From an uncultured Candidatus Poseidoniales archaeon (GTDB lineage: Archaea > Thermoplasmatota > Poseidoniia > Poseidoniales > Thalassarchaeaceae): DNA of 64,000 nucleotides. Position numbers and translations under genes: made by a program. This document shows, piece by piece, positions 1-64,000 of this stretch; the stretch's first letter is position 1, and every line of letters begins with the position of its first letter. The DNA lies in NCBI GenBank assembly GCA_963990035.1, contig CAXDMJ010000001.1, positions 10,622 to 74,621 on the forward strand, read 5' to 3'. The notes beneath the pieces were generated by a model that worked only from the letters and a program-made list of their open reading frames with translations, made no database searches and had not been told where the DNA came from.

Positions 1-553
1 TAATAGGACCTTTAGCAGAATCTCCAGGATCTGCTGCTCGACGAATCATAGTACATTCAACTTTTAGAGAACCACAAAAATCATACAAAGGAACTAATGT
101 CCTTGAAAGACCAGTAGTATTACATGAAACAACACGTGTACCTTGTGCATTGAAGTTTTCAAGATGGTTAGCACAAGATGTATATGAAAGACCAGTTAGT
201 GAATGTTTCTCACCTCCTTGAAACATATATTTCACACCTGCTGCCTTATATTTTGCAATATTATCTGCTCCCATTTTTCCCGGCGCACAATCAATAACAA
301 TATCTGCAATTGATAATAAATCGGATAATCCACCTTTACAATCATAACCATGTTCTGAAAATGACGAGATTTTCTTTTGATCATCAAAAGTACAATAGAG
401 AGGAAATCCTCTCTTAACGGCTAATCCACAGCCAAAAGAAGGACCAGTTTTAGTAACACCGACAATACTCATATCTTCCTGTGCATCAATTGCATCCGCT
501 ACACGCTTTCCTATTGTACCGAAACCATTTATTGCGACTTTTACAGTTACCAT
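1..553 (-). CDS. gap: Glyceraldehyde-3-phosphate dehydrogenase, archaeal type II (N-terminal part; ORF runs off left edge)
   Basis: My reverse-strand translation from the ATG (rc of 551-553) reads [36 protein letters not shown]... This contains the Rossmann motif 'NGFGTIGKR'. Further in, '[14 protein letters not shown]' (rc of ~100-141) carries the catalytic-Cys motif of archaeal GAPDH. The ORF is absent from the supplied track because it has no stop codon in the window. Confidence 0.85.
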
Positions 554-593
554 ATCCTCACACACTGACCCCTAGGGTATTTACCATGCCCGG

Positions 594-601
594 GTATAAA
601 C
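594..601 (-). promoter_or_regulatory. Candidate TATA box (GTTTATAC on minus strand) for gap
   Basis: The rc of 554-601 reads GTTTATACCCGGGCATGGTAAATACCCTAGGGGTCAGTGTGTGAGGAT, followed by ATG. The TTTATA element lies 41-48 nt upstream of the ATG, with GAGG just before the start. There is no experimental support. Confidence 0.2.
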
Positions 602-718
602 TCTATCAATATACCCTTTTTCAGATTGAGGAGGAGTAGAATATTGAAGTATAGATGAATTAATGTCTCCAGCCGTCAGAATCAAGACCGAATACTATGT
701 CAGAGTCATGAGAGTTGT

Positions 719-2260
719 ATGCGCGAAGTCACTGCTAAGAGTATTAAATTAAATCGCGACCTAGAGAAAATGCTCTCAGAAGCCCTAGATCGCGATTTAC
801 TGGTAAGAATAGGTTGGGGGCGAGGAGGTGATGAAAAACCTAAAGAAGGAGAAATAGGAGTGATTACACATCTTCCTGAAAAATCAAGAGTTTTACTATT
901 AGGTAATTTGGGAGAATGCGCAGGTGCGATGAATCAAGGGGGTAATCTAACCATACAGGGTAATTGCTCTTCAATGGCTGGAGCCTTTCAAAAAGATGGG
1001 CGTTTAATAATTGAAAAGGATGCAGGTTCAAAGATTGGATCCCACATGAATGGAGGGATGATAAATGTCCAAGGGTCAGTATCAAATAATGCAGGAGAAT
1101 CGATGAAAGGAGGGACTATACTCATTCGAGGGCATGCTGGTGAAAGAACTGGTGCTGGGATGTCGGATGGCTCAATAGTTGTATTAGGCTCTGTAGGAAA
1201 AGAACCAGGAGTAGGAATGACAGGAGGAAAAATATTCATTGCGGGAAATTGTCCTCCACCAGGTCATGGTGCTGATATGAGAAGTATTAATTCCAAAGAA
1301 ATATTAGAAATATCTGAACATTTAGAGCCTCTTGGTTTGTCTATAAATAAAGATGCATTAGTGATAGTTCCATCAGAAAAATTACAAAATCATCTAGAAT
1401 TACCTGAAACAAGCGTAATTGAAGGCTTTGAAAAAATATCAATAGTCCCCTCATCAAATAAGAGACTATCCAAACACAGCCCCCTAGACAACTATACTTT
1501 GATAAACCCAGTCGGTGATGATGAAAATGGGCTATTATTCCCTATTCCTTGGTTAATTCAGAAAGAACACTTGGAAGAAAATAAGTCATATATGATTTCT
1601 AAACAACCATGCATTGTAAGATCAAAACCAAGGAATATAGATTTACTATTAATAGATGAAAAAAACATAGTAGAGAGTTCAAAATACTTATCTCAATGTG
1701 CAGGTATTGTCCTCAATCTAGAAGAGCTCCCAGATATGAATGATGCTGAAATAGATGCATTATTAGTATCTTTAGGCAGTAAAATTCAAGAAAAATCATT
1801 AATGATATTGAGAGATAGAGTTGACAGAGTTGATAATCTATTCAGATTAATTGTGGAACTAAACTTAGATGGTGCCATAATAGATGCTGCAAGTTCTGGA
1901 GGAAGTAGAGCATCAGCTGCATTACCAAAGATAGGTCTGGCTGCTAGAGCAATGAACATAAATGAACAAGGAAGACATCTAATGATTGAGTTGGATGAAT
2001 CACCAAGTGCAGAAGACTTCATCATCGCCAAAGGCGCAGGCTGTTCGATAATAGTGGCGCCAGATACCGATGGATTATCTGAAGAAAATTTAGCATGGCT
2101 AGATTCAACTCTAAAAGGATGGATGATAGATTTAGGTATTGAAAGTATTGAAGAGATTACTAGAAGAAATCTTAGAGCAATAGATTATGATACGGCTGCA
2201 ATATCCGGATTAAGATTGATTGGTTACGACAGACCATTACCAATGTGGCTTGGAAATTAA
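719..2260 (+). CDS. GXGXG-motif protein (glutamate synthase alpha-subunit C-terminal domain / FwdC-like beta-helix) with a degenerate GltS-domain-2-like C-terminal half
   Basis: The N-terminal 190 aa is a run of G-rich beta-helix turns ('NQGGNLTIQGN','MNGGMINVQGS','MKGGTILIRGH','MSDGSIVVLGS','MTGGKIFIAGN'). The C-terminal 'LDGAIIDAASSGGSRASAALPKIGLAARAMN ... AKGAGCSIIV' resembles the ISGhdGGTGA segment of the GltS FMN domain, but without the conserved residues. Confidence 0.55.
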   Translation: MREVTAKSIKLNRDLEKMLSEALDRDLLVRIGWGRGGDEKPKEGEIGVITHLPEKSRVLLLGNLGECAGAMNQGGNLTIQGNCSSMAGAFQKDGRLIIEKDAGSKIGSHMNGGMINVQGSVSNNAGESMKGGTILIRGHAGERTGAGMSDGSIVVLGSVGKEPGVGMTGGKIFIAGNCPPPGHGADMRSINSKEILEISEHLEPLGLSINKDALVIVPSEKLQNHLELPETSVIEGFEKISIVPSSNKRLSKHSPLDNYTLINPVGDDENGLLFPIPWLIQKEHLEENKSYMISKQPCIVRSKPRNIDLLLIDEKNIVESSKYLSQCAGIVLNLEELPDMNDAEIDALLVSLGSKIQEKSLMILRDRVDRVDNLFRLIVELNLDGAIIDAASSGGSRASAALPKIGLAARAMNINEQGRHLMIELDESPSAEDFIIAKGAGCSIIVAPDTDGLSEENLAWLDSTLKGWMIDLGIESIEEITRRNLRAIDYDTAAISGLRLIGYDRPLPMWLGN

Positions 2261-2269
2261 GTGATTACT

Positions 2270-4024
2270 ATGCCAACTCTAAAATTCAATCATAGTATTT
2301 TGAAATTTATTCAAGATAAAAACGGAATCAAATATAATCCTGAAGAATGGGTTGAAAAAATGCCTTCAATAGGCTGTGTAGTAGAAGGGAACGATGAGTC
2401 AGGAATTGAAATAGAGATATTCCCGGATAGAACTGATTTACTAAGCCATGAAACAATTTCCAGAGCCGCTAGAGCTTTTCTAAATTCTGCAGAATATTCA
2501 CCTGATTTCCAAATATTGGAGGGCGAATTGAGTTTAACTGTTGATCCATCTCTAGAAAATATCCGTCCAATAATATTAGCAGCAGTTGTAAGAGGAGTGG
2601 ATAATGGAAGTAATTCAGAACAAAGAAATGAATTTATTCAATCATTGATGGAGCATCAAGAGAAATTACACCTGACTCTGGGTAGAAAAAGAAAATTCGC
2701 TTCGATTGGAGTGCATGATTTATCAGAATTAAAACCACCATTTAATGTAATCAGTGTAGATAAAAATCATACATTTGTGCCATTGGCAGAGAAAAAGGAA
2801 ATGACTATTGAAGAGATATTAAAATCACATCCTAAAGGGAAAGAATATGCTGATTTGATGGCAAATATGGACAAATACCCAATTATCATCGATTCTAGGA
2901 ATAAAGTATTATCATTCCCTCCGATTATTAATGGTGACCATACAACTGTTACAGAGAATACTACTGATTTTTTCATAGATGTTACTGGTTGGGATGAGAG
3001 ATCTTGTGAAGCATGTTTACTATTAATCTGCTTATCTCTAGCAGAAAGAGGAGGAGTAGTAGAATCAATTCAAATTAAAAATTGGAATGGAGAAATTTCT
3101 AATATACCAAGAGGAGATTCTAAAATTCATAAAGTTCCTGAGAGATTAATTTCAAAAATACTCGGTATTGAACTTGATAAATCTGAAATCGCTAATGCAA
3201 TTAAAAAAATGGGTGGAAGATTAATCGATTCAAGGACTGTTACTGATGGCCCAGATAAAGCCGAAAAATGGGCTGATTGCGTGGTTGGTGAAAAAGAACA
3301 TCTTATCGCTATGCCAAGATGGAGAAATGATATAATGCATCCTGTAGATATAGTTGAAGATATTGCTATAGGTTATGGTTATGATAACTTACCTGAACAA
3401 TTGTCTACCGTTCATTTAGACGCTATCCCATTACCATCTTCAAACTTACGTCGAAGAATTAGTGCAAGTCTTTGCGCACTAGGTTTACAGGAAACTCAGA
3501 GTTTAACATTATCGAATAATCGTGATCAATTTCATAAAATACGTTGGCCAGAAGTTGGTAAATGCACAGTTATTTCAAATCCTATAACTCAAGACCATAC
3601 TATGTTGAGGCAATACATACTTCCATCTTTACTGAATCTACTATCAGCAAATCGCCATCATGAATTACCGCAAAAAGTACATGAATTAGGGACTGTAGTA
3701 AGAGACTCTCACAATACCAATCGAGTAGCATGGGCCTGTGCAGAAGTAGGAGGAGGATTTTCAGCAGCTAAAGGAATCGCTAGTGCTTTACTTAGAGATC
3801 TTGGTGCAGACTTAACACAGTTGAGGTGGACTCCAATTAATGAAGAAGAAGGCCCTTGGATCAAAGGTAGAAGTGCAAAAATAACACTTAATGATGTAGA
3901 ATTAGGTCAAATTGGAGAGATAGATCCTAATGTATCATTTCAATTTGGTCTTCGTGTACCCATCCAAGCAGGGGAATTTGATGTCCATGCATTAGGCCAG
4001 GTAATACCTGATCCAGTCCTCTAA
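2270..4024 (+). CDS. pheT: Phenylalanine--tRNA ligase beta subunit, archaeal type
   Basis: It has an MPTLKF... N-terminus, 'FPPIINGDHTTVTENTTDFFIDVTG' (B3/4 domain signature) and a length of ~585 aa. The track ORF starts at GTG 2261, directly after the upstream stop. ATG 2270 fits the usual MPT start. Confidence 0.85.
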   Translation: MPTLKFNHSILKFIQDKNGIKYNPEEWVEKMPSIGCVVEGNDESGIEIEIFPDRTDLLSHETISRAARAFLNSAEYSPDFQILEGELSLTVDPSLENIRPIILAAVVRGVDNGSNSEQRNEFIQSLMEHQEKLHLTLGRKRKFASIGVHDLSELKPPFNVISVDKNHTFVPLAEKKEMTIEEILKSHPKGKEYADLMANMDKYPIIIDSRNKVLSFPPIINGDHTTVTENTTDFFIDVTGWDERSCEACLLLICLSLAERGGVVESIQIKNWNGEISNIPRGDSKIHKVPERLISKILGIELDKSEIANAIKKMGGRLIDSRTVTDGPDKAEKWADCVVGEKEHLIAMPRWRNDIMHPVDIVEDIAIGYGYDNLPEQLSTVHLDAIPLPSSNLRRRISASLCALGLQETQSLTLSNNRDQFHKIRWPEVGKCTVISNPITQDHTMLRQYILPSLLNLLSANRHHELPQKVHELGTVVRDSHNTNRVAWACAEVGGGFSAAKGIASALLRDLGADLTQLRWTPINEEEGPWIKGRSAKITLNDVELGQIGEIDPNVSFQFGLRVPIQAGEFDVHALGQVIPDPVL

Positions 4025-4034
4025 TTGGGAATCA

Positions 4035-4226
4035 TCACTCAGTTTTATCATCTGAAAAAATAGCCATAGCATCGATGAAATTTTTATTAGTAAGATGTGA
4101 ACGATCAGATTTTTTATCATTATCTGTCCGTATTTCTCTTTCATATTCCACTACTTTATTTTTTTCAACTTTCAATGCTTTCGCGCTGTCGATAGATTTT
4201 TTTCTGAATGGCCATATTGGCGCCAT
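4035..4226 (-). CDS. Small hypothetical protein (63 aa, K/E/D-rich)
   Basis: The only evidence is that the ORF fills the gap between pheT and the next gene. There is no recognisable motif and no SD-like sequence upstream. Confidence 0.25.
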   Translation of the reverse strand: MAPIWPFRKKSIDSAKALKVEKNKVVEYEREIRTDNDKKSDRSHLTNKNFIDAMAIFSDDKTE

Positions 4227-4318
4227 GATAGGTGAGATGCAACTAAGGACATGAATACTTCGTAGATTTAAGAGCGAAACAGGGAGATAATGAAAGAGGA
4301 GACCACCTAGGACGAGGT

Positions 4319-7213
4319 ATGCGTAAAGAGGCCGTAACTATAGCCATGGTGTTACTAATCTTACTACAAGTAGGGAATAATATTGAAATATATGCATTAG
4401 AAGATGAAAAAAATATAATATTGAAACAACAAAATCAAGGAGATGAACAAGATATTAGTTTAGATATACTTCTAGTAGGTAACTCTTACACTAGTTTCAA
4501 TGAATTAAATCAGAAAGTCGAAATGATATTGGACACTTCAGGTGTCAATTCGGATGTAGAGGCAGTTACTGGAGGAGGTATGAAATTATCAGATCATTTA
4601 GATGATGCAAATCAACAAGGTAATGAATTAAATGAAAAACTCTCTGAAGGTCATGATTATGTAGTTTTACAAGATCAAAGTCAGGTTCCATCATTACCTA
4701 CTAGTTCAGAATTTTGGATTGATAGTAAAAATGCAGTTGAGGAACTTAATGAAAGAATAATATCAGAAGGAGGGCAATCAATACTCTTGATGACTTGGGG
4801 ACGTAAAGATGGCGATACAAATTATGCAGAAAGAAATCCTGATTATCTAACTATGCAATTACATCTTCAACAAGGGTATGAAATGTATCTCGAAAATTCA
4901 ACAAATGAAAACAAACCAATATTTCTTGCTCCAGTTGGACTGGCATACAAGAATCTATACCATAAAGTCAATGATACGGGAGTAGATCCGACTGGAGATG
5001 CAAATGCTTTTTCAACACTTTATTCTAATGATGGGTCACACCCATCAATAGATGGATCATATCTTTCATCTTGTGTCCTATATTCAGTATTAACAGGAGA
5101 ATCCCCAGTAGGGGAATATTATCCAAGCCAAATCTCTCCTGAAAGAGCTTTAGAACTTCAACAGGCTGCTGCAAGTACAGTATTTAATGAGACACCAAAC
5201 TATACATATCCATTTGAAATTCAATCACCAGGTATAGAATTTGGTCCAGACTCAGGTTCTGTTTTTGCAATAGACCCAGGGTTGTTAATTAATCTAAATA
5301 TCAACTACACAAATTTAGAAGAATTTAATGATATTGCAAATATAAAAATCATAGGCCCTGATGACTGGCAAATTGCATGGAACTATTCTTTAGATGTGAA
5401 CCTAGGATTTGATTTCAACGCCCCATCGGATATTACTTCATGGATACAGTTTTCAATCACTGCACCTATCACAGAAAATGGAATGCCTTTAGCAAACTCA
5501 TTACATCAGTTTAGTATGGAACTCGTATCAAATTCTACGGGAATCAAAGATTGGTATAATTTTTCAATGAAGTATGGTTATTTCCATGGTGCTGAGATTA
5601 TAGAAGGAGGAGGAACCTATTCAATATCTCCATATGATGTTGCTACAATTGAAATGCGTGCTAAAAATATTGGTAATACTCAACGAGACCTCGCAGTAAG
5701 TATTAGACCGTTAGATGAAAATGGAAGTGAAATAGGAGATTATTCTCAAGCATTTGCTTTAGAAGAATGGAACGTATTTATTCAAGATAAAATGGAACTA
5801 TCTGCAATGTGGCCAAATGAAACAGGGAAAATTAGATTTCAAATACAATCACCATTATTAGTAAGTGGAAGTATATTCTTTGAGATTAAAATATGGAGTG
5901 TAGCAGTGCCTGAGGAGGCAGTATTTGCTATTCAGAGGGTGAATATTGTCCCACGATCAGGAGGTAATCTAGAATTAAATAATGTTGACTGCCAATTTGA
6001 AACAAGTCCTGGAGAAACGTGTCGAACAGAGTTAATAGTAGAAAATACGGGTGATATCACATATGATTTTGAATTAAAAATAAAACAAATTCCAGAATGG
6101 ATTAATGTAAATCTTAGTCAGAATCAATTATCATTAAATGCAGGTGAAATTAATAATCAGATATACCTTAATGTATCAATAAAAAATGGAACTCCTTCAG
6201 GAGAAGTTACTGATTTAATTGTAGAGTTATGGGTTGATGGATGGAATCCATCAAGTATAAGTTTCCAAGTTAAATCAGGAGATTACTTTGATTGGAGTTT
6301 AGTTGAAGAATTATACGAACACAATTATGATTATGAAAATAGGGTCGTAAATGTTTCAGCATCTTGGACTCTTACAAATATTGGTAATACGAATGATGGT
6401 TTAGTTGTTAATCTAGATTGCAATATTTTCACAGATTATGAATTAGAGATCCCACAAAATGCTGAAATTCAATCAACTCTTAGTCCACGTTCTTTTGAGA
6501 TATTAGACATCAATATTGGTGAGTCAGTTAGTTTTGTAGCATGGATGAATATTTCATATGATGAAATATCTGAAAGTATGTTTAATATTGAAAAACCCAC
6601 ATTAACTATCGAAGCTAGGTCAATAAGAGACCCTAGAATAATATTCCAAGGAAGTGAATCAGAAGATAATGATTTATTCCGTGATACAGGAGTTTCTACT
6701 GATAATGATAAAAACTCAAAAATCATTGAATTCTTTAGAATTTGGCAGACCGTAATCATAAGTCTAATTGTCGTACTTTTTGGTAGCATTGGTGTAGTTA
6801 AAGCAATACAATATAGACTGAAAGAAGATCGGAAGAGGATGGGGCTACCTATAGAAGAAAGTGAAACTGTGAATGATTGGATGTTAGGATTTACAAAAAA
6901 AACTAATTTAAAGGTCAATATTGAAACTATAACAATAGATTCAAAAGGTTTTGAAGAGGAATTTATTCAAAAATCTAAAGTTAGAAATATTGTTGATAAA
7001 GTAGGCCCTTCAAAATTTAGAGTGGAGAAAGCTAGTTCTTCATTAGATAGAGCAATGACGGAAGATGCATTAGATGACATAGTAGAGTTAGCAGATGATT
7101 TTTCTTTAGATAGAAACATTCATCCGAATAATAAGTTACTAGAAAAAAGAGATGAATTTGAATCGAGAATATCGAAATTAGAAAAAAAGAATAAAACTAA
7201 TGACGAGGGCTAG
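4319..7213 (+). CDS. Type-I membrane surface protein: signal peptide, SGNH/DUF4886-like hydrolase domain, several CARDB-like beta-sandwich modules, TM helix, ~190-aa K/E-rich cytoplasmic tail
   Basis: SGNH-like blocks are present: 'LLVGNSYTSFN', 'DYVVLQDQSQVPS', 'LLMTWGR', 'SNDGSHPSIDGSYLSSCVLYSVLTG'. CARDB-like strands are 'IEMRAKNIGNTQRDLAVSI', 'ELIVENTGDITYDFELKI' and 'SWTLTNIGNTNDGLVVNL'. The TM helix is 'IWQTVIISLIVVLFGSIGVV'. Confidence 0.55.
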   Translation: MRKEAVTIAMVLLILLQVGNNIEIYALEDEKNIILKQQNQGDEQDISLDILLVGNSYTSFNELNQKVEMILDTSGVNSDVEAVTGGGMKLSDHLDDANQQGNELNEKLSEGHDYVVLQDQSQVPSLPTSSEFWIDSKNAVEELNERIISEGGQSILLMTWGRKDGDTNYAERNPDYLTMQLHLQQGYEMYLENSTNENKPIFLAPVGLAYKNLYHKVNDTGVDPTGDANAFSTLYSNDGSHPSIDGSYLSSCVLYSVLTGESPVGEYYPSQISPERALELQQAAASTVFNETPNYTYPFEIQSPGIEFGPDSGSVFAIDPGLLINLNINYTNLEEFNDIANIKIIGPDDWQIAWNYSLDVNLGFDFNAPSDITSWIQFSITAPITENGMPLANSLHQFSMELVSNSTGIKDWYNFSMKYGYFHGAEIIEGGGTYSISPYDVATIEMRAKNIGNTQRDLAVSIRPLDENGSEIGDYSQAFALEEWNVFIQDKMELSAMWPNETGKIRFQIQSPLLVSGSIFFEIKIWSVAVPEEAVFAIQRVNIVPRSGGNLELNNVDCQFETSPGETCRTELIVENTGDITYDFELKIKQIPEWINVNLSQNQLSLNAGEINNQIYLNVSIKNGTPSGEVTDLIVELWVDGWNPSSISFQVKSGDYFDWSLVEELYEHNYDYENRVVNVSASWTLTNIGNTNDGLVVNLDCNIFTDYELEIPQNAEIQSTLSPRSFEILDINIGESVSFVAWMNISYDEISESMFNIEKPTLTIEARSIRDPRIIFQGSESEDNDLFRDTGVSTDNDKNSKIIEFFRIWQTVIISLIVVLFGSIGVVKAIQYRLKEDRKRMGLPIEESETVNDWMLGFTKKTNLKVNIETITIDSKGFEEEFIQKSKVRNIVDKVGPSKFRVEKASSSLDRAMTEDALDDIVELADDFSLDRNIHPNNKLLEKRDEFESRISKLEKKNKTNDEG

Positions 7214-7214
7214 A

Positions 7215-7943
7215 ATGTACAAAATAGGAGTAGATGAAGCAGGAAGAGGCCCAGCCATAGGACCATTAGTTGTTTGTGCATTATGTATCCCTGAATCGGA
7301 AATAGAAATTCTAGAATCAATAGGAGCTGATGATTCAAAGTTAATTAGTAGAAAAAAAAGAGATTTATTATCCAGTGAGATACTAATTGAAGCAGAAAAA
7401 AGAAAATGGTCAATAGGTATGGTTGTATGTGATGCTGACCGTATAGATCGAGAAAGAAAAAAAATAAATCTAAACCAGTTAGAAATAGAATTATTTAAAG
7501 AAGCAATTAATTTAACAGATATGGCAGCAAATAAAGGAGTTATTCTGGCTGATGCTTGTGATGTCAATGAACAACGATTTGAACAGAGAGTCAAATCAGT
7601 ATTAGGCGAGAAATGGGGTCATTGGAAAGTCGATGCAAAACATAAGATGGATTCGAAAGAAATAGTGGTTGGAGCAGCGAGTATTCTGGCGAAAGTTTGT
7701 AGAGATAAAGAAATTAATCGGATAAATGATTTACTTGACGTGGATATTGGAAGCGGTTATCCGTCCGATCCAAAAACAAAAAATGCAGTAAAGAAACTAG
7801 TTAATGACGAATTACCTAATCAATTCTTGAGATGGTCATGGGCTACGGTGAAAAATGCATGGAATGAAGTACACGGAACGCAAATCCCTATCCGTCAAGA
7901 AATAGATGAAATTAGAATTCAATCATCACTTAATGATTGGTAA
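7215..7943 (+). CDS. rnhB: Ribonuclease HII
   Basis: 'MYKIGVDEAGRGPAIGPLVVCAL' and 'GADDSKLIS' are RNase HII catalytic motifs. ATG 7215 lies 1 nt after the upstream stop. The track start at 7200 would overlap the upstream gene by 14 nt. Confidence 0.9.
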   Translation: MYKIGVDEAGRGPAIGPLVVCALCIPESEIEILESIGADDSKLISRKKRDLLSSEILIEAEKRKWSIGMVVCDADRIDRERKKINLNQLEIELFKEAINLTDMAANKGVILADACDVNEQRFEQRVKSVLGEKWGHWKVDAKHKMDSKEIVVGAASILAKVCRDKEINRINDLLDVDIGSGYPSDPKTKNAVKKLVNDELPNQFLRWSWATVKNAWNEVHGTQIPIRQEIDEIRIQSSLNDW

Positions 7944-7989
7944 ATACTGAAATGTGAAATGTAGTAGCCCAGTGGTAGAGTATGATAGT

Positions 7990-9717
7990 ATGGTTGATGA
8001 TAGCGAGTGGAGTTTAGATATTCTTGCCATTGTAAGGAAATATTCATTACAAAATGCTGTAGAATACAACGGATCAGGACAATCGGGTTCAGTCTTGGGT
8101 AGAATATTAGGGGAAAGAACTGATCTCAGAAGTAAAGCAAAGCAACTCAAACAATTAGTTGAAGTCGAAGTCGAAATTGCAAATAATTTGGCCAAAGAAA
8201 AAGGAGTCGGTGCAGTACGTCAAGCCTTACAAGAAACAAATCCAGAGGCTCTAAATAGACAGAAACAAACTAAAAGAGTTGGGTTGAAAGAATTACCAAA
8301 TGCAGAAAAGGGAAAGGTTGTGTTACGATTTGCACCAAATCCCAATGGCCCCTTGTCATTAGGTCATGCTAGAGGAGTCACTATAAATTCAGAATATGCA
8401 AATCTGTATGACGGAAAGGTTGTGTTAAGATTTGATGATACTGATTCTAAAGTAAAGCCGCCACTCAAAGAAGCATATGAATGGATAGAATCAGATTATA
8501 AGTGGCTTACTGGTAAGAACCCAGACATAATTATAAGAGCTTCAGAAAGAATGGATATCTATCTTCAATATGCTGAAGAAATGCTAAAAAAAGAGTTTGG
8601 ATACGTCTGTAAATGCTCTGCTGAAAAATTTAAAAAGTTAAGAGAAAACTCTCAAGAATGCCCTTGCAGAAATAAAGAGGTTCAAGGAAATTTATCAGAT
8701 TGGATAATGATGAATAATGGAGATTTAGGTGAAGGAAAAGCAGTTGTCAGAGTAAAAACTTCTATGGATTTACCAAACCCCGCATTGAGAGACTGGCCTG
8801 CATTAAGAATTCAGCACTCATTACACCCAATGGTTGGCGATAAATACAAAGTTTGGCCATTATTAGATTTCCAAAGTGCTATTGAAGATTATGAACAAGG
8901 CGTAACTCACATTATCAGAGGAAAAGATTTGATGGATTCAACTCGCAAACAAACGTTGCTTTATGACCACTTTGGATGGGTATATCCGGAAACTATGTAT
9001 TGGGGGAGAGTCAAAGTTCATGAATTTGGAAGTTTTTCGACCTCAGGTATGAGAAAAGATATAGAAGAGGGGAGATTCACTGGTTGGGATGATCCACGTT
9101 TACCAACTCTTCGTGCATTGCAGAGAAGAGGATTTAATTCAGATGCAATGAGAGATTTTTGGATAGACTTAGGACTAACACAAAAAGATATTTCTGTTTC
9201 ATTGCAAACTATAGAAGCATTTAATTCAAGTAAAATTGATGATAGTTGTGAAAGGAGGTCATTCATCAGAGACCCAAAATTATTAGAAATCGATATAGAA
9301 AATGACGAGGATATTAGCGATGAAATATCAATTAATAGACATCCAACAGAACTTATAGAAGGAGTGAGAATTTGGAATCTTAATGATAGGAAAATATATC
9401 TTGAAAGAAATGATATTGGAAAAAATAAAATGAGATTAAAAGATTATGCTGATATCGAGATTAAAGGAACGAAAGTTACTATTCAGTCTTATGATCGATT
9501 AGATAGAAGGCCTATTGTACATTGGTTGCCATCATTAATGGCAAAAAAAGCAACTTTAACTATCCCTAAAGGAAATGAAATTATCATTCAAGAAGGGATG
9601 ATGGAAGACTTTGAAATTGTCAAAGGGAATATTATACAACTTGAAAGAGTTGGTTATGCAATAATTGAATCAGAGGAAAAATCAGATATTATCAAATTAT
9701 TGTGGCTACATGGTTAA
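7990..9717 (+). CDS. gltX: Glutamate--tRNA ligase, archaeal type
   Basis: 'RFAPNPNGPLSLGHARG' is the class-I HIGH region, followed by 'THIIRGKDL' and 'FSTSGMRK' (KMSKS-like). The track ORF begins at GTG 7954. The first ATG is at 7990, so the start is uncertain. Confidence 0.85.
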   Translation: MVDDSEWSLDILAIVRKYSLQNAVEYNGSGQSGSVLGRILGERTDLRSKAKQLKQLVEVEVEIANNLAKEKGVGAVRQALQETNPEALNRQKQTKRVGLKELPNAEKGKVVLRFAPNPNGPLSLGHARGVTINSEYANLYDGKVVLRFDDTDSKVKPPLKEAYEWIESDYKWLTGKNPDIIIRASERMDIYLQYAEEMLKKEFGYVCKCSAEKFKKLRENSQECPCRNKEVQGNLSDWIMMNNGDLGEGKAVVRVKTSMDLPNPALRDWPALRIQHSLHPMVGDKYKVWPLLDFQSAIEDYEQGVTHIIRGKDLMDSTRKQTLLYDHFGWVYPETMYWGRVKVHEFGSFSTSGMRKDIEEGRFTGWDDPRLPTLRALQRRGFNSDAMRDFWIDLGLTQKDISVSLQTIEAFNSSKIDDSCERRSFIRDPKLLEIDIENDEDISDEISINRHPTELIEGVRIWNLNDRKIYLERNDIGKNKMRLKDYADIEIKGTKVTIQSYDRLDRRPIVHWLPSLMAKKATLTIPKGNEIIIQEGMMEDFEIVKGNIIQLERVGYAIIESEEKSDIIKLLWLHG

Positions 9718-9799
9718 TTCTTCAATGATACGAAAGATAGCCAGAATATGTATCTATTAAGCGTCGCATTGAAGTCTAGTAAGCCAACCAGTAGGTAAT

Positions 9800-11815
9800 A
9801 TGAGAGGGGAGTCGAGTGCTAGAGCCTTGGCGTTAGTTGCATTATTATTCGTCTCCTTTTTGAGTGCCCCCTCTTATGCTCAAGACTCACAAGATGATAC
9901 TACAACTTGTTGCAGTGATACCGATTTTAACTTGTTTTTATTAGATGAGTCAGCAAATGGAAGACTATCTCCATTTGAAAGTGAATTATCAGAAGAATTT
10001 ACAGCAACAGTTTCAGCATGGCAACAAGGAGAAATAGAAGTAGGATCTTGGGAATTGATATGGGGAACAGAGGGAGATTATCCAACACAGACATGGTCAT
10101 TCACTATTCCATACTTAGTTGAAGGTGCGGTAGGTGTTACAATAAACTCAACAGTAGATATTAGAATAGGAGGTTCTTTTTACTCAGGAAATACTGGTTT
10201 TAGTGGAGTTGAGCCATTCTTAGAAGCTGCTGGGAATCTAGAAATTTCGGTACAAGTATCATCTGGTACTGTAAATGATGGAGATAAGGTTGAAGTTTCT
10301 CTAGCTGTCAATAGTTTACTTTTTTCTAATCCAACACAAGATGCAGGTCTGAATTTCTATTGGGGGTCAGATGAATCTGATGCAAAAGTAACTGGACGTA
10401 TGCCACTAGTAGATATTAAAATTAAAGAGGCAAGTGTCACATCAGGATTAGTATATTTCCCTATAACAGTTAATTCAGGATTTGATGGAGATATGTGGTC
10501 ATTATCTACTGGAAGTTTTTCATTGCAAGGTACACTTCTGACCCTTAGCCCGATAGCTACAACATTAGAATCAGGTGTTGAAGTGACATTTGTTTGGGAA
10601 ATGCCAGAAGGCACTGAAAGTGGCATTTATACTACAGAATTCATCATATCCCCTCAATCCGGATTGGAGATTTATACCTCGAAATCTCATGAGATAGATG
10701 TTGGAGAAAATAGTGGTGGTGGAGGAGGCTATTACCCTTCATCTGAACCGTTACGGACCAGTGGTTCAATAGTAAATGTTGAAATAGATGCAAAATTTGA
10801 AGGAGATACAATTCAAAAGAAAATAGAAATTTCATTCGATAGTGCTATGTCTCAATGGATGAGATGGGGAATGGATAATATTGGTAATACAAGTCTTGAT
10901 TCCAATAGTTGGTGGAAGAATCTTAATTCATATTCAGACTCAGTTGCTACTTCAAATAGAAATAATGGGAAGGTAGATGATGATGAATTATTAGCATTAA
11001 CCTCACATATCACTGGTTCATCATCAGATATGAGATCATTCATGCAAAATGGTCTTTCACTAGATATTGAATCAATCATAGGAATAAATCCAGTCGAATT
11101 AGGACCTACTGAATATCAGATAGACATGGGTGGAACTAGATCATTTGCAGCTGAAACTATTACGATTAAAATTGACACCTCATACTCAGTTATAAATAAT
11201 GAGAGGCAACTTTTAATTGAAAATTTCATACGCAATCCCACCAATAATTATTGGAAAGAAGTTAATATAGATGTGGAAATCAAGTCTACAATGTTAGCAG
11301 GTTTAGGACCAGTATCTGCTGATAATTTAGAGTTTAGTCATAGAAGATGGATTTTCCTAGAAACAGTTCAAATTAATGAACAAATTGAAGAAAATGAAGA
11401 TTTTAGGATAGAATTCCTACCATCAGGAAATATGGCTTTTAGCCCTTTAATTTCAGCAATGATTTCAGTTTTTGCTTTGTGTGTCGCTATAGTAATGGGT
11501 CTATTCCTTACTAGAAAAAGAAGTAGTGTCCCATCATTAATTGCAGTAGTAGCATTAGGAGGACTGTCTTTTGTGGTCTATATATTAGGTATGCCAATGC
11601 AAATTGTTCTAGCAATAGTAGCTTCAAGTGTATTACTGGTATTCCCGATATCTCTTGTATCCCCAAGATCTATTGGAGATGGTAGTGTAACTAACAAAAG
11701 AGGACCTAAAATAAATTGTCCTGCTTGTGGTACGAGTAATCCTGTTGAATCAAAAGTACGGCCCCTAAGATTAGAGTGTTCAGGATGTGACGTAATGCTA
11801 AGAATTGAAGAATAA
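9800..11815 (+). CDS. Secreted/membrane protein: signal peptide, ~540-aa ectodomain, C-terminal TM helices, cytoplasmic zinc-ribbon tail
   Basis: The signal peptide is 'ALALVALLFVSFLSAPSYA-QD'. There are three hydrophobic helices near aa 550-640. The terminal 'CPACGTSNPVESKVRPLRLECSGCDVMLRIEE' is a CxxC...CxxC ribbon. Confidence 0.55.
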   Translation: MRGESSARALALVALLFVSFLSAPSYAQDSQDDTTTCCSDTDFNLFLLDESANGRLSPFESELSEEFTATVSAWQQGEIEVGSWELIWGTEGDYPTQTWSFTIPYLVEGAVGVTINSTVDIRIGGSFYSGNTGFSGVEPFLEAAGNLEISVQVSSGTVNDGDKVEVSLAVNSLLFSNPTQDAGLNFYWGSDESDAKVTGRMPLVDIKIKEASVTSGLVYFPITVNSGFDGDMWSLSTGSFSLQGTLLTLSPIATTLESGVEVTFVWEMPEGTESGIYTTEFIISPQSGLEIYTSKSHEIDVGENSGGGGGYYPSSEPLRTSGSIVNVEIDAKFEGDTIQKKIEISFDSAMSQWMRWGMDNIGNTSLDSNSWWKNLNSYSDSVATSNRNNGKVDDDELLALTSHITGSSSDMRSFMQNGLSLDIESIIGINPVELGPTEYQIDMGGTRSFAAETITIKIDTSYSVINNERQLLIENFIRNPTNNYWKEVNIDVEIKSTMLAGLGPVSADNLEFSHRRWIFLETVQINEQIEENEDFRIEFLPSGNMAFSPLISAMISVFALCVAIVMGLFLTRKRSSVPSLIAVVALGGLSFVVYILGMPMQIVLAIVASSVLLVFPISLVSPRSIGDGSVTNKRGPKINCPACGTSNPVESKVRPLRLECSGCDVMLRIEE

Positions 11816-12670
11816 TTAAGTCATTCCATCACGAATTAATTTATCGATTAATTTACTTGACGCAATATTTGCATTCGACTCATCCCAATATTTTCTTGCA
11901 AATGAGATCTGCCCTGCTAAATCTGTAGACCAACCAGGAGCCATCACACAGTGCCATACAATCTCTTCTAGCCTAGATGTAGAAGGAGTAGATCGAACGA
12001 GAGACGAACGTACAAGATGAGATAAGGCTCTAGCCCTACCTTCCTTGTCTAAATTAATCCATCTTGAAGAGATTGCTGTTAGTGCATTTTCATCTATCCA
12101 ATCATAATCTGAAACATTGGGTTCGGAAACTTCAGGTAAGGGGACCACTCTAATCACCCCCTCATCTGAAAGAAAGTCCCTTAAGGCAGAATAAACAGGG
12201 TCGTAAGTATGATCTAAAGCAGAATTTATCCAATTACCAGAAAGTATCCAGGGCCTTAATTTACGAGTACGAATACCATGAGGAGAGATCAATTGAGCTA
12301 AGGCATGAGACTGAACTACAGAAGTTAATGGACCCTTACGAGAATCTCCCTTATGCCCAGTCAAACCCTCGACTACTAAAGATGAGATTGTCAATCGAAA
12401 AGGGTTGGTTTGCATCTTAGTATTTGATGAATCATCATCAATAATTTTAATCCAAGGACTATTTTGAGGTTCAGTACCACTGAATTTTCTACGATATGAA
12501 ATCCCATTATCAACAAGTGATGCCTCAATTGCAACTATAGATAGTGAACCAATAAGAGTTGGTTCACATAAAAGCAAAAGTGAATCACTTAATCTATTAA
12601 TCTCTAATGATGCTGCAACTAATGTTTCAGACACATCAGAGAATTGATTCTCATCAACCAGCACCCTCAT
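11816..12670 (-). CDS. Hypothetical protein, possibly a truncated catalytically dead DHH/RecJ(GAN)-like protein
   Basis: 'SDSLLLLCEPTLIGSLSIVAIEASLVDNGISYRRKF' follows the pattern of DHH motif I-II (vlI.sH.DaDGi.Sa.il..aL...g) but with the Asp/His residues replaced. The gene lies immediately downstream of rps15, a neighbourhood I recall for archaeal RecJ homologues. Confidence 0.35.
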   Translation of the reverse strand: MRVLVDENQFSDVSETLVAASLEINRLSDSLLLLCEPTLIGSLSIVAIEASLVDNGISYRRKFSGTEPQNSPWIKIIDDDSSNTKMQTNPFRLTISSLVVEGLTGHKGDSRKGPLTSVVQSHALAQLISPHGIRTRKLRPWILSGNWINSALDHTYDPVYSALRDFLSDEGVIRVVPLPEVSEPNVSDYDWIDENALTAISSRWINLDKEGRARALSHLVRSSLVRSTPSTSRLEEIVWHCVMAPGWSTDLAGQISFARKYWDESNANIASSKLIDKLIRDGMT

Positions 12671-12716
12671 GATGCACCGTAGAGGTTCTTAGTTCAAATC
12701 TTATGCATAGAAGTAA

Positions 12717-13172
12717 TCATTCTACCATTAGTCTTAGTTGATCACGCTTGTAAGCCCAACTAGATGACAATCGACCAGTTTCCTTGTAATATCTTGCTAA
12801 ACGACGAATTCTAGATTCACATAACTCTAATTGACGGCGATTATGTAAATCTTTTCTGTTTGAACCAAGATGATCAATTAAACTCAGAGCCTTACGCATA
12901 AGATTCATCATATCTTCAGGGTATGTTGAAGTAATATCATTACGAGTTAATGTTTGAGAAATTCTTTCACCCATTACTAAACGAACATCAGGTACAGCAT
13001 GCATATCTCTGAGCATTGTACCGATTTTAGCGGATGAATGGCCATCTTTTGCATACTTTAAAATTAGTTCTTCTACTGTTCCTTTATCAGATTCTGCCCA
13101 AGAAGGTACCACATCATTATTTGGCTTAGAAGAACCACTTGTTCCTTTTCCTTTGCTGTGCATACGCGCCAT
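12717..13172 (-). CDS. rps15p: 30S ribosomal protein S15P/S13e (uS15)
   Basis: It has the 'MARMHSKGKGTSGSSKP' N-terminus and is 151 aa with a typical S13e/S15P layout. GAGGT lies 6 nt upstream of the ATG. Confidence 0.9.
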   Translation of the reverse strand: MARMHSKGKGTSGSSKPNNDVVPSWAESDKGTVEELILKYAKDGHSSAKIGTMLRDMHAVPDVRLVMGERISQTLTRNDITSTYPEDMMNLMRKALSLIDHLGSNRKDLHNRRQLELCESRIRRLARYYKETGRLSSSWAYKRDQLRLMVE

Positions 13173-13246
13173 ATCAAGACCTCAGTTATCCGGCCGACCT
13201 GCTGCCCCTCTTTAATCGCTACGCAAACTCATACAACCAATTTCAC

Positions 13247-15031
13247 TTACAAACGGTGCTGAGCGCGTGCTAATCTACTAGGCCCATCGGGCCATTCCCA
13301 TCCTGCTGCCTCAGCTCTTGCAGACCCTATTAGGTTACTATCTTGATACACTAAAACCTCATCTCCTATTCTTATATTGCCTTTAATTTCAATAACATTT
13401 GATGCAAATAAATCGCCACGCCAATCAAATCCAGGTATTAAATGGGCTTCAGGGAATTTACCACTATCTGCAAGTAATGGTAAACATGCCTTCGTAAATG
13501 AAAAGCGTCCTAAGCGAGGATTCCATAATGCTAGTTGAGTACCATCTTTGCGAATCGTGAAAATAGGTGGTCGACCTTGAATTCCAGTATCCTCGAGCCA
13601 TTTATCGGTTCCATGTTGAAATCTTGATAGAGACATTAGCTTACCTAATCTATGTTTACTTTCTTTTAAATCAATAAGACTAAAATCTTCCACTGATTGA
13701 TTAACAATTCGCTCAAGATTATCCAATGCATCAGATGAACCAGCAGTCATACCTTGCCTAGTATCAATAATCTCAACCGAATCTAATTCTAAACTTATTC
13801 CACTATGATTAATAACTCGAGAAAAATTATTTCGAGAAACATATTCAGATATCATTTCTCTTATTACTCTGAGTTCATCGATGTCCCAATCACCAGTTAC
13901 AGGGATATCATAATTAGCAGCAGGCCAAAGATCTTCTAATTCCCTAGGTACTAAGCCAAGAGGTGCTGTAACTATGACTTCATGTATAGAATTTGAGTTT
14001 ATTGAACGACTAAATCTTTTATGAGATGAAGATAAACGATATGGTTTGGTAGCGGAGCAAGGTAATAACAAGAGAACTTGTGATTGATGTAAAGGAGGTG
14101 TATGATCTCTTGCAACTCTTTTTCGCCAATCCTGTATTAATGGGTCATCTCTACTAGAGTAACTATGGCATCTTAACTCAAAATATTGACCTTTAACACG
14201 CGATAAACCTGATATGCTACCATCTATGTCAGACATTTTGGAATCATGGAGGCGTAATCTTTCAACAGAACGAGGACTAGATATTGCTTGTTTCTCCACT
14301 AATTCCCTAAGATTACCAGCCCTTATTGCAACCCTAGTGGCTGCAAGAGAATTTTTCCATGCATTAATTTGAGATTCCATAGAAGAATCTTCATCAATTG
14401 ATTGTTCAATTTCTCGAGGACCATTTTCAGTTAATAGTATGTCTAGAGAACAGGCATGCCTAGATCGAGCTAAATCAAATAAGTCAGCACCCATCCAAGT
14501 TAAAATTGCACAATTGTCAGGACCTCCTATGCCAGGAGTCCAAATTAAAGATGAAGGGAAACGAGTTCTGAGTATATACAATGCTTCACTCAATAATCCC
14601 TTTTGATTAGCTAACTGGGGGGCATCTGTAAGAATAATAATTGATGGAAGAAGATTTTCGTCATTTAATGATAAATCATGATGAAGAGATTGCCAAGACA
14701 CTGGTAATATTTCCTTACCTATTGCAAATTCACCCGAATTAGATTCTACTAAACTTGGGGGTAAAACCAGTCCTTCTGTAGCGCTCCACTGATCTAAGCT
14801 ATCGAAAGGTAAAGTAAGATTCGTACGAGTGTTCATACTCAACTTAGCAGGTAGAGATTTAGAATCTCTAGAAAATTCAAATGGTGCTAGAGAAAAAGGC
14901 AATTTCACATCATCTTTATTCAGAATAAGAGCAGGGGTCCATGAACTGGGAGAATTTCTATCTCCAAGACTAAATAAACGTGCAAAACGCTGTCTTGCGA
15001 CAACACTACGGGCTAACGGTCGTTCATCCAT
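13247..15031 (-). CDS. arcS: Archaeosine synthase ArcS (TGT-like N-domain, PC-x3-KPY motif, C-terminal PUA)
   Basis: 'LLLPCSATKPY' matches the ArcS PCX3KPY signature. The C-terminal 'IRIGDEVLVYQDSNLIGSARA' is PUA-like. The length is ~590 aa. Confidence 0.75.
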   Translation of the reverse strand: MDERPLARSVVARQRFARLFSLGDRNSPSSWTPALILNKDDVKLPFSLAPFEFSRDSKSLPAKLSMNTRTNLTLPFDSLDQWSATEGLVLPPSLVESNSGEFAIGKEILPVSWQSLHHDLSLNDENLLPSIIILTDAPQLANQKGLLSEALYILRTRFPSSLIWTPGIGGPDNCAILTWMGADLFDLARSRHACSLDILLTENGPREIEQSIDEDSSMESQINAWKNSLAATRVAIRAGNLRELVEKQAISSPRSVERLRLHDSKMSDIDGSISGLSRVKGQYFELRCHSYSSRDDPLIQDWRKRVARDHTPPLHQSQVLLLLPCSATKPYRLSSSHKRFSRSINSNSIHEVIVTAPLGLVPRELEDLWPAANYDIPVTGDWDIDELRVIREMISEYVSRNNFSRVINHSGISLELDSVEIIDTRQGMTAGSSDALDNLERIVNQSVEDFSLIDLKESKHRLGKLMSLSRFQHGTDKWLEDTGIQGRPPIFTIRKDGTQLALWNPRLGRFSFTKACLPLLADSGKFPEAHLIPGFDWRGDLFASNVIEIKGNIRIGDEVLVYQDSNLIGSARAEAAGWEWPDGPSRLARAQHRL

Positions 15032-15093
15032 ATATACTGCGGACGAAGCATTTCGCTTGAAGCATTCTAAGAGGAGGCCCTGTCCGAAGAGGC

Positions 15094-17220
15094 ATGGGAC
15101 GTGTAGTTGCGCTGTTCATGACAATATTATTTATTGGCGCTAGCGCAGTTAGCGTTAGTGGTCAATCAGATGAAAAAATATTATTGATTGAAGAAGATAT
15201 AGACTATTCAGGACCTTTTTGGTATAGTATAACTTGCCAAGAAGTTAATTGTCCAGGATTAACTTTAGAGATTAATGATGGTTCAGAGAATCACACATTA
15301 CAAAATGAACATGTAATAGAATGGTCTGGAGTATTGGTTGCAGGATCAAAATTAAGTATTTCATCTAGTCAGGGAATTTCAATCAATGATATTTCTATTA
15401 AAATGATTAAGGTCGAGGATTTAACACTCATTGAACAAGGAGACCTCATAGATTCAATTCCATCCCCAGGGAATCAGGGCAATTATCAAACTATAGTTAC
15501 ATCAGATGTTTGTAATTTGGGTGTTTGTAATTCAAGTATACAAGAATCTCAAAGAAGATTAGATTTCATAGGTATTTTAGATAACTATTCGGATAAGGAT
15601 TCTATAAGGATTTTTGGACATTATGGAGACATTATAGAAGTCTCAGAGATTAATGGTAACGAAAATATAAAAATTGAAGTTTGGATAAGAGATAATAATC
15701 AAAAAGAGTTGATTATAAATGACCTCACACATTCTGAATCTCATCTTTTTGAATATCCTAATGAGGGTGAATTATGGCTGAGAGTAAGTTCAGATTCAAA
15801 TAAGGAACTGAATCCATATAAATTCACTATTTACAGAAATAATCAGTCAAATGAATCACCGATAGGAGGGGAACTATCTGTGCCATGGAATCATGGAGAT
15901 GCATTAACTTACCATGATTCATGGTCATACGAATCATATATTTCTGAATCTGACATAGATGGAGATTCACTACTTTTCAGTATAGGTTCAGATACTAAGG
16001 TTGGATTAGAGTGTTTATCCAGTAATATTGATATTACTTTTGAAATATATCTAGTTACTTTTACTGGAGAGAAAGAAAATATTTCTTTAATCAATGGTAC
16101 TTGTCCAGAAGAAATTCAATCTAATGAAGATACTAATTCAATAGAACTGAGGATTAAATCTGAGATAACAACTCGATGGAATATTTCATTCATAGAGATA
16201 CAACCATTAGATGGAGAGTTATTGGGAGATGCTCCCGAATCAAGATGGCTTAAAAGTCCGGATAAGAGATGGAGTAATATTGAACTTAGCACAGATTTTT
16301 CAGGACATCTACATATTGGAGATAATGTAGATATTTATTCAATCAGAATTACTGATCTAAATGGTTCTCGAATTTTTCTTAATGAACTGATTAAATCAGA
16401 GGTCAACTATACTATCCAAGAGATTAATCAAGAAAATGGTAATCTTGTAAATACATCTAATGGTGAGACTATTGTATTACCATATGGGAATCACTCATTA
16501 AGAATTGAAAGAAGAGCAAATCTAGATGTAGAAGTAAATTATAATTTCAAAATTGAATATTTAGGCGAATATAAGATACCTATAATTATGGATTATGAAG
16601 ATTTATCATGGATGTTTGATGATTTTTACACACTCATTGGAGTATTAATGCTAACCCCTCTAATGATTGTTATATTTTGGAATAGGAAGGTAATTATCAG
16701 TCGAAAGAAGATATCTAATATGGTTCAATCTCATGATGAAAAGAGATTGTTAAGAATTAAGGAAAGACTTTCAGAACAATTAAAAAAAGAAGATTCTAAA
16801 AATCAAATAGTTATAGAATCTGCTTTAGAACAACTTGGAAAAAGTCCTTGGAATACAATAAATGAAGTATGGGGTAAACCAATTCTCACTCACATGACTG
16901 AGGAAATAGAAATATGTGCATGGAAAATACAAGAAGAAAATAAGAACCTACTTTTAGGAATCAAAGTAAGTAACTGGGATTGGACAATGGCTGCTATGAA
17001 AATTCATTTCCCAGAAGGAGCCAAACTTACTATTACAGATATTTATCCTAAGCATTTATTTCAAGATGATGAAATATTTCTTGGTACTATGAAGAAACAT
17101 ACTCAGATATTCATCAGATTATCTATTGCTGGAGAATCTGCTAACTTAGCATTCCAATTATCTGGATTAGTAAATGGAGAACCTTTAGCTGCAGTGCCAA
17201 ATAAAGTCATTCAATGGTAA
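15094..17220 (+). CDS. Type-I membrane protein: signal peptide, ~500-aa ectodomain, TM helix, ~170-aa cytoplasmic domain
   Basis: The signal peptide is 'VVALFMTILFIGASAVSVSG-QS' and the TM helix is 'LIGVLMLTPLMIVIFW'. No catalytic motif is recognised. Confidence 0.5.
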   Translation: MGRVVALFMTILFIGASAVSVSGQSDEKILLIEEDIDYSGPFWYSITCQEVNCPGLTLEINDGSENHTLQNEHVIEWSGVLVAGSKLSISSSQGISINDISIKMIKVEDLTLIEQGDLIDSIPSPGNQGNYQTIVTSDVCNLGVCNSSIQESQRRLDFIGILDNYSDKDSIRIFGHYGDIIEVSEINGNENIKIEVWIRDNNQKELIINDLTHSESHLFEYPNEGELWLRVSSDSNKELNPYKFTIYRNNQSNESPIGGELSVPWNHGDALTYHDSWSYESYISESDIDGDSLLFSIGSDTKVGLECLSSNIDITFEIYLVTFTGEKENISLINGTCPEEIQSNEDTNSIELRIKSEITTRWNISFIEIQPLDGELLGDAPESRWLKSPDKRWSNIELSTDFSGHLHIGDNVDIYSIRITDLNGSRIFLNELIKSEVNYTIQEINQENGNLVNTSNGETIVLPYGNHSLRIERRANLDVEVNYNFKIEYLGEYKIPIIMDYEDLSWMFDDFYTLIGVLMLTPLMIVIFWNRKVIISRKKISNMVQSHDEKRLLRIKERLSEQLKKEDSKNQIVIESALEQLGKSPWNTINEVWGKPILTHMTEEIEICAWKIQEENKNLLLGIKVSNWDWTMAAMKIHFPEGAKLTITDIYPKHLFQDDEIFLGTMKKHTQIFIRLSIAGESANLAFQLSGLVNGEPLAAVPNKVIQW

Positions 17221-18372
17221 TTAGCCTCTACGACGAGATTTAGCCTCATCACGTATTTTAGTTTTCAATTCTTCATCTGAATAATTTAAATTATCTTTAA
17301 TATCTAATAATTTTTTCTTTAAATCACGAGAGATTTTGACAGGAATATCTAACTTCAAAAGAACCATTACAGATCCTCTACCATTACGTGATCTTTGGTT
17401 AGGGAGACCTCTTCCTTTCAGAGAGAGAGTTTGACCAGGTATGGAACCTGAAGGTACCTTCACCTTCAAGATTTCACCATCTAAATGAGGAATCTCAATT
17501 GTAGTACCAAGTACTAAATCAGTATAACTTAGTGGAATAGCCATTAATAAATCTGCACCATCTCTTTCAAACCATTCATGTTCTTCAATATCAATCTCGA
17601 TGTATAAATGCCCAGGATCTCCTGTCTCAGTTTTAGAAGATTCACCATGGCCAGACATACGAAGCCTAGTCCCATTTTCTATTCCCGGAGGAACACTAAA
17701 TTGCACTTCCTTTGATTCATTAGCACGACCTTCACCTTGACAGTTAGAGCATGGGTCCATTACAATACGGCCCTCACCTCTACAAGATGAACAATCACTA
17801 ACCACTTGTTGTGTAAATGGTCCGACCCTCTCTATTTTTTGAATACGCCCCCTACCATCGCATGCAGGACATTCTCGTACACCATCTTGAGTTGGAGAAC
17901 CAACGCCATTACAGTCCTTACATGTTTTAAGAACATCAAACTCTATTGATGCCTTACAGCCATCCATTACCTGATTAAATGATATTATATGCCTAACAAG
18001 TAAATCAGAACCTCTTTGCCTCTTTGCTCGACGATTTCCTGTGGAGCCAAATATTGAACCGAATACACTCTCAAAGCCCCCTCCAAATAAATCTTCAATA
18101 CTAATATTGACTCCTTCGAAACCACTGGAACCAAATGGAGAGCCACCCGGTCTATTATGCCCATAAGTATCATATTTTCTTTTCTCATTTGGATCTGATA
18201 AAATCGCATAAGCTTCTTGAACTTCTTTAAATTTAACTTCCGATTCTGAATCACCCTGATTTTTATCAGGATGATATTTTCTTGCTAGACTACGGAATGC
18301 ATTTTTTATTTCGGCAGCACTTGAATTTCTCTTCAATCCAAGAATTTCATAATAATCTCTCTTATTTGCCAT
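17221..18372 (-). CDS. dnaJ: Chaperone DnaJ (type I Hsp40)
   Basis: The J-domain is 'DYYEILGL...YHPDKN', followed by a G/F-rich linker. There are four CxxCxGxG zinc-finger repeats (CKDCNGVG, CPACDGRG, CSSCRGEG, CSNCQGEG). Confidence 0.92.
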   Translation of the reverse strand: MANKRDYYEILGLKRNSSAAEIKNAFRSLARKYHPDKNQGDSESEVKFKEVQEAYAILSDPNEKRKYDTYGHNRPGGSPFGSSGFEGVNISIEDLFGGGFESVFGSIFGSTGNRRAKRQRGSDLLVRHIISFNQVMDGCKASIEFDVLKTCKDCNGVGSPTQDGVRECPACDGRGRIQKIERVGPFTQQVVSDCSSCRGEGRIVMDPCSNCQGEGRANESKEVQFSVPPGIENGTRLRMSGHGESSKTETGDPGHLYIEIDIEEHEWFERDGADLLMAIPLSYTDLVLGTTIEIPHLDGEILKVKVPSGSIPGQTLSLKGRGLPNQRSRNGRGSVMVLLKLDIPVKISRDLKKKLLDIKDNLNYSDEELKTKIRDEAKSRRRG

Positions 18373-18422
18373 TAACTCACCTAAATATTCCTTTAATCAG
18401 TCCTCTTTGAATAATTCCATTC

Positions 18423-19187
18423 TCAAGATATGTAAGTACCACATGATGTACAGTAAGGATTTGCAGAATTATTCAACGTTCCACATTCCTTACATGAAAC
18501 TACAGATTTTGTTAAATTTGGAGAAGATGGCATGTCCCAATGATTATCGGTATTATCAGAATATTTTTTTGATTGTGAGACGTCAGAGGCCTTAGATTTT
18601 CTTTTCATATCTTTTCTTTCTGCTTTTACTCGTTTTTTCTCTAATCTTTTAGATGCAGATTTTTCTAATCTTCTAGACAAAAATGATTTTGTAGATTTCC
18701 CATCACTATTTTCTAATACCTTTTCATCTATAATTGTATTAACTGAACGATGATGGGTTCTAATTTCAATATCTATATCCTCATCAACTTCAATTTCTGA
18801 AGACTCAACATTTAATGAACCAATGCTACCTGACATTTTTGCCTGGGCAATTACAGCTTTGCGACCTTTCAGTTTTGATTTTGATTTTTCTTCAAGTTTC
18901 AATATCGCACTTTCACTCTTATCCCAAAGTCCTTTATCTTCTTGGGAATATGACTTACCAAGCCTTCTAATTACAGCAGATCTATGGTACTCATGGTCTT
19001 CTACTACTCGATACCTTAGATACATCACAATACCAATTAAAATGGCTAGACTATGAATACCTAATTCAAGAATGAGGTTATTAGAGATTACCTCATTAAC
19101 TACTGGTAGACCATATCTGAGAGCAAAAACGCATAGACTTGGCATGAAAAATAGTGCGCCTGCCACTGTACCTGAGCGCTCAACCAT
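18423..19187 (-). CDS. Membrane protein with K/S/E-rich linker and C-terminal zinc ribbon
   Basis: There are two N-terminal hydrophobic helices and a terminal 'CKECGTLNNSANPYCTSCGTYIS'. The track start at 19202 is TTG. The first ATG is at 19187. Confidence 0.5.
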   Translation of the reverse strand: MVERSGTVAGALFFMPSLCVFALRYGLPVVNEVISNNLILELGIHSLAILIGIVMYLRYRVVEDHEYHRSAVIRRLGKSYSQEDKGLWDKSESAILKLEEKSKSKLKGRKAVIAQAKMSGSIGSLNVESSEIEVDEDIDIEIRTHHRSVNTIIDEKVLENSDGKSTKSFLSRRLEKSASKRLEKKRVKAERKDMKRKSKASDVSQSKKYSDNTDNHWDMPSSPNLTKSVVSCKECGTLNNSANPYCTSCGTYIS

Positions 19188-19255
19188 GATACTTGCCACC
19201 AACTATTCAATTTCAATCATTCGCGTACTTGGGAGATGATTCAAGCAGAGAACTC

Positions 19256-19801
19256 ATGACTACAAACATACTGCGAAGAGATATGGAGCCACATATCATT
19301 GTATCATCACTTGTTCGACCATATGAAGATATAGAAAAAGTAATTCAATCAATTAATGTGTTTTTCCCCGATTTTCAAACAGATGAAAAAATAATAAAAA
19401 CCACTTTTCCAACTAAAAACAAGAGTTTGATAATCAGTGGAAAATCTGAAACATTAGAACATTTACTTAAACAGATAAGAATTCAAAGAATACTAGATAC
19501 TGCACTAGATATCATGAGTATGGATTTAGAGATTAACTCTACTGTCTTTGATATTTCAAGGCAGGCTGCCATGGTAGGGAAAGTTTCTTTTGTTCTAGAT
19601 AAAAATACTCTTGGAGGAAAGATAAGTATTAGTTTAGCAGGAGAAGAACTTGATTTATGGCTAGAAGAGCAAACTTGGCATGAGGGAAGAAATGAGATTC
19701 CAAGATTTTCTAAAGATGAGTTCTCTATGAGGTATAATGGTGAACCTACAGAATGGTTTGATAAAAGAGGCCACCCCACTGTCAATCAAGATGAAGACTA
19801 G
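19256..19801 (+). CDS. Hypothetical protein, possible COG1931/UPF0201-like RNA-binding protein
   Basis: 'MEPHIIVSSLVRPYEDIEKVIQSINVFFPDF' resembles the N-terminal v.V.pTED.eKV..ai.n.FP pattern of archaeal UPF0201 proteins. The track start at 19193 is TTG. I prefer ATG 19256. Confidence 0.35.
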   Translation: MTTNILRRDMEPHIIVSSLVRPYEDIEKVIQSINVFFPDFQTDEKIIKTTFPTKNKSLIISGKSETLEHLLKQIRIQRILDTALDIMSMDLEINSTVFDISRQAAMVGKVSFVLDKNTLGGKISISLAGEELDLWLEEQTWHEGRNEIPRFSKDEFSMRYNGEPTEWFDKRGHPTVNQDED

Positions 19802-20786
19802 GTAAACCCTGAATAGACCATTTCTTCAATAATGGTAAATCAGCAGGTAACCACTTTACTTCTAGTAAATCTTCTTGAGAAAGCCATCGCATCTCATCAT
19901 GTTCTACTAATGTTATTTTATTTGGATGAATGACACCACAGTTTAATATCATCAATTCAACTTTTTTATCATCATATTCATGAATTAATATTTCTTCTAT
20001 TCTTAAAGGAGAAACTTCAACATTTAGTTCTTCAAATATCTCTCTAGTAAGTGCCTGATATGGGTTTTCTCCTTCTTCTATTTTACCTCCAGGGAACTCC
20101 CACCATCCACCCCAAGTATCATCTTTAGGTCTTTTACAAGATAAAATTCGTCCTTGTGTATCAAATATTAATGCACCAACTACTTTCAATTTAGGTTTCA
20201 TAAATAAACAATTTAAAATTTTTTCGACCACCCCCAGTTGTGTAGTCGAACTCATATCAGATTCTGAGGGAAGATGAATGAAAAGGACTGGGATATTTTT
20301 ATGTTGTAAATTACTCCGATAAAGAGCAGATAAAGTTCTAAAATAAGTTTCATTACAAACAAAACGACCAGGATTTATACTCCAATTCACATCATCATCA
20401 TTATTAAATAACTCATCAAAAGCAAGTATTGGAGCTGTAGTTTGATACCTTTCTAAATCGCCTTTAATAATTGGACCTGAAACTATTTTTCTACCAGAAT
20501 TATCATCACTATTCATGCCATACTGATTATATGCAAACTTCTCTAAAGAAATAAAATCTCGATTAGCAGAAAATCCTAAATGAATAATAGCATCGAATTT
20601 TTCATTATTGATTATTCTACTTGCGATAGAATTTGAACCTTTTTCATCAACAGATAATAATGATGTGACAAGTTTGAAATTTGGAAAATTCTTTTCATTT
20701 AATATTTTTATGATTTTTTCTGAAATATTTTCTGTGAAATTAGAAAACTTAGGATATCCTGTAACCAACACTACAGGCTTGCTCAT
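19782..20786 (-). CDS. Fusion protein: pyroglutamyl-peptidase I (C15)-like N-domain + MutT-type Nudix hydrolase C-domain
   Basis: C15-like blocks are 'VVLVTGYPKF', 'AIIHLGFSANRDFISLEKFAYN' (Glu), 'PGRFVCNETYF' (Cys) and 'VLFIHLP' (His). The Nudix box is 'GGKIEEGENPYQALTREIFEELNV'. Confidence 0.7.
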   Translation of the reverse strand: MSKPVVLVTGYPKFSNFTENISEKIIKILNEKNFPNFKLVTSLLSVDEKGSNSIASRIINNEKFDAIIHLGFSANRDFISLEKFAYNQYGMNSDDNSGRKIVSGPIIKGDLERYQTTAPILAFDELFNNDDDVNWSINPGRFVCNETYFRTLSALYRSNLQHKNIPVLFIHLPSESDMSSTTQLGVVEKILNCLFMKPKLKVVGALIFDTQGRILSCKRPKDDTWGGWWEFPGGKIEEGENPYQALTREIFEELNVEVSPLRIEEILIHEYDDKKVELMILNCGVIHPNKITLVEHDEMRWLSQEDLLEVKWLPADLPLLKKWSIQGLPSLHLD

Positions 20787-20829
20787 GATTGATAGGAGAA
20801 GTGTATCATAGTTGGCGTTTTCGTATACA

Positions 20830-21204
20830 ATGAATAGTTATGTTCATGATTCAATAGCGCTTAGCAGGTACATGACTGATGATATCATAGTTAGTCTTGC
20901 AGATGATAATGAACCAAAGAAAGTTAATTCATTTGGTGTCATTGGCGTAATTTGGAGTGAATTAAATGGAGGTATTGGGCCTTGGGGAACTATGAGACCT
21001 CTGTTTACATTAATTTTGGCTTTAATTCCATTTCTTTTTCTTGGTCAGCATTTTAATCGACAACATGAGAAAGCAAATGGCTGGTTTTTAATACAGTTAC
21101 CCTTACTTTTCACCATTATACTGTGGTTTGCACTTTATGTGTGGTCAATTGGAGATGCTCTATGGGTTTCAAGTAGATTAGTCGCTAAATCTGAAAATCA
21201 ATAA
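20830..21204 (+). CDS. Small integral membrane protein (hypothetical)
   Basis: There are three hydrophobic helices (e.g. 'LFTLILALIPFLFLG','LPLLFTIILWFALYVWSIG'). The track start at 20812 is TTG. The first ATG is at 20830. Confidence 0.45.
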   Translation: MNSYVHDSIALSRYMTDDIIVSLADDNEPKKVNSFGVIGVIWSELNGGIGPWGTMRPLFTLILALIPFLFLGQHFNRQHEKANGWFLIQLPLLFTIILWFALYVWSIGDALWVSSRLVAKSENQ

Positions 21205-21675
21205 TTAAAAGTTTTCAGGTAACTCTAGTGGACTAAAAAGATGCCCTGGGCTGGTTGATTTCGCTAACTGAGTTCTGATTATTTTCTCCCAATCCCTCAT
21301 TAAAGAGATAACATTAACAAACGGTATTTCTGAACCGTTAACAATAGTTCTAATTATTGTATCAAAGATATCCATGCGGTCATGATCAATTGTCTGCATT
21401 AATTTATCTAATGGGAAATTATCGATACGTGGAGGTTCGGTCGTACTGACTATAGGCCAAGGTTTAGTAATGTGCTCAGGTAATAATTCTCCCTCAGAAT
21501 CAGCTATTTTTTGTAACTCAGATAAAAGTATATTCAAGTATTTAGAGATAACTAATGCAGATTCAATGATTGGTAAATTATATTGTTTAACAAAATTTGA
21601 TAAATTTTCCTGAAGAAAAAGAAGCTTTTCTTCTAGGGGCTCGGAGGGACTAGGTATCTCCCCTTCACCACTCAT
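21205..21675 (-). CDS. Hypothetical cytoplasmic protein (156 aa)
   Basis: The ORF lies 41 nt downstream of, and co-directional with, the giant TSP3 gene. It has no TM segment and no recognised motif. Confidence 0.45.
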   Translation of the reverse strand: MSGEGEIPSPSEPLEEKLLFLQENLSNFVKQYNLPIIESALVISKYLNILLSELQKIADSEGELLPEHITKPWPIVSTTEPPRIDNFPLDKLMQTIDHDRMDIFDTIIRTIVNGSEIPFVNVISLMRDWEKIIRTQLAKSTSPGHLFSPLELPENF

Positions 21676-21716
21676 GAACTATCCGAGAATGTTTTAGCAA
21701 ATTAATGCAATGAAAG

Positions 21717-24700
21717 TCAGGAGGTGGTTCTATCATCATATCGTATTGGAGATGCACTGTTGCCTCTTATCCCATCTATCATATCATCTTCAATTTCAAA
21801 ATAGTCATTTAACCAATCACCATCTGTATCCCATTTCGTAGGATCGGTTCCATCTGCTATTTGGTCACCATCGATATCTAGAAGCCACCAACCAAATACA
21901 TACTCACCAAGTCCAGTATTAGGGAGATGATATTGATCACCGGCAAATCGACTGTAAGAATCCGCCCATTCACCACTGCATAATGTTTCATCGTCAGTTG
22001 TGTCTAAATATTGATAGTCTGCATCATTATCATCAATGATTAATGCAAAGAGTTGGTCATTATTATTAATTTTATACATTCTAAAATAGTTGGATGCTAA
22101 AGCAGAAGAACCTGAACAAGTGCCTAACAAAGACTCACGTAACTGCCACCATTCATCAACATAATTCCCTGAACAATCATTCAAAAGAGCTTGCCGGACG
22201 AGAGTTGGCGATGATAATGTCGCATTAACTAAACCGTAATATTCTTGGAAATTATTATATTTTTGATAAACACAATTACCACCTGAACAATTCCAACCTC
22301 CATCTTTATCGGCATCTTGACCTGCATCATCTGCATCTGTAGCATCATGAGTAAACCATACCCAATCTAATACAGGACGAGAAATAACGCCATCAGATAT
22401 ATCTACAGGCTTCCAATTATTTGCTGAAATTTGTTCCCATTGAACCTGTATTTTAAGATAAGATGACCAATTATCATTAGTTTCATTCCAACCCCTGTAA
22501 TATTCATAGAAATCTGGCATCATATCTCCATCTGTATCATTATCAAGGGGATTTGTACCATATTTGAATACTTCTCGACCATCACTTAGATTCATATTCT
22601 TGACATAATCCGTCACTTCCCCATTAGTAAATACAGGTTCCATCACCATAGAGTCACCATCCGAATCAGGATCTAATGGATGTGTACCATTCTCATATTC
22701 CATTAGATTACCAAAGAATAAACCAAGTGCGCCATTACTAATTTGATTTTCTAAATTCGAAGCAGTAAACTGTCTATTTTCCCAAGTGCCTTGAGTTGCA
22801 GGGTCATCTAACCACTGCCTATCATACCAACCATCAGCATCAGGGTCATAATTAACATCGAGAGGATTTATAGGATTCATGGACCATCTATAATCGTTAA
22901 TGGGTAAATATTCACCGTATACTGAGAAGCAGTATTCCCAACCATCAGGCATACCGTCCCTATCGGAGTCGGAATCAGTAGGATCGCTTATTCCCGCTAG
23001 ACTTACATTGAAATTATTTGGATTGATTTCATTAATTAATCCAGATTTTTCGGAAGCAAGTAACGATTTTGTACTAAATGTCACATATAGTTGACTGAAT
23101 GCTAGAGAATAACTCATTCCTTGTTCGTCAATGTATGCATTAACTGCATCAGCACCGTACGATACAAGTCCGGTACCATTTGGTATACTATCTACTGCTA
23201 ATTTTTTCCCAAATATTCTTGATTCGAATTCTGCTAAATTATCAAATCTTTCAGAAGGTGAGATTATTCCATCATTATTACAATCATATGAATCATCATC
23301 AGAATCTATAAAAATATCAGTATCTGTTAGTAAATTCATTTCCCATCTATTTTCTTCAAGATTCCATTCAGTAAACCAGTACTCATATCCATCACTCATG
23401 CCATCTCGATCAGTATCTATTGAAGTAGGGTCTGATATTCCAAATAATGCTTGAAGAAGGGGTTTGGCAGAAGAACCACCTTGCCAATCTTGGAACTGTT
23501 GTAAGGCGAGCTGAGCTCTACCTTCTTTATTGAATAATATCCTATATACTCTATTTTCTGCTTCCGATGGATCTAGGTACTCTGCTTCTTCCCATAATCG
23601 TGGAGCATCAGGAGGAGATAAACCTCCATTGAATGGATTGTTAAGTGTTAAATTAAGTTCAACTTGGTCAGAAATACCATCATTATCAGAATCATAATTT
23701 CCATCATTAGCTACAAGAGGATTCAATGTCCAAACATTATCAGTAGAATTCCATTTGGTAAATATTAATTCTATTCCATCTAAAAGACCATCTCCATCAG
23801 TATCAGGATTATTTGGATCAGCAGTCATCCCAGTCAAATTGATTTGTTCTGGAGTAAGGAATGAACCAAATGAACTAGCAGATTCAGCAGATAGCCAAGG
23901 ATTTGGAAGATACTCTCCTCCAAAATATAGCAAGTAGAATTGAGGTACAGTTATTAAAGAATTTATTTCAGTAAATTCTCCAGAAATAACATTGTATTCT
24001 TCCCAATTGTTCATCCCATCACCATCAGGATCACCGATTCTGTCTTGTCCATTAACAGGATTTAAACTCCAAGTGCCATCAAATAAACTCCATCGTGCAT
24101 GGAAAAATTCCCAACCATCAGGCATACCATCTGCATCTGAATCAGAATTTAGAGGATTACTCGAGCCAATATCTATCTCAGAAGTACCATTAACTAAATT
24201 ATTATACGAATCAGTAGCATATTCTCCAAATGAACCCTCTGCAAAATCTTCCCAAGTATCATTGAATAACAATGTAGTGAAATTTTCTGGGAAAGGTATT
24301 CCATTATCGGTACTATCAGAGAATATTACATCAGACCTCAAATGAAATTCCATCCAATTAACAAGACTTTCTTCTAATTCCAATACTCCATTATGATTTA
24401 CATCATAACCATCTCCATCTGGATTGTTTAGAGCATCTGAACCATTCATAGGATTGATACCAGCTGCATTTACAGACCAAGAACATGAATACCTAGCTTC
24501 CCAACCATCTGGAAGTGAATCCCCATCAGAATCAACATTATTTGGATCTGTCACACTCCAATTCAAAGCGGCATCTGATGTTTCACCGTGAGATGGGAGG
24601 CCTTCTTGAGAAATCGTCGTCAGAAGGTTAGACCACTTATATTCACAGAGATTAGATAAACCATCATTATCTGCATCTGCATCCGCATCACTAGGATCTC

Positions 24701-27437
24701 TAGGGTCTAATGTCCACAGGTTCCCTCCATTGTAGACGTCACCTATCCAACGGCGGTTAGATATCTCCCATCCATCTGGCATACCATCATTATCTGTATC
24801 GATACTAGTAGGGTCGGTCGGACCATCAGTACCCCCTCCGGCACCAGAACCTAGCCAACCTTCCAAGTGAACAGCCTCAGATAATAACCCTAAATCTTCA
24901 TCACAAAGATATTCATCATTTAGGTAATGACAATCGAAATTTGTAGACTCAGTAAACCAACCCCAATATTCTTCACCATCGGTAAGGCCATCCCCATCTG
25001 TATCTATATCTCTGGGGTCAGTACCATTGAATCCATTATCGGAATTAGTAATAAATCGAAATTCATCAAGATTAGTCCAACTTCTATCTATACCTTCACC
25101 TATTTCGGGACTGTAATGGACACCATCGGCGTCTGCATCGCGATCTCTGTCATATGGATCAGTTGGATCTAAACCATGAATATATTCCCATCCATCAGGC
25201 ATGCCATCAAGATCAGAATCAGTCGATAAAGGATCTATTGGCATTATATTCATATATCGGCCAGGTGATATACCTGCGAATAAATGTATACCAGTAGATG
25301 ATTCGAGTGTAACTAATGTACTTACTAGGCCTGGTAAATATGTTTGATTATCTGAAATACCTGTGACTCCTTGATATCCTCCATCGAGCACCCATGTTCC
25401 ATCTCTTGAACCAACTATAATTTGATTATTAAGAGTAAATATAGAATGGATATCATTTGATCCAGATAACCAATTTTCTTCTTTCCACATTCTTTCAGAA
25501 TCGAATGCTAGAAGAGGCATTGAAATTATTTTCTCAATATCAATTAAATGAAGACCTCCTGCGGTGCCAATCCAAGCACCAGTAATTAATTCAAAGCTAC
25601 CTGAGGAATCTTTTGGCCCTGCTGGAACTATTGTATTAACTATTGCAGATTTAGATACATTGAGTAAATCTGCCTTTCTGACAAAGTTTTCAGAATTTTC
25701 TCTATCAAATACCCACCAAGGTTCACCAGTAGAGTCTGAACCATCGGTTGTATTCCAAGCAACTAAGCCACCATCTGTACCGATGAGTAATAATGGGCCT
25801 CGACCATCCATCTCCATGTGTAATGCAGTATTGACCCTAGCTGCATTATTTGCTAATAATTCAGATATTGAATCTAAATAAACTGGATCACTTATTGATG
25901 AATCAGTGATAGATATTGTCCAGACTTCTTGATCAGAAAATATCATTAAATCTAAATTACTACTACCAGTATTGAGTACAACCATTTCACTTATTGAATC
26001 GATTAATACACTAGAATCATCATTACCAATAGAAAACGCTTCAATCAATGGAACACCATTTTCTATTTCAATAATAGAAACACCATAATTAGTAGACATT
26101 ACAAGATATTCTCCAACCTCATTAGACCATTTCATCATTGATTTGAGCTCGACACCGGATGGCAACTCTTTGAGAGTAGATAATTCATTGAATGGATCAA
26201 AGATTGTTATTCCATATTTCGAACCTATAATTAGACGATCTCTTTCATTATCTGGAATTATAGTATGTACTGAGGCGTCTACTAATTGGGGGTCGGTAGA
26301 CTGATCAAAAGTTGAGAAAATATCTTCAGAATCAGATATTTCTATACTACGTAAACCAGGAGTAACTGAAATTCCTTCATCATAATGAACCATATATTCT
26401 TCGTAATTACTGAAAGATTCACCCCAACTGGATGTGGCGACAGATGTGTCAGGTATTACGTAACCATCTCGATCTAAATCCCATCCATCTAAGTCAGAAT
26501 CGATTATAGAATCACTGGCATTTCTTGGGTCTAAACCATAGTGAACTTCCCAGCCATCAGGTATACCATCACCAGGAACTACAAGGCCTACTGAAATAAT
26601 TTCAGCCCATGAGTAATAATCAGAATCAGATTCGGTAGGGTCGCTACCAAGCCAACCATCCCCAGTGGGTCTCTCAACTACCGATTGACAAGAACCAGAT
26701 ACCAGTAAATTAATCTCGCCAGAACACCAGAGCCCATCTCTCTCAGTTATCCAATCATCAGGTGCACCAAAAATATATTCTTCTGAATTTGAATAAATTT
26801 CAGTCAGATCTATGACTCCATTACGATCTACATCAAATCCATCACCGCAACCAAATGTAAAATCATAGCAGCGGTCAATATCTTCCCACATATCAGTAGG
26901 ATCTAATGGATCGAACCAAAGACAGTTCCAAGCGCTTGTTGTGTTAAGATATCCCAAACCACCTTCCGTACACATATAGATTTCATAACCATCAGGCAGA
27001 CCGTCTCCATCTGTATCTGCAACTCTAGGGTCGAGCCATTCACGGAATCCAGAATCACTTAATTCCGCTGGTTTACCTGTTAAAGCAACTCGATCTGTGA
27101 AACATTTATCCAAGGTATAGGGCCAACAATATTCCAGCAGAGCACTGGCACCATCATTATCATGGTCTGACATATTATCAGTCCCATTCTTTGAATCTAA
27201 ACCAGAAATCAACAATATTTCTGAACCTGTATCGTACAGAATATCCTCACCAAATAATACTGATTCATGAAAGTCAGGTATTCTATCACCATCTTCATCA
27301 GTTACTGGAGGTCCTCCACCAGCAGCCTCTCCAGGGTTAGTATTCTCTACCGGAGCCTGAGGGCGAGTTTGAGAAACGAAGGCTAAACTAGAGAGAATTA
27401 ATACTGTCATAAGTAGAGCTGTTTGTTTACGTCTCAT
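21717..27437 (-). CDS. Giant secreted protein (1906 aa) with ~25 thrombospondin type-3-like Ca-binding repeats and a central beta-propeller
   Basis: The signal peptide is 'TALLMTVLILSSLAFVSQ'. D-x-D-x-D-G-x-x-D-x-x-E units recur (DTDGDGLPDGYE, DSDLDGMPDGWE, DTDNDGMPDGWE, DSDADGMPDGWE, DSDRDGMPDGWE and others). GAGGTCAT lies just upstream of the ATG. Confidence 0.8.
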   Translation of the reverse strand: MRRKQTALLMTVLILSSLAFVSQTRPQAPVENTNPGEAAGGGPPVTDEDGDRIPDFHESVLFGEDILYDTGSEILLISGLDSKNGTDNMSDHDNDGASALLEYCWPYTLDKCFTDRVALTGKPAELSDSGFREWLDPRVADTDGDGLPDGYEIYMCTEGGLGYLNTTSAWNCLWFDPLDPTDMWEDIDRCYDFTFGCGDGFDVDRNGVIDLTEIYSNSEEYIFGAPDDWITERDGLWCSGEINLLVSGSCQSVVERPTGDGWLGSDPTESDSDYYSWAEIISVGLVVPGDGIPDGWEVHYGLDPRNASDSIIDSDLDGWDLDRDGYVIPDTSVATSSWGESFSNYEEYMVHYDEGISVTPGLRSIEISDSEDIFSTFDQSTDPQLVDASVHTIIPDNERDRLIIGSKYGITIFDPFNELSTLKELPSGVELKSMMKWSNEVGEYLVMSTNYGVSIIEIENGVPLIEAFSIGNDDSSVLIDSISEMVVLNTGSSNLDLMIFSDQEVWTISITDSSISDPVYLDSISELLANNAARVNTALHMEMDGRGPLLLIGTDGGLVAWNTTDGSDSTGEPWWVFDRENSENFVRKADLLNVSKSAIVNTIVPAGPKDSSGSFELITGAWIGTAGGLHLIDIEKIISMPLLAFDSERMWKEENWLSGSNDIHSIFTLNNQIIVGSRDGTWVLDGGYQGVTGISDNQTYLPGLVSTLVTLESSTGIHLFAGISPGRYMNIMPIDPLSTDSDLDGMPDGWEYIHGLDPTDPYDRDRDADADGVHYSPEIGEGIDRSWTNLDEFRFITNSDNGFNGTDPRDIDTDGDGLTDGEEYWGWFTESTNFDCHYLNDEYLCDEDLGLLSEAVHLEGWLGSGAGGGTDGPTDPTSIDTDNDGMPDGWEISNRRWIGDVYNGGNLWTLDPRDPSDADADADNDGLSNLCEYKWSNLLTTISQEGLPSHGETSDAALNWSVTDPNNVDSDGDSLPDGWEARYSCSWSVNAAGINPMNGSDALNNPDGDGYDVNHNGVLELEESLVNWMEFHLRSDVIFSDSTDNGIPFPENFTTLLFNDTWEDFAEGSFGEYATDSYNNLVNGTSEIDIGSSNPLNSDSDADGMPDGWEFFHARWSLFDGTWSLNPVNGQDRIGDPDGDGMNNWEEYNVISGEFTEINSLITVPQFYLLYFGGEYLPNPWLSAESASSFGSFLTPEQINLTGMTADPNNPDTDGDGLLDGIELIFTKWNSTDNVWTLNPLVANDGNYDSDNDGISDQVELNLTLNNPFNGGLSPPDAPRLWEEAEYLDPSEAENRVYRILFNKEGRAQLALQQFQDWQGGSSAKPLLQALFGISDPTSIDTDRDGMSDGYEYWFTEWNLEENRWEMNLLTDTDIFIDSDDDSYDCNNDGIISPSERFDNLAEFESRIFGKKLAVDSIPNGTGLVSYGADAVNAYIDEQGMSYSLAFSQLYVTFSTKSLLASEKSGLINEINPNNFNVSLAGISDPTDSDSDRDGMPDGWEYCFSVYGEYLPINDYRWSMNPINPLDVNYDPDADGWYDRQWLDDPATQGTWENRQFTASNLENQISNGALGLFFGNLMEYENGTHPLDPDSDGDSMVMEPVFTNGEVTDYVKNMNLSDGREVFKYGTNPLDNDTDGDMMPDFYEYYRGWNETNDNWSSYLKIQVQWEQISANNWKPVDISDGVISRPVLDWVWFTHDATDADDAGQDADKDGGWNCSGGNCVYQKYNNFQEYYGLVNATLSSPTLVRQALLNDCSGNYVDEWWQLRESLLGTCSGSSALASNYFRMYKINNNDQLFALIIDDNDADYQYLDTTDDETLCSGEWADSYSRFAGDQYHLPNTGLGEYVFGWWLLDIDGDQIADGTDPTKWDTDGDWLNDYFEIEDDMIDGIRGNSASPIRYDDRTTS
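21750..25280 (-). repeat. In-frame array of TSP3-like repeat cassettes (C-terminal array)
   Basis: Near-identical coding cassettes encode DP-x-x-x-DSD-x-DGMPDGWE. Plus-strand examples are 'ttcccaaccatcaggcataccgtccctatcggagtcggaatcagtaggatc' (22935-22985), 24108-24160, ~24768-24815 and ~25188-25235. Confidence 0.75.
25280..26330 (-). other. Beta-propeller-like segment inside the TSP3 giant
   Basis: There are five or six blade-like units with the recurring pattern G(S/T)xxG(I/L/V)x(I/V/L)x(D/E/N): 'GSKYGITIFD','STNYGVSIIE','GTDGGLVAWN','GTAGGLHLID','GSRDGTWVLD'. This resembles Reg_prop-type propeller repeats. Confidence 0.5.
26330..27310 (-). repeat. N-terminal TSP3-like repeat array of the same protein
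   Basis: 'DEDGDRIPDFHE','DHDNDGASALLEY','DTDGDGLPDGYE','PGDGIPDGWE','DSDLDGWDLDRDGY'. Confidence 0.6.
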
Positions 27438-27439
27438 GC

Positions 27440-27447
27440 TATGACCT
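27440..27447 (-). promoter_or_regulatory. Shine-Dalgarno-like GAGGTCAT upstream of the TSP3 giant ATG
   Basis: The rc of 27438-27450 reads GACGAGGTCATAG, followed by ATG at 27437. This matches 7 of 8 positions of the GAGGTGAT seen upstream of the second TSP3 gene. Confidence 0.4.
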
Positions 27448-27612
27448 CGTCTTAACTACCCTTAGCGACTTTCACGCATTTATGACCATGATGGAGCGTC
27501 GTTCGGACAAGAACACATAAATCGGACAATACGGAATAAGATTTACCATATTAAAACGAGCATGATTCTTCTTGGAAAACAGATTGATTGAAGGACTAAA
27601 CATATCCCCCTT

Positions 27613-28434
27613 ATGACGATTGAGATGGGATTAGAGATAACTCACTTAGGTTCAGGGAGTAGGGGGAACGCAACACTTTTAGTTTCGAATGATTCAAAAA
27701 TTCTTATTGATTGTGGATTCTCACTAAAACAAACTGAATTAAGATTATCAAGGATAGATGTAGACCCAAAAACTATTGATGCAATAATTGTAACTCATCA
27801 CCATGGAGATCATTCAAAATCGGCTCTAAGAGCATCAGAGAAATGGGGAGCTAAACTATACTCAAATACAGAAACAGCAATAAAAATGGGATGGAATCCA
27901 ATCTCAGAATGTAGAACATTTGCAGATTTAGAAAGATTAGAGATAAGCGATAATCTCAGTATCTTACCGATTCCTGTACCTCATGATGATGCAGAAAATA
28001 TTGCACTAATTGTAAGCAATGGTAAAGGGATTAGAGCAGGATTCGTCACTGATTTGGGAGAAGCCACTGTAGAATTGAAAAGACATCTGAAAGGATGTTC
28101 GCACATATCTATTGAAGCAAATTATGACCATCAAAAATTAATGCAAGGGCCATATCCAGATTCATTGAAAAGAAGAATCACGGGTAGAGGAGGGCATTTG
28201 TCGAATAGCCAAACTGCAGAAATAATTAGTGAAATTCTAACTCCAAATTTAAAAACTATAGTTTTATGTCATTTGTCGGATAAGAATAATGCTCCTCACA
28301 TAGCAGAAAGTGAAGTTTTAATGCAAATATCAGATGATTTTGAAGGGTCGATATTTATTTCTGGTCAAGATGGGCCTGATTTTAAAATAATTGCTGGTAA
28401 AAATAATTTTAAGAAAGTTGGAGATAATAAGTAA
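27613..28434 (+). CDS. Metallo-beta-lactamase-fold hydrolase (YycJ/PhnP-like)
   Basis: 'IIVTHHHGDHS' is the HxHxDH zinc motif. An N-terminal 'LGSGSRGNATLL...ILIDCG' and a distal 'GHLSN' are also present. Confidence 0.75.
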   Translation: MTIEMGLEITHLGSGSRGNATLLVSNDSKILIDCGFSLKQTELRLSRIDVDPKTIDAIIVTHHHGDHSKSALRASEKWGAKLYSNTETAIKMGWNPISECRTFADLERLEISDNLSILPIPVPHDDAENIALIVSNGKGIRAGFVTDLGEATVELKRHLKGCSHISIEANYDHQKLMQGPYPDSLKRRITGRGGHLSNSQTAEIISEILTPNLKTIVLCHLSDKNNAPHIAESEVLMQISDDFEGSIFISGQDGPDFKIIAGKNNFKKVGDNK

Positions 28435-30969
28435 TCATCTATGTCCCATGACAACTCGATGAACTGAATTTTGGACTTCTTTCATTCGATCATTAGCCCC
28501 TAATTCTCTAAATACAGATAATGCTTTTTGTAGATAATCCATTCTTTGTGAACGATCTGTCTCAACCTCTCCTAAACGTGCTAAGAGTTCTCCTTTCAGG
28601 AGACGGAAATCATTAGCGTCAGCCAGAGCAAGTCCCTCCAAATAATGTTCAGAAGCCTCTTCTTTCCTACCAGCATCACTAAGAACTTGGCCAAGTAACA
28701 TTTCAACCTCTACTGCGCTATGGGGATCTGCCTGTTCAGAGAGTATTTCTAAAGCACCAGAATAATGTAACATTGCTAAGTCATTATCTTTTATTCTAGC
28801 ATAATATCTACCCAACACTGCTCTTGCTCTTGCGTGTAAAGTATCTTGACCATTATTTTGGGTTTCATCATGAGCCAACATTGCATGATCTCTTGCACGA
28901 TCTAATTCACCCATTTCTAAAAAGGCAGAAGCAAGTCTGATTCGCGAATCACATAATTCAGGATTATTCTCAGATTCTAATAACTGTTCGACATTACTGT
29001 AAACTTCGAGTGCATGCCTAGTATCTCTACGACGACGAAATATATACCCCATATTATTATAAGATCTGGCAGCAGATACTGCATCTCTGGAACTTATTTG
29101 GATTTCAAGAGCCTGACGGTGTAACTCCAAAGCATCATCCATCGCACCCCTCTTAACTGCTATATCTGCACGAGATGAAAGTAATCTAGCAAGTTCCTTA
29201 TTCTGTTTATTTTTACGCGCAGTGGGTATTGCCAGATCATATTCTTTCACTGCATCATCCCATCTACCTTGGATAGATAAAATATCACCTCTGAGCTCTC
29301 TGACAATAACCCATGATTTCGAGTCAAAACCATCTCTATCTAACGCCCTTAGTATGCCTAATAATTCAGTATGACCTGCTTTGACTAATGTATGACCCTC
29401 GATTGATAATACCTTAGTTAATTCATCAATCTGATTAGAATTATGAAGGTGATGAATGAACTCTATCCTATCAGTAGCGCTAGTTTTGCGGTTTCTGTAC
29501 CAATTGACAGCATTACTATGCAACTCTTGACGTAAATTTTGCTCCATTGACAATACTAAAAATTCACGAACTAGGTCATGTACATCATAATTTTCGCTAT
29601 CAGCTTGTCGTGCTAGCCCTTTTTCAACTAGTTCATCTAAAAGATCAATGGCAGCATCTAGTTCACTGAGAGCATCTAAAGGCATAGGTTCTCTAAAAAC
29701 TGCAATTGCACCAAGAAGTCTTTTTTGAGATCCTGATAATCTACTAAAAATTTCTTTCTCAACAAATTTCTCTAAAGTCGAATGGAATGTACCCCCTACG
29801 CTACCTCGATTAATCAATTCTAATACCAATGGGTGGCCCCGTGATAGTGAATAAATATGAAGAAAATCAGGAGAAGTTATATCTGGCATAGATGAAAGTA
29901 TTTGTTTACTAGATTCTTTATCTAAACCATCTAGTGGCATTACTAATGTTAAGATTTTACCTTCAGAATCTTTCTCAGGAACTACCATTCTAAAAGATCT
30001 AGAAAACATTACTAAACCAACCTGGTCAAGATTAGGTATTTTCATGCAAATACCTCTCAATATTGTAATTAAAGTTTCATCACCGACTTTATGTAAATCA
30101 TCAATAACAATCAAACTAGGCGAATTAACTAAGCCTTTTATTATCAGATCAATTGCCACATTAGGTTGAGGGATTGAAGTTCCAGCTAAATAGTCGGATA
30201 AATCATTTGAACCCATTGTAGACTGCCATTCAGCAGTAGCTTCAAGGAATGACCTAGAACCTTCCCAATCTTGACAACGATGAAATAATAGATTTCTTTC
30301 ATGAGTAAATCTCTCTAGTATTTTACCTGCTAATGCAGTTTTGCCAATTCCAGCAATTCCGGGCACAAGTATAGATGAAGATCTTGCTTCGAGTAAGTTA
30401 ACCATATCATCAACTTCTTTCTGCCGACCATAGAATTTCCTAGTCCTTGGTAGATCATTAAATGAGGTTACTAACTGTTTTTCAATATGTTTAGATAGGT
30501 CTCGCTCGATTAATTCGGCTGAAAGTATCGATAAATCTACACTGCCATTATCATCAATATATCTTAAAATATCAACATGCCGAAGTGGTAAATCAGTTAA
30601 TTCTAATGCATTAACAAGTGATACGTTTTCTACACGACCATCTGAATATTTGAGACGTACTGGTTGGGTACTAACTTTATCCCAAATGCCATTAGCAACT
30701 TTAATTCCGTCATCAGTTAAAAAATATGCTTTTCTTTTTCTTGAGACACCTGTGACATGAGCCTGTTTTTCTATGAGAAGACCCTGCTCCCTCATACCTG
30801 AAATTGCTCTAGGGACATTAGAACGCGCTATTGCTACAGCATTAGCTATCCCCATTTGTGAAAGAGCGAAGGGGACTTCTACTCTTCCTGCATGTTCTAC
30901 ATAATCTCTGAGATGCAATAGAATCCTTTCTTGGACACCAGGACGAGGGGCCACTGACATGCTACTCAT
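28435..30969 (-). CDS. wHTH - STAND/AAA NTPase - TPR regulator
   Basis: The N-terminus is a MarR/wHTH-like 'ALSQMGIANAVAIARSNVPRAISGMREQGLLIEKQ'. Walker A is 'PGIAGIGKTALAG' (rc of ~30334-30363) and Walker B is 'LIVIDDLH'. The C-terminal ~330 aa holds repeated TPR-like A/L/Y helices. The track start at 30987 is TTG. The first ATG is at 30969. Confidence 0.7.
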   Translation of the reverse strand: MSSMSVAPRPGVQERILLHLRDYVEHAGRVEVPFALSQMGIANAVAIARSNVPRAISGMREQGLLIEKQAHVTGVSRKRKAYFLTDDGIKVANGIWDKVSTQPVRLKYSDGRVENVSLVNALELTDLPLRHVDILRYIDDNGSVDLSILSAELIERDLSKHIEKQLVTSFNDLPRTRKFYGRQKEVDDMVNLLEARSSSILVPGIAGIGKTALAGKILERFTHERNLLFHRCQDWEGSRSFLEATAEWQSTMGSNDLSDYLAGTSIPQPNVAIDLIIKGLVNSPSLIVIDDLHKVGDETLITILRGICMKIPNLDQVGLVMFSRSFRMVVPEKDSEGKILTLVMPLDGLDKESSKQILSSMPDITSPDFLHIYSLSRGHPLVLELINRGSVGGTFHSTLEKFVEKEIFSRLSGSQKRLLGAIAVFREPMPLDALSELDAAIDLLDELVEKGLARQADSENYDVHDLVREFLVLSMEQNLRQELHSNAVNWYRNRKTSATDRIEFIHHLHNSNQIDELTKVLSIEGHTLVKAGHTELLGILRALDRDGFDSKSWVIVRELRGDILSIQGRWDDAVKEYDLAIPTARKNKQNKELARLLSSRADIAVKRGAMDDALELHRQALEIQISSRDAVSAARSYNNMGYIFRRRRDTRHALEVYSNVEQLLESENNPELCDSRIRLASAFLEMGELDRARDHAMLAHDETQNNGQDTLHARARAVLGRYYARIKDNDLAMLHYSGALEILSEQADPHSAVEVEMLLGQVLSDAGRKEEASEHYLEGLALADANDFRLLKGELLARLGEVETDRSQRMDYLQKALSVFRELGANDRMKEVQNSVHRVVMGHR

Positions 30970-31029
30970 GGAGTCAGCAATCTGCAATACCTCATGAAGT
31001 TTCGCTGGTCAAGTTCGGCAATTAAGTCA

Positions 31030-34000
31030 TCAAGACCCATAATCTGGATCTTCTATCCAGTCATTAGATTCATCATCCCAAATCCATCCTTCTGATGTCT
31101 CGACATTTTCTGATGATTCATCATCACTTCCATCACCATCGTCTATTTCTACAAAGAAATATACAAATACACCACCCAGTAGACCAATAATTACGATTGA
31201 AATTATCGCAAGCATAACTGTAGATAATCCTTCATCAGACCCTCCTACTGAAATTTTAACATCACTTGAATAATCTGCTCCAACGTATCTAAATACTGGA
31301 GTCACAGGACCATCATCGAATCTAGATGATGGGATTCCTACGCTCCAAGTAGAATCAGAATTAACGATTGTACTATTTGCTGGAACTTGATTAATTAATG
31401 CAGTAACAGTTTTCCCAGGGAGACCTATTCCAGAGAATATAATACTTTCACCATTTTCAACAACTGTGATTTCAGGGGTATCAATTTGGAAAGTAACACC
31501 AACTACTGTGAAAGTAACAGGAATAGAAATTTCTCTTGAACCGAAAGGATCGGTTGCCATGAAGATTACATTTTCTAGAGTCCAAGAACTCATATTATTA
31601 TCATAAAAGAACATAGAAATTGGGTCATAAATTGCGAGGCCATCTTGACCTACATTAATTACTAATGCGAATTCATCATCATTAGTATCGGATGGATTGT
31701 CATAAACTGATAAAATAAGATTTTGTCCATCTAAATCTGAGAAGAAATCATTTAAATCAATTTCACCTTTAGTGCATCGATCCTGAGATTGTGAGGAAAT
31801 TTCACAATATAGGACTATATCTTTTATCCAGTTATCTGAATCAAAACTAGGTTGATTATTTCCTGCATCTGAAGGATTATCTGCAATGATATTTATTGTA
31901 CTCATATCACTAAAGTCATAACCATCATAAGATCTAATATCTATAGCATATTCAAAGTCATGTTGAAGAATAGTAGGGTCCCATTCGGTAGACCAAGCAC
32001 CATTTACTTCGAAATCTGTCACGGACTGTTGATGGACAATTATTCCACCATTGTAAATATCTCTTACTGTTATATCTACTCTCGATACTGAACCATCATT
32101 ATCTCTTGCAACGCCCTGTATTGTTGTATCAGATACAGAAACTCTTTCACCATCTTGAGGAGATATTATATTAATGAAAGGTATTGAATTAGAGTTGTCA
32201 ATGGTTAGAGTCATTGTAACTGCATCACATTCATCGATAACACTCAAACAAAAGTCTGAATCAGAAGCCCAAATTGTAAATATATATTCAGCTGATACCC
32301 TTGGTTGACCACTGAAATCCCATGTCCATGACCAATCTGCTCCGCCAGAGGTTGGAGTAGTACCTTCAAAATTAGGTCCACTAATATAGAAATAAACCTC
32401 TCCTATATCTTTACTACAATCAAGAGGACATCCATATTGATCATACGCAGTTCCTTCGAACGTCACTGAACCATCTGACCAAGTTGAAGCATCACTAGGA
32501 GATGATACTGTAATTACAGGAGGCGCAGCATTTAGCTTAATTGTTCTAGAGATAATTGGACTATAGTCAATACCATCAAAAGATCTGAATTCGAAAGTAT
32601 AATCTGTTTCTTGGTAATTCGTCATATCAAAAGAGTAGTACCAAGAATTGAATGGATGATTGAATCGAGTAACTGATTCAGGTTCGGCTCCACTATCATC
32701 AATGCCAAGGCCTGCAGAAGCCCATTCACTTGTGAATGGATCACGCACCTCTATTGAATGAATATATCCTTTTTGATCCCATTGTGCTAGAGAATCAGTT
32801 GCATAAAACCCTGCTAGTTGTCCATCATGCGCGGAACCAGTGAAGTTGACTATTTTTCTAAAGGAATGACCATTTTCTTGAATTACAGATACTGAAGGTC
32901 CCGAATTAAATAGATTAATAGTATCTTGATACGTCACATCTTGGACTACAAAATCACTACGATCATAACCAAATCCAAAACGGTATGCAGTATAGTAGTA
33001 ACGAGATAACTCACGTGTTCCTAGAGTGTAATCACAGTCTAAATCGTTGTTATCAATAGTTAAATCGCCATCATTATCAATACCATCAGAACATGAATCT
33101 TCATATTCATCATCAGCAAAACCATCAGGATTGTCACCTCCGGCTAATCCTCTGAAGTCCAGATGTGAATCAGATGCTAAAGCAAACCATGGAGTATAAC
33201 CATTTTGATCAGTATATAATGAGTAAAGATCATTGCCGAGCGCATCTTCAATAAGCACATTTGCATTTTCAACCTTCACACCATCAACCAACGTTTGGAA
33301 TCTAGCCATTTCAGCTCTTCGGACCTGAACTGCATACTGAGTGGGTTGAGATTTAATAAAAATCTTCGAAGTATCAACATTAGAAAGATTAGCAAATGTA
33401 AACACAGTGGAGTTATTATCCATACTCAATGCTAATGGGAAATTAATTGGTGTTAGATTCTCACAACTTACACATTCCGAAATTGCAGTAGGTATAATTG
33501 CACCTTGGAATCCATTTGCTGGCCATGCTTCTTGATCTGGCCAATCGAGAATAACAGGGAACTCGCCAGGAGGTGCACTAGGGATAAATTCAGATTGAAC
33601 AGTTACAGAAGATTTAGTCACATTGTAAGCTGTTTCAATACCGTTCCAAGTATTCAGAGAAAAGAAACCTAGAGATCCATATTGTTGAGTATTAGCAAAA
33701 CCACTATCATAATTACGTATTACTGCACCAGTTCCGGGTGTATTGAACAAATTTCTTTGGACATCCATGAGGCCTCCAATTGCTCTAATTCCATCAGCAT
33801 CTCCACCCATACTAAATTCATTATCATAAAGTGTCATTCCTGATCGGAATAGACTGACTGCAGGGCAAGTATACTCACCATCCCAATATTTGAAGCTAGA
33901 ACAGGTCCCTGGAGAATCAACATTGACGGTATTGTTTGAAAAATGAAGTCTAGATGCAGATGGTGCAGGCCCTGAACTACTTAATTCACCAACTTGTACA

Positions 34001-35232
34001 GGAGTCTTAGCTGTATTCGTGATTGTATTATATTCGGCAATTACATCGAAAGATCCAGTTAGCCACAAACCATTCCATCCACCTATTGGACCTATCTCAT
34101 TATTGTGAATATAGGCTTTACTTGATTGTACTGTGATACCTGAACGTTCACCAACTCCAGAAATCTCGTTATTATGTAATTCTACATTAGCACCATCATA
34201 AACAGTTATTCCAGAACCTGTATCAGTTGTAATTTCATTATTTCCAACCTCAATAGTAAATTCGACGCCTTGGATTGCTTTAATTCCATTAATATCGACT
34301 CCATTACAATTAACATTGATATCAGAATTCGTAATAAGACCTGATGAACTTGTTAGAGAAAATCCATAATCACCAGTATTAACAGTAGCATCATTAATTT
34401 CGATAAAAGTTCCTTCGGCCCAAAGTGTTGGACGACCTCCATCATTATTACCACAACCATTATCTGTTCCAATAAAAAATGGTGAATTCATGACAAGTGG
34501 GGATATCTGAGTCCCAGAGCCGTAAATTTGAACGGCAGAGCCCCCCACTCCACTCTTACCATCATTCCCTGCGACATATGTGCCACCCTCAAATATTGGT
34601 TGTGCTAAATTTGTAGTTAATACACTACTTGTATTTATGTTTGTGAAACGAATTTGGTTTAATGTTGGTGATGCTCCATCGATAACCATAGCACCATATC
34701 GCCATCGGTTAATTGAATCAATATAGTAGGGGATCCCCCAGGCATCATCAAATGTAATGTGCCTAAAACCTGTTTCAGATAGATCAATAGAACTACGAAT
34801 TAACATTCCCTCAAAACAAGATGCATCCTCAACTTGAATCTCTTGGGTTCCTTGCGTCATACCTTTACATTCACCGATTTCACTAGAATTTGAAGGATCA
34901 GTCCATCTAAGAGTGATTTTATTGGCTAAACTAGCGTCACCAGATGCACCGCATGAAGATACACCTGCACATATATTACCTCGGACATCTAGATATGTCC
35001 CATTAGGAAAAATTACAGTAGTACCTGGATTAATAATTAGTTTAGCACCAGAAGCAATAGTTACATCTCCAGTTAACTGATGGGTACCAGACCATGTTTC
35101 AGATGTAGTAATAGTTCCAGAGGTTGTTTCATTGTTAGCCATCACTGGAGTTGCGGGACCCACTAAAGCAATAAGAACACTAGATAACATTAGGAAAACG
35201 AGGAACGAACTTGTTGCACGACGCTTGGACAT
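31030..35232 (-). CDS. 1400-aa type-I surface protein: signal peptide, right-handed parallel beta-helix (PbH1) region, Cys/Asp-rich Ca-binding-like motif, Ig-like modules, TM anchor, acidic tail
   Basis: PbH1 turns are 'VELHNNEISGVGERSGITVQSSKAYIHNNEIGP'. 'CSDGIDNDGDLTIDNNDLDCDY' is encoded at rc of ~33028-33111. Ig-like modules include 'INIISPQDGERVSVSDTTIQGVARDNDGSVSRVDITV'. The TM helix is 'VMLAIISIVIIGLLGGVFVYFFV' and the tail is 'EIDDGDGSDDESSENVETSEGWIWDDESNDWIEDPDYGS'. Confidence 0.7.
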   Translation of the reverse strand: MSKRRATSSFLVFLMLSSVLIALVGPATPVMANNETTSGTITTSETWSGTHQLTGDVTIASGAKLIINPGTTVIFPNGTYLDVRGNICAGVSSCGASGDASLANKITLRWTDPSNSSEIGECKGMTQGTQEIQVEDASCFEGMLIRSSIDLSETGFRHITFDDAWGIPYYIDSINRWRYGAMVIDGASPTLNQIRFTNINTSSVLTTNLAQPIFEGGTYVAGNDGKSGVGGSAVQIYGSGTQISPLVMNSPFFIGTDNGCGNNDGGRPTLWAEGTFIEINDATVNTGDYGFSLTSSSGLITNSDINVNCNGVDINGIKAIQGVEFTIEVGNNEITTDTGSGITVYDGANVELHNNEISGVGERSGITVQSSKAYIHNNEIGPIGGWNGLWLTGSFDVIAEYNTITNTAKTPVQVGELSSSGPAPSASRLHFSNNTVNVDSPGTCSSFKYWDGEYTCPAVSLFRSGMTLYDNEFSMGGDADGIRAIGGLMDVQRNLFNTPGTGAVIRNYDSGFANTQQYGSLGFFSLNTWNGIETAYNVTKSSVTVQSEFIPSAPPGEFPVILDWPDQEAWPANGFQGAIIPTAISECVSCENLTPINFPLALSMDNNSTVFTFANLSNVDTSKIFIKSQPTQYAVQVRRAEMARFQTLVDGVKVENANVLIEDALGNDLYSLYTDQNGYTPWFALASDSHLDFRGLAGGDNPDGFADDEYEDSCSDGIDNDGDLTIDNNDLDCDYTLGTRELSRYYYTAYRFGFGYDRSDFVVQDVTYQDTINLFNSGPSVSVIQENGHSFRKIVNFTGSAHDGQLAGFYATDSLAQWDQKGYIHSIEVRDPFTSEWASAGLGIDDSGAEPESVTRFNHPFNSWYYSFDMTNYQETDYTFEFRSFDGIDYSPIISRTIKLNAAPPVITVSSPSDASTWSDGSVTFEGTAYDQYGCPLDCSKDIGEVYFYISGPNFEGTTPTSGGADWSWTWDFSGQPRVSAEYIFTIWASDSDFCLSVIDECDAVTMTLTIDNSNSIPFINIISPQDGERVSVSDTTIQGVARDNDGSVSRVDITVRDIYNGGIIVHQQSVTDFEVNGAWSTEWDPTILQHDFEYAIDIRSYDGYDFSDMSTINIIADNPSDAGNNQPSFDSDNWIKDIVLYCEISSQSQDRCTKGEIDLNDFFSDLDGQNLILSVYDNPSDTNDDEFALVINVGQDGLAIYDPISMFFYDNNMSSWTLENVIFMATDPFGSREISIPVTFTVVGVTFQIDTPEITVVENGESIIFSGIGLPGKTVTALINQVPANSTIVNSDSTWSVGIPSSRFDDGPVTPVFRYVGADYSSDVKISVGGSDEGLSTVMLAIISIVIIGLLGGVFVYFFVEIDDGDGSDDESSENVETSEGWIWDDESNDWIEDPDYGS

Positions 35233-35309
35233 GTTTTACCGTATTAGAATATGGATTTAACCAATTTGGGGGGACGTGCAGAATTAATAGAGGAATAAAA
35301 TGCATTAAT

Positions 35310-36572
35310 CTATGCAATATTAAACGAAAAGGCCACTTCTTCGGACCATTTGACTACATCGAGACTACCATATCCAGAATGAGAATTATGAGAATTACTT
35401 CCAAAATTACCTCGGTCACAAGAACTTGCGAGTGATTGTTTCACCATACGCATTTCTTCTTCATCGATGATACCGTCAGAGCCTGCAATCTCATCTCCAA
35501 ATTGTTGAATTATAAGGGCTAATGCACCAGTTACAAAAACAGTAGAGGCACTAGTCCCTGAAGAATATGCATAAGGAGATGAAAGACTATTCGAAGCTGT
35601 GGAGAATATATTTACACCAGGTGCGATAACTTCTGGTTTTTGATTAGGGTACTCTCTATTTTCATCTGAAGATAAATCTGTAAGAGAGCCATAAGCACTA
35701 CTCCCCCAAACATACCCTGCTTTATTGTGAGCGCCTACTGAAATCACACCTGCAACGCTAGATGGTTGAGATACATCTTTCACATCCGGTTTAAGACCTG
35801 TGTTACCTGCAGCAGCTACAACAAATATCCCGGCATCAAGTGCTTCTTGAACGGCGATATTAGTTTGAGAATTAGATGATAGGTCAGAAGGTTCGCCTCC
35901 AAGACTCAATGAGATTATATCCACTCTTTGAGTTATTCTGCACCATCTGATAGCCTGAGCGACACGATCACCAGAACCAGAAGTCCCTTCATCATCAAGT
36001 GCCAAAGCAACAGAAAGTTCAACCATAGGAGCTGCACCCTTGAATGTACCATTAGATATCAATATACCAGTCATTAGTGTACCATGAGAATTATCCCCTA
36101 TATCTCTAATCAAGTCATGTTTACTCTCCACAAAATCTCTAAACCCAGATAATTCATGATGTGCAAAGTTAGGATGAGTCATATCAATTCCAGTGTCAAC
36201 AATACAAACATGTACTCCTTCGCCAAGAAATCCTTGTGATTGAATTTGTCTAATCCCAGTTGTTTCATCATATGCCCATTCAGAATCAGGTAAAATAGGT
36301 ATTAGTAATGCATTCACCCATGGCCAGCTCGCAATTAATAGAATTGTAAGTATCGAGAAAATAATTGCACCATTGGGCCAGAGGTACTCCTTCATAGGAC
36401 CAATAGGCCACCTTAATTCGCGAGCTTCTTGGTCACTAAGGCCATAGTCAGCCCCTGGATAACCCGGAGCAGAAGAGTCAATGGCAGTCAGAATCCTATG
36501 ATCTTCCGGCTCAGGTAACAAATCTAAATTTTCCAGAGGTCTCAATGATCCACCCCAATTAGAATGGAGCAC
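35310..36572 (-). CDS. Membrane-anchored subtilisin-like serine protease (S8)
   Basis: The catalytic triad motifs are 'CIVDTGID' (Asp), 'SHGTLMTG' (His) and 'SGTSASTVFVTGA' (Ser). The N-terminal TM helix is 'IIFSILTILLIASWPWV'. The track start at 36572 is GTG and overlaps the upstream gene by 14 nt. An alternative ATG at 36395 (MKEYLWP...) is possible. Confidence 0.85.
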   Translation of the reverse strand: MLHSNWGGSLRPLENLDLLPEPEDHRILTAIDSSAPGYPGADYGLSDQEARELRWPIGPMKEYLWPNGAIIFSILTILLIASWPWVNALLIPILPDSEWAYDETTGIRQIQSQGFLGEGVHVCIVDTGIDMTHPNFAHHELSGFRDFVESKHDLIRDIGDNSHGTLMTGILISNGTFKGAAPMVELSVALALDDEGTSGSGDRVAQAIRWCRITQRVDIISLSLGGEPSDLSSNSQTNIAVQEALDAGIFVVAAAGNTGLKPDVKDVSQPSSVAGVISVGAHNKAGYVWGSSAYGSLTDLSSDENREYPNQKPEVIAPGVNIFSTASNSLSSPYAYSSGTSASTVFVTGALALIIQQFGDEIAGSDGIIDEEEMRMVKQSLASSCDRGNFGSNSHNSHSGYGSLDVVKWSEEVAFSFNIA

Positions 36573-39500
36573 CTGGACGTCTTGAACGGCCTTTAGTCAA
36601 GAATGCAAATATTCCAACTAAAATTACTATTAGAATTGGAGCAATAATATCTGTACCCTCATCATCATTTGCTGCAGGAGAACGTACATCGATATTCCAA
36701 GAACCTATGAAAATTCCGTCTGATACATGCCAAGAGTCATCATTAATATTATCCTCACCGAATATACTTGAATTAATATCCATTACCAAGTAATATGGTC
36801 CAACTGTGATGTCAGATAGATCAAACAAGAAACTGAACTGCATAGATGATTCTGCACCTATATCCATAGTTGTAACTGTACTAACTGATGTAGGGTTATT
36901 ACAAGAAACATCATTACAAAGAGTCGCATTCAGTTGAACTTGTTTAGCTTCAACCAAACCAGTATTAGATACTGTTGCAATATATGTAATCTGACCACCT
37001 GCCTCAGGTTCACCTCCACCCAATGCTTGGGCTCCTTCTATCTTCAGAATAGGTTCTGAACTTCGTATATTAATTTCGATAGTTTCATATGAATTACCCG
37101 CCTTATCTGTTGCTGTAACATATATAGAAAACTCCTCATTAGATGAGGTTTCAGGGGCTACAACAGTAACACTGTGAGTTGTACTAACGAATCCACCAAG
37201 AGTATGAGAGGTTGGTCCTGTTCTACTCCATCCTTCAGGTAACTCTGAGTCATCAAATTCGAATTCATACTTATCATCGCCATTTCCAGCATTAGTAAAT
37301 TCAATTGGCACTATAATTAGTTCACCAGGAGATACACCATAGACTTCTTTCATAGGATTAGTCAACTCAAAACCATGTAATTGAGGAACTCTCACTGTTA
37401 ATTCGTGAGTATCCTGGTATCCATCTTGTGTAGAAATTAAAATTGTAATCATATGGCCATCATCGAAAGCATGAGCAACTGATTGATTAGCAGGAGTTAC
37501 TCGTATGTTCAAATCATCGAATGTTTGAGCATTATCAAGACCAACTTCAAACTGAGTAGAAGTATTCCAACCTGAGCCATTATTGAATTCTAATGTCCAT
37601 TCTGTACTGTCAGATCCTGAGACTATACCTCCAACTGTATAAAGATCATACGATTCATGTCCGAGATATTCAACTCCAAGAGTGAATTCAACTGGTACAA
37701 AGCCATCTGTTTCATTAACTACAAGATTTACATCATTAGTAGAACCAATATAACTCTCATGACCTGATGTAAGATTTAGGGTCTGAATAATAATCTCATG
37801 ATTTGAAACTCTATTGTATAATAGAGATAATACTGGAGATTCTTGACCAGAATAAACATCAGTCCCTCTACCTGCCATATATTCCATTGTAATCCCTCTC
37901 TGTTCAACATCAAAGTCACTTGAAAATTCAACATTACCATTAGGTAAAAGTAAATTCAAAGAGCCATCCGTTTCAACATCTTGTATCCACTTCATTCCAA
38001 ATCCAATATCAATGACTATATTGCCATCAACAATTTCTCCAAGATTACGAGATACACCATCATAGTCTAACCATTCAGTATTAACATCAAGAATACCTCC
38101 TCTTGTAAGTTCCATATCTAGATTACCACCATCAGTTACATCTACATTTATTAGACCCATTACAACCAAATCTTGACTTGGAACGCTAGCACTAACAATC
38201 CAAAGACCGGGCTCTAATTGAGCAGACCAGTTACCTAACCAACCTTCATCACCATAGAATAATAGTGGAGTCACAGTATCTCGTACAATACCTTCTGTAG
38301 GTATTATTGTAAGAACTACATCACCTTCTGGAATACTAGTAATCCCAAGATCATAAGAAATATTACCTGAAACATGAATTAGCCCCGCAGTTAGTTCAAG
38401 AAGAACATCATTAGGCACATCTGAAACAGATATACTTTGTTGAATACTTTCAAATCCATCATAAGAAGTATTTATTTCCCAAATTGTATTTGCAGGTACG
38501 AATAGCTCCCAATCACCATTATTACCTGATTCAATTGTATTATCAGGTAAGATTTCATTAGAGAATAACATAGTTACATCGGAAATACCTTCACCAACAT
38601 TGGATGCATCATTATCATTCAAGTCCCAATACACAGTACCTGAAATTGCAACATATAGATTTGCAATTAAATCGTAATGATTATCATCACTTATATCAAT
38701 AGATATAGGATACTCCTCAACTAGCCATCTATTACCATTTTCAGTGTAATTTAAAGACACTATCCATTCTCCAGTTACTAAACTAATATCAGTAAATCCA
38801 CTAGAGTTTGTAGCTTCGATACTGAATGAACCTAGGCCTTCTGCTGACTCGAGTAACAAACTTATACCATTTAACGAATCATTACTACCATCTTCAGATA
38901 ACGTAAAGGAAACTTCTGCAAGTTCACTGGTTGATAATACCAAGTCAGTAGCCGAATTCTCAGATGATACTGAAACTAATTCCCTAAGGCCCTCATGGAT
39001 ATCATTGTTCATTGTATCAGTAGTTACTATCCAATCACCTTCAGAAATAAAACCAATTATATTACCATCAATGTCTGTTGTTCGTGAAAGAATCCATCCA
39101 TTCTCAACATTAGTTAATCTTACTAATTGCTCAGATAGAACACCCCCACTTTCGTTTGTGAAAGACATATTAACTCGCCATTCAGGATCGAATCCTATTG
39201 TACGAGAAATTGTGGAAGACTCCATACCAACTTGGAAATTTACATCTCCAGTAAGGATACGTGTTCCGAATGTTTCACCAGAATTAGCATCTGAAATATC
39301 AACTGATATTCGATAAATCCCTGGTTCTACTGAAACCTCGGCATGACCTGTACCATTCCATTCTGAATCATCAATATTTATTTGGTAATCTAAGCCATTA
39401 ATCATTGATATTAAACTGAAATTATAGTTTACAGACGTTCCGTTAGAAAGATTATTATCTCCTGAGTGATCTAAGAAGAAGTCAACCAATAACAATGAAT

Positions 39501-42500
39501 CATCAGGATAGATAATAACTTCAACAGTATTATTAGAATTGTCTACATTAGTCACATTGGTTCCAGAAATAAATTCATCTGAATCAACAGAAAATTGCCA
39601 ATTACCCTTTGGAAGAACCATGTCAAATAATCCACCTTCATTAGATTGGGCACGCCACTGGACATCATAATCAAGATTATCAGCAATTACTGTTACTGAT
39701 TCCCAACCACCAATATCTCCATTGAACAAATTATCAGCTCTATTGATACTAATAACACCAGTAATCGACTGTCCTGGACGAGCAACCATAGTCACCTCAT
39801 CCATACCTGGTTCTACGGTAAATTGAGTACCATTAACTAATGTTAATGAGATTCCTAATTGAGTAATTGCATCAACTGTAGAACCTTCTGGTAGAACTAG
39901 AGAAAATGACCCATTCAAAGAAGTTCGAACTGTTGTGCTGAAACCATCCCAATAGAAATCTATTGGGACATCTTCCAGTATTTTTTCTTCATCAATAGAA
40001 AGATCGGTTGAATTCTCATTATAATATAATGTTCCAGTGACTACTTGACTAGTCTGGAATTCGTATATTGCAGAGAAATCATCGATTCCTACTTCAATCT
40101 CTACCCATAATTGCTCAGTATCAGAAAGAGTATGACTCAATATCCAGACACCTGGGATAAGTTCAGCATAGTAATCATTTGTCATTGAGTTAAATTCAAC
40201 ATTAACCATTGAACCTGATCCATTCTTAAGACTTAATGTCAGATCTAAATCATTTACAGATGTATCACTACCATTTTCATCTCTAATCAATGAGAATGTT
40301 AAATCAGTAGTTAGAGGGATAACAGACGGGAATACAAATGAAGATTCTTCATTTGCATCAAATATGTGCTCGCTGTAAACTTCAGAGAAACCATCGTTAT
40401 CCATATCAATTTCTATAATATATGTACCAGGCATAATAGGTCCATAATCCAATTTAGAATCAAATAATTCCCCATCTTCCCATAAAAGATTAGGGGAAAT
40501 TAGACATGGAGCATATTTCACAACACTACAGTCATCAATTGCGTCAGAAGCTAAAGAATCATTAGTTCTAAGAATAATTGAAGCCATCAAAGGATTCCCT
40601 GATTGATCAGTTAACTCACCAGTTATCGAACCTCCATTAATATCTATTTCAGTAATCGAATTAATAGGTTGTTGAGGTATTGAATATCCATCATTGATTT
40701 CAACACGTGTTCCATCACTGAAAATTATCGCTACATCGTAAGAACCCGGTATTGCATCTACTATGTGGAATGTACCTGGTTGGACCATTGTTCCACTAAA
40801 TACACCCGCGCCAGTAAATGATCCTGTACCATTTATACTACCATAACTGCTCAATGTTGTGTCTGAAGTATCAGTAGAAAATACTCCCGAACCCAGTAGA
40901 GTTGCTTGAACAAGTTTCTGTGTGAAAGATGCTACTCCATCAGCAGTAAAACGACCTGTAGCGTTAACTATACCATTTAAGAGATATTTACCATCTGATT
41001 GTATACATAAACTAGAGTTTTCAGGCATTGTTTCATTGACATCACAATCCATTAATTCAGTGACATCATCATTTATAATACCATCAATAACCCCTTTACC
41101 AGCAAACTCACCATCACCATTTAAACTATGATTGTTGAATACTGTTTGTGTATAATTACCTGTGAAGTCAGTAATTTTAGCCGTTGTAGCTGTAATCACA
41201 TTACCTTCACCAGTGAATGTCACTTCTCCAGTACCTTCAAATCTTAGATTATCTCCTTCGATAGAACCATTGGATGTTGAGAGTAAATATGGATCTATGT
41301 TGATCAAATCCCATGAGGGGGATAATTCAACAGTTGCATCGTCTAAAGAATCGCCAGAGAATATTTCTGAACCCGCCCATACTAATCGACCAGTAGATGA
41401 TGCTGGCTCTACAGTAATTGGCACCGATATAACGGATTCTCCATTACTATGACCATCTGTTCCAGAAATATTAACAATAGTTTCAGATAACCAAGTAGAT
41501 CCTGAAACATTACCTAGAATCCCTGTGATTGGATTGAGATTCCTAACACCAGGTGAAACATCTTCGAAAAGGTCACCAAGAGATTGACCTACATTAGAAG
41601 TCATGATTAAAGTTCTTGCAGAATCTAAGTCCGAATCACCATAGAATGCAGAGACTCGAATTTTACCTGCAGGAGCAATGAAACTATATTCTCCATTTTC
41701 ATCAGCATCTGCGGTACCAATAGGAATCCAGTAGGTTCTCTGATCTCTATCAGTCACATGACCATCAATTTCTATCTCGTCACCACTAAATGCATCACGC
41801 TCGATGAGGATTTTTGCATTTGGAATAGGTCCTAAACCATCTAATTCAACAGTTCCTTCAATAGTAGCACCACTATAGTATTTCATTACCTTGACTTGAG
41901 TATTAGCACTTCCAATACCAAGATTAGAACAATCTTCGTCTAATTGAGTATCATTATCATCTGTTTCACAGTCTGGGCTATACCAATTAGATAAAACCAT
42001 ATGATTCATCATTGCACCAGGAAGAGGGTATGCATTCTCTAGGTATGAACCAGGAGCACCTGAAGTATAGAAATGAGGAGCAGGTTGTTCTGCATCACCT
42101 GGAAGACCCAAGGTTGAGGTTCCATATCCAACATAAATTCGTGCAACCATTGTTTCAAAGAATTCTGGCTGATGTTGATAATCAATATCCACCATTCTAA
42201 TCATCTCATTAACATCTGTTAATGCACCTGATTGTTGGCGTATTACATCATTAAGATACTCTGCTTCATATTCTGCAGAACTACGTGGAATTATAGGTCC
42301 ATCACCTCTCTGGGTTTCATAAATTGATGAGATATATGTTTCAGTATCTAATCCAGATAAGGAGGTAGGAGCATGGAAAATACCAGTAGTTTGTCCCTGG
42401 TGATAACTATAATCCTCATAGTAATTTCCACCAAGTGGGTATAGGCGATTATCTACAGCGAAATATCTAATTTCATTATTCCTTGAGACAGTATCTCCTA

Positions 42501-45500
42501 ATGGACCCTCATAATTCTGAACCTCATATACTAATTCCGTTGAAATATCGTGATATAAGTCATTAATACCATTTGAATCAAATATTTCTAACAGTAGTGC
42601 TCTACTTAATGCAAGTTTTGCATTAACACGATGGAGACCAGAAGATACATCCTCAAAATCATCAATTAAATCAGGAGTATACCTGTATCCTGCGATATCA
42701 TAGTATTGAATTACTAATTCACCATTAGAATCTCTATCTAATTCAGAAACTGAATTTCTTATAGAATTATATGCATCTTTTGCAGAATCAAAGTCAGCAT
42801 AGGTATCTAATTCTTCACCATCATCCAGAATAACCCATGTCTGGATATCGCTTGGGATACCATCTACATTAAGTTGATAACCAGTTAATAATTCATATTT
42901 TGAATCAGCTGCAACAACAGACATTGAACGACTTAGGACTAGATTTGAATCATCCTTTCCAAGTTCCATTATTGTATTAAATTCATTATATTGCTCCTCA
43001 GTCATATGACCATCAAGAAGTAAGTTTGTGAAAGCAGGAGTGAATTGACCAGAATTAGATCTTCTATCTCCCTGCGCTAATGTAGTAATGAATAATGAGA
43101 GTGTATCTTCTTGACTTGCTGACAATAACATTGCACCGCTATTTGGAATTCCAGACTGGAAGTTATCTGCAACAGTTGGATGCTCACCTTGAGCAAGGGC
43201 TTGGAAACCATAATCCCACCACGAAACAAAGGCAGGACGTTCAGAGAAACTAACATCAGAATCTTGTTCAGATAGCCACTCATATGCCATATTCCACGAA
43301 CCTGAGTTGAAACCTGGGCCAAAAGTACCCATATACCATAAATCACTATTTGCATCATAATTCTCACTATTCAATAAAGATAAACCAAGTATTTCTTGTC
43401 GGAAAACATCAGGAGTAATGTCATGAATAGTTTGATCAACATTAGAAGCAGATTGTTCCCCTCTTGGGATACCTGAGTCAATACCATAGGTCATATGCTG
43501 AGAACAAACTAACATTAGAACAAGTATAACCGCAGGAATTCCTGGATGCCTCTTAGATGCAGACCAGTTAGCCCAAAAACGTGACCTAGGAGTTGCAATA
43601 CCAGATTTCCTCCACTCTTTACTAAATCCAGAGAAATTAGCATAATTCCACATCATAGCAATTCCTATTCCACCTACTACTGAAATTGCAGGTGTCGCAT
43701 TAAATATGAATCGCCCAGCGGACCAAGCCATGTATATTGCAATAAGGACCCATAATCCAAGAAGAATATGACTTTGTTTTTCTTTACGTGCACCACGCCA
43801 TACTAACATCACAGAAACAATGATTGCTATCAAAGAAACTATAGGGCCGTATGATGCGAAAAGAACGCCTCTACTAGGTGCCTGTGCTTCACCAATAGTA
43901 CCGAATATTTTATTCTTGGAGAAATAAAATCCTCCTGTGAAGAGTGTATCCCAACCAGCGTAAAGACCCGCTTCCTGTAGTAGGTAAAGTGTAGCAAGGA
44001 TACCTGACATTAATACTACAGTACTTCCCAGTACCAATAACCAAGGCCTATCTCGATATGATGATGCAATCCAGCCCAATGCAAAGGTAAAGCCAATTAT
44101 GTAGAACATTGGTTGGAAACCACTTGCATCGAACAATAAATTAAGACCAGGCCAACAATAGAATGGCAATGGTATTACAAATGCAGTAAGCATCATCTGT
44201 AATGATGCTGCTGTAATAGGCAAACTATCTCTGCGCCTAAACATATTGAAGAATATTTGGAATGCAAATGCAATAAATAAGATGCCAGGTCCGTAAACAA
44301 ATCCTTTCCAACCCAGAGCAACAACAGCAAATGAAACTCCAGATAAAGTAGCATTAGACATCACCGTAGGATTCCTTAACCACATTTCTCTTATTCCTGC
44401 AACTATATACAATGGATTCAAACTTGGAGTGGTGAATAATCTCTTGTTAGTAATTTCATCCATAGCCTTAACCCAATAATAGAATGCAATTGCTAAGAAT
44501 AGCATAGCAAAAGCGTCGTGATCAGCAAGACCAAAGGTAGAGTGGCTGATATGACCAGGCATAAGGGCAATTAACCAAGCAGCAACTATACCTGCCATAT
44601 TACTATGTAACTTTCTAGCAAGTCCAGCGATAGGGAGGACAATTAATGCACCAAATACAGCGGGTAAAGATGCAACACTCCACCAAACAGATTCTTCCAT
44701 AGCCATACCAGATAACCATGAAAGAAGGATTCCTCCTAAGGCAAGAGACCAAGAGAAAAGAGGAGGACGCGGATTGATTGCTATCATAGGATAAGCTCTA
44801 TCTGAGTCTATAATTAGATGGCTTCTTTCAGCCACTACGTAATCTACAATTCTCTTCATATACCAAGGGTCTGAACCTCCTGACATATCCCAGAGACCAG
44901 TCCCAGCAGCATTCATAGCAGGGAGAATATTCCATCCAGTTCTAACTGCTAAAGCAATGAAAAGAGCGAAACCGACCATTATGCTATATGAATGTTGATT
45001 CCACCATTTGCGGAAATCAGAATGATCTCTGCGAGGAGATATATCGCCAAGACGTCCACGACCAGCGACCATCATGGCACCAACATTTAGCCAGAATACT
45101 AAGAAAAACCATGTCAGTATACCTGCAGTATCATTTCCATTGAGTGGTGAGAATGGTAAATCATTACCAATCTCTTGCAAGTGAGCTATAGTATAAATTA
45201 TCCAGTTTAACGCAACTACAATTCCAATTACATGCCATCTCTCTGAATTACAGAAAGATACGAATAGAATTACTATTGTTGCAAACATAGCCCAAACTGA
45301 GCCAAGATAATGGTGATTGTTGTAAGATTCAATATCTTCAAGAGAACCGAGCCAAAGTAATGGTATCAGATTAACAAGGAATACCATACCAGCAGTAATT
45401 AAGCCAGCATTAGGCATAATTGAGGGGATATCTTTGAACCAAGACCCAATACCAGGAGATACAAATCGGCCTCTCATTGCTAGTGTCACAAGAATACCCA

Positions 45501-46050
45501 AAGCGATTGAAGCAGCCCATGATGCAAAGAAAATTGATCCAATAGAACTTCTAACTACATCGATTAACTCATCAGGATTACCGCTCCAAGTTGTATCATC
45601 TAAAGTGTATCGGGTTGCGAAAGAAATTGCAAGATGAAAACCTATTACAACTGAAAGTAATATTGATGATTCTTCATTTCTTTTGTGAGATGCTAAAATT
45701 AGAGATGCTACAAACATAAACCCGAAAGTGAAACCTTGCAAAGGTAAAGCAAATCCTAATTCAACAATTAGCAATGAAAATACTATGACGAATATAGAAA
45801 TTATTGAATTACGAGATTTAGAATCAAGTGCTGATTCTCCATATGTGTTCAAAATCCTACCAAGAAACGCGGCAAAAGCTGCGATAACTGGCAGGATTAA
45901 GAGGTCTACATATCCGTTATTCTCTATTCCAGCATTCGCGACATAGTCAGTTCCTAAGAAGAGCACCATCAAAGTTGCTAGCACCGCAGGAACTGGTAGT
46001 AAATCTTCATTAGAAAATACACCAACAGTCGCATCATTATCATCGTTCAT
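36559..46050 (-). CDS. aglB: Giant (3163 aa) AglB/STT3-family oligosaccharyltransferase fusion: N-terminal extra polytopic module + STT3 core + ~2100-aa beta-sandwich array + C-terminal TM anchor
   Basis: STT3 hallmarks appear in the expected order: 'GGSDPWYMKRIVDY' (EL1 acidic motif, rc of ~44850-44880), 'IDSDRAYP', 'GLADHDAF', 'SWWDYGFQ' (rc of 43207-43221) and 'TVADNFQSG'. The C-terminus is 'IIAPILIVILVGIFAFLTKGRSRRPGAPF'. GGTGAT lies 5 nt upstream of the ATG. Confidence 0.8.
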   Translation of the reverse strand: MNDDNDATVGVFSNEDLLPVPAVLATLMVLFLGTDYVANAGIENNGYVDLLILPVIAAFAAFLGRILNTYGESALDSKSRNSIISIFVIVFSLLIVELGFALPLQGFTFGFMFVASLILASHKRNEESSILLSVVIGFHLAISFATRYTLDDTTWSGNPDELIDVVRSSIGSIFFASWAASIALGILVTLAMRGRFVSPGIGSWFKDIPSIMPNAGLITAGMVFLVNLIPLLWLGSLEDIESYNNHHYLGSVWAMFATIVILFVSFCNSERWHVIGIVVALNWIIYTIAHLQEIGNDLPFSPLNGNDTAGILTWFFLVFWLNVGAMMVAGRGRLGDISPRRDHSDFRKWWNQHSYSIMVGFALFIALAVRTGWNILPAMNAAGTGLWDMSGGSDPWYMKRIVDYVVAERSHLIIDSDRAYPMIAINPRPPLFSWSLALGGILLSWLSGMAMEESVWWSVASLPAVFGALIVLPIAGLARKLHSNMAGIVAAWLIALMPGHISHSTFGLADHDAFAMLFLAIAFYYWVKAMDEITNKRLFTTPSLNPLYIVAGIREMWLRNPTVMSNATLSGVSFAVVALGWKGFVYGPGILFIAFAFQIFFNMFRRRDSLPITAASLQMMLTAFVIPLPFYCWPGLNLLFDASGFQPMFYIIGFTFALGWIASSYRDRPWLLVLGSTVVLMSGILATLYLLQEAGLYAGWDTLFTGGFYFSKNKIFGTIGEAQAPSRGVLFASYGPIVSLIAIIVSVMLVWRGARKEKQSHILLGLWVLIAIYMAWSAGRFIFNATPAISVVGGIGIAMMWNYANFSGFSKEWRKSGIATPRSRFWANWSASKRHPGIPAVILVLMLVCSQHMTYGIDSGIPRGEQSASNVDQTIHDITPDVFRQEILGLSLLNSENYDANSDLWYMGTFGPGFNSGSWNMAYEWLSEQDSDVSFSERPAFVSWWDYGFQALAQGEHPTVADNFQSGIPNSGAMLLSASQEDTLSLFITTLAQGDRRSNSGQFTPAFTNLLLDGHMTEEQYNEFNTIMELGKDDSNLVLSRSMSVVAADSKYELLTGYQLNVDGIPSDIQTWVILDDGEELDTYADFDSAKDAYNSIRNSVSELDRDSNGELVIQYYDIAGYRYTPDLIDDFEDVSSGLHRVNAKLALSRALLLEIFDSNGINDLYHDISTELVYEVQNYEGPLGDTVSRNNEIRYFAVDNRLYPLGGNYYEDYSYHQGQTTGIFHAPTSLSGLDTETYISSIYETQRGDGPIIPRSSAEYEAEYLNDVIRQQSGALTDVNEMIRMVDIDYQHQPEFFETMVARIYVGYGTSTLGLPGDAEQPAPHFYTSGAPGSYLENAYPLPGAMMNHMVLSNWYSPDCETDDNDTQLDEDCSNLGIGSANTQVKVMKYYSGATIEGTVELDGLGPIPNAKILIERDAFSGDEIEIDGHVTDRDQRTYWIPIGTADADENGEYSFIAPAGKIRVSAFYGDSDLDSARTLIMTSNVGQSLGDLFEDVSPGVRNLNPITGILGNVSGSTWLSETIVNISGTDGHSNGESVISVPITVEPASSTGRLVWAGSEIFSGDSLDDATVELSPSWDLINIDPYLLSTSNGSIEGDNLRFEGTGEVTFTGEGNVITATTAKITDFTGNYTQTVFNNHSLNGDGEFAGKGVIDGIINDDVTELMDCDVNETMPENSSLCIQSDGKYLLNGIVNATGRFTADGVASFTQKLVQATLLGSGVFSTDTSDTTLSSYGSINGTGSFTGAGVFSGTMVQPGTFHIVDAIPGSYDVAIIFSDGTRVEINDGYSIPQQPINSITEIDINGGSITGELTDQSGNPLMASIILRTNDSLASDAIDDCSVVKYAPCLISPNLLWEDGELFDSKLDYGPIMPGTYIIEIDMDNDGFSEVYSEHIFDANEESSFVFPSVIPLTTDLTFSLIRDENGSDTSVNDLDLTLSLKNGSGSMVNVEFNSMTNDYYAELIPGVWILSHTLSDTEQLWVEIEVGIDDFSAIYEFQTSQVVTGTLYYNENSTDLSIDEEKILEDVPIDFYWDGFSTTVRTSLNGSFSLVLPEGSTVDAITQLGISLTLVNGTQFTVEPGMDEVTMVARPGQSITGVISINRADNLFNGDIGGWESVTVIADNLDYDVQWRAQSNEGGLFDMVLPKGNWQFSVDSDEFISGTNVTNVDNSNNTVEVIIYPDDSLLLVDFFLDHSGDNNLSNGTSVNYNFSLISMINGLDYQINIDDSEWNGTGHAEVSVEPGIYRISVDISDANSGETFGTRILTGDVNFQVGMESSTISRTIGFDPEWRVNMSFTNESGGVLSEQLVRLTNVENGWILSRTTDIDGNIIGFISEGDWIVTTDTMNNDIHEGLRELVSVSSENSATDLVLSTSELAEVSFTLSEDGSNDSLNGISLLLESAEGLGSFSIEATNSSGFTDISLVTGEWIVSLNYTENGNRWLVEEYPISIDISDDNHYDLIANLYVAISGTVYWDLNDNDASNVGEGISDVTMLFSNEILPDNTIESGNNGDWELFVPANTIWEINTSYDGFESIQQSISVSDVPNDVLLELTAGLIHVSGNISYDLGITSIPEGDVVLTIIPTEGIVRDTVTPLLFYGDEGWLGNWSAQLEPGLWIVSASVPSQDLVVMGLINVDVTDGGNLDMELTRGGILDVNTEWLDYDGVSRNLGEIVDGNIVIDIGFGMKWIQDVETDGSLNLLLPNGNVEFSSDFDVEQRGITMEYMAGRGTDVYSGQESPVLSLLYNRVSNHEIIIQTLNLTSGHESYIGSTNDVNLVVNETDGFVPVEFTLGVEYLGHESYDLYTVGGIVSGSDSTEWTLEFNNGSGWNTSTQFEVGLDNAQTFDDLNIRVTPANQSVAHAFDDGHMITILISTQDGYQDTHELTVRVPQLHGFELTNPMKEVYGVSPGELIIVPIEFTNAGNGDDKYEFEFDDSELPEGWSRTGPTSHTLGGFVSTTHSVTVVAPETSSNEEFSIYVTATDKAGNSYETIEINIRSSEPILKIEGAQALGGGEPEAGGQITYIATVSNTGLVEAKQVQLNATLCNDVSCNNPTSVSTVTTMDIGAESSMQFSFLFDLSDITVGPYYLVMDINSSIFGEDNINDDSWHVSDGIFIGSWNIDVRSPAANDDEGTDIIAPILIVILVGIFAFLTKGRSRRPGAPF
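43207..43221 (-). other. WWDYG catalytic motif of STT3/AglB
   Basis: The plus strand 'accataatcccacca' is the rc of TGG TGG GAT TAT GGT, encoding W944-W-D-Y-G of the 3163-aa ORF. Confidence 0.85.
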
Positions 46051-46055
46051 TATTC

Positions 46056-46061
46056 ATCACC
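46056..46061 (-). promoter_or_regulatory. Shine-Dalgarno-like GGTGAT upstream of the giant aglB ATG
   Basis: The rc of 46051-46063 reads ATGGTGATGAATA, followed by ATG at 46050. Confidence 0.35.
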
Positions 46062-46169
46062 ATATTGTCGAGCCTACAGGCCCAGAGTTTGCGCGAAAAT
46101 TGGGGATGTTATAACCGTTAGTGGGTTAACTATTTTGAGAGGGCAGCAAATTAACCTAAAATATTAGTC

Positions 46170-47438
46170 TCAAAGTCCCCTGTGAGCGATATCTGAGCGA
46201 TAATGTGAACCTGACAAATTTATATTCTCAATCACTTCATATGCTGCTTCTACTGCTGTTTTTAATTCGGGCGCTATTCCAGTTACTGAGAGCACTCTGC
46301 CCCCATTCGAAACTAGTTGACCGGAGGGAGAAATTAAAGTTCCCGCATGGTGGACAAATGCATGAATTTCTCCTTCCTCGATACTAATGTCCGCACCAAT
46401 AATTTCTCTTCCAGTTATTGATATACCCGGATATCCTTCTGATGCAAGAACTACCGTGGCAGAGGAATAAGGAAACGTAGTAAAATTGTATTCTGAAATT
46501 CTCCCTTCAGCACATGATAATAACAAATCACCGAGGTCACTTGAAATCAAAGGCAATGTCACTTGGGTTTCAGGATCACCAAAACGAACATTATATTCTA
46601 CAACATAAGGTGCACCATCCTCATTAATCATTAAACCGACATATAAACAACCTCGATAAGGTACTTTTTGATTCCTCAGATAATGATGCATAGGTTCAAT
46701 TATTTCTGAAATTGTCCTTTGTTGAACTGCAGGTGTGTATATCGGAGCAGGAGCATAAGCTCCCATTCCACCAGTATTTGGGCCATTATCACCATCAGAT
46801 AAACGCTTATGATCTTGACTAGCTGGAAGGCAAATATAACCTGATTCATCCATTACGACTAATACCGATGCCTCCTCACCTGAGAGAAATTCTTCAAGAA
46901 GAACAAGGTCATCTAATTCAATACCTTCTTTTATAGCATCAAATGCTTCAGAACGAACTGCTGTAACAATCACTCCTTTCCCCCCTGCTAAAACATCTCT
47001 CTTTACTACCCAAGGAGGTGAAAATGTATCTAATGCTTCATTAATTCGCTCTATATTTTCAATAATTATTAATCCTGCAGTTGGTATTTCTAGAGAATTC
47101 ATAATTTCTTTAGCATAAATTTTAGATCCTTCAAGCTTTGCTCCAATTGAGTTAGGACCAAAACAAGCAATTCCTTGTTGATTGAGTTTATCAGATAAAC
47201 CTGAAACAAGAGGACCCTCAGGTCCTACAACTACTAAGTCAATATCTAATTCTTTAGCAAGACAAATAATACCATCTATATCATTAATAGAAACGTTATG
47301 ATTAGTCCCTAAAATCGCTGTTCCAGCATTACCTGGAGAGATATGGATCTGATTTATTGAGTTACTTTTAGCAAGACTCAAGGTAAGAGCATGTTCTCTT
47401 CCGCCGCCTCCTACAATCAAGACATTGATGCCGACCAT
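46170..47438 (-). CDS. purD: Phosphoribosylamine--glycine ligase
   Basis: It has 'NVLIVGGGGREHAL', an ATP-grasp core and 'GGMGAYAPAP', and is 422 aa. Confidence 0.92.
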   Translation of the reverse strand: MVGINVLIVGGGGREHALTLSLAKSNSINQIHISPGNAGTAILGTNHNVSINDIDGIICLAKELDIDLVVVGPEGPLVSGLSDKLNQQGIACFGPNSIGAKLEGSKIYAKEIMNSLEIPTAGLIIIENIERINEALDTFSPPWVVKRDVLAGGKGVIVTAVRSEAFDAIKEGIELDDLVLLEEFLSGEEASVLVVMDESGYICLPASQDHKRLSDGDNGPNTGGMGAYAPAPIYTPAVQQRTISEIIEPMHHYLRNQKVPYRGCLYVGLMINEDGAPYVVEYNVRFGDPETQVTLPLISSDLGDLLLSCAEGRISEYNFTTFPYSSATVVLASEGYPGISITGREIIGADISIEEGEIHAFVHHAGTLISPSGQLVSNGGRVLSVTGIAPELKTAVEAAYEVIENINLSGSHYRSDIAHRGL

Positions 47439-47496
47439 GTACTAGCCGATGTAATCAAGGAATTAATAAATTCGAATGTAGAGTTTGAATTAAAAA

Positions 47497-48186
47497 CTAA
47501 TATGGGACCTCTTTTAGGCCAAGCCTATACCCGATTATATTGAATAAACGATGAATTACCGGAGTCACTATTAAAAGAAATAATATCTCTTCAAAAAGAT
47601 TGGGATGAGTGATTATTTGTCCATTAAATAATGTAAATGAAGTAATGAAAATTGCGATTGCAAATGGCATTGTATCTAATAATGGAGCCTCAGAACTTTC
47701 ATCGCCTTCTCTCTTCAATCCTCGTCTTCTTTTTATGAAAGAACCAAACATATCACCAATCATACAAGCGAAACCGAGGATAAAACCCATAGTAAAAGCA
47801 GCTATCAAACCGCTTCCGTCGCCTTCAAATAACCAAAACCAATCATTAGAATTAGCGTAAAGTAATGGGTCTACGAGTGGCGCATTAGAACCATTAGAAT
47901 TCCATAATTTATGTGCTAACATGAAAAGAATACCACTGACAATACCTCCTCCAATTAATCCATTCCAAGATTTACCATCACCTAATAATCTATGACCATC
48001 GGAATAATTACGCCCCCCATCTATTACTAATACTGTCATCCCTGTTTTTGCAGGAATCCATTTACCGAATAACATTGCACCAGTATTAGCTAGATATGCA
48101 GATCCATACATCAATAACACACATAATACATTTACAAAAAACGTCACTGGACCATCAGCAATGAAAGGTTCTGGAAAGGTATCCAT
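47497..48186 (-). CDS. carS: CDP-archaeol synthase (DUF46 family)
   Basis: 'VIDGGRNYSDGHRLLGDGKSWNGLIGG' and 'GDMFGSFIKRRRGLKREG...PLLDTMPF' match the CarS motifs (D-G..DG.R..G..K(T/S)w.G; GD..(S)F.KRR). It is a polytopic membrane protein. Confidence 0.7.
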   Translation of the reverse strand: MDTFPEPFIADGPVTFFVNVLCVLLMYGSAYLANTGAMLFGKWIPAKTGMTVLVIDGGRNYSDGHRLLGDGKSWNGLIGGGIVSGILFMLAHKLWNSNGSNAPLVDPLLYANSNDWFWLFEGDGSGLIAAFTMGFILGFACMIGDMFGSFIKRRRGLKREGDESSEAPLLDTMPFAIAIFITSFTLFNGQIITHPNLFEEILFLLIVTPVIHRLFNIIGYRLGLKEVPY

Positions 48187-48280
48187 GAGTCGCCGAAAAG
48201 ACTCCTAAACATGAAACCATGCATTCTAACACCAGTGGGGAGCCAAATAATTCATTTCCTATTACCGTCCCGGCAAGTAC

Positions 48281-50044
48281 ATGTATCATGCTAAAGCATT
48301 CACTCAAATCTTAGTTTTACTGCTATCAATGCTATTGTTTACTGTCAATCCTATGTCTGCTGATAATCATAATGATGTCATTGTAATAGATGAGATTATA
48401 GAGTGGTCAAATGGACAAGAAATGGACAAAGACATACATATAACAAGTAATGGTAAACTTACGATTAGTACTTCGATTAATTTCATTACTGATTCACTAA
48501 TTACTATAGAACAAGGTGGTGAATTAAATTTGATTGATAGTGCAGAAATTATCGCTGATAAAAGAGCTACATCTCTAAGAACCATGGGGTCAATAGATGA
48601 GAATAATAGATCTAGCATCGTAATACCGACTGCTGAATATACTGATGAAATGAAAGTTCTGATTAGAACCGTAGAAGGTGCATCTTTGAATGGGAGCTAT
48701 GTATATGTGGGAGATATGGACCCTGTAGAGATGAATAGTGAAGAGTTCGTATTAGACATACCTGAGGGTGAAGATGTTACGCAACTTAGTTTTACAGGAT
48801 ACGGATTCTTTCCAATTATCAAATCTATTGCCTTAGAGACCATAAATGGCGATTTGATAAGTGAACATTCCGCAAATGAATTACCCTATCAAAATATGCT
48901 TCTTTTTGGAGAAAATGGTATTAGAGTAGAATCAGCAGGTAAAATAAATATTTTAGATGAGTCTATGATTAAAGGTATGGACATATATTCTAGTGGTGAA
49001 ATAATAATTAAAAATAGTATGATTAAAGATAGTTCTCCTATTATATTAACTAGTAATCAAGCATCAATTACAATCGAAAATACTGAAATTTCTGGTAGTC
49101 AAGAAGATCATTATGTTGAAGCCCAACCATTCTCAACAATAAACTGGGGAATCTCAGAGGGTAGTGAAGATGTCTCAATCAAGGGTCTCTTAATCGACAG
49201 ATGGGAAAGAGTAATATCGGATCAATCATTAATTTTTGACGCTATTGGTGTTTCTTATGTCATTGATGGAGAAGACCCTAGTGGTGAATTTTTAGATATA
49301 GGTGATTTTAGTGGACAGGATGGTGTTTCATTCATTAATGGAGGAAGAGAAAGAGTTGTAGAAATTGGATGGGCTGATGGATCTGTAACAAGAGAAAATG
49401 GAATAATAGTTATCTCAGAGTACAGGACCGCTTGGAATACTGTGCAGAGTGAAATACTAGATTATGGACCATCAGATACTACTCTGACATGGGATGAACA
49501 AATAGATTTAAGAATGATAAATGTACCTTCAATAGAGTGGGTTTCACTAACAATTAATGGAAATGAAAGTAATATCCCTCTTGGAGAATCTCACCAGATA
49601 TCTGCAATTATAGCGAATAGAGGGACAGTATCAGCAAATATTTACTTCGATTGTGATGTTACCGAATCGGGCTTGGCTGCAGACATAGGTGGTTACCAAG
49701 GAGCTCAGATAAATCCTGGAGAAGAACTAGAACTTTACTTTGATTGGAGGAATAACGACCCAGGAGAATTTGGGCTTACATGTGAAATATTAACGCCAAC
49801 ACAACTTGTTGATTATGAAAATTCGACTGCTTTTGGAGGTGGAGAATTCTCTACATCCACTATTAATTGGGAAGAAAAATCAGAACCTTCGACTTTAGCT
49901 ATACTTCCTATTATGATTGTAATTATTATAATTATGATAGCAGGAGGAGTCTATCTGGTCCACCATTTATCTAATGATGCTGAAGAAACAGCAGAAATAT
50001 TAGAAGATTTCAAGAGAGATAACCTTGAAGAAGAAGAATTATAG
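48281..50044 (+). CDS. Type-I surface protein (587 aa): signal peptide, beta-helix-like N-region, CARDB-like module, TM anchor, acidic tail
   Basis: The signal peptide is 'ILVLLLSMLLFTVNPMSA-DN'. 'ISAIIANRGTVSANIYFDCDV' is CARDB-like. The TM helix is 'LAILPIMIVIIIIMIAGGVYLV' and the tail is 'SNDAEETAEILEDFKRDNLEEEEL'. Confidence 0.55.
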   Translation: MYHAKAFTQILVLLLSMLLFTVNPMSADNHNDVIVIDEIIEWSNGQEMDKDIHITSNGKLTISTSINFITDSLITIEQGGELNLIDSAEIIADKRATSLRTMGSIDENNRSSIVIPTAEYTDEMKVLIRTVEGASLNGSYVYVGDMDPVEMNSEEFVLDIPEGEDVTQLSFTGYGFFPIIKSIALETINGDLISEHSANELPYQNMLLFGENGIRVESAGKINILDESMIKGMDIYSSGEIIIKNSMIKDSSPIILTSNQASITIENTEISGSQEDHYVEAQPFSTINWGISEGSEDVSIKGLLIDRWERVISDQSLIFDAIGVSYVIDGEDPSGEFLDIGDFSGQDGVSFINGGRERVVEIGWADGSVTRENGIIVISEYRTAWNTVQSEILDYGPSDTTLTWDEQIDLRMINVPSIEWVSLTINGNESNIPLGESHQISAIIANRGTVSANIYFDCDVTESGLAADIGGYQGAQINPGEELELYFDWRNNDPGEFGLTCEILTPTQLVDYENSTAFGGGEFSTSTINWEEKSEPSTLAILPIMIVIIIIMIAGGVYLVHHLSNDAEETAEILEDFKRDNLEEEEL

Positions 50045-50521
50045 TCAGATGTCTAAAACTACCTGAGCCATCCATCCTGGGCCCTCGAAAGTAGGTATAT
50101 TAGGCTCTAATCCATCTACAACCTCATTCGCTTCGATCTTTCGCATTACAAGTTCATGCAAGGTGACTGCTTTAATCTCAATTTCCCGTTCAACTAATTC
50201 TGAGTTTACCCATGCTACATGAGCAGAAATCGATTCATCATCTATTTTAACGATTAAATCAACTAGCCATTCATTCTCAATTGTGCCACGATATAGAACT
50301 TCTTCAAGAAATTTAACAAGACCTCTTTCTAAATCTTTTTCATATAATGAAATAGTCCATACGCCAGTTGAACGTGTTAAACTATTAAGTGAATCAAGAG
50401 ACTTATCGGATACTTGTATTGATTGAAGACCAAGAACACACTCCATTATTACGTTTTCAGGCGAGAAAGAAAAAGCGCGTATACCTATGTCGGCAGTTGT
50501 AGGTAGAATCCACCAAGACAT
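50045..50521 (-). CDS. Archease (RtcB activator / tRNA-splicing ligase cofactor)
   Basis: The N-terminal 'LPTTADIGIRAF' corresponds to the HTADxg motif. The C-terminal 'IKAVTLHELVMRK...WMAQVVLDI' corresponds to KAvTyH...vv.Dv. The protein is 158 aa. Confidence 0.7.
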   Translation of the reverse strand: MSWWILPTTADIGIRAFSFSPENVIMECVLGLQSIQVSDKSLDSLNSLTRSTGVWTISLYEKDLERGLVKFLEEVLYRGTIENEWLVDLIVKIDDESISAHVAWVNSELVEREIEIKAVTLHELVMRKIEANEVVDGLEPNIPTFEGPGWMAQVVLDI

Positions 50522-50528
50522 CTAATTT

Positions 50529-53500
50529 TCACTCAAACTGATTGCATAATTCACCTTGGCTAGGGAAACTCACAGGATCTTTTGGATTCGTATTCCATTT
50601 ACTTTCACACTTATTCAAAGAACCATCGCCATCAGAATCAATATTAGCATCGGCAGCATCATATGGATCAAAATTAAAGAAATATTCCCATCCTGCCCAC
50701 ATACCGTCACCATCTTGGTCTTGATGGAATACTTCTGAACCGTCATTCCACTGATCACCATCCGTATCATTTAGAATAGGGCTTGTACCATTCTGCATTT
50801 CTTCATAATTAGTATAATTCTCAAGATCATCATAGAACCTCTTACCGTATGATGTCGTTTCATCAATATGACATTCAGCATTTTGAGGATTATCCCATCC
50901 TGGACAATAACGGAATAGAAGGTTGGTACGATTAAGTCCATCGCGATCGAAATCCTCCTGTCCGTCATCTATACCATCTAAGTCTGAATCAGTCATTGAA
51001 GGATCCATAGGTCCTCGAGCACCTAGAGCATTCAGAGAATTATTATCCACAAGTCCCAAGGATATTGCTTCACCTGAGTAGAATACCTCCCATCCATCTG
51101 GTAATTTATCGTTATCAGTATCATCATTAACTGGGTTTGTATTCCACCTATCTGGAGCTTCAAGTTGATTCATCAAAGTGTCATTATCGACATCATAGAT
51201 ATTATCAATCATTGAACCATATGCAGGATCAAGTGCCCAGCGACCATTATTTGGTATTACAAAGCCTGAAAGATTCATCTCATGGAGGAAATATTTAGGG
51301 TCCATGACACCATCTCCATCTCTATCTCCAGATGTAGAAAAACCTTGAATATAATTAGTCCAAACCCATCCACCTGGACCAAGCCCGCACTCAAACATAT
51401 TGTCACATCCAGGAGGTAACCAGTTTGTACTACTAATCCATAGGCTATGACTATTAGTATTCTGTTGAACTGAGAATACTTGCATCTCCCAACCGTCTGG
51501 CTGTCCATCATTATCAGTGTCATTAATTAGAGGATTTGTTGCTGCTTGCCAAGGACGTGGTATAAATAAAACTTCACCACCATCATCTAATCCGTCTCCA
51601 TCACTATCTGCATTATTACCATGAGTGATATATTGGTCGCGACCATCTACAACCTCTTCTCCATCTGCTAAACCATCATTATCAGTATCAAATGAAGAGG
51701 CATTAGTGAAATATTTTTCAGTAATATTCCAGTAAAAGCCATCCATAGCCTCAGTGAAATCTTCTAATCCGTCACTATCAGTATCTCGATCGGTAGCATT
51801 AGTAAATGTTTCATAATATTCTACTGAATCTGATAACCCATCGCTGTCTGTATCGAATACACCAGGGTCACTCCTCACGAGAACATCCTTTACTCCGTTA
51901 TCAACAACTCTAATAGTCCAACCAATAACTTCTATGCCGTCAATTAAGCCATCATTATCAGTATCTGCCAGTAATGGATTTGTGGAACGACCATCTGTTA
52001 TTCCATCACCATCTCTATCCCTAGCATTATACTCATCTAAATTAGTAAACCTCTCATCCTGCTCTACTACAATGGCTAAGTCTTGAGTTCTTGTCATTAC
52101 TTCATCACCTACATTGACATTTATTTCATAAATCCAACCTTCAGTTAGAGTTTTGACAGGAATATTCACATATACACTATTTTGAACTGTACGGACCCAT
52201 AGTATGGTTTTGTTAACTGGAACATAGTCCCCTAATTCAACAGATATTAGGTGTACTGTGCTGAAACCTATGAGTTCATCAAATCTAACCCCACCATCAC
52301 CATCTGAGTCATAACCATCAAAATCAGGATCTTCTAATGCATTGGCACCATCATCATTCGGATGAATGCCATTCAAGTGTTCCCAACCATCAGGCATGCC
52401 ATCATTATCGGTATCAGCTAGTAAAGGACTAGTGAAATTTTCAGGCCCCCAAGTGTAAGCAACTTCATATTCTTCGACATTGTTAAGGCCATCTTCATCC
52501 CTATCGCCATATGCATCAGTAGCATTTGCAGGGTTTAGGAATCTGTTAGATTCTAAATCTAAAGCATAACAGTATTCGTAACCATCAGGCATACCATCAC
52601 CATCTGAATCCCAGTCACCGGGTCCATTTAGACGACCATCTCCGTCCATATCCTGCTCAAACCAAGTCATATCACCTGGACCTGACATATATTCATGATA
52701 TGGGGACTTGAGAGTTAATGTACCAAACTGAGTAACTCCACAGTGAACTGATAAATCGATATTCCCAAAAGCAATTTCATATCTATCAGCAATTAAATCA
52801 CCATCACTATCTTCTTCTAGTGGGTTGGTATCATATCTTTCTTCGACGTAATTCCTCAGACTATCTGGCTCGGGTTGTTCTAAATCTAATAATGCATCAC
52901 ATGAGTGACCAAACTGGTTACCCATTGCATCAAAGGTGCTAGCACCTATATCTGCTCTAATCTGAGCCTTAACATCTGGAGTTAGTATGTAGCAATCCCA
53001 ATTCCCATCGAGGGGGTCAAGAAGTTTAATTTGCCCTTGAGGTGTTTCTACAGTATATGTGTAAAGCGATTCCCAACGATCATTTAACCCATCGCCATCA
53101 GAATCTTGAAGATTAGGATTTGTACCTAGAGCTGCTTCATCTACGTTAATCAAGCCATCTCGATCAGGGTCACCAAATGGGCCGTTATCAGGATTAGGAA
53201 AGGTTTCATTTAATTCGGTATTTTCTTCAGCCTCATCTGGATTTGTAGTTTGAGCACTAGGATCCGCGGCTTCTCCACTATCTAATGGATCGAGACCATT
53301 ATCTATTTCCCAGCCATCATCCAGACCATCACTATCTGTATCTGAGACTCTCCAATCAGTACCATAGAGAGTTTGTTCCATTCGATCAGGTAATCCATCA
53401 CCATCTGTATCTACCCCTTCTTGATGGTTTTCAGAATCTAAAGTCACTATATCGACTGAACCATCTTCCCAACCAGAAACAGTTGCTAATCCTGCACCAA

Positions 53501-53576
53501 TAATAGTATAAAATCCAGCTAAAATTAGTGTTGCAGCAATTGCTGAGACTGCATATTGATTGTGTGTAAGAGCCAA
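50529..53576 (-). CDS. Secreted/anchored protein (1015 aa) with ~24 thrombospondin type-3-like Ca-binding repeats
   Basis: The N-terminal hydrophobic segment is 'AVSAIAATLILAGFYTIIGAGLATV'. Repeats include DTDGDGLPDRME, DTDSDGLDDGWE, DSDGDGMPDGYE, DTDNDGMPDGWE, DTDNDGQPDGWE and DSDGDGSLNKCE. The TTG start is supported by GAGGTGAT upstream. Confidence 0.75.
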   Translation of the reverse strand: MALTHNQYAVSAIAATLILAGFYTIIGAGLATVSGWEDGSVDIVTLDSENHQEGVDTDGDGLPDRMEQTLYGTDWRVSDTDSDGLDDGWEIDNGLDPLDSGEAADPSAQTTNPDEAEENTELNETFPNPDNGPFGDPDRDGLINVDEAALGTNPNLQDSDGDGLNDRWESLYTYTVETPQGQIKLLDPLDGNWDCYILTPDVKAQIRADIGASTFDAMGNQFGHSCDALLDLEQPEPDSLRNYVEERYDTNPLEEDSDGDLIADRYEIAFGNIDLSVHCGVTQFGTLTLKSPYHEYMSGPGDMTWFEQDMDGDGRLNGPGDWDSDGDGMPDGYEYCYALDLESNRFLNPANATDAYGDRDEDGLNNVEEYEVAYTWGPENFTSPLLADTDNDGMPDGWEHLNGIHPNDDGANALEDPDFDGYDSDGDGGVRFDELIGFSTVHLISVELGDYVPVNKTILWVRTVQNSVYVNIPVKTLTEGWIYEINVNVGDEVMTRTQDLAIVVEQDERFTNLDEYNARDRDGDGITDGRSTNPLLADTDNDGLIDGIEVIGWTIRVVDNGVKDVLVRSDPGVFDTDSDGLSDSVEYYETFTNATDRDTDSDGLEDFTEAMDGFYWNITEKYFTNASSFDTDNDGLADGEEVVDGRDQYITHGNNADSDGDGLDDGGEVLFIPRPWQAATNPLINDTDNDGQPDGWEMQVFSVQQNTNSHSLWISSTNWLPPGCDNMFECGLGPGGWVWTNYIQGFSTSGDRDGDGVMDPKYFLHEMNLSGFVIPNNGRWALDPAYGSMIDNIYDVDNDTLMNQLEAPDRWNTNPVNDDTDNDKLPDGWEVFYSGEAISLGLVDNNSLNALGARGPMDPSMTDSDLDGIDDGQEDFDRDGLNRTNLLFRYCPGWDNPQNAECHIDETTSYGKRFYDDLENYTNYEEMQNGTSPILNDTDGDQWNDGSEVFHQDQDGDGMWAGWEYFFNFDPYDAADANIDSDGDGSLNKCESKWNTNPKDPVSFPSQGELCNQFE
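50560..53450 (-). repeat. In-frame TSP3-like repeat array
   Basis: The DNA cassettes are related to those at 22935-25235. For example, 52381-52430 'tcccaaccatcaggcatgccatcattatcggtatcagctagtaaaggact' encodes SPLLADTDNDGMPDGWE. Confidence 0.7.
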
Positions 53577-53580
53577 TTAA

Positions 53581-53587
53581 TCACCTC
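53581..53587 (-). promoter_or_regulatory. Strong Shine-Dalgarno (GAGGTGA) upstream of the TTG start
   Basis: The rc of 53574-53592 reads GGCCGAGGTGATTAATTG. The GAGGTGAT octamer is complementary to the canonical 16S 3' end and is followed by TAA and then TTG. Confidence 0.5.
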
Positions 53588-53656
53588 GGCCCCCATAGGG
53601 GGCATACAGTTGTCTTTAGGATATGATATAATGTTTCATTAGTCGTGTGCAGAGAT

Positions 53657-54754
53657 TTATTGTTTAGCAATCTCAGTCATAGACATTAGTTTGAGGACAT
53701 TAGTATTCGATTCTATCCTAAATTCAGACTTTACGTTACGACCATAAGCTCTCTCCCAACATCCGCTGAGAACTCCACAAAATATTGCAGGATGAAAGCA
53801 AGATGAGAAAAAAATCTCAACGCCACCAAAATCATCAATTGAGTTTACTGAGGCTATAGAGCCTAAGCCATTTCTTGCAAGATGTCTATTCCCAACTACA
53901 ACCCAGTCCTCCTCTTTAGAGATAATTATATGATGCCCTTGATTAAAGAAAATCTCTCTTATTGCATCAGAAAAAATAGTCCATAAAATACTTTTTTTAT
54001 CATCTATTCCAGACCATATAAATGAGTCTTCTCGGCCTTCATGAACAGTATCAACATATGGTAAGAAATAACTTTCAAAACGAAGAATAAGATCCTGATG
54101 AATCATAGCCATCCGATTACCCATTATTGTCCATGTTCCATCCTCACCAACTAGTAAAGTATCCCAAGATTCATCGTCTGAATCTGAGTTTAAAATTACT
54201 TTTTCTTGAAACCAAGGAATATGAGATATACTTGGTTTAGGAATATTTGCATTATCAAGAGACAGGCTCAACATCAGACTATTAGATGTGTTCTGATTCC
54301 ATCGGAAACGAAATCTAGAGTTAGTAGCATATTCCCATATTGCTGAAAAAATACCTGCACACATAGGTCCATTAATAGGATGACTAAGGTGAACTCTAAT
54401 TTCTTCATCATCATCTACTAATTCGAAAGAACCTAAGCCTCTATCTTGCCAATCAGATCTTATTAATTTCCATTTTTGAGGATTCCTACTACTTGGTGAC
54501 TTAACATTAGAATCATTCATCAACCATTCTTCAGATTCAGAGGATGCATGAGCTAAACGTCGCCCTAAACTTTGACCACTCCTCCTCTCTAAACCTGAAA
54601 AAAAGTCTTCGAATGAATTAATATCAACTTTCCACACTGGATTCTCACTAATTTTTGAATCAATAATAAGACCGCTAGAAAGCATTTTCCATCGTTTTTT
54701 AATTCTCTCAGGGATCATTGAATCATTCGCTTTTGAGAAACCAAAAAAACTCAT
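53657..54754 (-). CDS. Hypothetical protein with two V4R-like (4-vinyl-reductase-type) repeats
   Basis: There is an internal duplication. 'RGLGSFEL...GPMCAGIFSAIWEYATNSRFRFRWNQNTSNSLMLSL' (aa ~104-165) pairs with 'NGLGSIAS...PAIFCGVLSGCWERAYGRNVKSEFRIESNTNVLKLM' (aa ~295-358). Confidence 0.4.
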   Translation of the reverse strand: MSFFGFSKANDSMIPERIKKRWKMLSSGLIIDSKISENPVWKVDINSFEDFFSGLERRSGQSLGRRLAHASSESEEWLMNDSNVKSPSSRNPQKWKLIRSDWQDRGLGSFELVDDDEEIRVHLSHPINGPMCAGIFSAIWEYATNSRFRFRWNQNTSNSLMLSLSLDNANIPKPSISHIPWFQEKVILNSDSDDESWDTLLVGEDGTWTIMGNRMAMIHQDLILRFESYFLPYVDTVHEGREDSFIWSGIDDKKSILWTIFSDAIREIFFNQGHHIIISKEEDWVVVGNRHLARNGLGSIASVNSIDDFGGVEIFFSSCFHPAIFCGVLSGCWERAYGRNVKSEFRIESNTNVLKLMSMTEIAKQ

Positions 54755-54758
54755 TAAA

Positions 54759-55961
54759 TCAACTACTTAAAAACCGTTCAATTCGAATAAAAGCTTCCTC
54801 TAATACAGGAATTGGAGGTAAACATACCATTCGGAAATGTCCAGCTCCAAATTCAGGTGAAAAACCTGAACCATGAACGACTAAAACGTGTTCTTCATGT
54901 AATAGATTTAAAACCCATTTTTTATCATCTTTGAAGTCTTCAGGATTAGTTAATCGAACAAATAAATAAAATGCACCTTGAGGACTCTCACAAGAAATAC
55001 CATCTATCTCATTAATACGTTTTAAACAATAATTCATTCTTTTTTCAGTTAGATTACGATGTGATAAAAGCCACTCATGAGAACTTTGTAATCCTGCTAA
55101 ATAACCATATTGAGCTGGTGTGGAGGCACAAAGGCGACTGCGAAGTATTCTTTCAACACCATCTCTAACAAGAGAAAGACGATTTTCTGGATCATACCAA
55201 GCCATATATCCAATTCTCCAACCAGGTGCGAAATATACCTTAGATACGCCATTTAGAGTAATTATTGGTACATCTTTGGAAACCGATGCTACAGATGTAA
55301 AAGAATTAGAGAAATCTAATCCATCATATATCTCATCTGCTATAATAGTACATTTTGGCCATTCTTTGGCTATCTCAATTAATTGCTCTATTTCTGATTT
55401 TGTAGCAACATTACCAGTTGGATTGTTAGGATTTATCAAAACAAGAAGTTTTACTGAATCATTCATTTTTTGACGTATATCATCTAAATCTATCTTCCAA
55501 TTATCTGAAGATTTTAGCCTATATTCTATAGTTTTAGCACCATACATTTGCGGATAAGCCATATATGGGGGATAGTGAGGTCCAGGTGCTAAAACTGTAT
55601 CATTTTCTTGAAGAAATGCTGCGAAAATGATTTGTAGAGCCTCCGTTACACCATGTGTGACATAAACATCATTCAAATTACATCCCCAACCTTTAGAACT
55701 TTCAGATACAGATATGGCTTTTCTCAAATCATCTAATCCATATGATGGTCCGTAACCATTATCTTGCCTATCTAAAGCATTCTTGTATTCCTCAATCATA
55801 TGTTCAGGTGTAGGCAGTCCCTCATATGCTAAAGGATCACCAATATTTAATCGAATAATTTTATGACCTTTCTTTTCTAATTCGATTGCTGGGACAACTA
55901 CATCTCTAATCGCATATTCAATCGATGACGCTCTTGTAGAAACCTCAACTTGTTCCACCAT
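54759..55961 (-). CDS. Class I/II PLP-dependent aminotransferase (alanine/aspartate aminotransferase-like)
   Basis: 'LVLINPNNPTG' is present, and 'SKVYFAPGWRIGY' carries the PLP lysine. The track start at 55994 is TTG. The first ATG is at 55961. Confidence 0.8.
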   Translation of the reverse strand: MVEQVEVSTRASSIEYAIRDVVVPAIELEKKGHKIIRLNIGDPLAYEGLPTPEHMIEEYKNALDRQDNGYGPSYGLDDLRKAISVSESSKGWGCNLNDVYVTHGVTEALQIIFAAFLQENDTVLAPGPHYPPYMAYPQMYGAKTIEYRLKSSDNWKIDLDDIRQKMNDSVKLLVLINPNNPTGNVATKSEIEQLIEIAKEWPKCTIIADEIYDGLDFSNSFTSVASVSKDVPIITLNGVSKVYFAPGWRIGYMAWYDPENRLSLVRDGVERILRSRLCASTPAQYGYLAGLQSSHEWLLSHRNLTEKRMNYCLKRINEIDGISCESPQGAFYLFVRLTNPEDFKDDKKWVLNLLHEEHVLVVHGSGFSPEFGAGHFRMVCLPPIPVLEEAFIRIERFLSS

Positions 55962-56006
55962 GACTCCGCGAAGACGTGAAGTCTCATGAATCAAACGGAT
56001 GAGTGA

Positions 56007-58880
56007 TTAAAAATCAAGTAATTTTCTTGCTGCATTAAGAGCATCAGGTATTCCATCAGGATTAGAGCCACCACCTTGGGCAAAAGTTGGTCTTCCGCCA
56101 CCTCCACCATTGATATGAGAAGATATGGAATTAAGTATTTCTACCGAATTATACATCTCTGATGCTTTTGTATTCTCAGTTGTAGCTACAATAATTTTCC
56201 CACCACCATCGCGACTTCCTATAATTGCTAAAGTAGGCTTAGATTCATCCCTAGTCAACTCTGAGAGCATTTTCATAAGCTGTTTTGAATCGCCAGATGA
56301 CTCCATAATGACATATCTGACCCCATCCCTCTCTAATGCTTCATCACTGCCACCACTTGTTCTCAGCCTAACGATTTCAGCTTCTAAATTTGAGATGACT
56401 TTTTGCTGAGATTTCCATTCTTCAAAGAACTTTAAGACTGCACGAGGAAGATCATCTGTTTGAACACCGAGTATATCAGATGCTTCACTAAGAATTCGCT
56501 CTTGTTGCCTTGCGTGCTCACGCGCCGTATCACCTGCCACGATTTGCAGACGCTCTACCCCGTCTTGGACTTGACTGGACCTAACTATCCTTATTTCGCC
56601 AACTTCCCCAGCTTGGTCGTGATGCGTACCACCACATGCCTGAGTATCAAAATCTCCTATTTTGATTATGCGAATTAAATCATGCTTAGGGGGGCCACCT
56701 TGATATATATCAAAACCGAACTTGGAATCGGCATCGGCCCTACTAAGAATAATTTTTTCAATTACAGGATTAGAAAGAACTATCTCATTTGCTTCATCTT
56801 CTATTATGTCAAGTAACTCTCGAGACATTCTAGAATGATGAGTTAAATCAATACGAGCATATTTCTGACCTTTATTAGAACCGGCTTGACGTATATGTGG
56901 GCCTAGAATTTTTCTAGCAGCACCCCCGACAATATGTACAGCAGTGTGATGATCCATTAATTGTCTTCGACGTAGAATATTGACCTCTGCATTAATGTGT
57001 CCGATAGTTAATTCACCATTTGTAAAATGAATAATAACATCTTTTTCAATTTTTGTATCAAGAACCTTAGTTTTAGTACCAGAATCAGATATAAATAAAC
57101 CTTGATCACCAAGTTGGCCACCACCCTCAGGATAGAATAATGTTCGATCTAGAACTATCAAATGAGTAGGTTTCTCTAACACCTCACTAGAGAATGATAA
57201 GGATGAATATTGTTCATTAGATATCTCTGTACAATACAACACTTGAGCATTGAAATTAGTTTTACTTGTATCTAAATAGTAATCCATAGAGGTTTTTTCT
57301 AAATTAACAGAAAGAATTGTATTTTCAACCTTTATTTTAGCAGCATCTTTTGTTAATTTCGCATTTCTGTCTGCCATATCTGCAGAGAATCCAACTCTAA
57401 CGGAAAGATTCTTCCAACCCATTTGGTGAGATATAGATATAGCCATATCTGGATTAATTCCTCTTTCTTCAGATAATCGAAATAGAATTGAGTCTGGAAC
57501 TTCTAACGAGTCTTTAGAAATCCCTTGAAATGCAGTTCTAACAGCAGATTCCCCTTTCCTTAACATCTCATGATACCGAGATTCTTCTAAATCAAGTAGA
57601 GTCAATATTCCTTCTTCTGTTTGTATAAACTTACTCATATCTAAATTTGTTTCCATATGATGTTTCCCTAAATCAAACAGAGTGACATCTAGATTTAAAT
57701 CTGATTTCATTCGGCATACTCTCCTAGCAAGCATCCTAGCCAAGTACCCCGATTTCGTATTACTCGGTACTAATCCATCACCTAGCATATTACATAATGC
57801 ATGCATATGGTCAGGTATTGCATAGATTGCAGAAAGTGGCTCAGTTAGACGTTTTAATTCGGATACGGAGATATTAATGTTTAATTCATGTAATCTTTCA
57901 ATCAATTTTGTATATAGAGATTCGACATCAGTGCCGACATCAATATTTAGTATACCTGCTAAACGGGATAATTCAGATAATAAAGCAGATGTATCTACAT
58001 CTAAACATAAATCATCAACCATTGATTCGAAACCTATTGTTTCTTTCAACCAAGATACTGATTCAGGATAAATCGCTTCATAGATTGTTGGGGTTCCTGC
58101 TGCTGCCCAACAAAATCTTTCTAGACCATAACCTGTATCAATAATCTGTAAATCCATTTCACGATAACTAAGTCCTTTGATAAGAACATCACCATCTTCA
58201 TGCTCTTCTAAATTCATAAATACTAGAGTAGCCAGTTCTAAACCTCCAACAATTACCTCAAGTGCGGCTCCTGCATTACCTCCACCTGACCAAGGATTTT
58301 CAACATAAGTAATTTCCATTGGATTTATTCCAAATGTATTTACTAACATATCATCACAGTAGCATACACACTGATTAATCCAATATATCACATCTCCATC
58401 ATTAGGTCGATTAAAAGCGTGATGTGCCATCATTTCAAAAGTTGTTAAATGCCTTCCAGAACGACCTACTGCTGCTACATCTGTTAATCTAATACAAGGC
58501 TGAGAAATACATAAAGGATTAGCAGGGGGAGGCACTTTCCCACTTGTGACATGAGGTTGGAAATCCGCAATACTAGCTATTGTCAAATGGATATCATCTC
58601 TCCATCTAGCAATTACAGGATAAGGCTGAATTTCCGTATGATTATTACTTGAAAAATAATTAAGAAAGGATTTTCTCATTGCATCTTTCAAACTCTTCCC
58701 TCTCATAGGGAATCCATCGATTATAGGTGTTCCAATGAAAGTATAAGGATCTTCATGTGTATCGCCGGAAGTTGTCCTCGAGGTATCACGAGTCCAGAAG
58801 TACAATCCAGTTACAGTACATGTCCTACGGATATGGCCTGAATCTTCCCAAAATGGGATATGAACCTCACCAAACGCCAT
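56007..58880 (-). CDS. alaS: Alanine--tRNA ligase, archaeal type
   Basis: It has a class-II core, the editing-domain 'HTAVHIV...' and 'CGGTHH' zinc motifs, and a C-terminal DHHA1-like 'GGGGGRPTFAQGGG'. The track start at 58889 is GTG. An ATG is at 58880. Confidence 0.92.
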   Translation of the reverse strand: MAFGEVHIPFWEDSGHIRRTCTVTGLYFWTRDTSRTTSGDTHEDPYTFIGTPIIDGFPMRGKSLKDAMRKSFLNYFSSNNHTEIQPYPVIARWRDDIHLTIASIADFQPHVTSGKVPPPANPLCISQPCIRLTDVAAVGRSGRHLTTFEMMAHHAFNRPNDGDVIYWINQCVCYCDDMLVNTFGINPMEITYVENPWSGGGNAGAALEVIVGGLELATLVFMNLEEHEDGDVLIKGLSYREMDLQIIDTGYGLERFCWAAAGTPTIYEAIYPESVSWLKETIGFESMVDDLCLDVDTSALLSELSRLAGILNIDVGTDVESLYTKLIERLHELNINISVSELKRLTEPLSAIYAIPDHMHALCNMLGDGLVPSNTKSGYLARMLARRVCRMKSDLNLDVTLFDLGKHHMETNLDMSKFIQTEEGILTLLDLEESRYHEMLRKGESAVRTAFQGISKDSLEVPDSILFRLSEERGINPDMAISISHQMGWKNLSVRVGFSADMADRNAKLTKDAAKIKVENTILSVNLEKTSMDYYLDTSKTNFNAQVLYCTEISNEQYSSLSFSSEVLEKPTHLIVLDRTLFYPEGGGQLGDQGLFISDSGTKTKVLDTKIEKDVIIHFTNGELTIGHINAEVNILRRRQLMDHHTAVHIVGGAARKILGPHIRQAGSNKGQKYARIDLTHHSRMSRELLDIIEDEANEIVLSNPVIEKIILSRADADSKFGFDIYQGGPPKHDLIRIIKIGDFDTQACGGTHHDQAGEVGEIRIVRSSQVQDGVERLQIVAGDTAREHARQQERILSEASDILGVQTDDLPRAVLKFFEEWKSQQKVISNLEAEIVRLRTSGGSDEALERDGVRYVIMESSGDSKQLMKMLSELTRDESKPTLAIIGSRDGGGKIIVATTENTKASEMYNSVEILNSISSHINGGGGGRPTFAQGGGSNPDGIPDALNAARKLLDF

Positions 58881-58984
58881 CTCATGCACAACCTTACGTG
58901 CCCCGGAATGGTTGAAGTATCTTGAATGCGATTGTTGAAAGTCCTGTCCGACTTATTGAAATGTATTGGTGAATACGGTCAACT

Positions 58985-60457
58985 ATGTCTGCAGTATGGA
59001 GAGAACATCTGCAATCTGATGGCCCAGGAAGAATTCGTATACGTAAACATGGTTCAATGAAGACTGATGCAATATTAGTTGCAGATCCAAGTCATCTAGG
59101 AGAACACGCAGATGATCGTTCACCAAGCCAATTAGTGAATACTGCCTCATTAGATGGAATTGTGGGGAATGCATGGGCTATGGCTGACTGGCATTTCGGA
59201 TATGGTTTCCCTATAGGTGGAGTTGTCGCTACAGATGTAAATTCAGGTAGCCAAGGAGGTGCAATCTCACCAGGAGGAGTTGGATTCGATATTAATTGTG
59301 GAGTTAGATTATGTGCTTTGGATGTAGAATTTAAAGATATTAATGCTAAAAGACTCGCTAAAAGACTCGCGGAATTAATACCAGCAGGGGCTACTAGTAA
59401 AGGAGGAGTAATATTAGACTCAACAAAAATTGACCATATACTTTCAGAAGGTGCCAATGCTGCAATTGATATGGGCTGGGGCGAAACAAGAGATTTATCA
59501 GCAATAGAATCTAATGGGAAATTAGACACATATGAAAGAGACATCGGTGAAAGAGCAATCAAGAGAGGAAGTAAATCACTAGGCACTCTAGGATCAGGAA
59601 ATCATTTCTTAGAATTGCAAGTTGTAGATACAATAGTTGATGAAAAAGCCGCTAAAGCCTTCGGAATACGTAAAGGCCAAGTAACTGCAATGATACATAC
59701 TGGATCTAGAGGCCTAGGTCACCAAGTTTGTTCGGATCATGTTTCAAAAATTGAACAAAATTATTCTAAGAAGGATGGCAGTTGGTATGCTGAAAAATGG
59801 GATATGACCATTGCAGACAGACAGCTTGCGTCTGCACCTATTTTTAGTAAAGAAGGGAAAGAATATTTTGATTCAATGTCGGCCGCAGGTAACTTTGCAT
59901 TCGCTAATCGGTCGGCACTAACACAAAGACTTAGAAATTCATTAAGAGAAGAAATTGGTGTAGATAGTGACTTGGAAGTCATCTATGATGTAAGCCATAA
60001 TATTGCTAAAATTGAAGATCATAAAGTACATGGCGTATCATGTAAATGTTGTGTGCATAGAAAGGGAGCAACTAGAGCACTTGGAGGTGACCATCCAGAA
60101 CTTGCATCAAGATTCTCAGGCATCGGACAACCTGTACTTGTACCTGGAGACATGGGTACCGCATCATGGATATTAGCAGGGCCGAAAAGTGGAGGGAATG
60201 ATGCATTTTCATCATCCTGTCATGGAGCTGGAAGAAGATTATCAAGAACAGCTGCAAGAGAACAGATTAATTCCGATGAACTAAGAAAACAGCTTGAAGA
60301 AGCTGGTATAAATGTGCATACTAAGACTCCAAACGTTCTTTCAGAAGAAGCCCCTGATGCCTACAAAAACGTAGACGAAGTAATCAGACTAACAAATGAA
60401 GCAAGATTAGCAAGACCAGTGGCTAGAATGAAACCATTCGCCGTGATCAAAGGATAA
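58985..60457 (+). CDS. rtcB: RNA-splicing ligase RtcB
   Basis: It has 'GGVGFDINCGVRL', 'GSGNHFLE', 'HTGSRGLGHQV' and 'SSCHGAGR', and is 490 aa. Confidence 0.93.
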   Translation: MSAVWREHLQSDGPGRIRIRKHGSMKTDAILVADPSHLGEHADDRSPSQLVNTASLDGIVGNAWAMADWHFGYGFPIGGVVATDVNSGSQGGAISPGGVGFDINCGVRLCALDVEFKDINAKRLAKRLAELIPAGATSKGGVILDSTKIDHILSEGANAAIDMGWGETRDLSAIESNGKLDTYERDIGERAIKRGSKSLGTLGSGNHFLELQVVDTIVDEKAAKAFGIRKGQVTAMIHTGSRGLGHQVCSDHVSKIEQNYSKKDGSWYAEKWDMTIADRQLASAPIFSKEGKEYFDSMSAAGNFAFANRSALTQRLRNSLREEIGVDSDLEVIYDVSHNIAKIEDHKVHGVSCKCCVHRKGATRALGGDHPELASRFSGIGQPVLVPGDMGTASWILAGPKSGGNDAFSSSCHGAGRRLSRTAAREQINSDELRKQLEEAGINVHTKTPNVLSEEAPDAYKNVDEVIRLTNEARLARPVARMKPFAVIKG

Positions 60458-60973
60458 TTATTTTTGGCTATAATAAATCTCTATATTATCATTATTTGAC
60501 ATAATATAGTTTTCAAATTCCTCATTAATATCGCCATTGACATACATGACAATTTCATAATTTGAATCAGCAACATTATCTAATATCTGATTTGAATTAA
60601 ATACTTCACCCCAGATGTTGAAGAAAGCACCAACAGGAGCGTCTATTTCACTTGGTGTTTCAATATGTAATCGACCAGTATCATCATGCGTATGTATACC
60701 TCTCATACCATCAGGACAAAAATCATCTGCAATACCAATATTCTGAGAAAGAGACACTTCACTACCATCAATAAATATAGCTAAGTTGCTATGAATGTGA
60801 CTTATATCGCTTGAATGACTACCAAGACAAGTTTCTTCAATCATCCAAGATTCATTTTCGATCAAGTCAGTATTATCAGTTGCAATTATGATTACTAATG
60901 CAATAGTTGAAAATATAGCTGCCCCATACATGATTTTCTCTAAATCCATATTGAATCCGAGAAAGGTAGGCAT
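60458..60973 (-). CDS. N-terminally anchored extracytoplasmic protein with His-rich motifs (hypothetical)
   Basis: The TM helix is 'GAAIFSTIALVIIIA'. The motifs are 'HSSDISHIHSNLAIFIDG' and 'GMRGIHTHDDTGRLHIE', followed by 'FFNIWG'. Alternative ATG starts lie at 60949 and 60931. Confidence 0.45.
   Translation of the reverse strand: MPTFLGFNMDLEKIMYGAAIFSTIALVIIIATDNTDLIENESWMIEETCLGSHSSDISHIHSNLAIFIDGSEVSLSQNIGIADDFCPDGMRGIHTHDDTGRLHIETPSEIDAPVGAFFNIWGEVFNSNQILDNVADSNYEIVMYVNGDINEEFENYIMSNNDNIEIYYSQK
60461..60465 (+). terminator. Candidate archaeal oligo-T terminator for rtcB, embedded in the 3' end of the opposing ORF
   Basis: A T5 run lies 4 nt after the rtcB stop (taattaTTTTTgg). This is a sequence-only suggestion. 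Confidence 0.2.
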
Positions 60974-61001
60974 CTTGAACTATGAGGTCCTAGCCATAGG
61001 C

Positions 61002-61628
61002 ATGGTATCATTCGGTGAAAAGCCTAAATACTGGGATTTAGCTAAAAAAGTACTTTCAGAAAATGATGCCAAAATTGCACAAATTATTGAAGAATATCAA
61101 GATTTAGAATTAGTCTCACGAGGAGATTTGTTTTTCACCTTAATTAGATCAATAATAGGTCAACAAATATCAGTTAAGGCAGCGTCGACTGTATGGACAA
61201 GACTCAGTGAGAAAGTAGGTGAAATAACTCCTGAGAATATTTTATCAAAAGAACCCGAAGAGTTGAGAAGTTGTGGTTTATCTCAGAGAAAAGTAGAATA
61301 TGTCATCGGAATTGCGTCATCATGGAATAAATTTTCACATCATGAATGGGATCAAATGAATGATGAAGATATAATAAATAAATTAATTCAACTCAGAGGA
61401 GTTGGGAGATGGACTGCGGAAATGATCTTAATCTTCACACTGTTACGCCCAGATGTTTTTCCTATAGGAGATATAGGGATGATTAGAGGTATAGAAAAAA
61501 TCTACAATTCTGGTGAAAAAATGACTACGGAAGAGATATACAAATTATCTGATAAATGGAGACCATGGAGAACTGTAGCTTGTTGCTATATGTGGCGTAC
61601 AGTTGATCCAGAACAAGTCGAATATTAA
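61002..61628 (+). CDS. alkA: HhH-GPD DNA glycosylase (AlkA-like 3-methyladenine DNA glycosylase II)
   Basis: 'LIQLRGVGRWTAEMILIFTLLRPDVFPIGDIGMIRG' contains the helix-hairpin-helix, the Gly/Pro loop and the catalytic Asp. The track ORF start at 60888 overlaps the divergent gene. I prefer ATG 61002. Confidence 0.75.
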   Translation: MVSFGEKPKYWDLAKKVLSENDAKIAQIIEEYQDLELVSRGDLFFTLIRSIIGQQISVKAASTVWTRLSEKVGEITPENILSKEPEELRSCGLSQRKVEYVIGIASSWNKFSHHEWDQMNDEDIINKLIQLRGVGRWTAEMILIFTLLRPDVFPIGDIGMIRGIEKIYNSGEKMTTEEIYKLSDKWRPWRTVACCYMWRTVDPEQVEY

Positions 61629-61814
61629 TTACATACAGTAACCACGACGTGGTTGATTAGGGATTGTAGGAGCGGCACCTGATTGCACACCATCAGCTTC
61701 TTCCATTATTACCGTTAGTAATGTATTAACCAATACTTTCAGATCTTCAACCTCATTTTTTAGTTCTTCAACTGTAATCGCTTCGCTATTTGTATTCATC
61801 CCAATCCCATCCAA
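61629..61814 (-). CDS. Small hypothetical protein (61 aa, predicted helical/coiled-coil)
   Basis: This is ORF-only evidence. 'ITVEELKNEVEDLKVLVNTLLTVIMEE' has a heptad-like pattern. Confidence 0.3.
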   Translation of the reverse strand: MDGIGMNTNSEAITVEELKNEVEDLKVLVNTLLTVIMEEADGVQSGAAPTIPNQPRRGYCM

Positions 61815-61931
61815 GGAATTACTTCCTCAAATACAACTTCGTTGCTAAATAGCCTATAAAGACAAATGGTAAATAACGGTAGAAGATGGTAATTAGAAGG
61901 GGGTTGAACATTCCCCAACTAATAGATAAAA

Positions 61932-64000
61932 CTACTCTTCAGGTTCATATTCGCCTTCAGATTCCCAATCTTCTTGTTCGTATTCCTCATCATCATCATC
62001 GTAATAATAATCATCTTCTCCTCGACTTCTCATTACAAGGATTGCAACAACTGCTACGGCAATTACTGCTACACCTATTACCATGTATAACGCATTATCA
62101 GACTCTTGTTCAATTGGTATCGGTTCTACATAAATACCAGTTATATCTATATTCATACCATTCGAGTTTTGCCAATCCATCTCACCAGTTTCGGGGTCTT
62201 CCCAAACTAAAACAAGTATAGGAGATCCTTCTTCTCTAGATTCCCACTGGAAGGTCGCTGCAACACTAGATGATTGAGCACTAAGACTGATCTCAGTAGC
62301 TCCTTCAGCGAATGTAGTCTGTGCCGGAGTCCAAGTACCACCATCATTTAATTCGTATAAACCAACTGTAATACTACCATCTCTCTTACCATCATTCTCC
62401 CAGAATGTTTGGAGAGTTAGCATCTCACCTGCCGTAGGTGTAGTTGTAGGGTTAATTACCACACGTGTATACTCTGGATTAAATTCCATTATTCTTAATG
62501 TAGGCATCCTTGGTGCTGACTCGCTACCAAGGCCTGTGACTTTATTTCCAGCCTTATCAGTAGAAGTTACCCAAAATGCAATTTGGTCGCCTTGTTCAAT
62601 AGCCATACCATTCATAGGTGTAAGATCTAGACGACTTTGGTAAATATCTCTCGAATCACCCTCATCTATCATTATTAATTGGCCAGTATTTTCAGAACCA
62701 GCAACTGCGGCACCTGATCTTAGTACTACCCAAGAAACATCTAGTGGACCATCAATCATACCAATCTCATCAACCATTGTAATAGTTACAAGTACATCAT
62801 TAATCAAATCTGACTCTAAGAGTACTAAAGAGGAATCAGGATATGTTGATTGATCGAATAACACAGATGGAGATTTTGTATCTACAGTCACGGTTGCATC
62901 TGAGTTAATACCTGAAACACCTGAACCTGGCATATTCAATACCTCAGTAGATACTGCCATAGTCGGGTTTAATGGCACTCGTGAAGGTAAAATCATCGAA
63001 GTATCAAAACTTCCATCTTCATTGACATCAGTTGCTACCTGAATTTCTTGAGTGCCATAAATTACAGTATATTCAACTTTTAGATCTTCAGGTATATCAA
63101 TAGCAACAATTCCTGAGCCAGAATAATATACCAGTCCAGACATTCTAAACTCATCTCCTTGCCCTAAATAGACAGATACTCCTGCAGAAGAAGCCTGAGG
63201 AGGCGTCATATCCTCAATTTCATCAGGTATTGCAATATATTTATTATCGAGATACCAAGATAGTTCTCCAATATTATTTTGATAAGCCACTGTTGTAAAA
63301 TCATCAATTATTGACACACTAGGTTTACAAGAGTTCTGACCCTCTTCCCAAGGGAAATCCCAAGAGACTTCAAATAATAATGACAACTCAATAATATCTT
63401 GATTTTGTGTTGTTTGAACCGATATAGGTGTCACAAAACTAGTGGTATCATCAGACCATAATGTACCTCTTGAAGCATCATAACTCATCTTACCAAGTTC
63501 AGTAATTCCATCACCACATAACATGATTGAAATATTATCCAATGTATTCAAACCGTTAGCCTCTTCAATTTGCATGGTAAAAATATGTTGTTTACCTGGA
63601 AGTAAGAATCCTAAATCACGGTCTAGAGAATATCCTGCAGACTTGATACTTGTAGGTTCATCTGTTGCAACAACGACAGTAGCCCAAGAATTAGAAGCAC
63701 CAGGTCCACCACCTGTTCCTCCCTCTTGATAAGTAAGTCCTGCCCAGTCAGTACCTTCTAAGTATAAATGAACTGGAGAGTTAAACGATTGTTGAGAAAC
63801 ATCTATTCCAATGAAATTAACTTGTTGTTGACCAGTCATCCCGGATGTTAAGGGCATGAATACTGATAGATACTCATCCTCGTCAGCAATGCCATCATCA
63901 TTGATATCATCGACTGAACCTCTCCAATAGTTAAGAGTTAAAAGTTCACCTCTAGATTCAGCTTCGTCGACAGTAACATACAGAGAAAGAGGCGTGTTAG
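61932..64000 (-). CDS. Large type-I surface protein, C-terminal part (ORF continues past right edge): beta-sandwich modules, TM anchor, acidic Tyr/Trp-rich tail
   Basis: I translated the rc of 63858-64000 in frame (NTPLSLYVTVDEAESRGELLTLNYWRGSVDDINDDGIADEDEYLSVF-MPLTSG...) and found no stop, so the ATG at 63857 is internal. The TM helix is 'LYMVIGVAVIAVAVVAILVM' and the tail is 'RSRGEDDYYYDDDDEEYEQEDWESEGEYEPEE'. Confidence 0.6.
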   Translation of the reverse strand, partial: NTPLSLYVTVDEAESRGELLTLNYWRGSVDDINDDGIADEDEYLSVFMPLTSGMTGQQQVNFIGIDVSQQSFNSPVHLYLEGTDWAGLTYQEGGTGGGPGASNSWATVVVATDEPTSIKSAGYSLDRDLGFLLPGKQHIFTMQIEEANGLNTLDNISIMLCGDGITELGKMSYDASRGTLWSDDTTSFVTPISVQTTQNQDIIELSLLFEVSWDFPWEEGQNSCKPSVSIIDDFTTVAYQNNIGELSWYLDNKYIAIPDEIEDMTPPQASSAGVSVYLGQGDEFRMSGLVYYSGSGIVAIDIPEDLKVEYTVIYGTQEIQVATDVNEDGSFDTSMILPSRVPLNPTMAVSTEVLNMPGSGVSGINSDATVTVDTKSPSVLFDQSTYPDSSLVLLESDLINDVLVTITMVDEIGMIDGPLDVSWVVLRSGAAVAGSENTGQLIMIDEGDSRDIYQSRLDLTPMNGMAIEQGDQIAFWVTSTDKAGNKVTGLGSESAPRMPTLRIMEFNPEYTRVVINPTTTPTAGEMLTLQTFWENDGKRDGSITVGLYELNDGGTWTPAQTTFAEGATEISLSAQSSSVAATFQWESREEGSPILVLVWEDPETGEMDWQNSNGMNIDITGIYVEPIPIEQESDNALYMVIGVAVIAVAVVAILVMRSRGEDDYYYDDDDEEYEQEDWESEGEYEPEE

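Follow-up and report, generated by a model that had tools for sequence, protein, structure and literature searches.

Marine Group II (MGII) archaea are uncultured and among the most abundant planktonic archaea, and we know of no experimental knowledge about their cell envelope. The question raised by the present locus is whether four neighbouring genes of a Poseidoniales (Marine Group IIb) archaeon constitute a self-contained and flexible module for one envelope structure, as the original prediction supposed, or belong to the stable part of the genome. In the window, i.e. the whole 64-kb stretch of DNA that was analysed, the block comprises four open reading frames (ORFs) on the minus strand: a giant oligosaccharyltransferase, AglB (36559..46050, 3163 aa), an S8 subtilase (mechanical ORF 35310..36572, 420 aa, start at 36572), a beta-helix surface protein (31030..35232, 1400 aa) and a STAND regulator (mechanical ORF 28435..30987, 850 aa). 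The ORF list and Pfam searches recovered all four where they had been claimed and with the domains first assigned to them, namely AglB, S8, beta-helix/Ig and wHTH-STAND-TPR (the wHTH matches being weak), and a transmembrane (TM) scan supported the membrane anchoring of both the S8 and the beta-helix protein. There is likewise no opposing gene, the only plus-strand ORFs within the block being short (96-103 aa) and all nested in aglB. However, the co-directional run does not begin with aglB as had been thought, because the upstream genes purD and CarS share its strand. The reported spacings of -14, 77 and 42 nt are correct as mechanical values from the ORF list, but the first is really about +13 nt and the third is most likely 60 nt; the -14 overlap probably arose because the mechanical ORF begins at the earliest start codon available.

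The best explanation, which we hold with moderate confidence, is that the four genes belong to a vertically inherited core-genome block that is order-wide in Poseidoniales, serves cell-envelope functions and is neither mobile nor hypervariable. The order purD-AglB-S8-beta-helix-STAND was found in 33 of 33 independent related Poseidoniales loci with enough flanking sequence, down to approximately 38% AglB identity, and eight further loci interrupted by contig ends were consistent with it. In divergent clades (L031, L032 and L045-L047), the downstream MBL and 1,900-aa genes, which like CarS are syntenic across much of the order, were replaced while the five-gene core was kept, and in two of these loci (L045 and L046) the upstream CarS was also flipped or absent. 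The proposal that the four genes are conserved as a unit is therefore upheld, including in clades whose flanks differ.

The locus had also been put forward as a flexible-genome candidate, that is, a hypervariable envelope island whose cassettes are swapped to evade phage recognition. Parts of AglB do evolve in a manner that fits diversifying pressure on exposed surfaces: at the distance of loci L037-L039, its distal array retains 33-34% identity and its N-terminal extension 36-42%, both evolving faster than the rest; purD retains 60-62% at this distance. Fast evolution is, however, limited to these two regions, and the core regions match the housekeeping neighbours, with 63-68% for the AglB core and 71-73% for STAND, which is the most conserved gene in the block and lies above purD; the expected low conservation relative to the flanks was thus not seen. 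The block was never replaced or absent in the 33 loci, and ortholog lengths are nearly constant (3,141-3,340 aa for full-length AglB, mostly ~1,400-1,490 aa for the beta-helix protein and 838-851 aa for nearly all STAND proteins). Across the window the GC content is flat (0.35-0.40), the tRNA and Rfam scans of all 64 kb were both empty, no integrase or other mobile-element signature was found, and housekeeping genes flank the block on both sides. Invariant gene order together with conservation equal to that of the housekeeping neighbours refutes the island reading, to which we leave only a marginal probability. The description of the module as self-contained also had to be given up, because no glycosyltransferase, flippase or other agl gene was found within the 64-kb window.

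The first gene of the block encodes a predicted oligosaccharyltransferase with every catalytic motif intact. AglB matched Pfam STT3 (PF02516) over residues 392-783 with 51.7 bits (cut-off 24.5) and the Archaeoglobus fulgidus AglB structure 3waj with an E-value of 3.6e-9, residue 6 of 3waj aligning with query residue 344. For the acidic motifs of the first and second external loops, GGSDPWY (residues 391-397) aligned to GGNDPWY of 3waj and DHD (510-512) to NDHH, and in the external catalytic domain SWWDYG (943-948) aligned to WWDYG; TIGE (718-721), a TIxE-type motif, was placed in EL5 by sequence. All four motifs are invariant in 12 orthologs. With NCBIfam TIGR04154 (archaeosortase A system-associated STT3), AglB scored 149.8 bits against a cut-off of 450, and it is therefore regarded as a homolog rather than a member of that family. 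The STT3/AglB membrane core and catalytic domain (~344-1000) are preceded by a Poseidoniales-specific N-terminal extension (residues 1-~340) with about nine TM helices, for which Pfam gave no match, and followed by a conserved accessory region (1100-1800), a fast-evolving Ig-like array of CarboxypepD_reg and DUF11/CARDB domains (1800-3130) and a C-terminal TM helix (3133-3151) with a basic tail ending in RRPGAPF. Where a 13-TM topology is expected in the core, the hydropathy scan detected only some of the helices. An AF2 model of residues 1-1200, built from a 12-sequence alignment, was confident only at the N-terminal helices and at 980-1170 (mean pLDDT 52, and below 50 over 496-979), and Foldseek with this low-confidence model returned no match at E <= 0.001.

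Carrying an extracellular Ig-like array of ~2,000 aa as part of the enzyme, and anchored in the membrane a second time, this AglB is of a 'giant' type that extends well beyond Poseidoniales. Giant AglBs of 2,000-2,800 aa were widespread in Thermoplasmata in the AglB representative search, where they were annotated as 'carboxypeptidase regulatory-like domain-containing protein' or 'Stt3'; a description of them was not found in the papers searched from the Marine Group II or Thermoplasmata literature. They share a core of 30-37% identity fused to long C-terminal CarboxypepD_reg/CARDB arrays, but are without the 340-aa N-terminal extension, their core beginning at residue ~5-130. None of four outgroup Thermoplasmata loci had S8, beta-helix or STAND genes next to the giant AglB gene. 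These contexts were drawn from the AglB representative search; the homologs listed for STAND and the beta-helix protein were filled by MGII orthologs. The aglB-S8-beta-helix-STAND linkage is thus specific to Poseidoniales when compared with these four loci, and a giant AglB does not depend on it for its function.

A single transcription unit of all four genes, the co-transcription that the original prediction proposed to check, is not borne out by the conserved signals in the spacers; promoters, leaders and terminators in the block are consensus-level readings of the sequence. The purD-aglB spacer (46051..46169, minus strand) is 113-119 nt long in most lineages, its elements are conserved across divergent loci, and it is read as a putative aglB promoter and 5' leader. 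In it, a conserved CCAC(T/G)AAC stands ahead of a TATA-like TTATAA (46109-46114), and the spacer also contains an inverted repeat (G/C)AGCC-N4-GGCT(C/G) (46070-46083) and a Shine-Dalgarno sequence GGTGAT (46056-46061), all on the minus strand. Of 20 leaders, 19 retain the inverted repeat, and one of its pairs covaries. It was also considered as a shared operator for the block genes and rejected in that role, being found once in the window and absent at the other genes.

In ortholog alignments, a conserved start codon (TTG or ATG) at ORF residue 10 (position 36545) marks the beginning of S8, so that the aglB-S8 spacing becomes about +13 nt instead of -14. The junction (36546..36558, minus strand, 13 nt) carries a Shine-Dalgarno-like GGGGTGGATCA (GGTG at 36551-36554) directly upstream of the S8 TTG, and similar sequences precede the homologous start in other lineages. 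A gap of this size in the window leaves no promoter space and, together with the Shine-Dalgarno-led internal start, implies co-transcription of aglB and S8. The situation differs after S8. The S8-beta-helix spacer (35233..35309, minus strand) contains a T-run (TTTTATT) after the S8 stop and a TATA-like TTAAAT (35255-35260, minus strand), 23-28 nt upstream of the beta-helix ATG. TTAAAT, ATAAAT or TTATAT occurs at equal distance from this ATG in every lineage aligned, and among the 33 genes of the window only the beta-helix gene has such a hexamer at about -28; given the geometry from box to ATG, its transcript is read as leaderless. These features argue for at least two putative transcription units, one comprising aglB and S8 and the other beginning with a leaderless beta-helix gene.

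The S8 subtilase, counted from its TTG (35310..36545, minus strand), is a membrane-anchored protein of ~411 aa with a full-length match to Pfam Peptidase_S8 (PF00082, E 1.8e-39). Its catalytic triad, D126 (DTG), H163 (HGT) and S341 (GTS), is invariant in orthologs and lies in a domain predicted to be extracellular. The TM scan found one N-terminal helix (ORF residues 64-82), preceded by a conserved cytoplasmic tail of ~50 aa with the motif DLLPEPxD...ILTAID. Pfam gave no match to a prodomain, the N-terminal inhibitor/chaperone of secreted subtilisins, and the stretch from the TM helix to the catalytic Asp spans only ~40 residues. The best PDB matches were Tk-SP and subtilisins (~1e-23, from query residue ~100 onward); the best NCBIfam match was mycosin (E 1e-26), with 93.9 bits, far under the cut-off of 278.75.

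The beta-helix protein, with Pfam matches to Beta_helix and Big_7, consists of a signal peptide, a right-handed beta-helix (~30-560), an acidic Ca-binding-like linker, several Big_7 Ig-like domains, a TM helix (1339-1357) and an acidic cytoplasmic tail that ends in the conserved motif GW(I/L)W(D/N)x5W(I/V)xDP(D/N)Y. Its family yielded 206 matches and, among the matches listed, all were from MGII and of similar length. A PDB sequence search gave no match, and Foldseek with the AF2 model (mean pLDDT 83.9) found only generic tandem Ig/FN3, adhesin and macroglobulin matches; no NCBIfam match to a PGF-CTERM or archaeosortase-type sorting signal was obtained. The protein had been called sequon-rich, yet its 13 N-X-S/T sites compare with 16.8 expected by composition (z = -1.0), a density ordinary for the window. 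The sites are nevertheless likely to mark an N-glycoprotein, as suggested by their conservation: asparagines kept in at least 10 of 12 orthologs made up 77% of those in sequons versus 33% of the others (p = 0.007).

The last gene of the block most likely starts at the ATG at 30969 (28435..30969, minus strand, 844 aa), which lengthens its spacing from 42 to 60 nt. The cytoplasmic product has a putative wHTH at its N-terminus, a P-loop NOD in which Walker A reads GIAGIGKT and Walker B LIVIDDLH, and a C-terminal TPR sensor. Its NOD (residues 171-497) matched PH0952, a TPR-sensor STAND protein (PDB 6mfv, E 3.8e-28), whereas Pfam AAA_16 (NB-ARC-like) reached 32.0 bits, slightly under its cut-off of 32.6; TPR_12 matched in four stretches with 64.3 bits (cut-off 30.1), and the TPR region of AfsR matched at E 6.6e-14. 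The wHTH matches were weak (HTH_Crp_2, E 1.6e-4; MarR_2, E 3.8e-3), both under Pfam cut-offs. In one source, an ortholog is annotated as a PadR-family regulator. There were 799 homologs, and the best 120 of the 799 were all from MGII with lengths of 804-851 aa, nearly all 838-851 aa.

Because AVAST type 1 systems combine TPR-sensor STAND NTPases with MBL partners, the STAND gene and the abutting MBL-fold hydrolase gene could be read as an Avs-like pair for antiviral defence that has nothing to do with the envelope genes. The MBL protein indeed weakly matches Avs1a (NCBIfam E 4.5e-4; PADLOC E 1.8e-3), and its orthologs bear precomputed Pfam Anti-Pycsar_Apyc1 matches. However, the PADLOC and NCBIfam defence-model matches are weak, generic and all far under curated cut-offs, the N-terminus of STAND carries a putative wHTH in place of a nuclease or another effector, and divergent clades have no MBL gene beside STAND. 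Moreover, defence genes have a patchy distribution, quite the reverse of that of this single-copy gene, which is core to the whole order and conserved above purD. The defence reading was therefore rejected, and we consider it extremely improbable.

Combined with the above analysis, the core-block reading suggests the following scheme. The aglB and S8 genes would form a bicistronic operon transcribed from the TATA-like box ~64 nt upstream of aglB, with S8 translated from the Shine-Dalgarno-led TTG just past the aglB stop, while the beta-helix gene, with a TATA-like box of its own, would give rise to a separate leaderless mRNA. AglB may N-glycosylate exported proteins at the outer face of the membrane, the beta-helix/Ig protein with its few positionally conserved sequons among them, and the type-II-anchored, prodomain-less subtilase could have envelope or extracellular proteins as its targets at that surface. 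The wHTH-NOD-TPR protein is a candidate ATP-dependent transcriptional switch of the MalT/PH0952 kind. We infer that the four genes share an envelope function, for which the conserved beta-helix sequons and the conserved cytoplasmic tail motifs on the three membrane proteins speak; conserved order alone cannot prove functional coupling, since purD, a purine synthesis gene, is equally syntenic.

This last point bears on a simpler account, in which slow rearrangement merely keeps neighbours together: AglB would be the general housekeeping glycosylase, S8 a nutritional exoprotease, the beta-helix protein an adhesin and STAND a regulator of something unrelated. MGII archaea assimilate protein, and S8 could serve in this way. 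In coastal metatranscriptomes, subtilases of MGII are discussed as protein-degrading enzymes, and an oligosaccharyltransferase gene and a subtilase gene, not identified as the present loci, are reported as highly or differentially transcribed in Poseidoniales (PMC9723583). The strict synteny of purD, the wide synteny of CarS, MBL and the 1,900-aa gene, the putative separate promoter of the beta-helix gene and the unrelated neighbours of the outgroup giant AglBs all agree with neutral collinearity. On the other hand, the ~13-nt aglB-S8 gap points to co-transcription, the block persists in divergent clades whose flanks have changed, and three membrane proteins with strongly conserved short cytoplasmic motifs adjoin the gene of a cytoplasmic TPR sensor. 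Neutral collinearity is accordingly a possible but rather doubtful explanation. The same cytoplasmic motifs invite a bolder and unlikely reading, in which AglB itself would be one of the main structural components of the envelope, with an array that is held at both ends and forms part of the outer coat, and the TPR region of STAND would sense the S8 N-tail (DLLPEPxD...ILTAID), the beta-helix C-tail (GWLWDx5WxxDPNY) and the AglB C-end (RRPGAPF), switching transcription by ATP-dependent oligomerisation. If true, this would link glycosylation to proteolytic processing and to the supply of surface proteins.

Under the preferred reading of an inherited core block, the locus defines an order-wide gene set that very probably builds part of the MGII envelope, and it provides a probable operon of aglB and the subtilase gene, a candidate N-glycoprotein whose sites are conserved and a candidate regulator. 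Across Thermoplasmata, oligosaccharyltransferases that carry very large surface arrays also prove to be widespread. At this locus the envelope genes belong to the core rather than the flexible genome, and it is the distal array of AglB that evolves at the fast pace anticipated for an exposed surface.

Each of the four proteins resembles a known system in part. AglB has the STT3 core, the loop acidic motifs, the TIxE-type motif and WWDYG in common with A. fulgidus AglB-L (3waj/3wak), but measures 3,163 aa compared with ~870 aa (875-residue chains in 3waj); unlike AglB-L, it carries ~340 extra N-terminal residues with about nine TM helices before TM1 and ~2,000 extra C-terminal, Ig-like residues ending in a second TM anchor. 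With C-terminally anchored archaeal surface glycoproteins and S-layer proteins such as the csg protein of Haloferax volcanii (PDB 7ptp, rank 23 of the Foldseek matches), the beta-helix protein shares a signal peptide, Ig-like domains in tandem, conserved sequons and a C-terminal TM helix, a likeness at the level of protein architecture; unlike csg-type S-layer proteins, its N-terminal half is a right-handed beta-helix, and a conserved acidic tail follows the TM helix. Cell-surface archaeal subtilases are known beside large surface glycoproteins, e.g. STABLE on the tetrabrachion S-layer of Staphylothermus marinus, and pyrolysin, while mycosins are membrane-anchored subtilases of bacterial type VII secretion. 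A subtilisin fold at the surface near large surface glycoproteins is the common element of this comparison; in contrast, the present S8 has a single N-terminal TM anchor, a conserved cytoplasmic tail and no detected prodomain. Finally, the STAND protein shares the arrangement of a P-loop NOD followed by a TPR sensor with MalT/PH0952 and with SARP/AfsR regulators. MalT carries a C-terminal LuxR HTH and SARPs an OmpR-type domain, whereas in the present protein an N-terminal wHTH of MarR/Crp/PadR type, weakly matched, is the candidate DNA-binding domain.

The four-gene block on the minus strand (28435-46050) is a real, core element that is syntenic across the order Poseidoniales. Its ORFs lie exactly where the original prediction had placed them: the giant AglB (36559..46050, 3163 aa), the S8 subtilase (35310..36572, 420 aa), the beta-helix surface protein (31030..35232, 1400 aa) and the STAND regulator (28435..30987, 850 aa). 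As had been stated, no gene opposes them apart from short ORFs lying within the first gene, and the proposed domain composition agrees with the Pfam matches: STT3 (51.7 bits) with weaker AglB_core, CarboxypepD_reg and DUF11 matches for the first gene; Peptidase_S8 (E 1.8e-39) for the second; Beta_helix and Big_7 for the third; and TPR_12, AAA_16 and NB-ARC-like matches, with weak Crp/MarR wHTH matches, for the fourth. The spacings of -14, 77 and 42 nt were mechanically reproduced, but the -14 overlap is an artefact of taking the first possible start, because in ortholog alignments S8 begins with a conserved TTG or ATG that corresponds to window residue 10 (position 36545). The Shine-Dalgarno-like GGGGTGGATCA lies 5' of this codon, and the true aglB-S8 gap is ~13 nt. 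The STAND start is most probably the ATG at 30969.

Four relatives were retrieved when a single genome was scanned for each species (MAGs of Ca. Thalassarchaeaceae and Ca. Thalassarchaeum, one Poseidoniales single-cell genome and a 'Methanobacteriota archaeon' MAG), and the gene order of the block was identical in all four. A metagenome scan seeded with the S8 alignment gave 32 loci, all compared with the window proteins by tblastn, and purD, AglB, S8, beta-helix and STAND were co-oriented in every contig reaching far enough. This synteny extends to loci with S8 identities of 54-58% (L028, L030) and 41-42% (L031, L032); one S8 match at 29% (L036) was set aside as an unrelated subtilase. Fetched contexts of divergent AglB homologs had the same gene order, the named cases being Candidatus Poseidoniales. 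The question of whether the four-gene set is conserved as a unit could thus be answered positively: all four genes were found in order in 33 independent loci (33/33 with enough flank), eight further loci cut by contig ends were consistent, and there were no exceptions. In five loci (L031, L032, L045-L047) the downstream MBL hydrolase and 1,900-aa genes were swapped for other genes, and CarS upstream was inverted or missing in L045 and L046; despite these altered flanks, the purD-AglB-S8-beta-helix-STAND core was kept in all five. Because purD is equally syntenic, neutral collinearity of the four genes is the main rival to a functional linkage.

The block had also been proposed as a candidate for a flexible genome island, hypervariable as a target of phage recognition, a reading that we reject. 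At the distance of the related loci L037-L039, identity to the window protein was 71-73% for STAND, 63-68% for the AglB core, 53-60% for the AglB middle region, 54-55% for the beta-helix protein and 53-55% for S8, comparable to the flanking MBL (61-63%), purD (60-62%) and CarS (50-62%). Lengths across hundreds of clusters were near-constant, with full-length AglB at 3,141-3,340 aa, beta-helix proteins mostly at ~1,400-1,490 aa and nearly all STAND proteins at 838-851 aa. This flank-like conservation, which is the very comparison that the original prediction had put forward, together with the constancy of length, refutes the island. Identity was 36-42% for the N-terminal extension of AglB and 33-34% for its distal array (window 36.6-40.6 kb), and divergence was accelerated only in the exposed distal part of this protein.

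Conserved signals between the genes suggest that the block is most likely transcribed as [aglB-S8] and [beta-helix], with STAND perhaps a further unit, rather than as one four-gene operon. The purD-aglB spacer (46051-46169 in the window), 113-119 nt in most lineages, contains a GGTGAT or GAGGGA Shine-Dalgarno sequence and a conserved BRE/TATA-like element, CCAC(T/G)AAC-GTTA(T/A)AACA, ~64 nt 5' of the aglB ATG. An inverted repeat, (G/C)AGCC-N4-GGCT(C/G), lies 20-33 nt 5' of this ATG (46070-46083, minus strand), occurs once in the window and is retained, with one covarying pair (G-C to C-G), by 19 of 20 Poseidoniales leaders; it could form a small 5'-UTR hairpin or be an operator immediately 3' of the transcription start predicted near 46085-46090. 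The aglB-S8 junction is short and variable, with a Shine-Dalgarno-like sequence always 5' of the conserved S8 start, and in the window it leaves no space for a promoter; co-transcription of aglB and S8 is reasonably supported by this layout. The S8 start codon appears to be TTG in most MGIIb lineages (36543-36545 in the window, with homologous TTG starts in L002, L003, L028, L038 and L039) and ATG in the most divergent clades, and the TTG may lower the translation of S8 relative to AglB. T-runs follow the S8 stop in the S8-beta-helix spacer (35233-35309 in the window), and a TTAAAT, ATAAAT or TTATAT box stands 23-30 nt 5' of the beta-helix ATG in every aligned lineage, a spacing that matches the geometry of leaderless archaeal mRNAs. 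Among the 33 window genes only the beta-helix gene has such a hexamer near -28, and there is reasonable support that it has its own promoter. The beta-helix-STAND spacer contains a conserved CACCACCGAAACTTCAT, and no clear TATA box was found there in the conserved-signal alignment.

The domain architectures and topologies of the block proteins are as follows. By hydropathy scan, AglB has ~9 additional TM helices at the N-terminus, some of the helices expected for the core, and a single C-terminal TM helix (3133-3151). Query residue 344 pairs with residue 6 of A. fulgidus AglB in the alignment to structure 3waj. Residues 1-343 therefore form an additional, TM-rich extension, for which there were no Pfam matches and no informative fold match (AF2 model, Foldseek). 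The alignment pairs GGNDPWY with GGSDPWY and NDHH with DHD and shares WWDYG; none of GGSDPWY, DHD, WWDYG and TIGE varies among 12 orthologs, and AglB has the full set of motifs that marks active oligosaccharyltransferases. CarboxypepD_reg and DUF11/CARDB signatures occur along the C-terminal 2,000 residues, and this array closes with the TM helix and then a basic ...RRPGAPF tail.

An exhaustive search of the AglB core against 1.84 billion representative proteins returned two tiers. The first comprised ~10 Poseidoniales-type representatives of 3,146-3,228 aa in which the core begins at residue ~330-390; the second, large tier, at 27-38% identity, had mostly 2,000-2,775 aa and a core from residue ~5-130, and its members, where named, were Thermoplasmata or Thermoplasmatota archaea. 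The fusion of AglB with an array is therefore old and widespread in Thermoplasmata, and the N-terminal extension is specific to Poseidoniales. Oligosaccharyltransferases of 2,000-2,800 aa with CarboxypepD_reg/CARDB arrays, widespread in Thermoplasmata, were seen in four outgroup loci (L041-L044), some beside larger surface-protein genes (8,356 aa in L042; a 4,565-aa transglutaminase/PKD protein in L043). S8, beta-helix and STAND genes were absent beside the giant AglB in all four, where the neighbours were unrelated, so the linkage is a Poseidoniales innovation and not a requirement of giant AglBs.

The S8 subtilase has a single TM helix (residues 64-82, hydropathy scan) flanked by positive charges on the N-side, a strongly conserved cytoplasmic N-tail of ~50 aa, (L/F)(D/E)L(L/M)PEP(D/E)(D/E)..ILTAID..., and a catalytic triad invariant in orthologs; no prodomain was detected. 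That it matures envelope proteins is speculative. In the beta-helix protein the hydropathy scan showed a signal peptide and a TM helix at 1339-1357. The AF2 model of this protein (mean pLDDT 83.9) is all-beta over the first ~530 residues, where the strands are short and regular, as would fit a right-handed beta-helix, and continues with Ig-like sandwiches; Foldseek gave only generic adhesin, Ig and S-layer-like matches. Contrary to what had been claimed, the protein is not sequon-rich, with 13 sites versus 16.8 expected from composition (z = -1.0). Of the sequon Asn, 77% were shared by at least 10 of 12 divergent orthologs, versus 33% of other Asn (p = 0.007), which fits genuine N-glycosylation at a few selected sites, with N34, N200, N537, N607 and N1286 as candidates. 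We infer, with reasonable support, that the protein is an N-glycoprotein, which would make it a substrate of AglB. Around residues ~705-760 (window ~32950-33120), an acidic Cys-containing EYEDSCSDGIDNDGDLTIDNNDLDCD varies hardly at all within the order; it weakly matches the NCBIfam 'acidic double-disulfide repeat' and approximately coincides with the only long low-confidence AF2 segment (model residues 660-710). The acidic cytoplasmic tail ends in a conserved GW(L/I)W(D/N)x5W(V/I)xDP(D/N)Y motif. The best solved relative of the STAND protein is the TPR-sensor STAND PH0952 (6mfv, E 3.8e-28), and both of its Walker motifs (A and B) are intact; that it regulates the block genes, perhaps as a sensor of the conserved cytoplasmic tails, is speculative.

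Outside the block, the window carries an archaeal housekeeping set (including CDP-archaeol synthase, purD, archease, several aminoacyl-tRNA synthetases, RtcB, RNase HII, DnaJ, ribosomal protein S15 and archaeosine tRNA-guanine transglycosylase), and genes for large, acidic, secreted proteins are scattered among these. GC is flat (0.32-0.40), a tRNA scan and an Rfam search of the window gave no matches, and no glycosyltransferase or other agl gene was found within the 64 kb. Two of the secreted proteins, very acidic and large (21717-27437, minus strand, 1906 aa; 50529-53576, minus strand, 1015 aa), contain bacterial TSP3-type Ca-binding repeats, and both genes are preceded by a strong Shine-Dalgarno sequence and, ~46-55 nt upstream, by a TATA-like hexamer; either could be a further envelope component. 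In many lineages a ~1903-aa counterpart of the former lies in synteny on the downstream side of the block. An unusual fusion of an N-terminal pyroglutamyl peptidase (Peptidase_C15) and a C-terminal NUDIX hydrolase is encoded at 19782-20786 (minus strand, 334 aa). The MBL-fold hydrolase gene (27613-28434, plus strand) converges on STAND with abutting stop codons and 0 nt between the ORFs; it is syntenic in MGIIb-type loci and absent beside STAND in divergent clades. Its orthologs have precomputed Pfam Anti-Pycsar_Apyc1 matches, and the window protein has only weak RNase Z, Avs1a and LmuA matches. A reading of STAND and MBL as a defence system was rejected.

In public databases the block proteins are labelled 'hypothetical', 'Stt3' or 'TPR repeat protein', and no description of giant AglBs or of this gene cluster was found in the literature searched. 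A metatranscriptome study (PMC9723583) counts an oligosaccharyltransferase and a subtilase among the Poseidoniales genes with high or differential transcription. AglB, S8 subtilases, STAND regulators and anchored surface glycoproteins are all known kinds of protein; their arrangement here is lineage-specific and conserved.

Follow-up and report, generated by a model that had tools for sequence, protein, structure and literature searches.

The window analysed here, a 64,000-nucleotide stretch of DNA from a marine group IIb (Thalassarchaeaceae) archaeon, carries an open reading frame (ORF) of 3163 amino acids that almost certainly encodes the AglB orthologue of Poseidoniales (marine group II), AglB being the archaeal oligosaccharyltransferase (OST). 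In this protein one polypeptide joins the catalytic STT3 core to a huge all-beta ectodomain and a second membrane anchor at the C-terminus. The ORF listing and the translation bear out the claim of the initial annotation that this is a single uninterrupted ORF, and every STT3 motif and other string that it had quoted was found in the translation, with WWDYG at 43207-43221 as claimed. The features, in window positions, are as follows.

36559..46050, minus strand: giant AglB/STT3 ORF, 3163 aa, complete and without interruption
45016..46050, minus strand: N-terminal extension, aa 1-345, with ~9-10 predicted transmembrane (TM) helices (hydropathy scan)
43486..45015, minus strand: STT3 membrane core, aa 346-855, from TM1 (~354-375) to the last TM helix (~837-855)
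44851..44874, minus strand: SDPWYMKR, aa 393-400, with the catalytic Asp394, in the first external loop
aa 414-421, minus strand: IDSDRAYP
44509..44532, minus strand: GLADHDAF, aa 507-514, in which D510-H511-D512 is the second metal-binding motif
43888..43899, minus strand: T718-I-G-E721, read off the sequence in external loop 5, which we take to be the TIXE motif from known AglB motifs
41896..43485, minus strand: membrane-proximal extracytoplasmic region, aa 856-1385, including WWDYG/DNFQSGIP
43207..43221, minus strand: WWDYG, aa 944-948 (of WWDYGFQ, aa 944-950), sequon Ser/Thr-binding motif
aa 959-965, minus strand: TVADNFQ
36655..41895, minus strand: all-beta ectodomain array, aa 1386-3132, of ~17 Ig-like/CnaB/CarboxypepD_reg-like sandwich modules
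aa 1455-1471, minus strand: YSFIAPAGKIRVSAFYG, quoted earlier and confirmed
aa 3021-3044, minus strand: ITYIATVSNTGLVEAKQVQLNATL, likewise confirmed
36598..36654, minus strand: C-terminal TM helix, aa 3133-3151, hydropathy peak 2.62
36562..36597, minus strand: cytoplasmic basic tail TKGRSRRPGAPF, ending in an invariant R-R-x-x-A-P-F
aa 3153-3163, minus strand: KGRSRRPGAPF, the very C-terminus

Profile searches recovered STT3 over aa ~350-1000, the Pfam family PF02516 matching aa 392-783 with 51.7 bits against a cut-off of 24.5 and TIGR04154 matching aa 358-982 with an E-value of 1e-43. The core also aligned to Archaeoglobus fulgidus AglB-L (3WAJ/5GMY; E 5e-11), with SDPWYMKR falling on GGND47PWY, GLADHDAF on the N-D-H-H motif, whose residues we take to be numbered D161/H163 (3WAJ), and WWDYG on the WWDYG at residue 550. 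S393-R400 including D394, D510/H511/D512, T718-I-G-E721 and WWDYG were invariant in 28 homologues, and the core showed a mean identity of 0.6-0.8 across homologues and a dN/dS of 0.034. The profile matches, the alignment and the invariant residues uphold the earlier assignment to STT3/AglB and show the catalytic core to be intact. The AglB motif DK/MI could not be placed confidently, and the AlphaFold2 (AF2) model has low pLDDT where it is expected. Judged from sequence, the features required for transfer of a lipid-linked glycan to Asn-X-Ser/Thr are all intact, and the core would N-glycosylate the cell's proteins at the membrane surface, on the assumption that it is the housekeeping OST. Given that the catalytic residues, in the alignment with AglB-L, lie within and adjoining the membrane-embedded core, the earlier suggestion that the OST is placed away from the membrane is untenable. 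In a MAG of MGIIb-O1, an 'aglB' gene is transcribed in situ and enriched while the genus is active (PMC9723583).

The hydropathy scan revealed an extra block of ~9-10 TM helices preceding the STT3 core (aa 1-345), which was absent from the earlier account. This extension had no Pfam or PDB match, showed no relationship to the STT3 core by hhalign, and its HMM matched none of 82 non-Poseidoniales giants; as far as these profiles tell, it is specific to Poseidoniales. Its dN/dS is 0.146. At the other end, the scan confirmed the annotated TM helix, finding one, followed by the basic tail. An equivalent C-terminal helix is carried by the tier-1 homologues and, together with a basic tail, by 80 of the 82 non-Poseidoniales giants, in which the RRxxAPF motif was not found. 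R3157, R3158, A3161, P3162 and F3163 were invariant in the homologue alignment, and in a set of 3754 stop-to-stop frames (80 aa or longer) taken from 80 loci and the window, RRxxAPF was restricted to the giant AglB family, including two interrupted copies.

Between the core and this second anchor, aa 856-1385 comprise a helical/small-beta insertion (~985-1185), modelled with high pLDDT, and two highly conserved blocks (~1190-1240 and ~1297-1357) with low pLDDT, probably because the membrane partner was omitted from the AF2 model. The array of ~1750 aa that follows is confidently modelled as ~17 Ig-like beta-sandwich modules, with pLDDT 85-92 for aa 1395-1945 and a mean of 85.4 for aa 1950-3140; pTM was only 0.47-0.51 for both array models, so that they do not fix inter-domain geometry or, with it, how high an arch would stand and what shape it would take. 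Foldseek searches with these models returned multi-Ig proteins only (Gram-positive pilins, alpha-2-macroglobulin MG domains, HYDIN-like ciliary proteins, mastigoneme and integrin legs) and no enzyme folds. Thus, of the beta-sandwich/CARDB-like modules described initially, the all-beta character stands, whereas the Pfam families (CarboxypepD_reg, DUF11, CARDB) were matched only below threshold; nor is this a "repeat array", the modules resembling each other only at E 1e-4 to 1e-6. The array holds an unusual long-strand GxG-rich segment (~1596-1752), an invariant loop D1882-x-D-x-D-G and the invariant Cys pairs C1669/C1682 and C1841/C1849. Purifying selection was seen in every segment of the protein, with a dN/dS of ~0.11 for the array. 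The ectodomain is acidic (D+E 15.9% versus K+R 3.4%). Its sequons, previously called very frequent, are only modestly enriched (37 versus 27.6 +/- 4.6 in composition-preserving shuffles, ~2 SD); ~14 of the 37 are kept in at least 74% of homologues, and over the whole protein there are 1.33 sequons per 100 aa, in line with other secreted ORFs in the window (1.3-1.7).

The chain runs from a ~9-TM lineage-specific block through the STT3 core and ~17 Ig-like modules to the second TM helix and the cytoplasmic RRxxAPF tail. In the explanation that we propose, with both ends in the membrane, the extracytoplasmic chain of ~2300 residues would close into a loop or arch based at the OST, and its acidity, conserved sequons, disulfide pairs, Ca-binding-type loops and near-fixed length lead us to see in this arch a rigid structural element that bears glycans. 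Such an element may serve as a spacer or canopy that orders the coat of surface glycoproteins, or a pseudo-periplasmic zone, around the place where glycoproteins are produced, and the enzyme would probably glycosylate it too, whether in cis or in trans; an S-layer-like or self-glycosylating scaffold, as first suggested, is possible. "Arch", "spacer" and "coat" are terms we infer from topology and composition. We know of no imaging of the Poseidoniales envelope, and an S-layer in this order is possible. The canopy would be set in a lineage whose relatives are without an S-layer, Thermoplasmatales being described as lacking a paracrystalline one (PMC12448462). A structural-scaffold function of the array is tentative, while AglB identity, architecture and scaffold function, taken together, make an account that we consider on balance somewhat probable.

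A rather unlikely alternative is that the array handles substrate, capturing nascent Sec-exported polypeptides, keeping them unfolded or positioning them so that their sequons meet the active site. One chain would then do what, in eukaryotes, OST subunits (ribophorins, OST48) do in trans with their lumenal domains, or what the NOMO arm does, likewise in trans, in the multipass translocon of the ER. The permanent covalent link to the enzyme across the whole phylum argues for such a glycosylation-tied role. Consistent with it, conservation within the array is highest in the modules nearest the catalytic domain (identity ~0.7 at aa 1401-1450 and 1501-1550), the second module has an invariant GHSNG/VNIS block, one non-Poseidoniales giant has a weak match to Pfam NOMO1-like_2nd, and NOMO2 was the sole non-STT3 PDB sequence match of the family profile, at a non-significant E of 0.64. 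However, 17 modules and a second anchor go far beyond the apparent needs of substrate positioning, the distal modules are under purifying selection too, and neither Pfam nor Foldseek recognised a peptide-binding or lectin domain. Moreover, canonical AglBs, of 600-1000 aa, are functional without such an array.

The gene neighbourhood bears on a different reading, in which the giant is a precursor.

35310..36572, minus strand: neighbouring S8 subtilase gene (Pfam Peptidase_S8, E 2e-39)

The subtilase would cut the giant outside the cell into an AglB of conventional size and an Ig-domain coat protein, C-terminally anchored or shed, co-translation merely yielding equal amounts of both products. 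In nearly all Poseidoniales loci that have flank, including those with AglB identity as low as 39%, the S8 gene is directly downstream of AglB and in the same orientation; at one locus, L032, the best S8 match maps elsewhere. In the window, the S8 gene as listed, from a GTG start, shares 14 nt with the end of AglB, and an alternative start, Met60 (~36395), would stand before the predicted N-terminal TM anchor of the protease, which, together with low-confidence, less conserved linkers in AglB at ~aa 1001-1100 and 1340-1393, fits such processing. Nevertheless, adjacency is weak evidence, since the order CarS-purD-AglB-S8 protease-beta-helix protein is identical in nearly every locus with flank and purD and CarS, equally syntenic, are functionally unrelated. 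No conserved cleavage motif was identified in the giant, and a non-Poseidoniales giant of the same architecture had no adjacent S8 gene at the one locus examined. We therefore regard this reading as improbable.

Still less probable is an adhesin, whose array would attach to particles, algal surfaces or other cells and whose OST core would be no more than a membrane anchor. The Ig-like/CnaB-type folds resemble those of Gram-positive pilins and adhesins (Foldseek), the weak CARDB/DUF11 matches point the same way, and Poseidoniales are believed to adhere to particles and to have other large thrombospondin-repeat proteins (PMC6461757), two of which are encoded in the window. Typical adhesins, however, are variable and repeat-expanding, whereas this array is single-copy and colinear, with near-constant length, a dN/dS of ~0.11 and without recent repeats; Pfam and Foldseek gave neither a lectin nor any other known binding domain, and the invariant catalytic residues indicate that the core is more than an anchor. 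Double anchoring at both ends, the dN/dS and the lack of length variation thus disfavour the adhesin role raised in the initial annotation.

An assembly chimera, or read-through of AglB and an adjacent surface-protein gene, has nothing in its favour except the unusual length and is not credible, given that the same continuous ORF, 3100 aa or longer, recurs in at least 111 clusters drawn from independent projects and also in SAGs and long-read MAGs, with a gap-free junction (identity 0.57-0.80, aa 1201-1450) and purifying selection on every segment. The search found 483 homologues; of the 120 listed, from ENA, NCBI, JGI, Tara and Logan assemblies, 111 reach 3100 aa or more. Full-length, gap-poor orthologues of 3145-3340 aa and 99-41% identity fall into more than 100 protein clusters, and their alignment is colinear and nearly without gaps across all 3163 aa. 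Relatives are encoded in ~460 GTDB species genomes, the best 80 of which are all Poseidoniales and include the SAGs AG-313-L18 and AG-404-A19 and long-read MAGs such as LRMED-021 (698-kb contig), the closest locus among them being L032 (Thalassarchaeaceae, 85%).

Other Thermoplasmatota have AglBs of 2000-2775 aa with a colinearly homologous array and C-terminal anchor. Ectodomain segments matched such proteins of Thermoplasmata, Thermoplasmatota and Methanomethylophilaceae in the same order (median Spearman correlation 0.98, 27 proteins), and segments within aa 1150-1449 matched 42-51 of the 82 non-Poseidoniales giants. The word "fusion", which suggests a recent join, is hence misplaced for an array that is old, orthologous and of fixed length; read from these alignments, the giant design most likely descends from an ancestor common to other Thermoplasmatota. 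Database labels of these proteins read "STT3" or "carboxypeptidase regulatory-like". Whether AglBs of comparable size are already catalogued and common, as the initial annotation had asked, has a divided answer: no paper describing giant double-anchored AglBs was found in the open-access literature, yet they are common in sequence databases, and the array shared with other Thermoplasmatota AglBs indicates that the design is ancient and widespread.

The giant AglB is encoded by one ORF of 3163 aa (36559..46050, minus strand), which the ORF listing and the translation of the window both show to be free of interruption. All STT3 motifs that the initial annotation had read in it were found, in the same order, with WWDYG exactly at 43207-43221, and the Pfam STT3 profile (PF02516) matches aa 392-783 with 51.7 bits against a curated cut-off of 24.5. 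Scanning NCBIfam returned TIGR04154 (archaeo_STT3; aa 358-982, E 1e-43, profile positions 3-575 of 831) and, apart from this, a weak match to choice_anch_T alone. TIGR04154 represents the archaeosortase A system-associated AglB subfamily, and giant AglB misses its subfamily threshold, scoring 149.8 bits versus a curated cut-off of 450; the Pfam match to AglB_core-like is also sub-threshold (17.9-19.8 bits versus 27). The best PDB matches are AglB and STT3 chains. By every sequence criterion that could be tested, giant AglB is a member of the STT3/AglB family.

In the alignment to A. fulgidus AglB-L (3WAJ/5GMY), the catalytic Asp of the first loop, GGSD394PWY, falls opposite GGND47PWY, and the second metal-binding motif, AD510-H-D512, opposite ND161-H-H163, where D161 and H163 presumably follow the numbering of the 3WAJ paper. 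W944-G948 of WWDYG pairs with the WWDYG at 550 and an xxDNFQxGI block comes after it. T718-I-G-E721, which by known AglB motifs we take to be the TIXE (TIXE/SVSE) motif of external loop 5, is invariant among the 28 homologues that we aligned, as are D394, D510-H-D512 and WWDYG. For the DK/MI motif, no DxxK or MxxI was confidently assignable in a region of pLDDT <50, modelled without the TM domain. The motifs that were assigned show that the catalytic OST core is intact at the level of its residues.

Hydropathy predicts ~9-10 TM helices in aa 16-330, the STT3 helix set from ~354 to 855 and, past aa 855, a sole convincing TM segment, a strong helix at aa 3133-3151 followed by the basic tail KGRSRRPGAPF, as had been proposed. 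Membrane segments bound both ends of an extracytoplasmic chain of ~2300 residues, so that the reading of a protein anchored at both ends stands, while the N-terminal block ahead of the STT3 core had been missed:
45016-46050, minus strand: N-terminal TM block, 345 aa, ~9-10 TM helices by hydropathy
This block has neither a Pfam match, nor a PDB match, nor internal homology; that it is a duplicated STT3 half was rejected, the hhalign probability being 0.2% and Pfam and PDB giving no matches. Several charged and aromatic motifs are conserved in it (EES 126-128, ERW 270-272, NWxxY 282-286 and EIGN 293-296).

A search of 5.8 billion proteins recovered 483 homologues from ENA, NCBI, JGI, Tara and Logan assemblies; among the 120 matches listed, 111 are at least 3100 aa long and identity runs from 99% down to 41%. 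When one genome per GTDB species was scanned, ~460 genomes were found to encode a relative. The best 80 of these belong without exception to Poseidoniales (marine group II), with Thalassarchaeaceae (MGIIb) accounting for many; single-cell genomes and long-read MAGs are among them, and the closest of the 80, locus L032, has 85% identity. The 28-sequence alignment is colinear and nearly without gaps along its full length, with identity averaging 0.6-0.8 across the STT3 core and 0.35-0.55 across the distal ectodomain. The dN/dS against L032 is 0.034 for the core, 0.146 for the N-terminal block and ~0.11 for the array, and therefore selection maintains every part of giant AglB. An assembly chimera, which the initial annotation had considered, or a read-through was rejected on the basis of independent full-length homologues, the single-cell and long-read loci, the gap-free junction and this purifying selection. 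Some homologues carry insertions of 82, 66 and 59 aa after aa 1362, 1674 and 2781, respectively; the 66-aa insertion contains GGSGY/GGTGY and falls in a GxG-rich segment, and the 59-aa insertion is Asp-rich and thrombospondin-type-3-like (e.g. in the database homologues P0099, P0111, P0116 and P0119).

The extracytoplasmic part was modelled with AlphaFold2 from a 46-sequence alignment of the window segment to full-length database proteins. The membrane-proximal region, aa 856-1385, is much bigger than its known AglB counterparts. Its insert at ~985-1185 is well modelled as helical with small beta elements, and two blocks that the conservation profile marks as extremely conserved, ~1190-1240 and ~1297-1357, are modelled poorly, probably because their membrane partner was left out of the model. 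The array that follows (~1386-3132, ~1750 aa) is essentially all beta in both models, with ~17 sandwich modules counted; pLDDT is 85-92 at aa 1395-1945 and averages 85.4 at aa 1950-3140, and the pTM of the array models is 0.47-0.51. The earlier description of beta-sandwich, carboxypeptidase-regulatory-like and CARDB-like modules thus holds as to all-beta modules, with Pfam CarboxypepD_reg, DUF11 and CARDB remaining sub-threshold (CarboxypepD_reg reaches 26-26.6 bits versus a cut-off of 32.3 on one module). Foldseek searches of the array models against PDB matched multi-Ig scaffolds only, namely Gram-positive pilins, alpha-2-macroglobulin MG domains, HYDIN-like ciliary proteins, mastigoneme and integrin legs, with no enzyme among the matches. 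HMMs of the segments show weak similarity between modules (off-diagonal E 1e-4 to 1e-6), and a recent tandem-repeat array was rejected on this ground; as these profiles read, the modules are old and diverged.

Two segments of the array stand out. At aa ~1596-1752 (window ~40795-41265, minus strand) the sequence is GxG-rich with an FxGxGxVxFxG-type periodicity and is modelled, at pLDDT ~90, as very long beta strands of up to 42 residues, which sets it apart from the Ig-like modules around it. In the second beta module, an invariant GxSxG-like motif, GHSNG (aa 1533-1537; window ~41440-41454, minus strand), adjoins the invariant sequon V-N1527-I-S. GHSNG was not found in the giants outside Poseidoniales and is Poseidoniales-specific; a hidden serine-hydrolase site was rejected because the module is modelled as all-beta, Foldseek gave no hydrolase and the motif is missing outside the order. 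The Cys pairs 1669/1682 and 1841/1849 of the array are invariant, and a DxDxDG loop lies at 1882. The ectodomain is strongly acidic (D+E 15.9% versus K+R 3.4%). Its sequons had been called very frequent, which is overstated: there are 37 versus 27.6 +/- 4.6 in shuffles, at a density similar to that of other secreted ORFs in the window. About 14 of them are kept in at least 74% of homologues.

When aa 346-1400 were searched exhaustively by phmmer against 1.84 billion cluster representatives, the matches fell into two tiers, a first of 3146-3230 aa comprising the Poseidoniales group and a second of more than 80 representatives of 2000-2775 aa with 29-37% identity over the STT3 core. The length survey of related Thermoplasmatota that had been suggested thus uncovered shorter giants besides those of Poseidoniales. 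Named second-tier members are proteins of Thermoplasmata, Ca. Thermoplasmatota and Methanomethylophilaceae MAGs, annotated as 'carboxypeptidase regulatory-like domain-containing protein' or 'glycosyltransferase family 39 protein'. Like the Poseidoniales proteins, they combine an STT3 core with a long ectodomain that is all beta; WWDYG (at ~570-800) and a C-terminal TM helix with a basic tail are present in 80 of the 82 representatives of at least 2000 aa examined. Unlike the Poseidoniales proteins, they are 400-1100 aa shorter, their core begins near the N-terminus without the 345-aa extension (an HMM of the block did not find it in these proteins), and their tail is RRRK-like, not ending in APF, versus RRxxAPF. 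The Poseidoniales ectodomain segment HMMs match them in matching order, with a median Spearman of 0.98 in the 27 proteins with at least five segments matched. The arrays are therefore homologous and colinear, which points to descent from a common giant ancestor and not to repeated fusions. The 'mega-fusion' of the initial annotation therefore stands as a single chain of core and array and falls as a recent join. We define here an uncurated group, the Thermoplasmatota giant double-anchored AglB, by an STT3 core, a colinear all-beta ectodomain of >1000 aa and a C-terminal TM with a basic tail; the window protein shows all of these.

At the extreme C-terminus, after the last TM helix, R-R-x-x-A-P-F is invariant (window 36562-36597, minus strand). 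Among 3754 stop-to-stop frames from 80 loci and the window, this ending is limited to the giant AglB family, and no other window ORF carries it; a general sorting signal was rejected on this confinement, and RRxxAPF may be a cytoplasmic docking motif. The family includes two interrupted copies, in the Poseidoniales loci L034 and L073, whose C-terminal fragments of 687 and 1051 aa end in RRPGAPF/RRPNAPF; the interruptions may reflect a frameshift, a sequencing error or pseudogenisation. The C-terminus, ...GTDIIAPILIVILVGIFAFLTKGRSRRPGAPF, has no PGF tripeptide and no PGF-CTERM model match. Giant AglB resembles the C-terminally anchored S-layer glycoproteins of archaea, such as Haloferax SLG (PGF-CTERM/ArtA processing), in being a big acidic surface protein, probably N-glycosylated, that ends in a TM segment and basic tail, but lacks the PGF motif and begins with a 22-plus-TM enzyme rather than a cleaved signal peptide. 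Its sequence places it outside the curated TIGR04154 subfamily, the PGF-CTERM proteins and the repeat adhesins.

The nearest solved structure is A. fulgidus AglB-L (PDB 3WAJ, 5GMY, 7E9S), AglB, STT3 and PglB having the GT-C fold (CAZy GT66). Both proteins have a multi-TM core and then an extracytoplasmic domain, with motifs that align or are present, but giant AglB measures 3163 aa versus 875 aa and adds the 345-aa N-terminal block (~9 TM helices), the enlarged aa 856-1385, an array of Ig-like modules (~1750 aa), a further TM anchor and a cytoplasmic tail that is conserved. We infer that the STT3 core would act as the cell's N-OST and that the extracytoplasmic chain would close into a loop or arch with its root at the enzyme. 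At ~4 nm per Ig-like module its contour would be ~70 nm, the pTM of 0.47-0.51 leaving the true shape unfixed by the models. On the reading that we favour, such an arch, itself probably glycosylated at the conserved sequons, would serve as a rigid structural or spacing element of the envelope. Thermoplasmatales relatives are without an S-layer, according to one report (PMC12448462), and an 'aglB' of MGIIb is transcribed in situ (PMC9723583). A bolder version, which we regard as unlikely, makes the OST of Poseidoniales, and of Thermoplasmatota more widely, a major envelope architectural protein: thousands of membrane-rooted, Ca-stiffened, self-glycosylated arches of 17 Ig-like domains would replace the S-layer and set the thickness of the pseudo-periplasm, with the RRxxAPF tail coupled to an intracellular partner. 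If true, the glycoprotein coat would owe both its building enzyme and its scaffold to a single polypeptide.

An alternative that we consider somewhat improbable is that the array is a platform for substrate handling built into the OST, much as the accessory subunits of eukaryotic OST or NOMO would be in trans. Ribophorin I/II and OST48 place lumenal beta-rich domains next to STT3, and OST can benefit from such partners; these differ from the array in being separate polypeptides, and Foldseek and PDB searches detected no homology to giant AglB. NOMO (nodal modulator; BOS complex, ER multipass translocon; PDB 9C7V), a works-like analogy only, resembles the array in that CarboxypepD_reg/Ig-like sandwiches follow one another on the non-cytoplasmic face and end in one C-terminal TM with a short tail, and in a comparable position beside protein-biogenesis machinery. 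By Foldseek, the fold class of the array is compatible with NOMO-like arrays. NOMO differs in being a protein of its own, from which a signal peptide is cleaved and to which no enzyme is fused; NOMO2 in PDB gave a non-significant E of 0.64 against the family profile, and NOMO1-like_2nd matched weakly on one non-Poseidoniales giant only.

In nearly all Poseidoniales loci with flank, down to 39% AglB identity, gene order and orientation are constant: CarS-purD-AglB-S8 subtilase-1400-aa beta-helix/Big_7 protein-TPR/AAA regulator-MBL hydrolase-1906-aa protein. The window holds the protease and four large secreted proteins:
35310-36572, minus strand: S8 subtilase, directly after giant AglB in almost every one of the relatives' loci (L001-L080) with flank
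31030-35232, minus strand: 1400-aa secreted protein, right-handed beta-helix and Big_7
21717-27437, minus strand: 1906-aa secreted protein, bacterial TSP3 repeats
50529-53576, minus strand: 1015-aa secreted protein, bacterial TSP3 repeats
4319-7213, plus strand: 964-aa large secreted protein
The listed GTG start of the S8 gene overlaps the AglB stop by 14 nt, and its Met60 (~36395) lies ahead of a TM anchor predicted there, which makes the position of the true start uncertain. That giant AglB is a precursor cut by this syntenic protease is quite doubtful: the pairing is nearly constant in Poseidoniales, whereas no S8 gene neighbours the giant at the single second-tier locus inspected. There (L081/L082, 1-7762; a Thermoplasmata MAG), two large proteins encoded on the same strand immediately precede the 2449-aa giant AglB P0140, one of 8356 aa without a Pfam match and a 1077-aa Ig/PKD protein. 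The large secreted proteins of the window, with 0.9-1.7 sequons per 100 aa, are likely OST substrates and parts of the surface coat.

An adhesin, as the initial annotation had suggested, is very unlikely, being disfavoured by double anchoring and the absence of variability: Bap/RTX/SiiE-like adhesins have many near-identical tandem repeats whose copy number varies between strains, and the array shows weak similarity between modules, near-invariant length and colinear alignment.

The field takes AglB/STT3 to be an enzyme of 600-1000 residues that bears a single modest soluble domain. Throughout the order Poseidoniales, whose members rank among the most abundant surface-ocean archaea, AglB is three to four times larger, and its ectodomain of Ig domains is fixed and double-anchored; many other Thermoplasmatota have a colinear, shorter form. 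The databases hold thousands of these sequences, and IMG names some of them 'asparagine N-glycosylation enzyme membrane subunit Stt3', so at database level giant AglBs are already catalogued and common; the initial remark that no described AglB of such architecture was known agrees with the open literature. In the full texts searched there, we found no account of an AglB from MGII or any other Thermoplasmatota that is giant or double-anchored, and the main MGII comparative genomics papers do not mention one. Annotation of the genes is inconsistent (hypothetical, GT39, carboxypeptidase regulatory-like, Stt3). Giant AglB is a variant of STT3/AglB and not a new enzyme class. As the putative arch rooted at an OST, it is a concrete candidate organiser of archaeal envelopes that are S-layer-less or uncharacterised, and it gives the question of why large lumenal accessory subunits are needed by eukaryotic OSTs a single-chain counterpart in prokaryotes.
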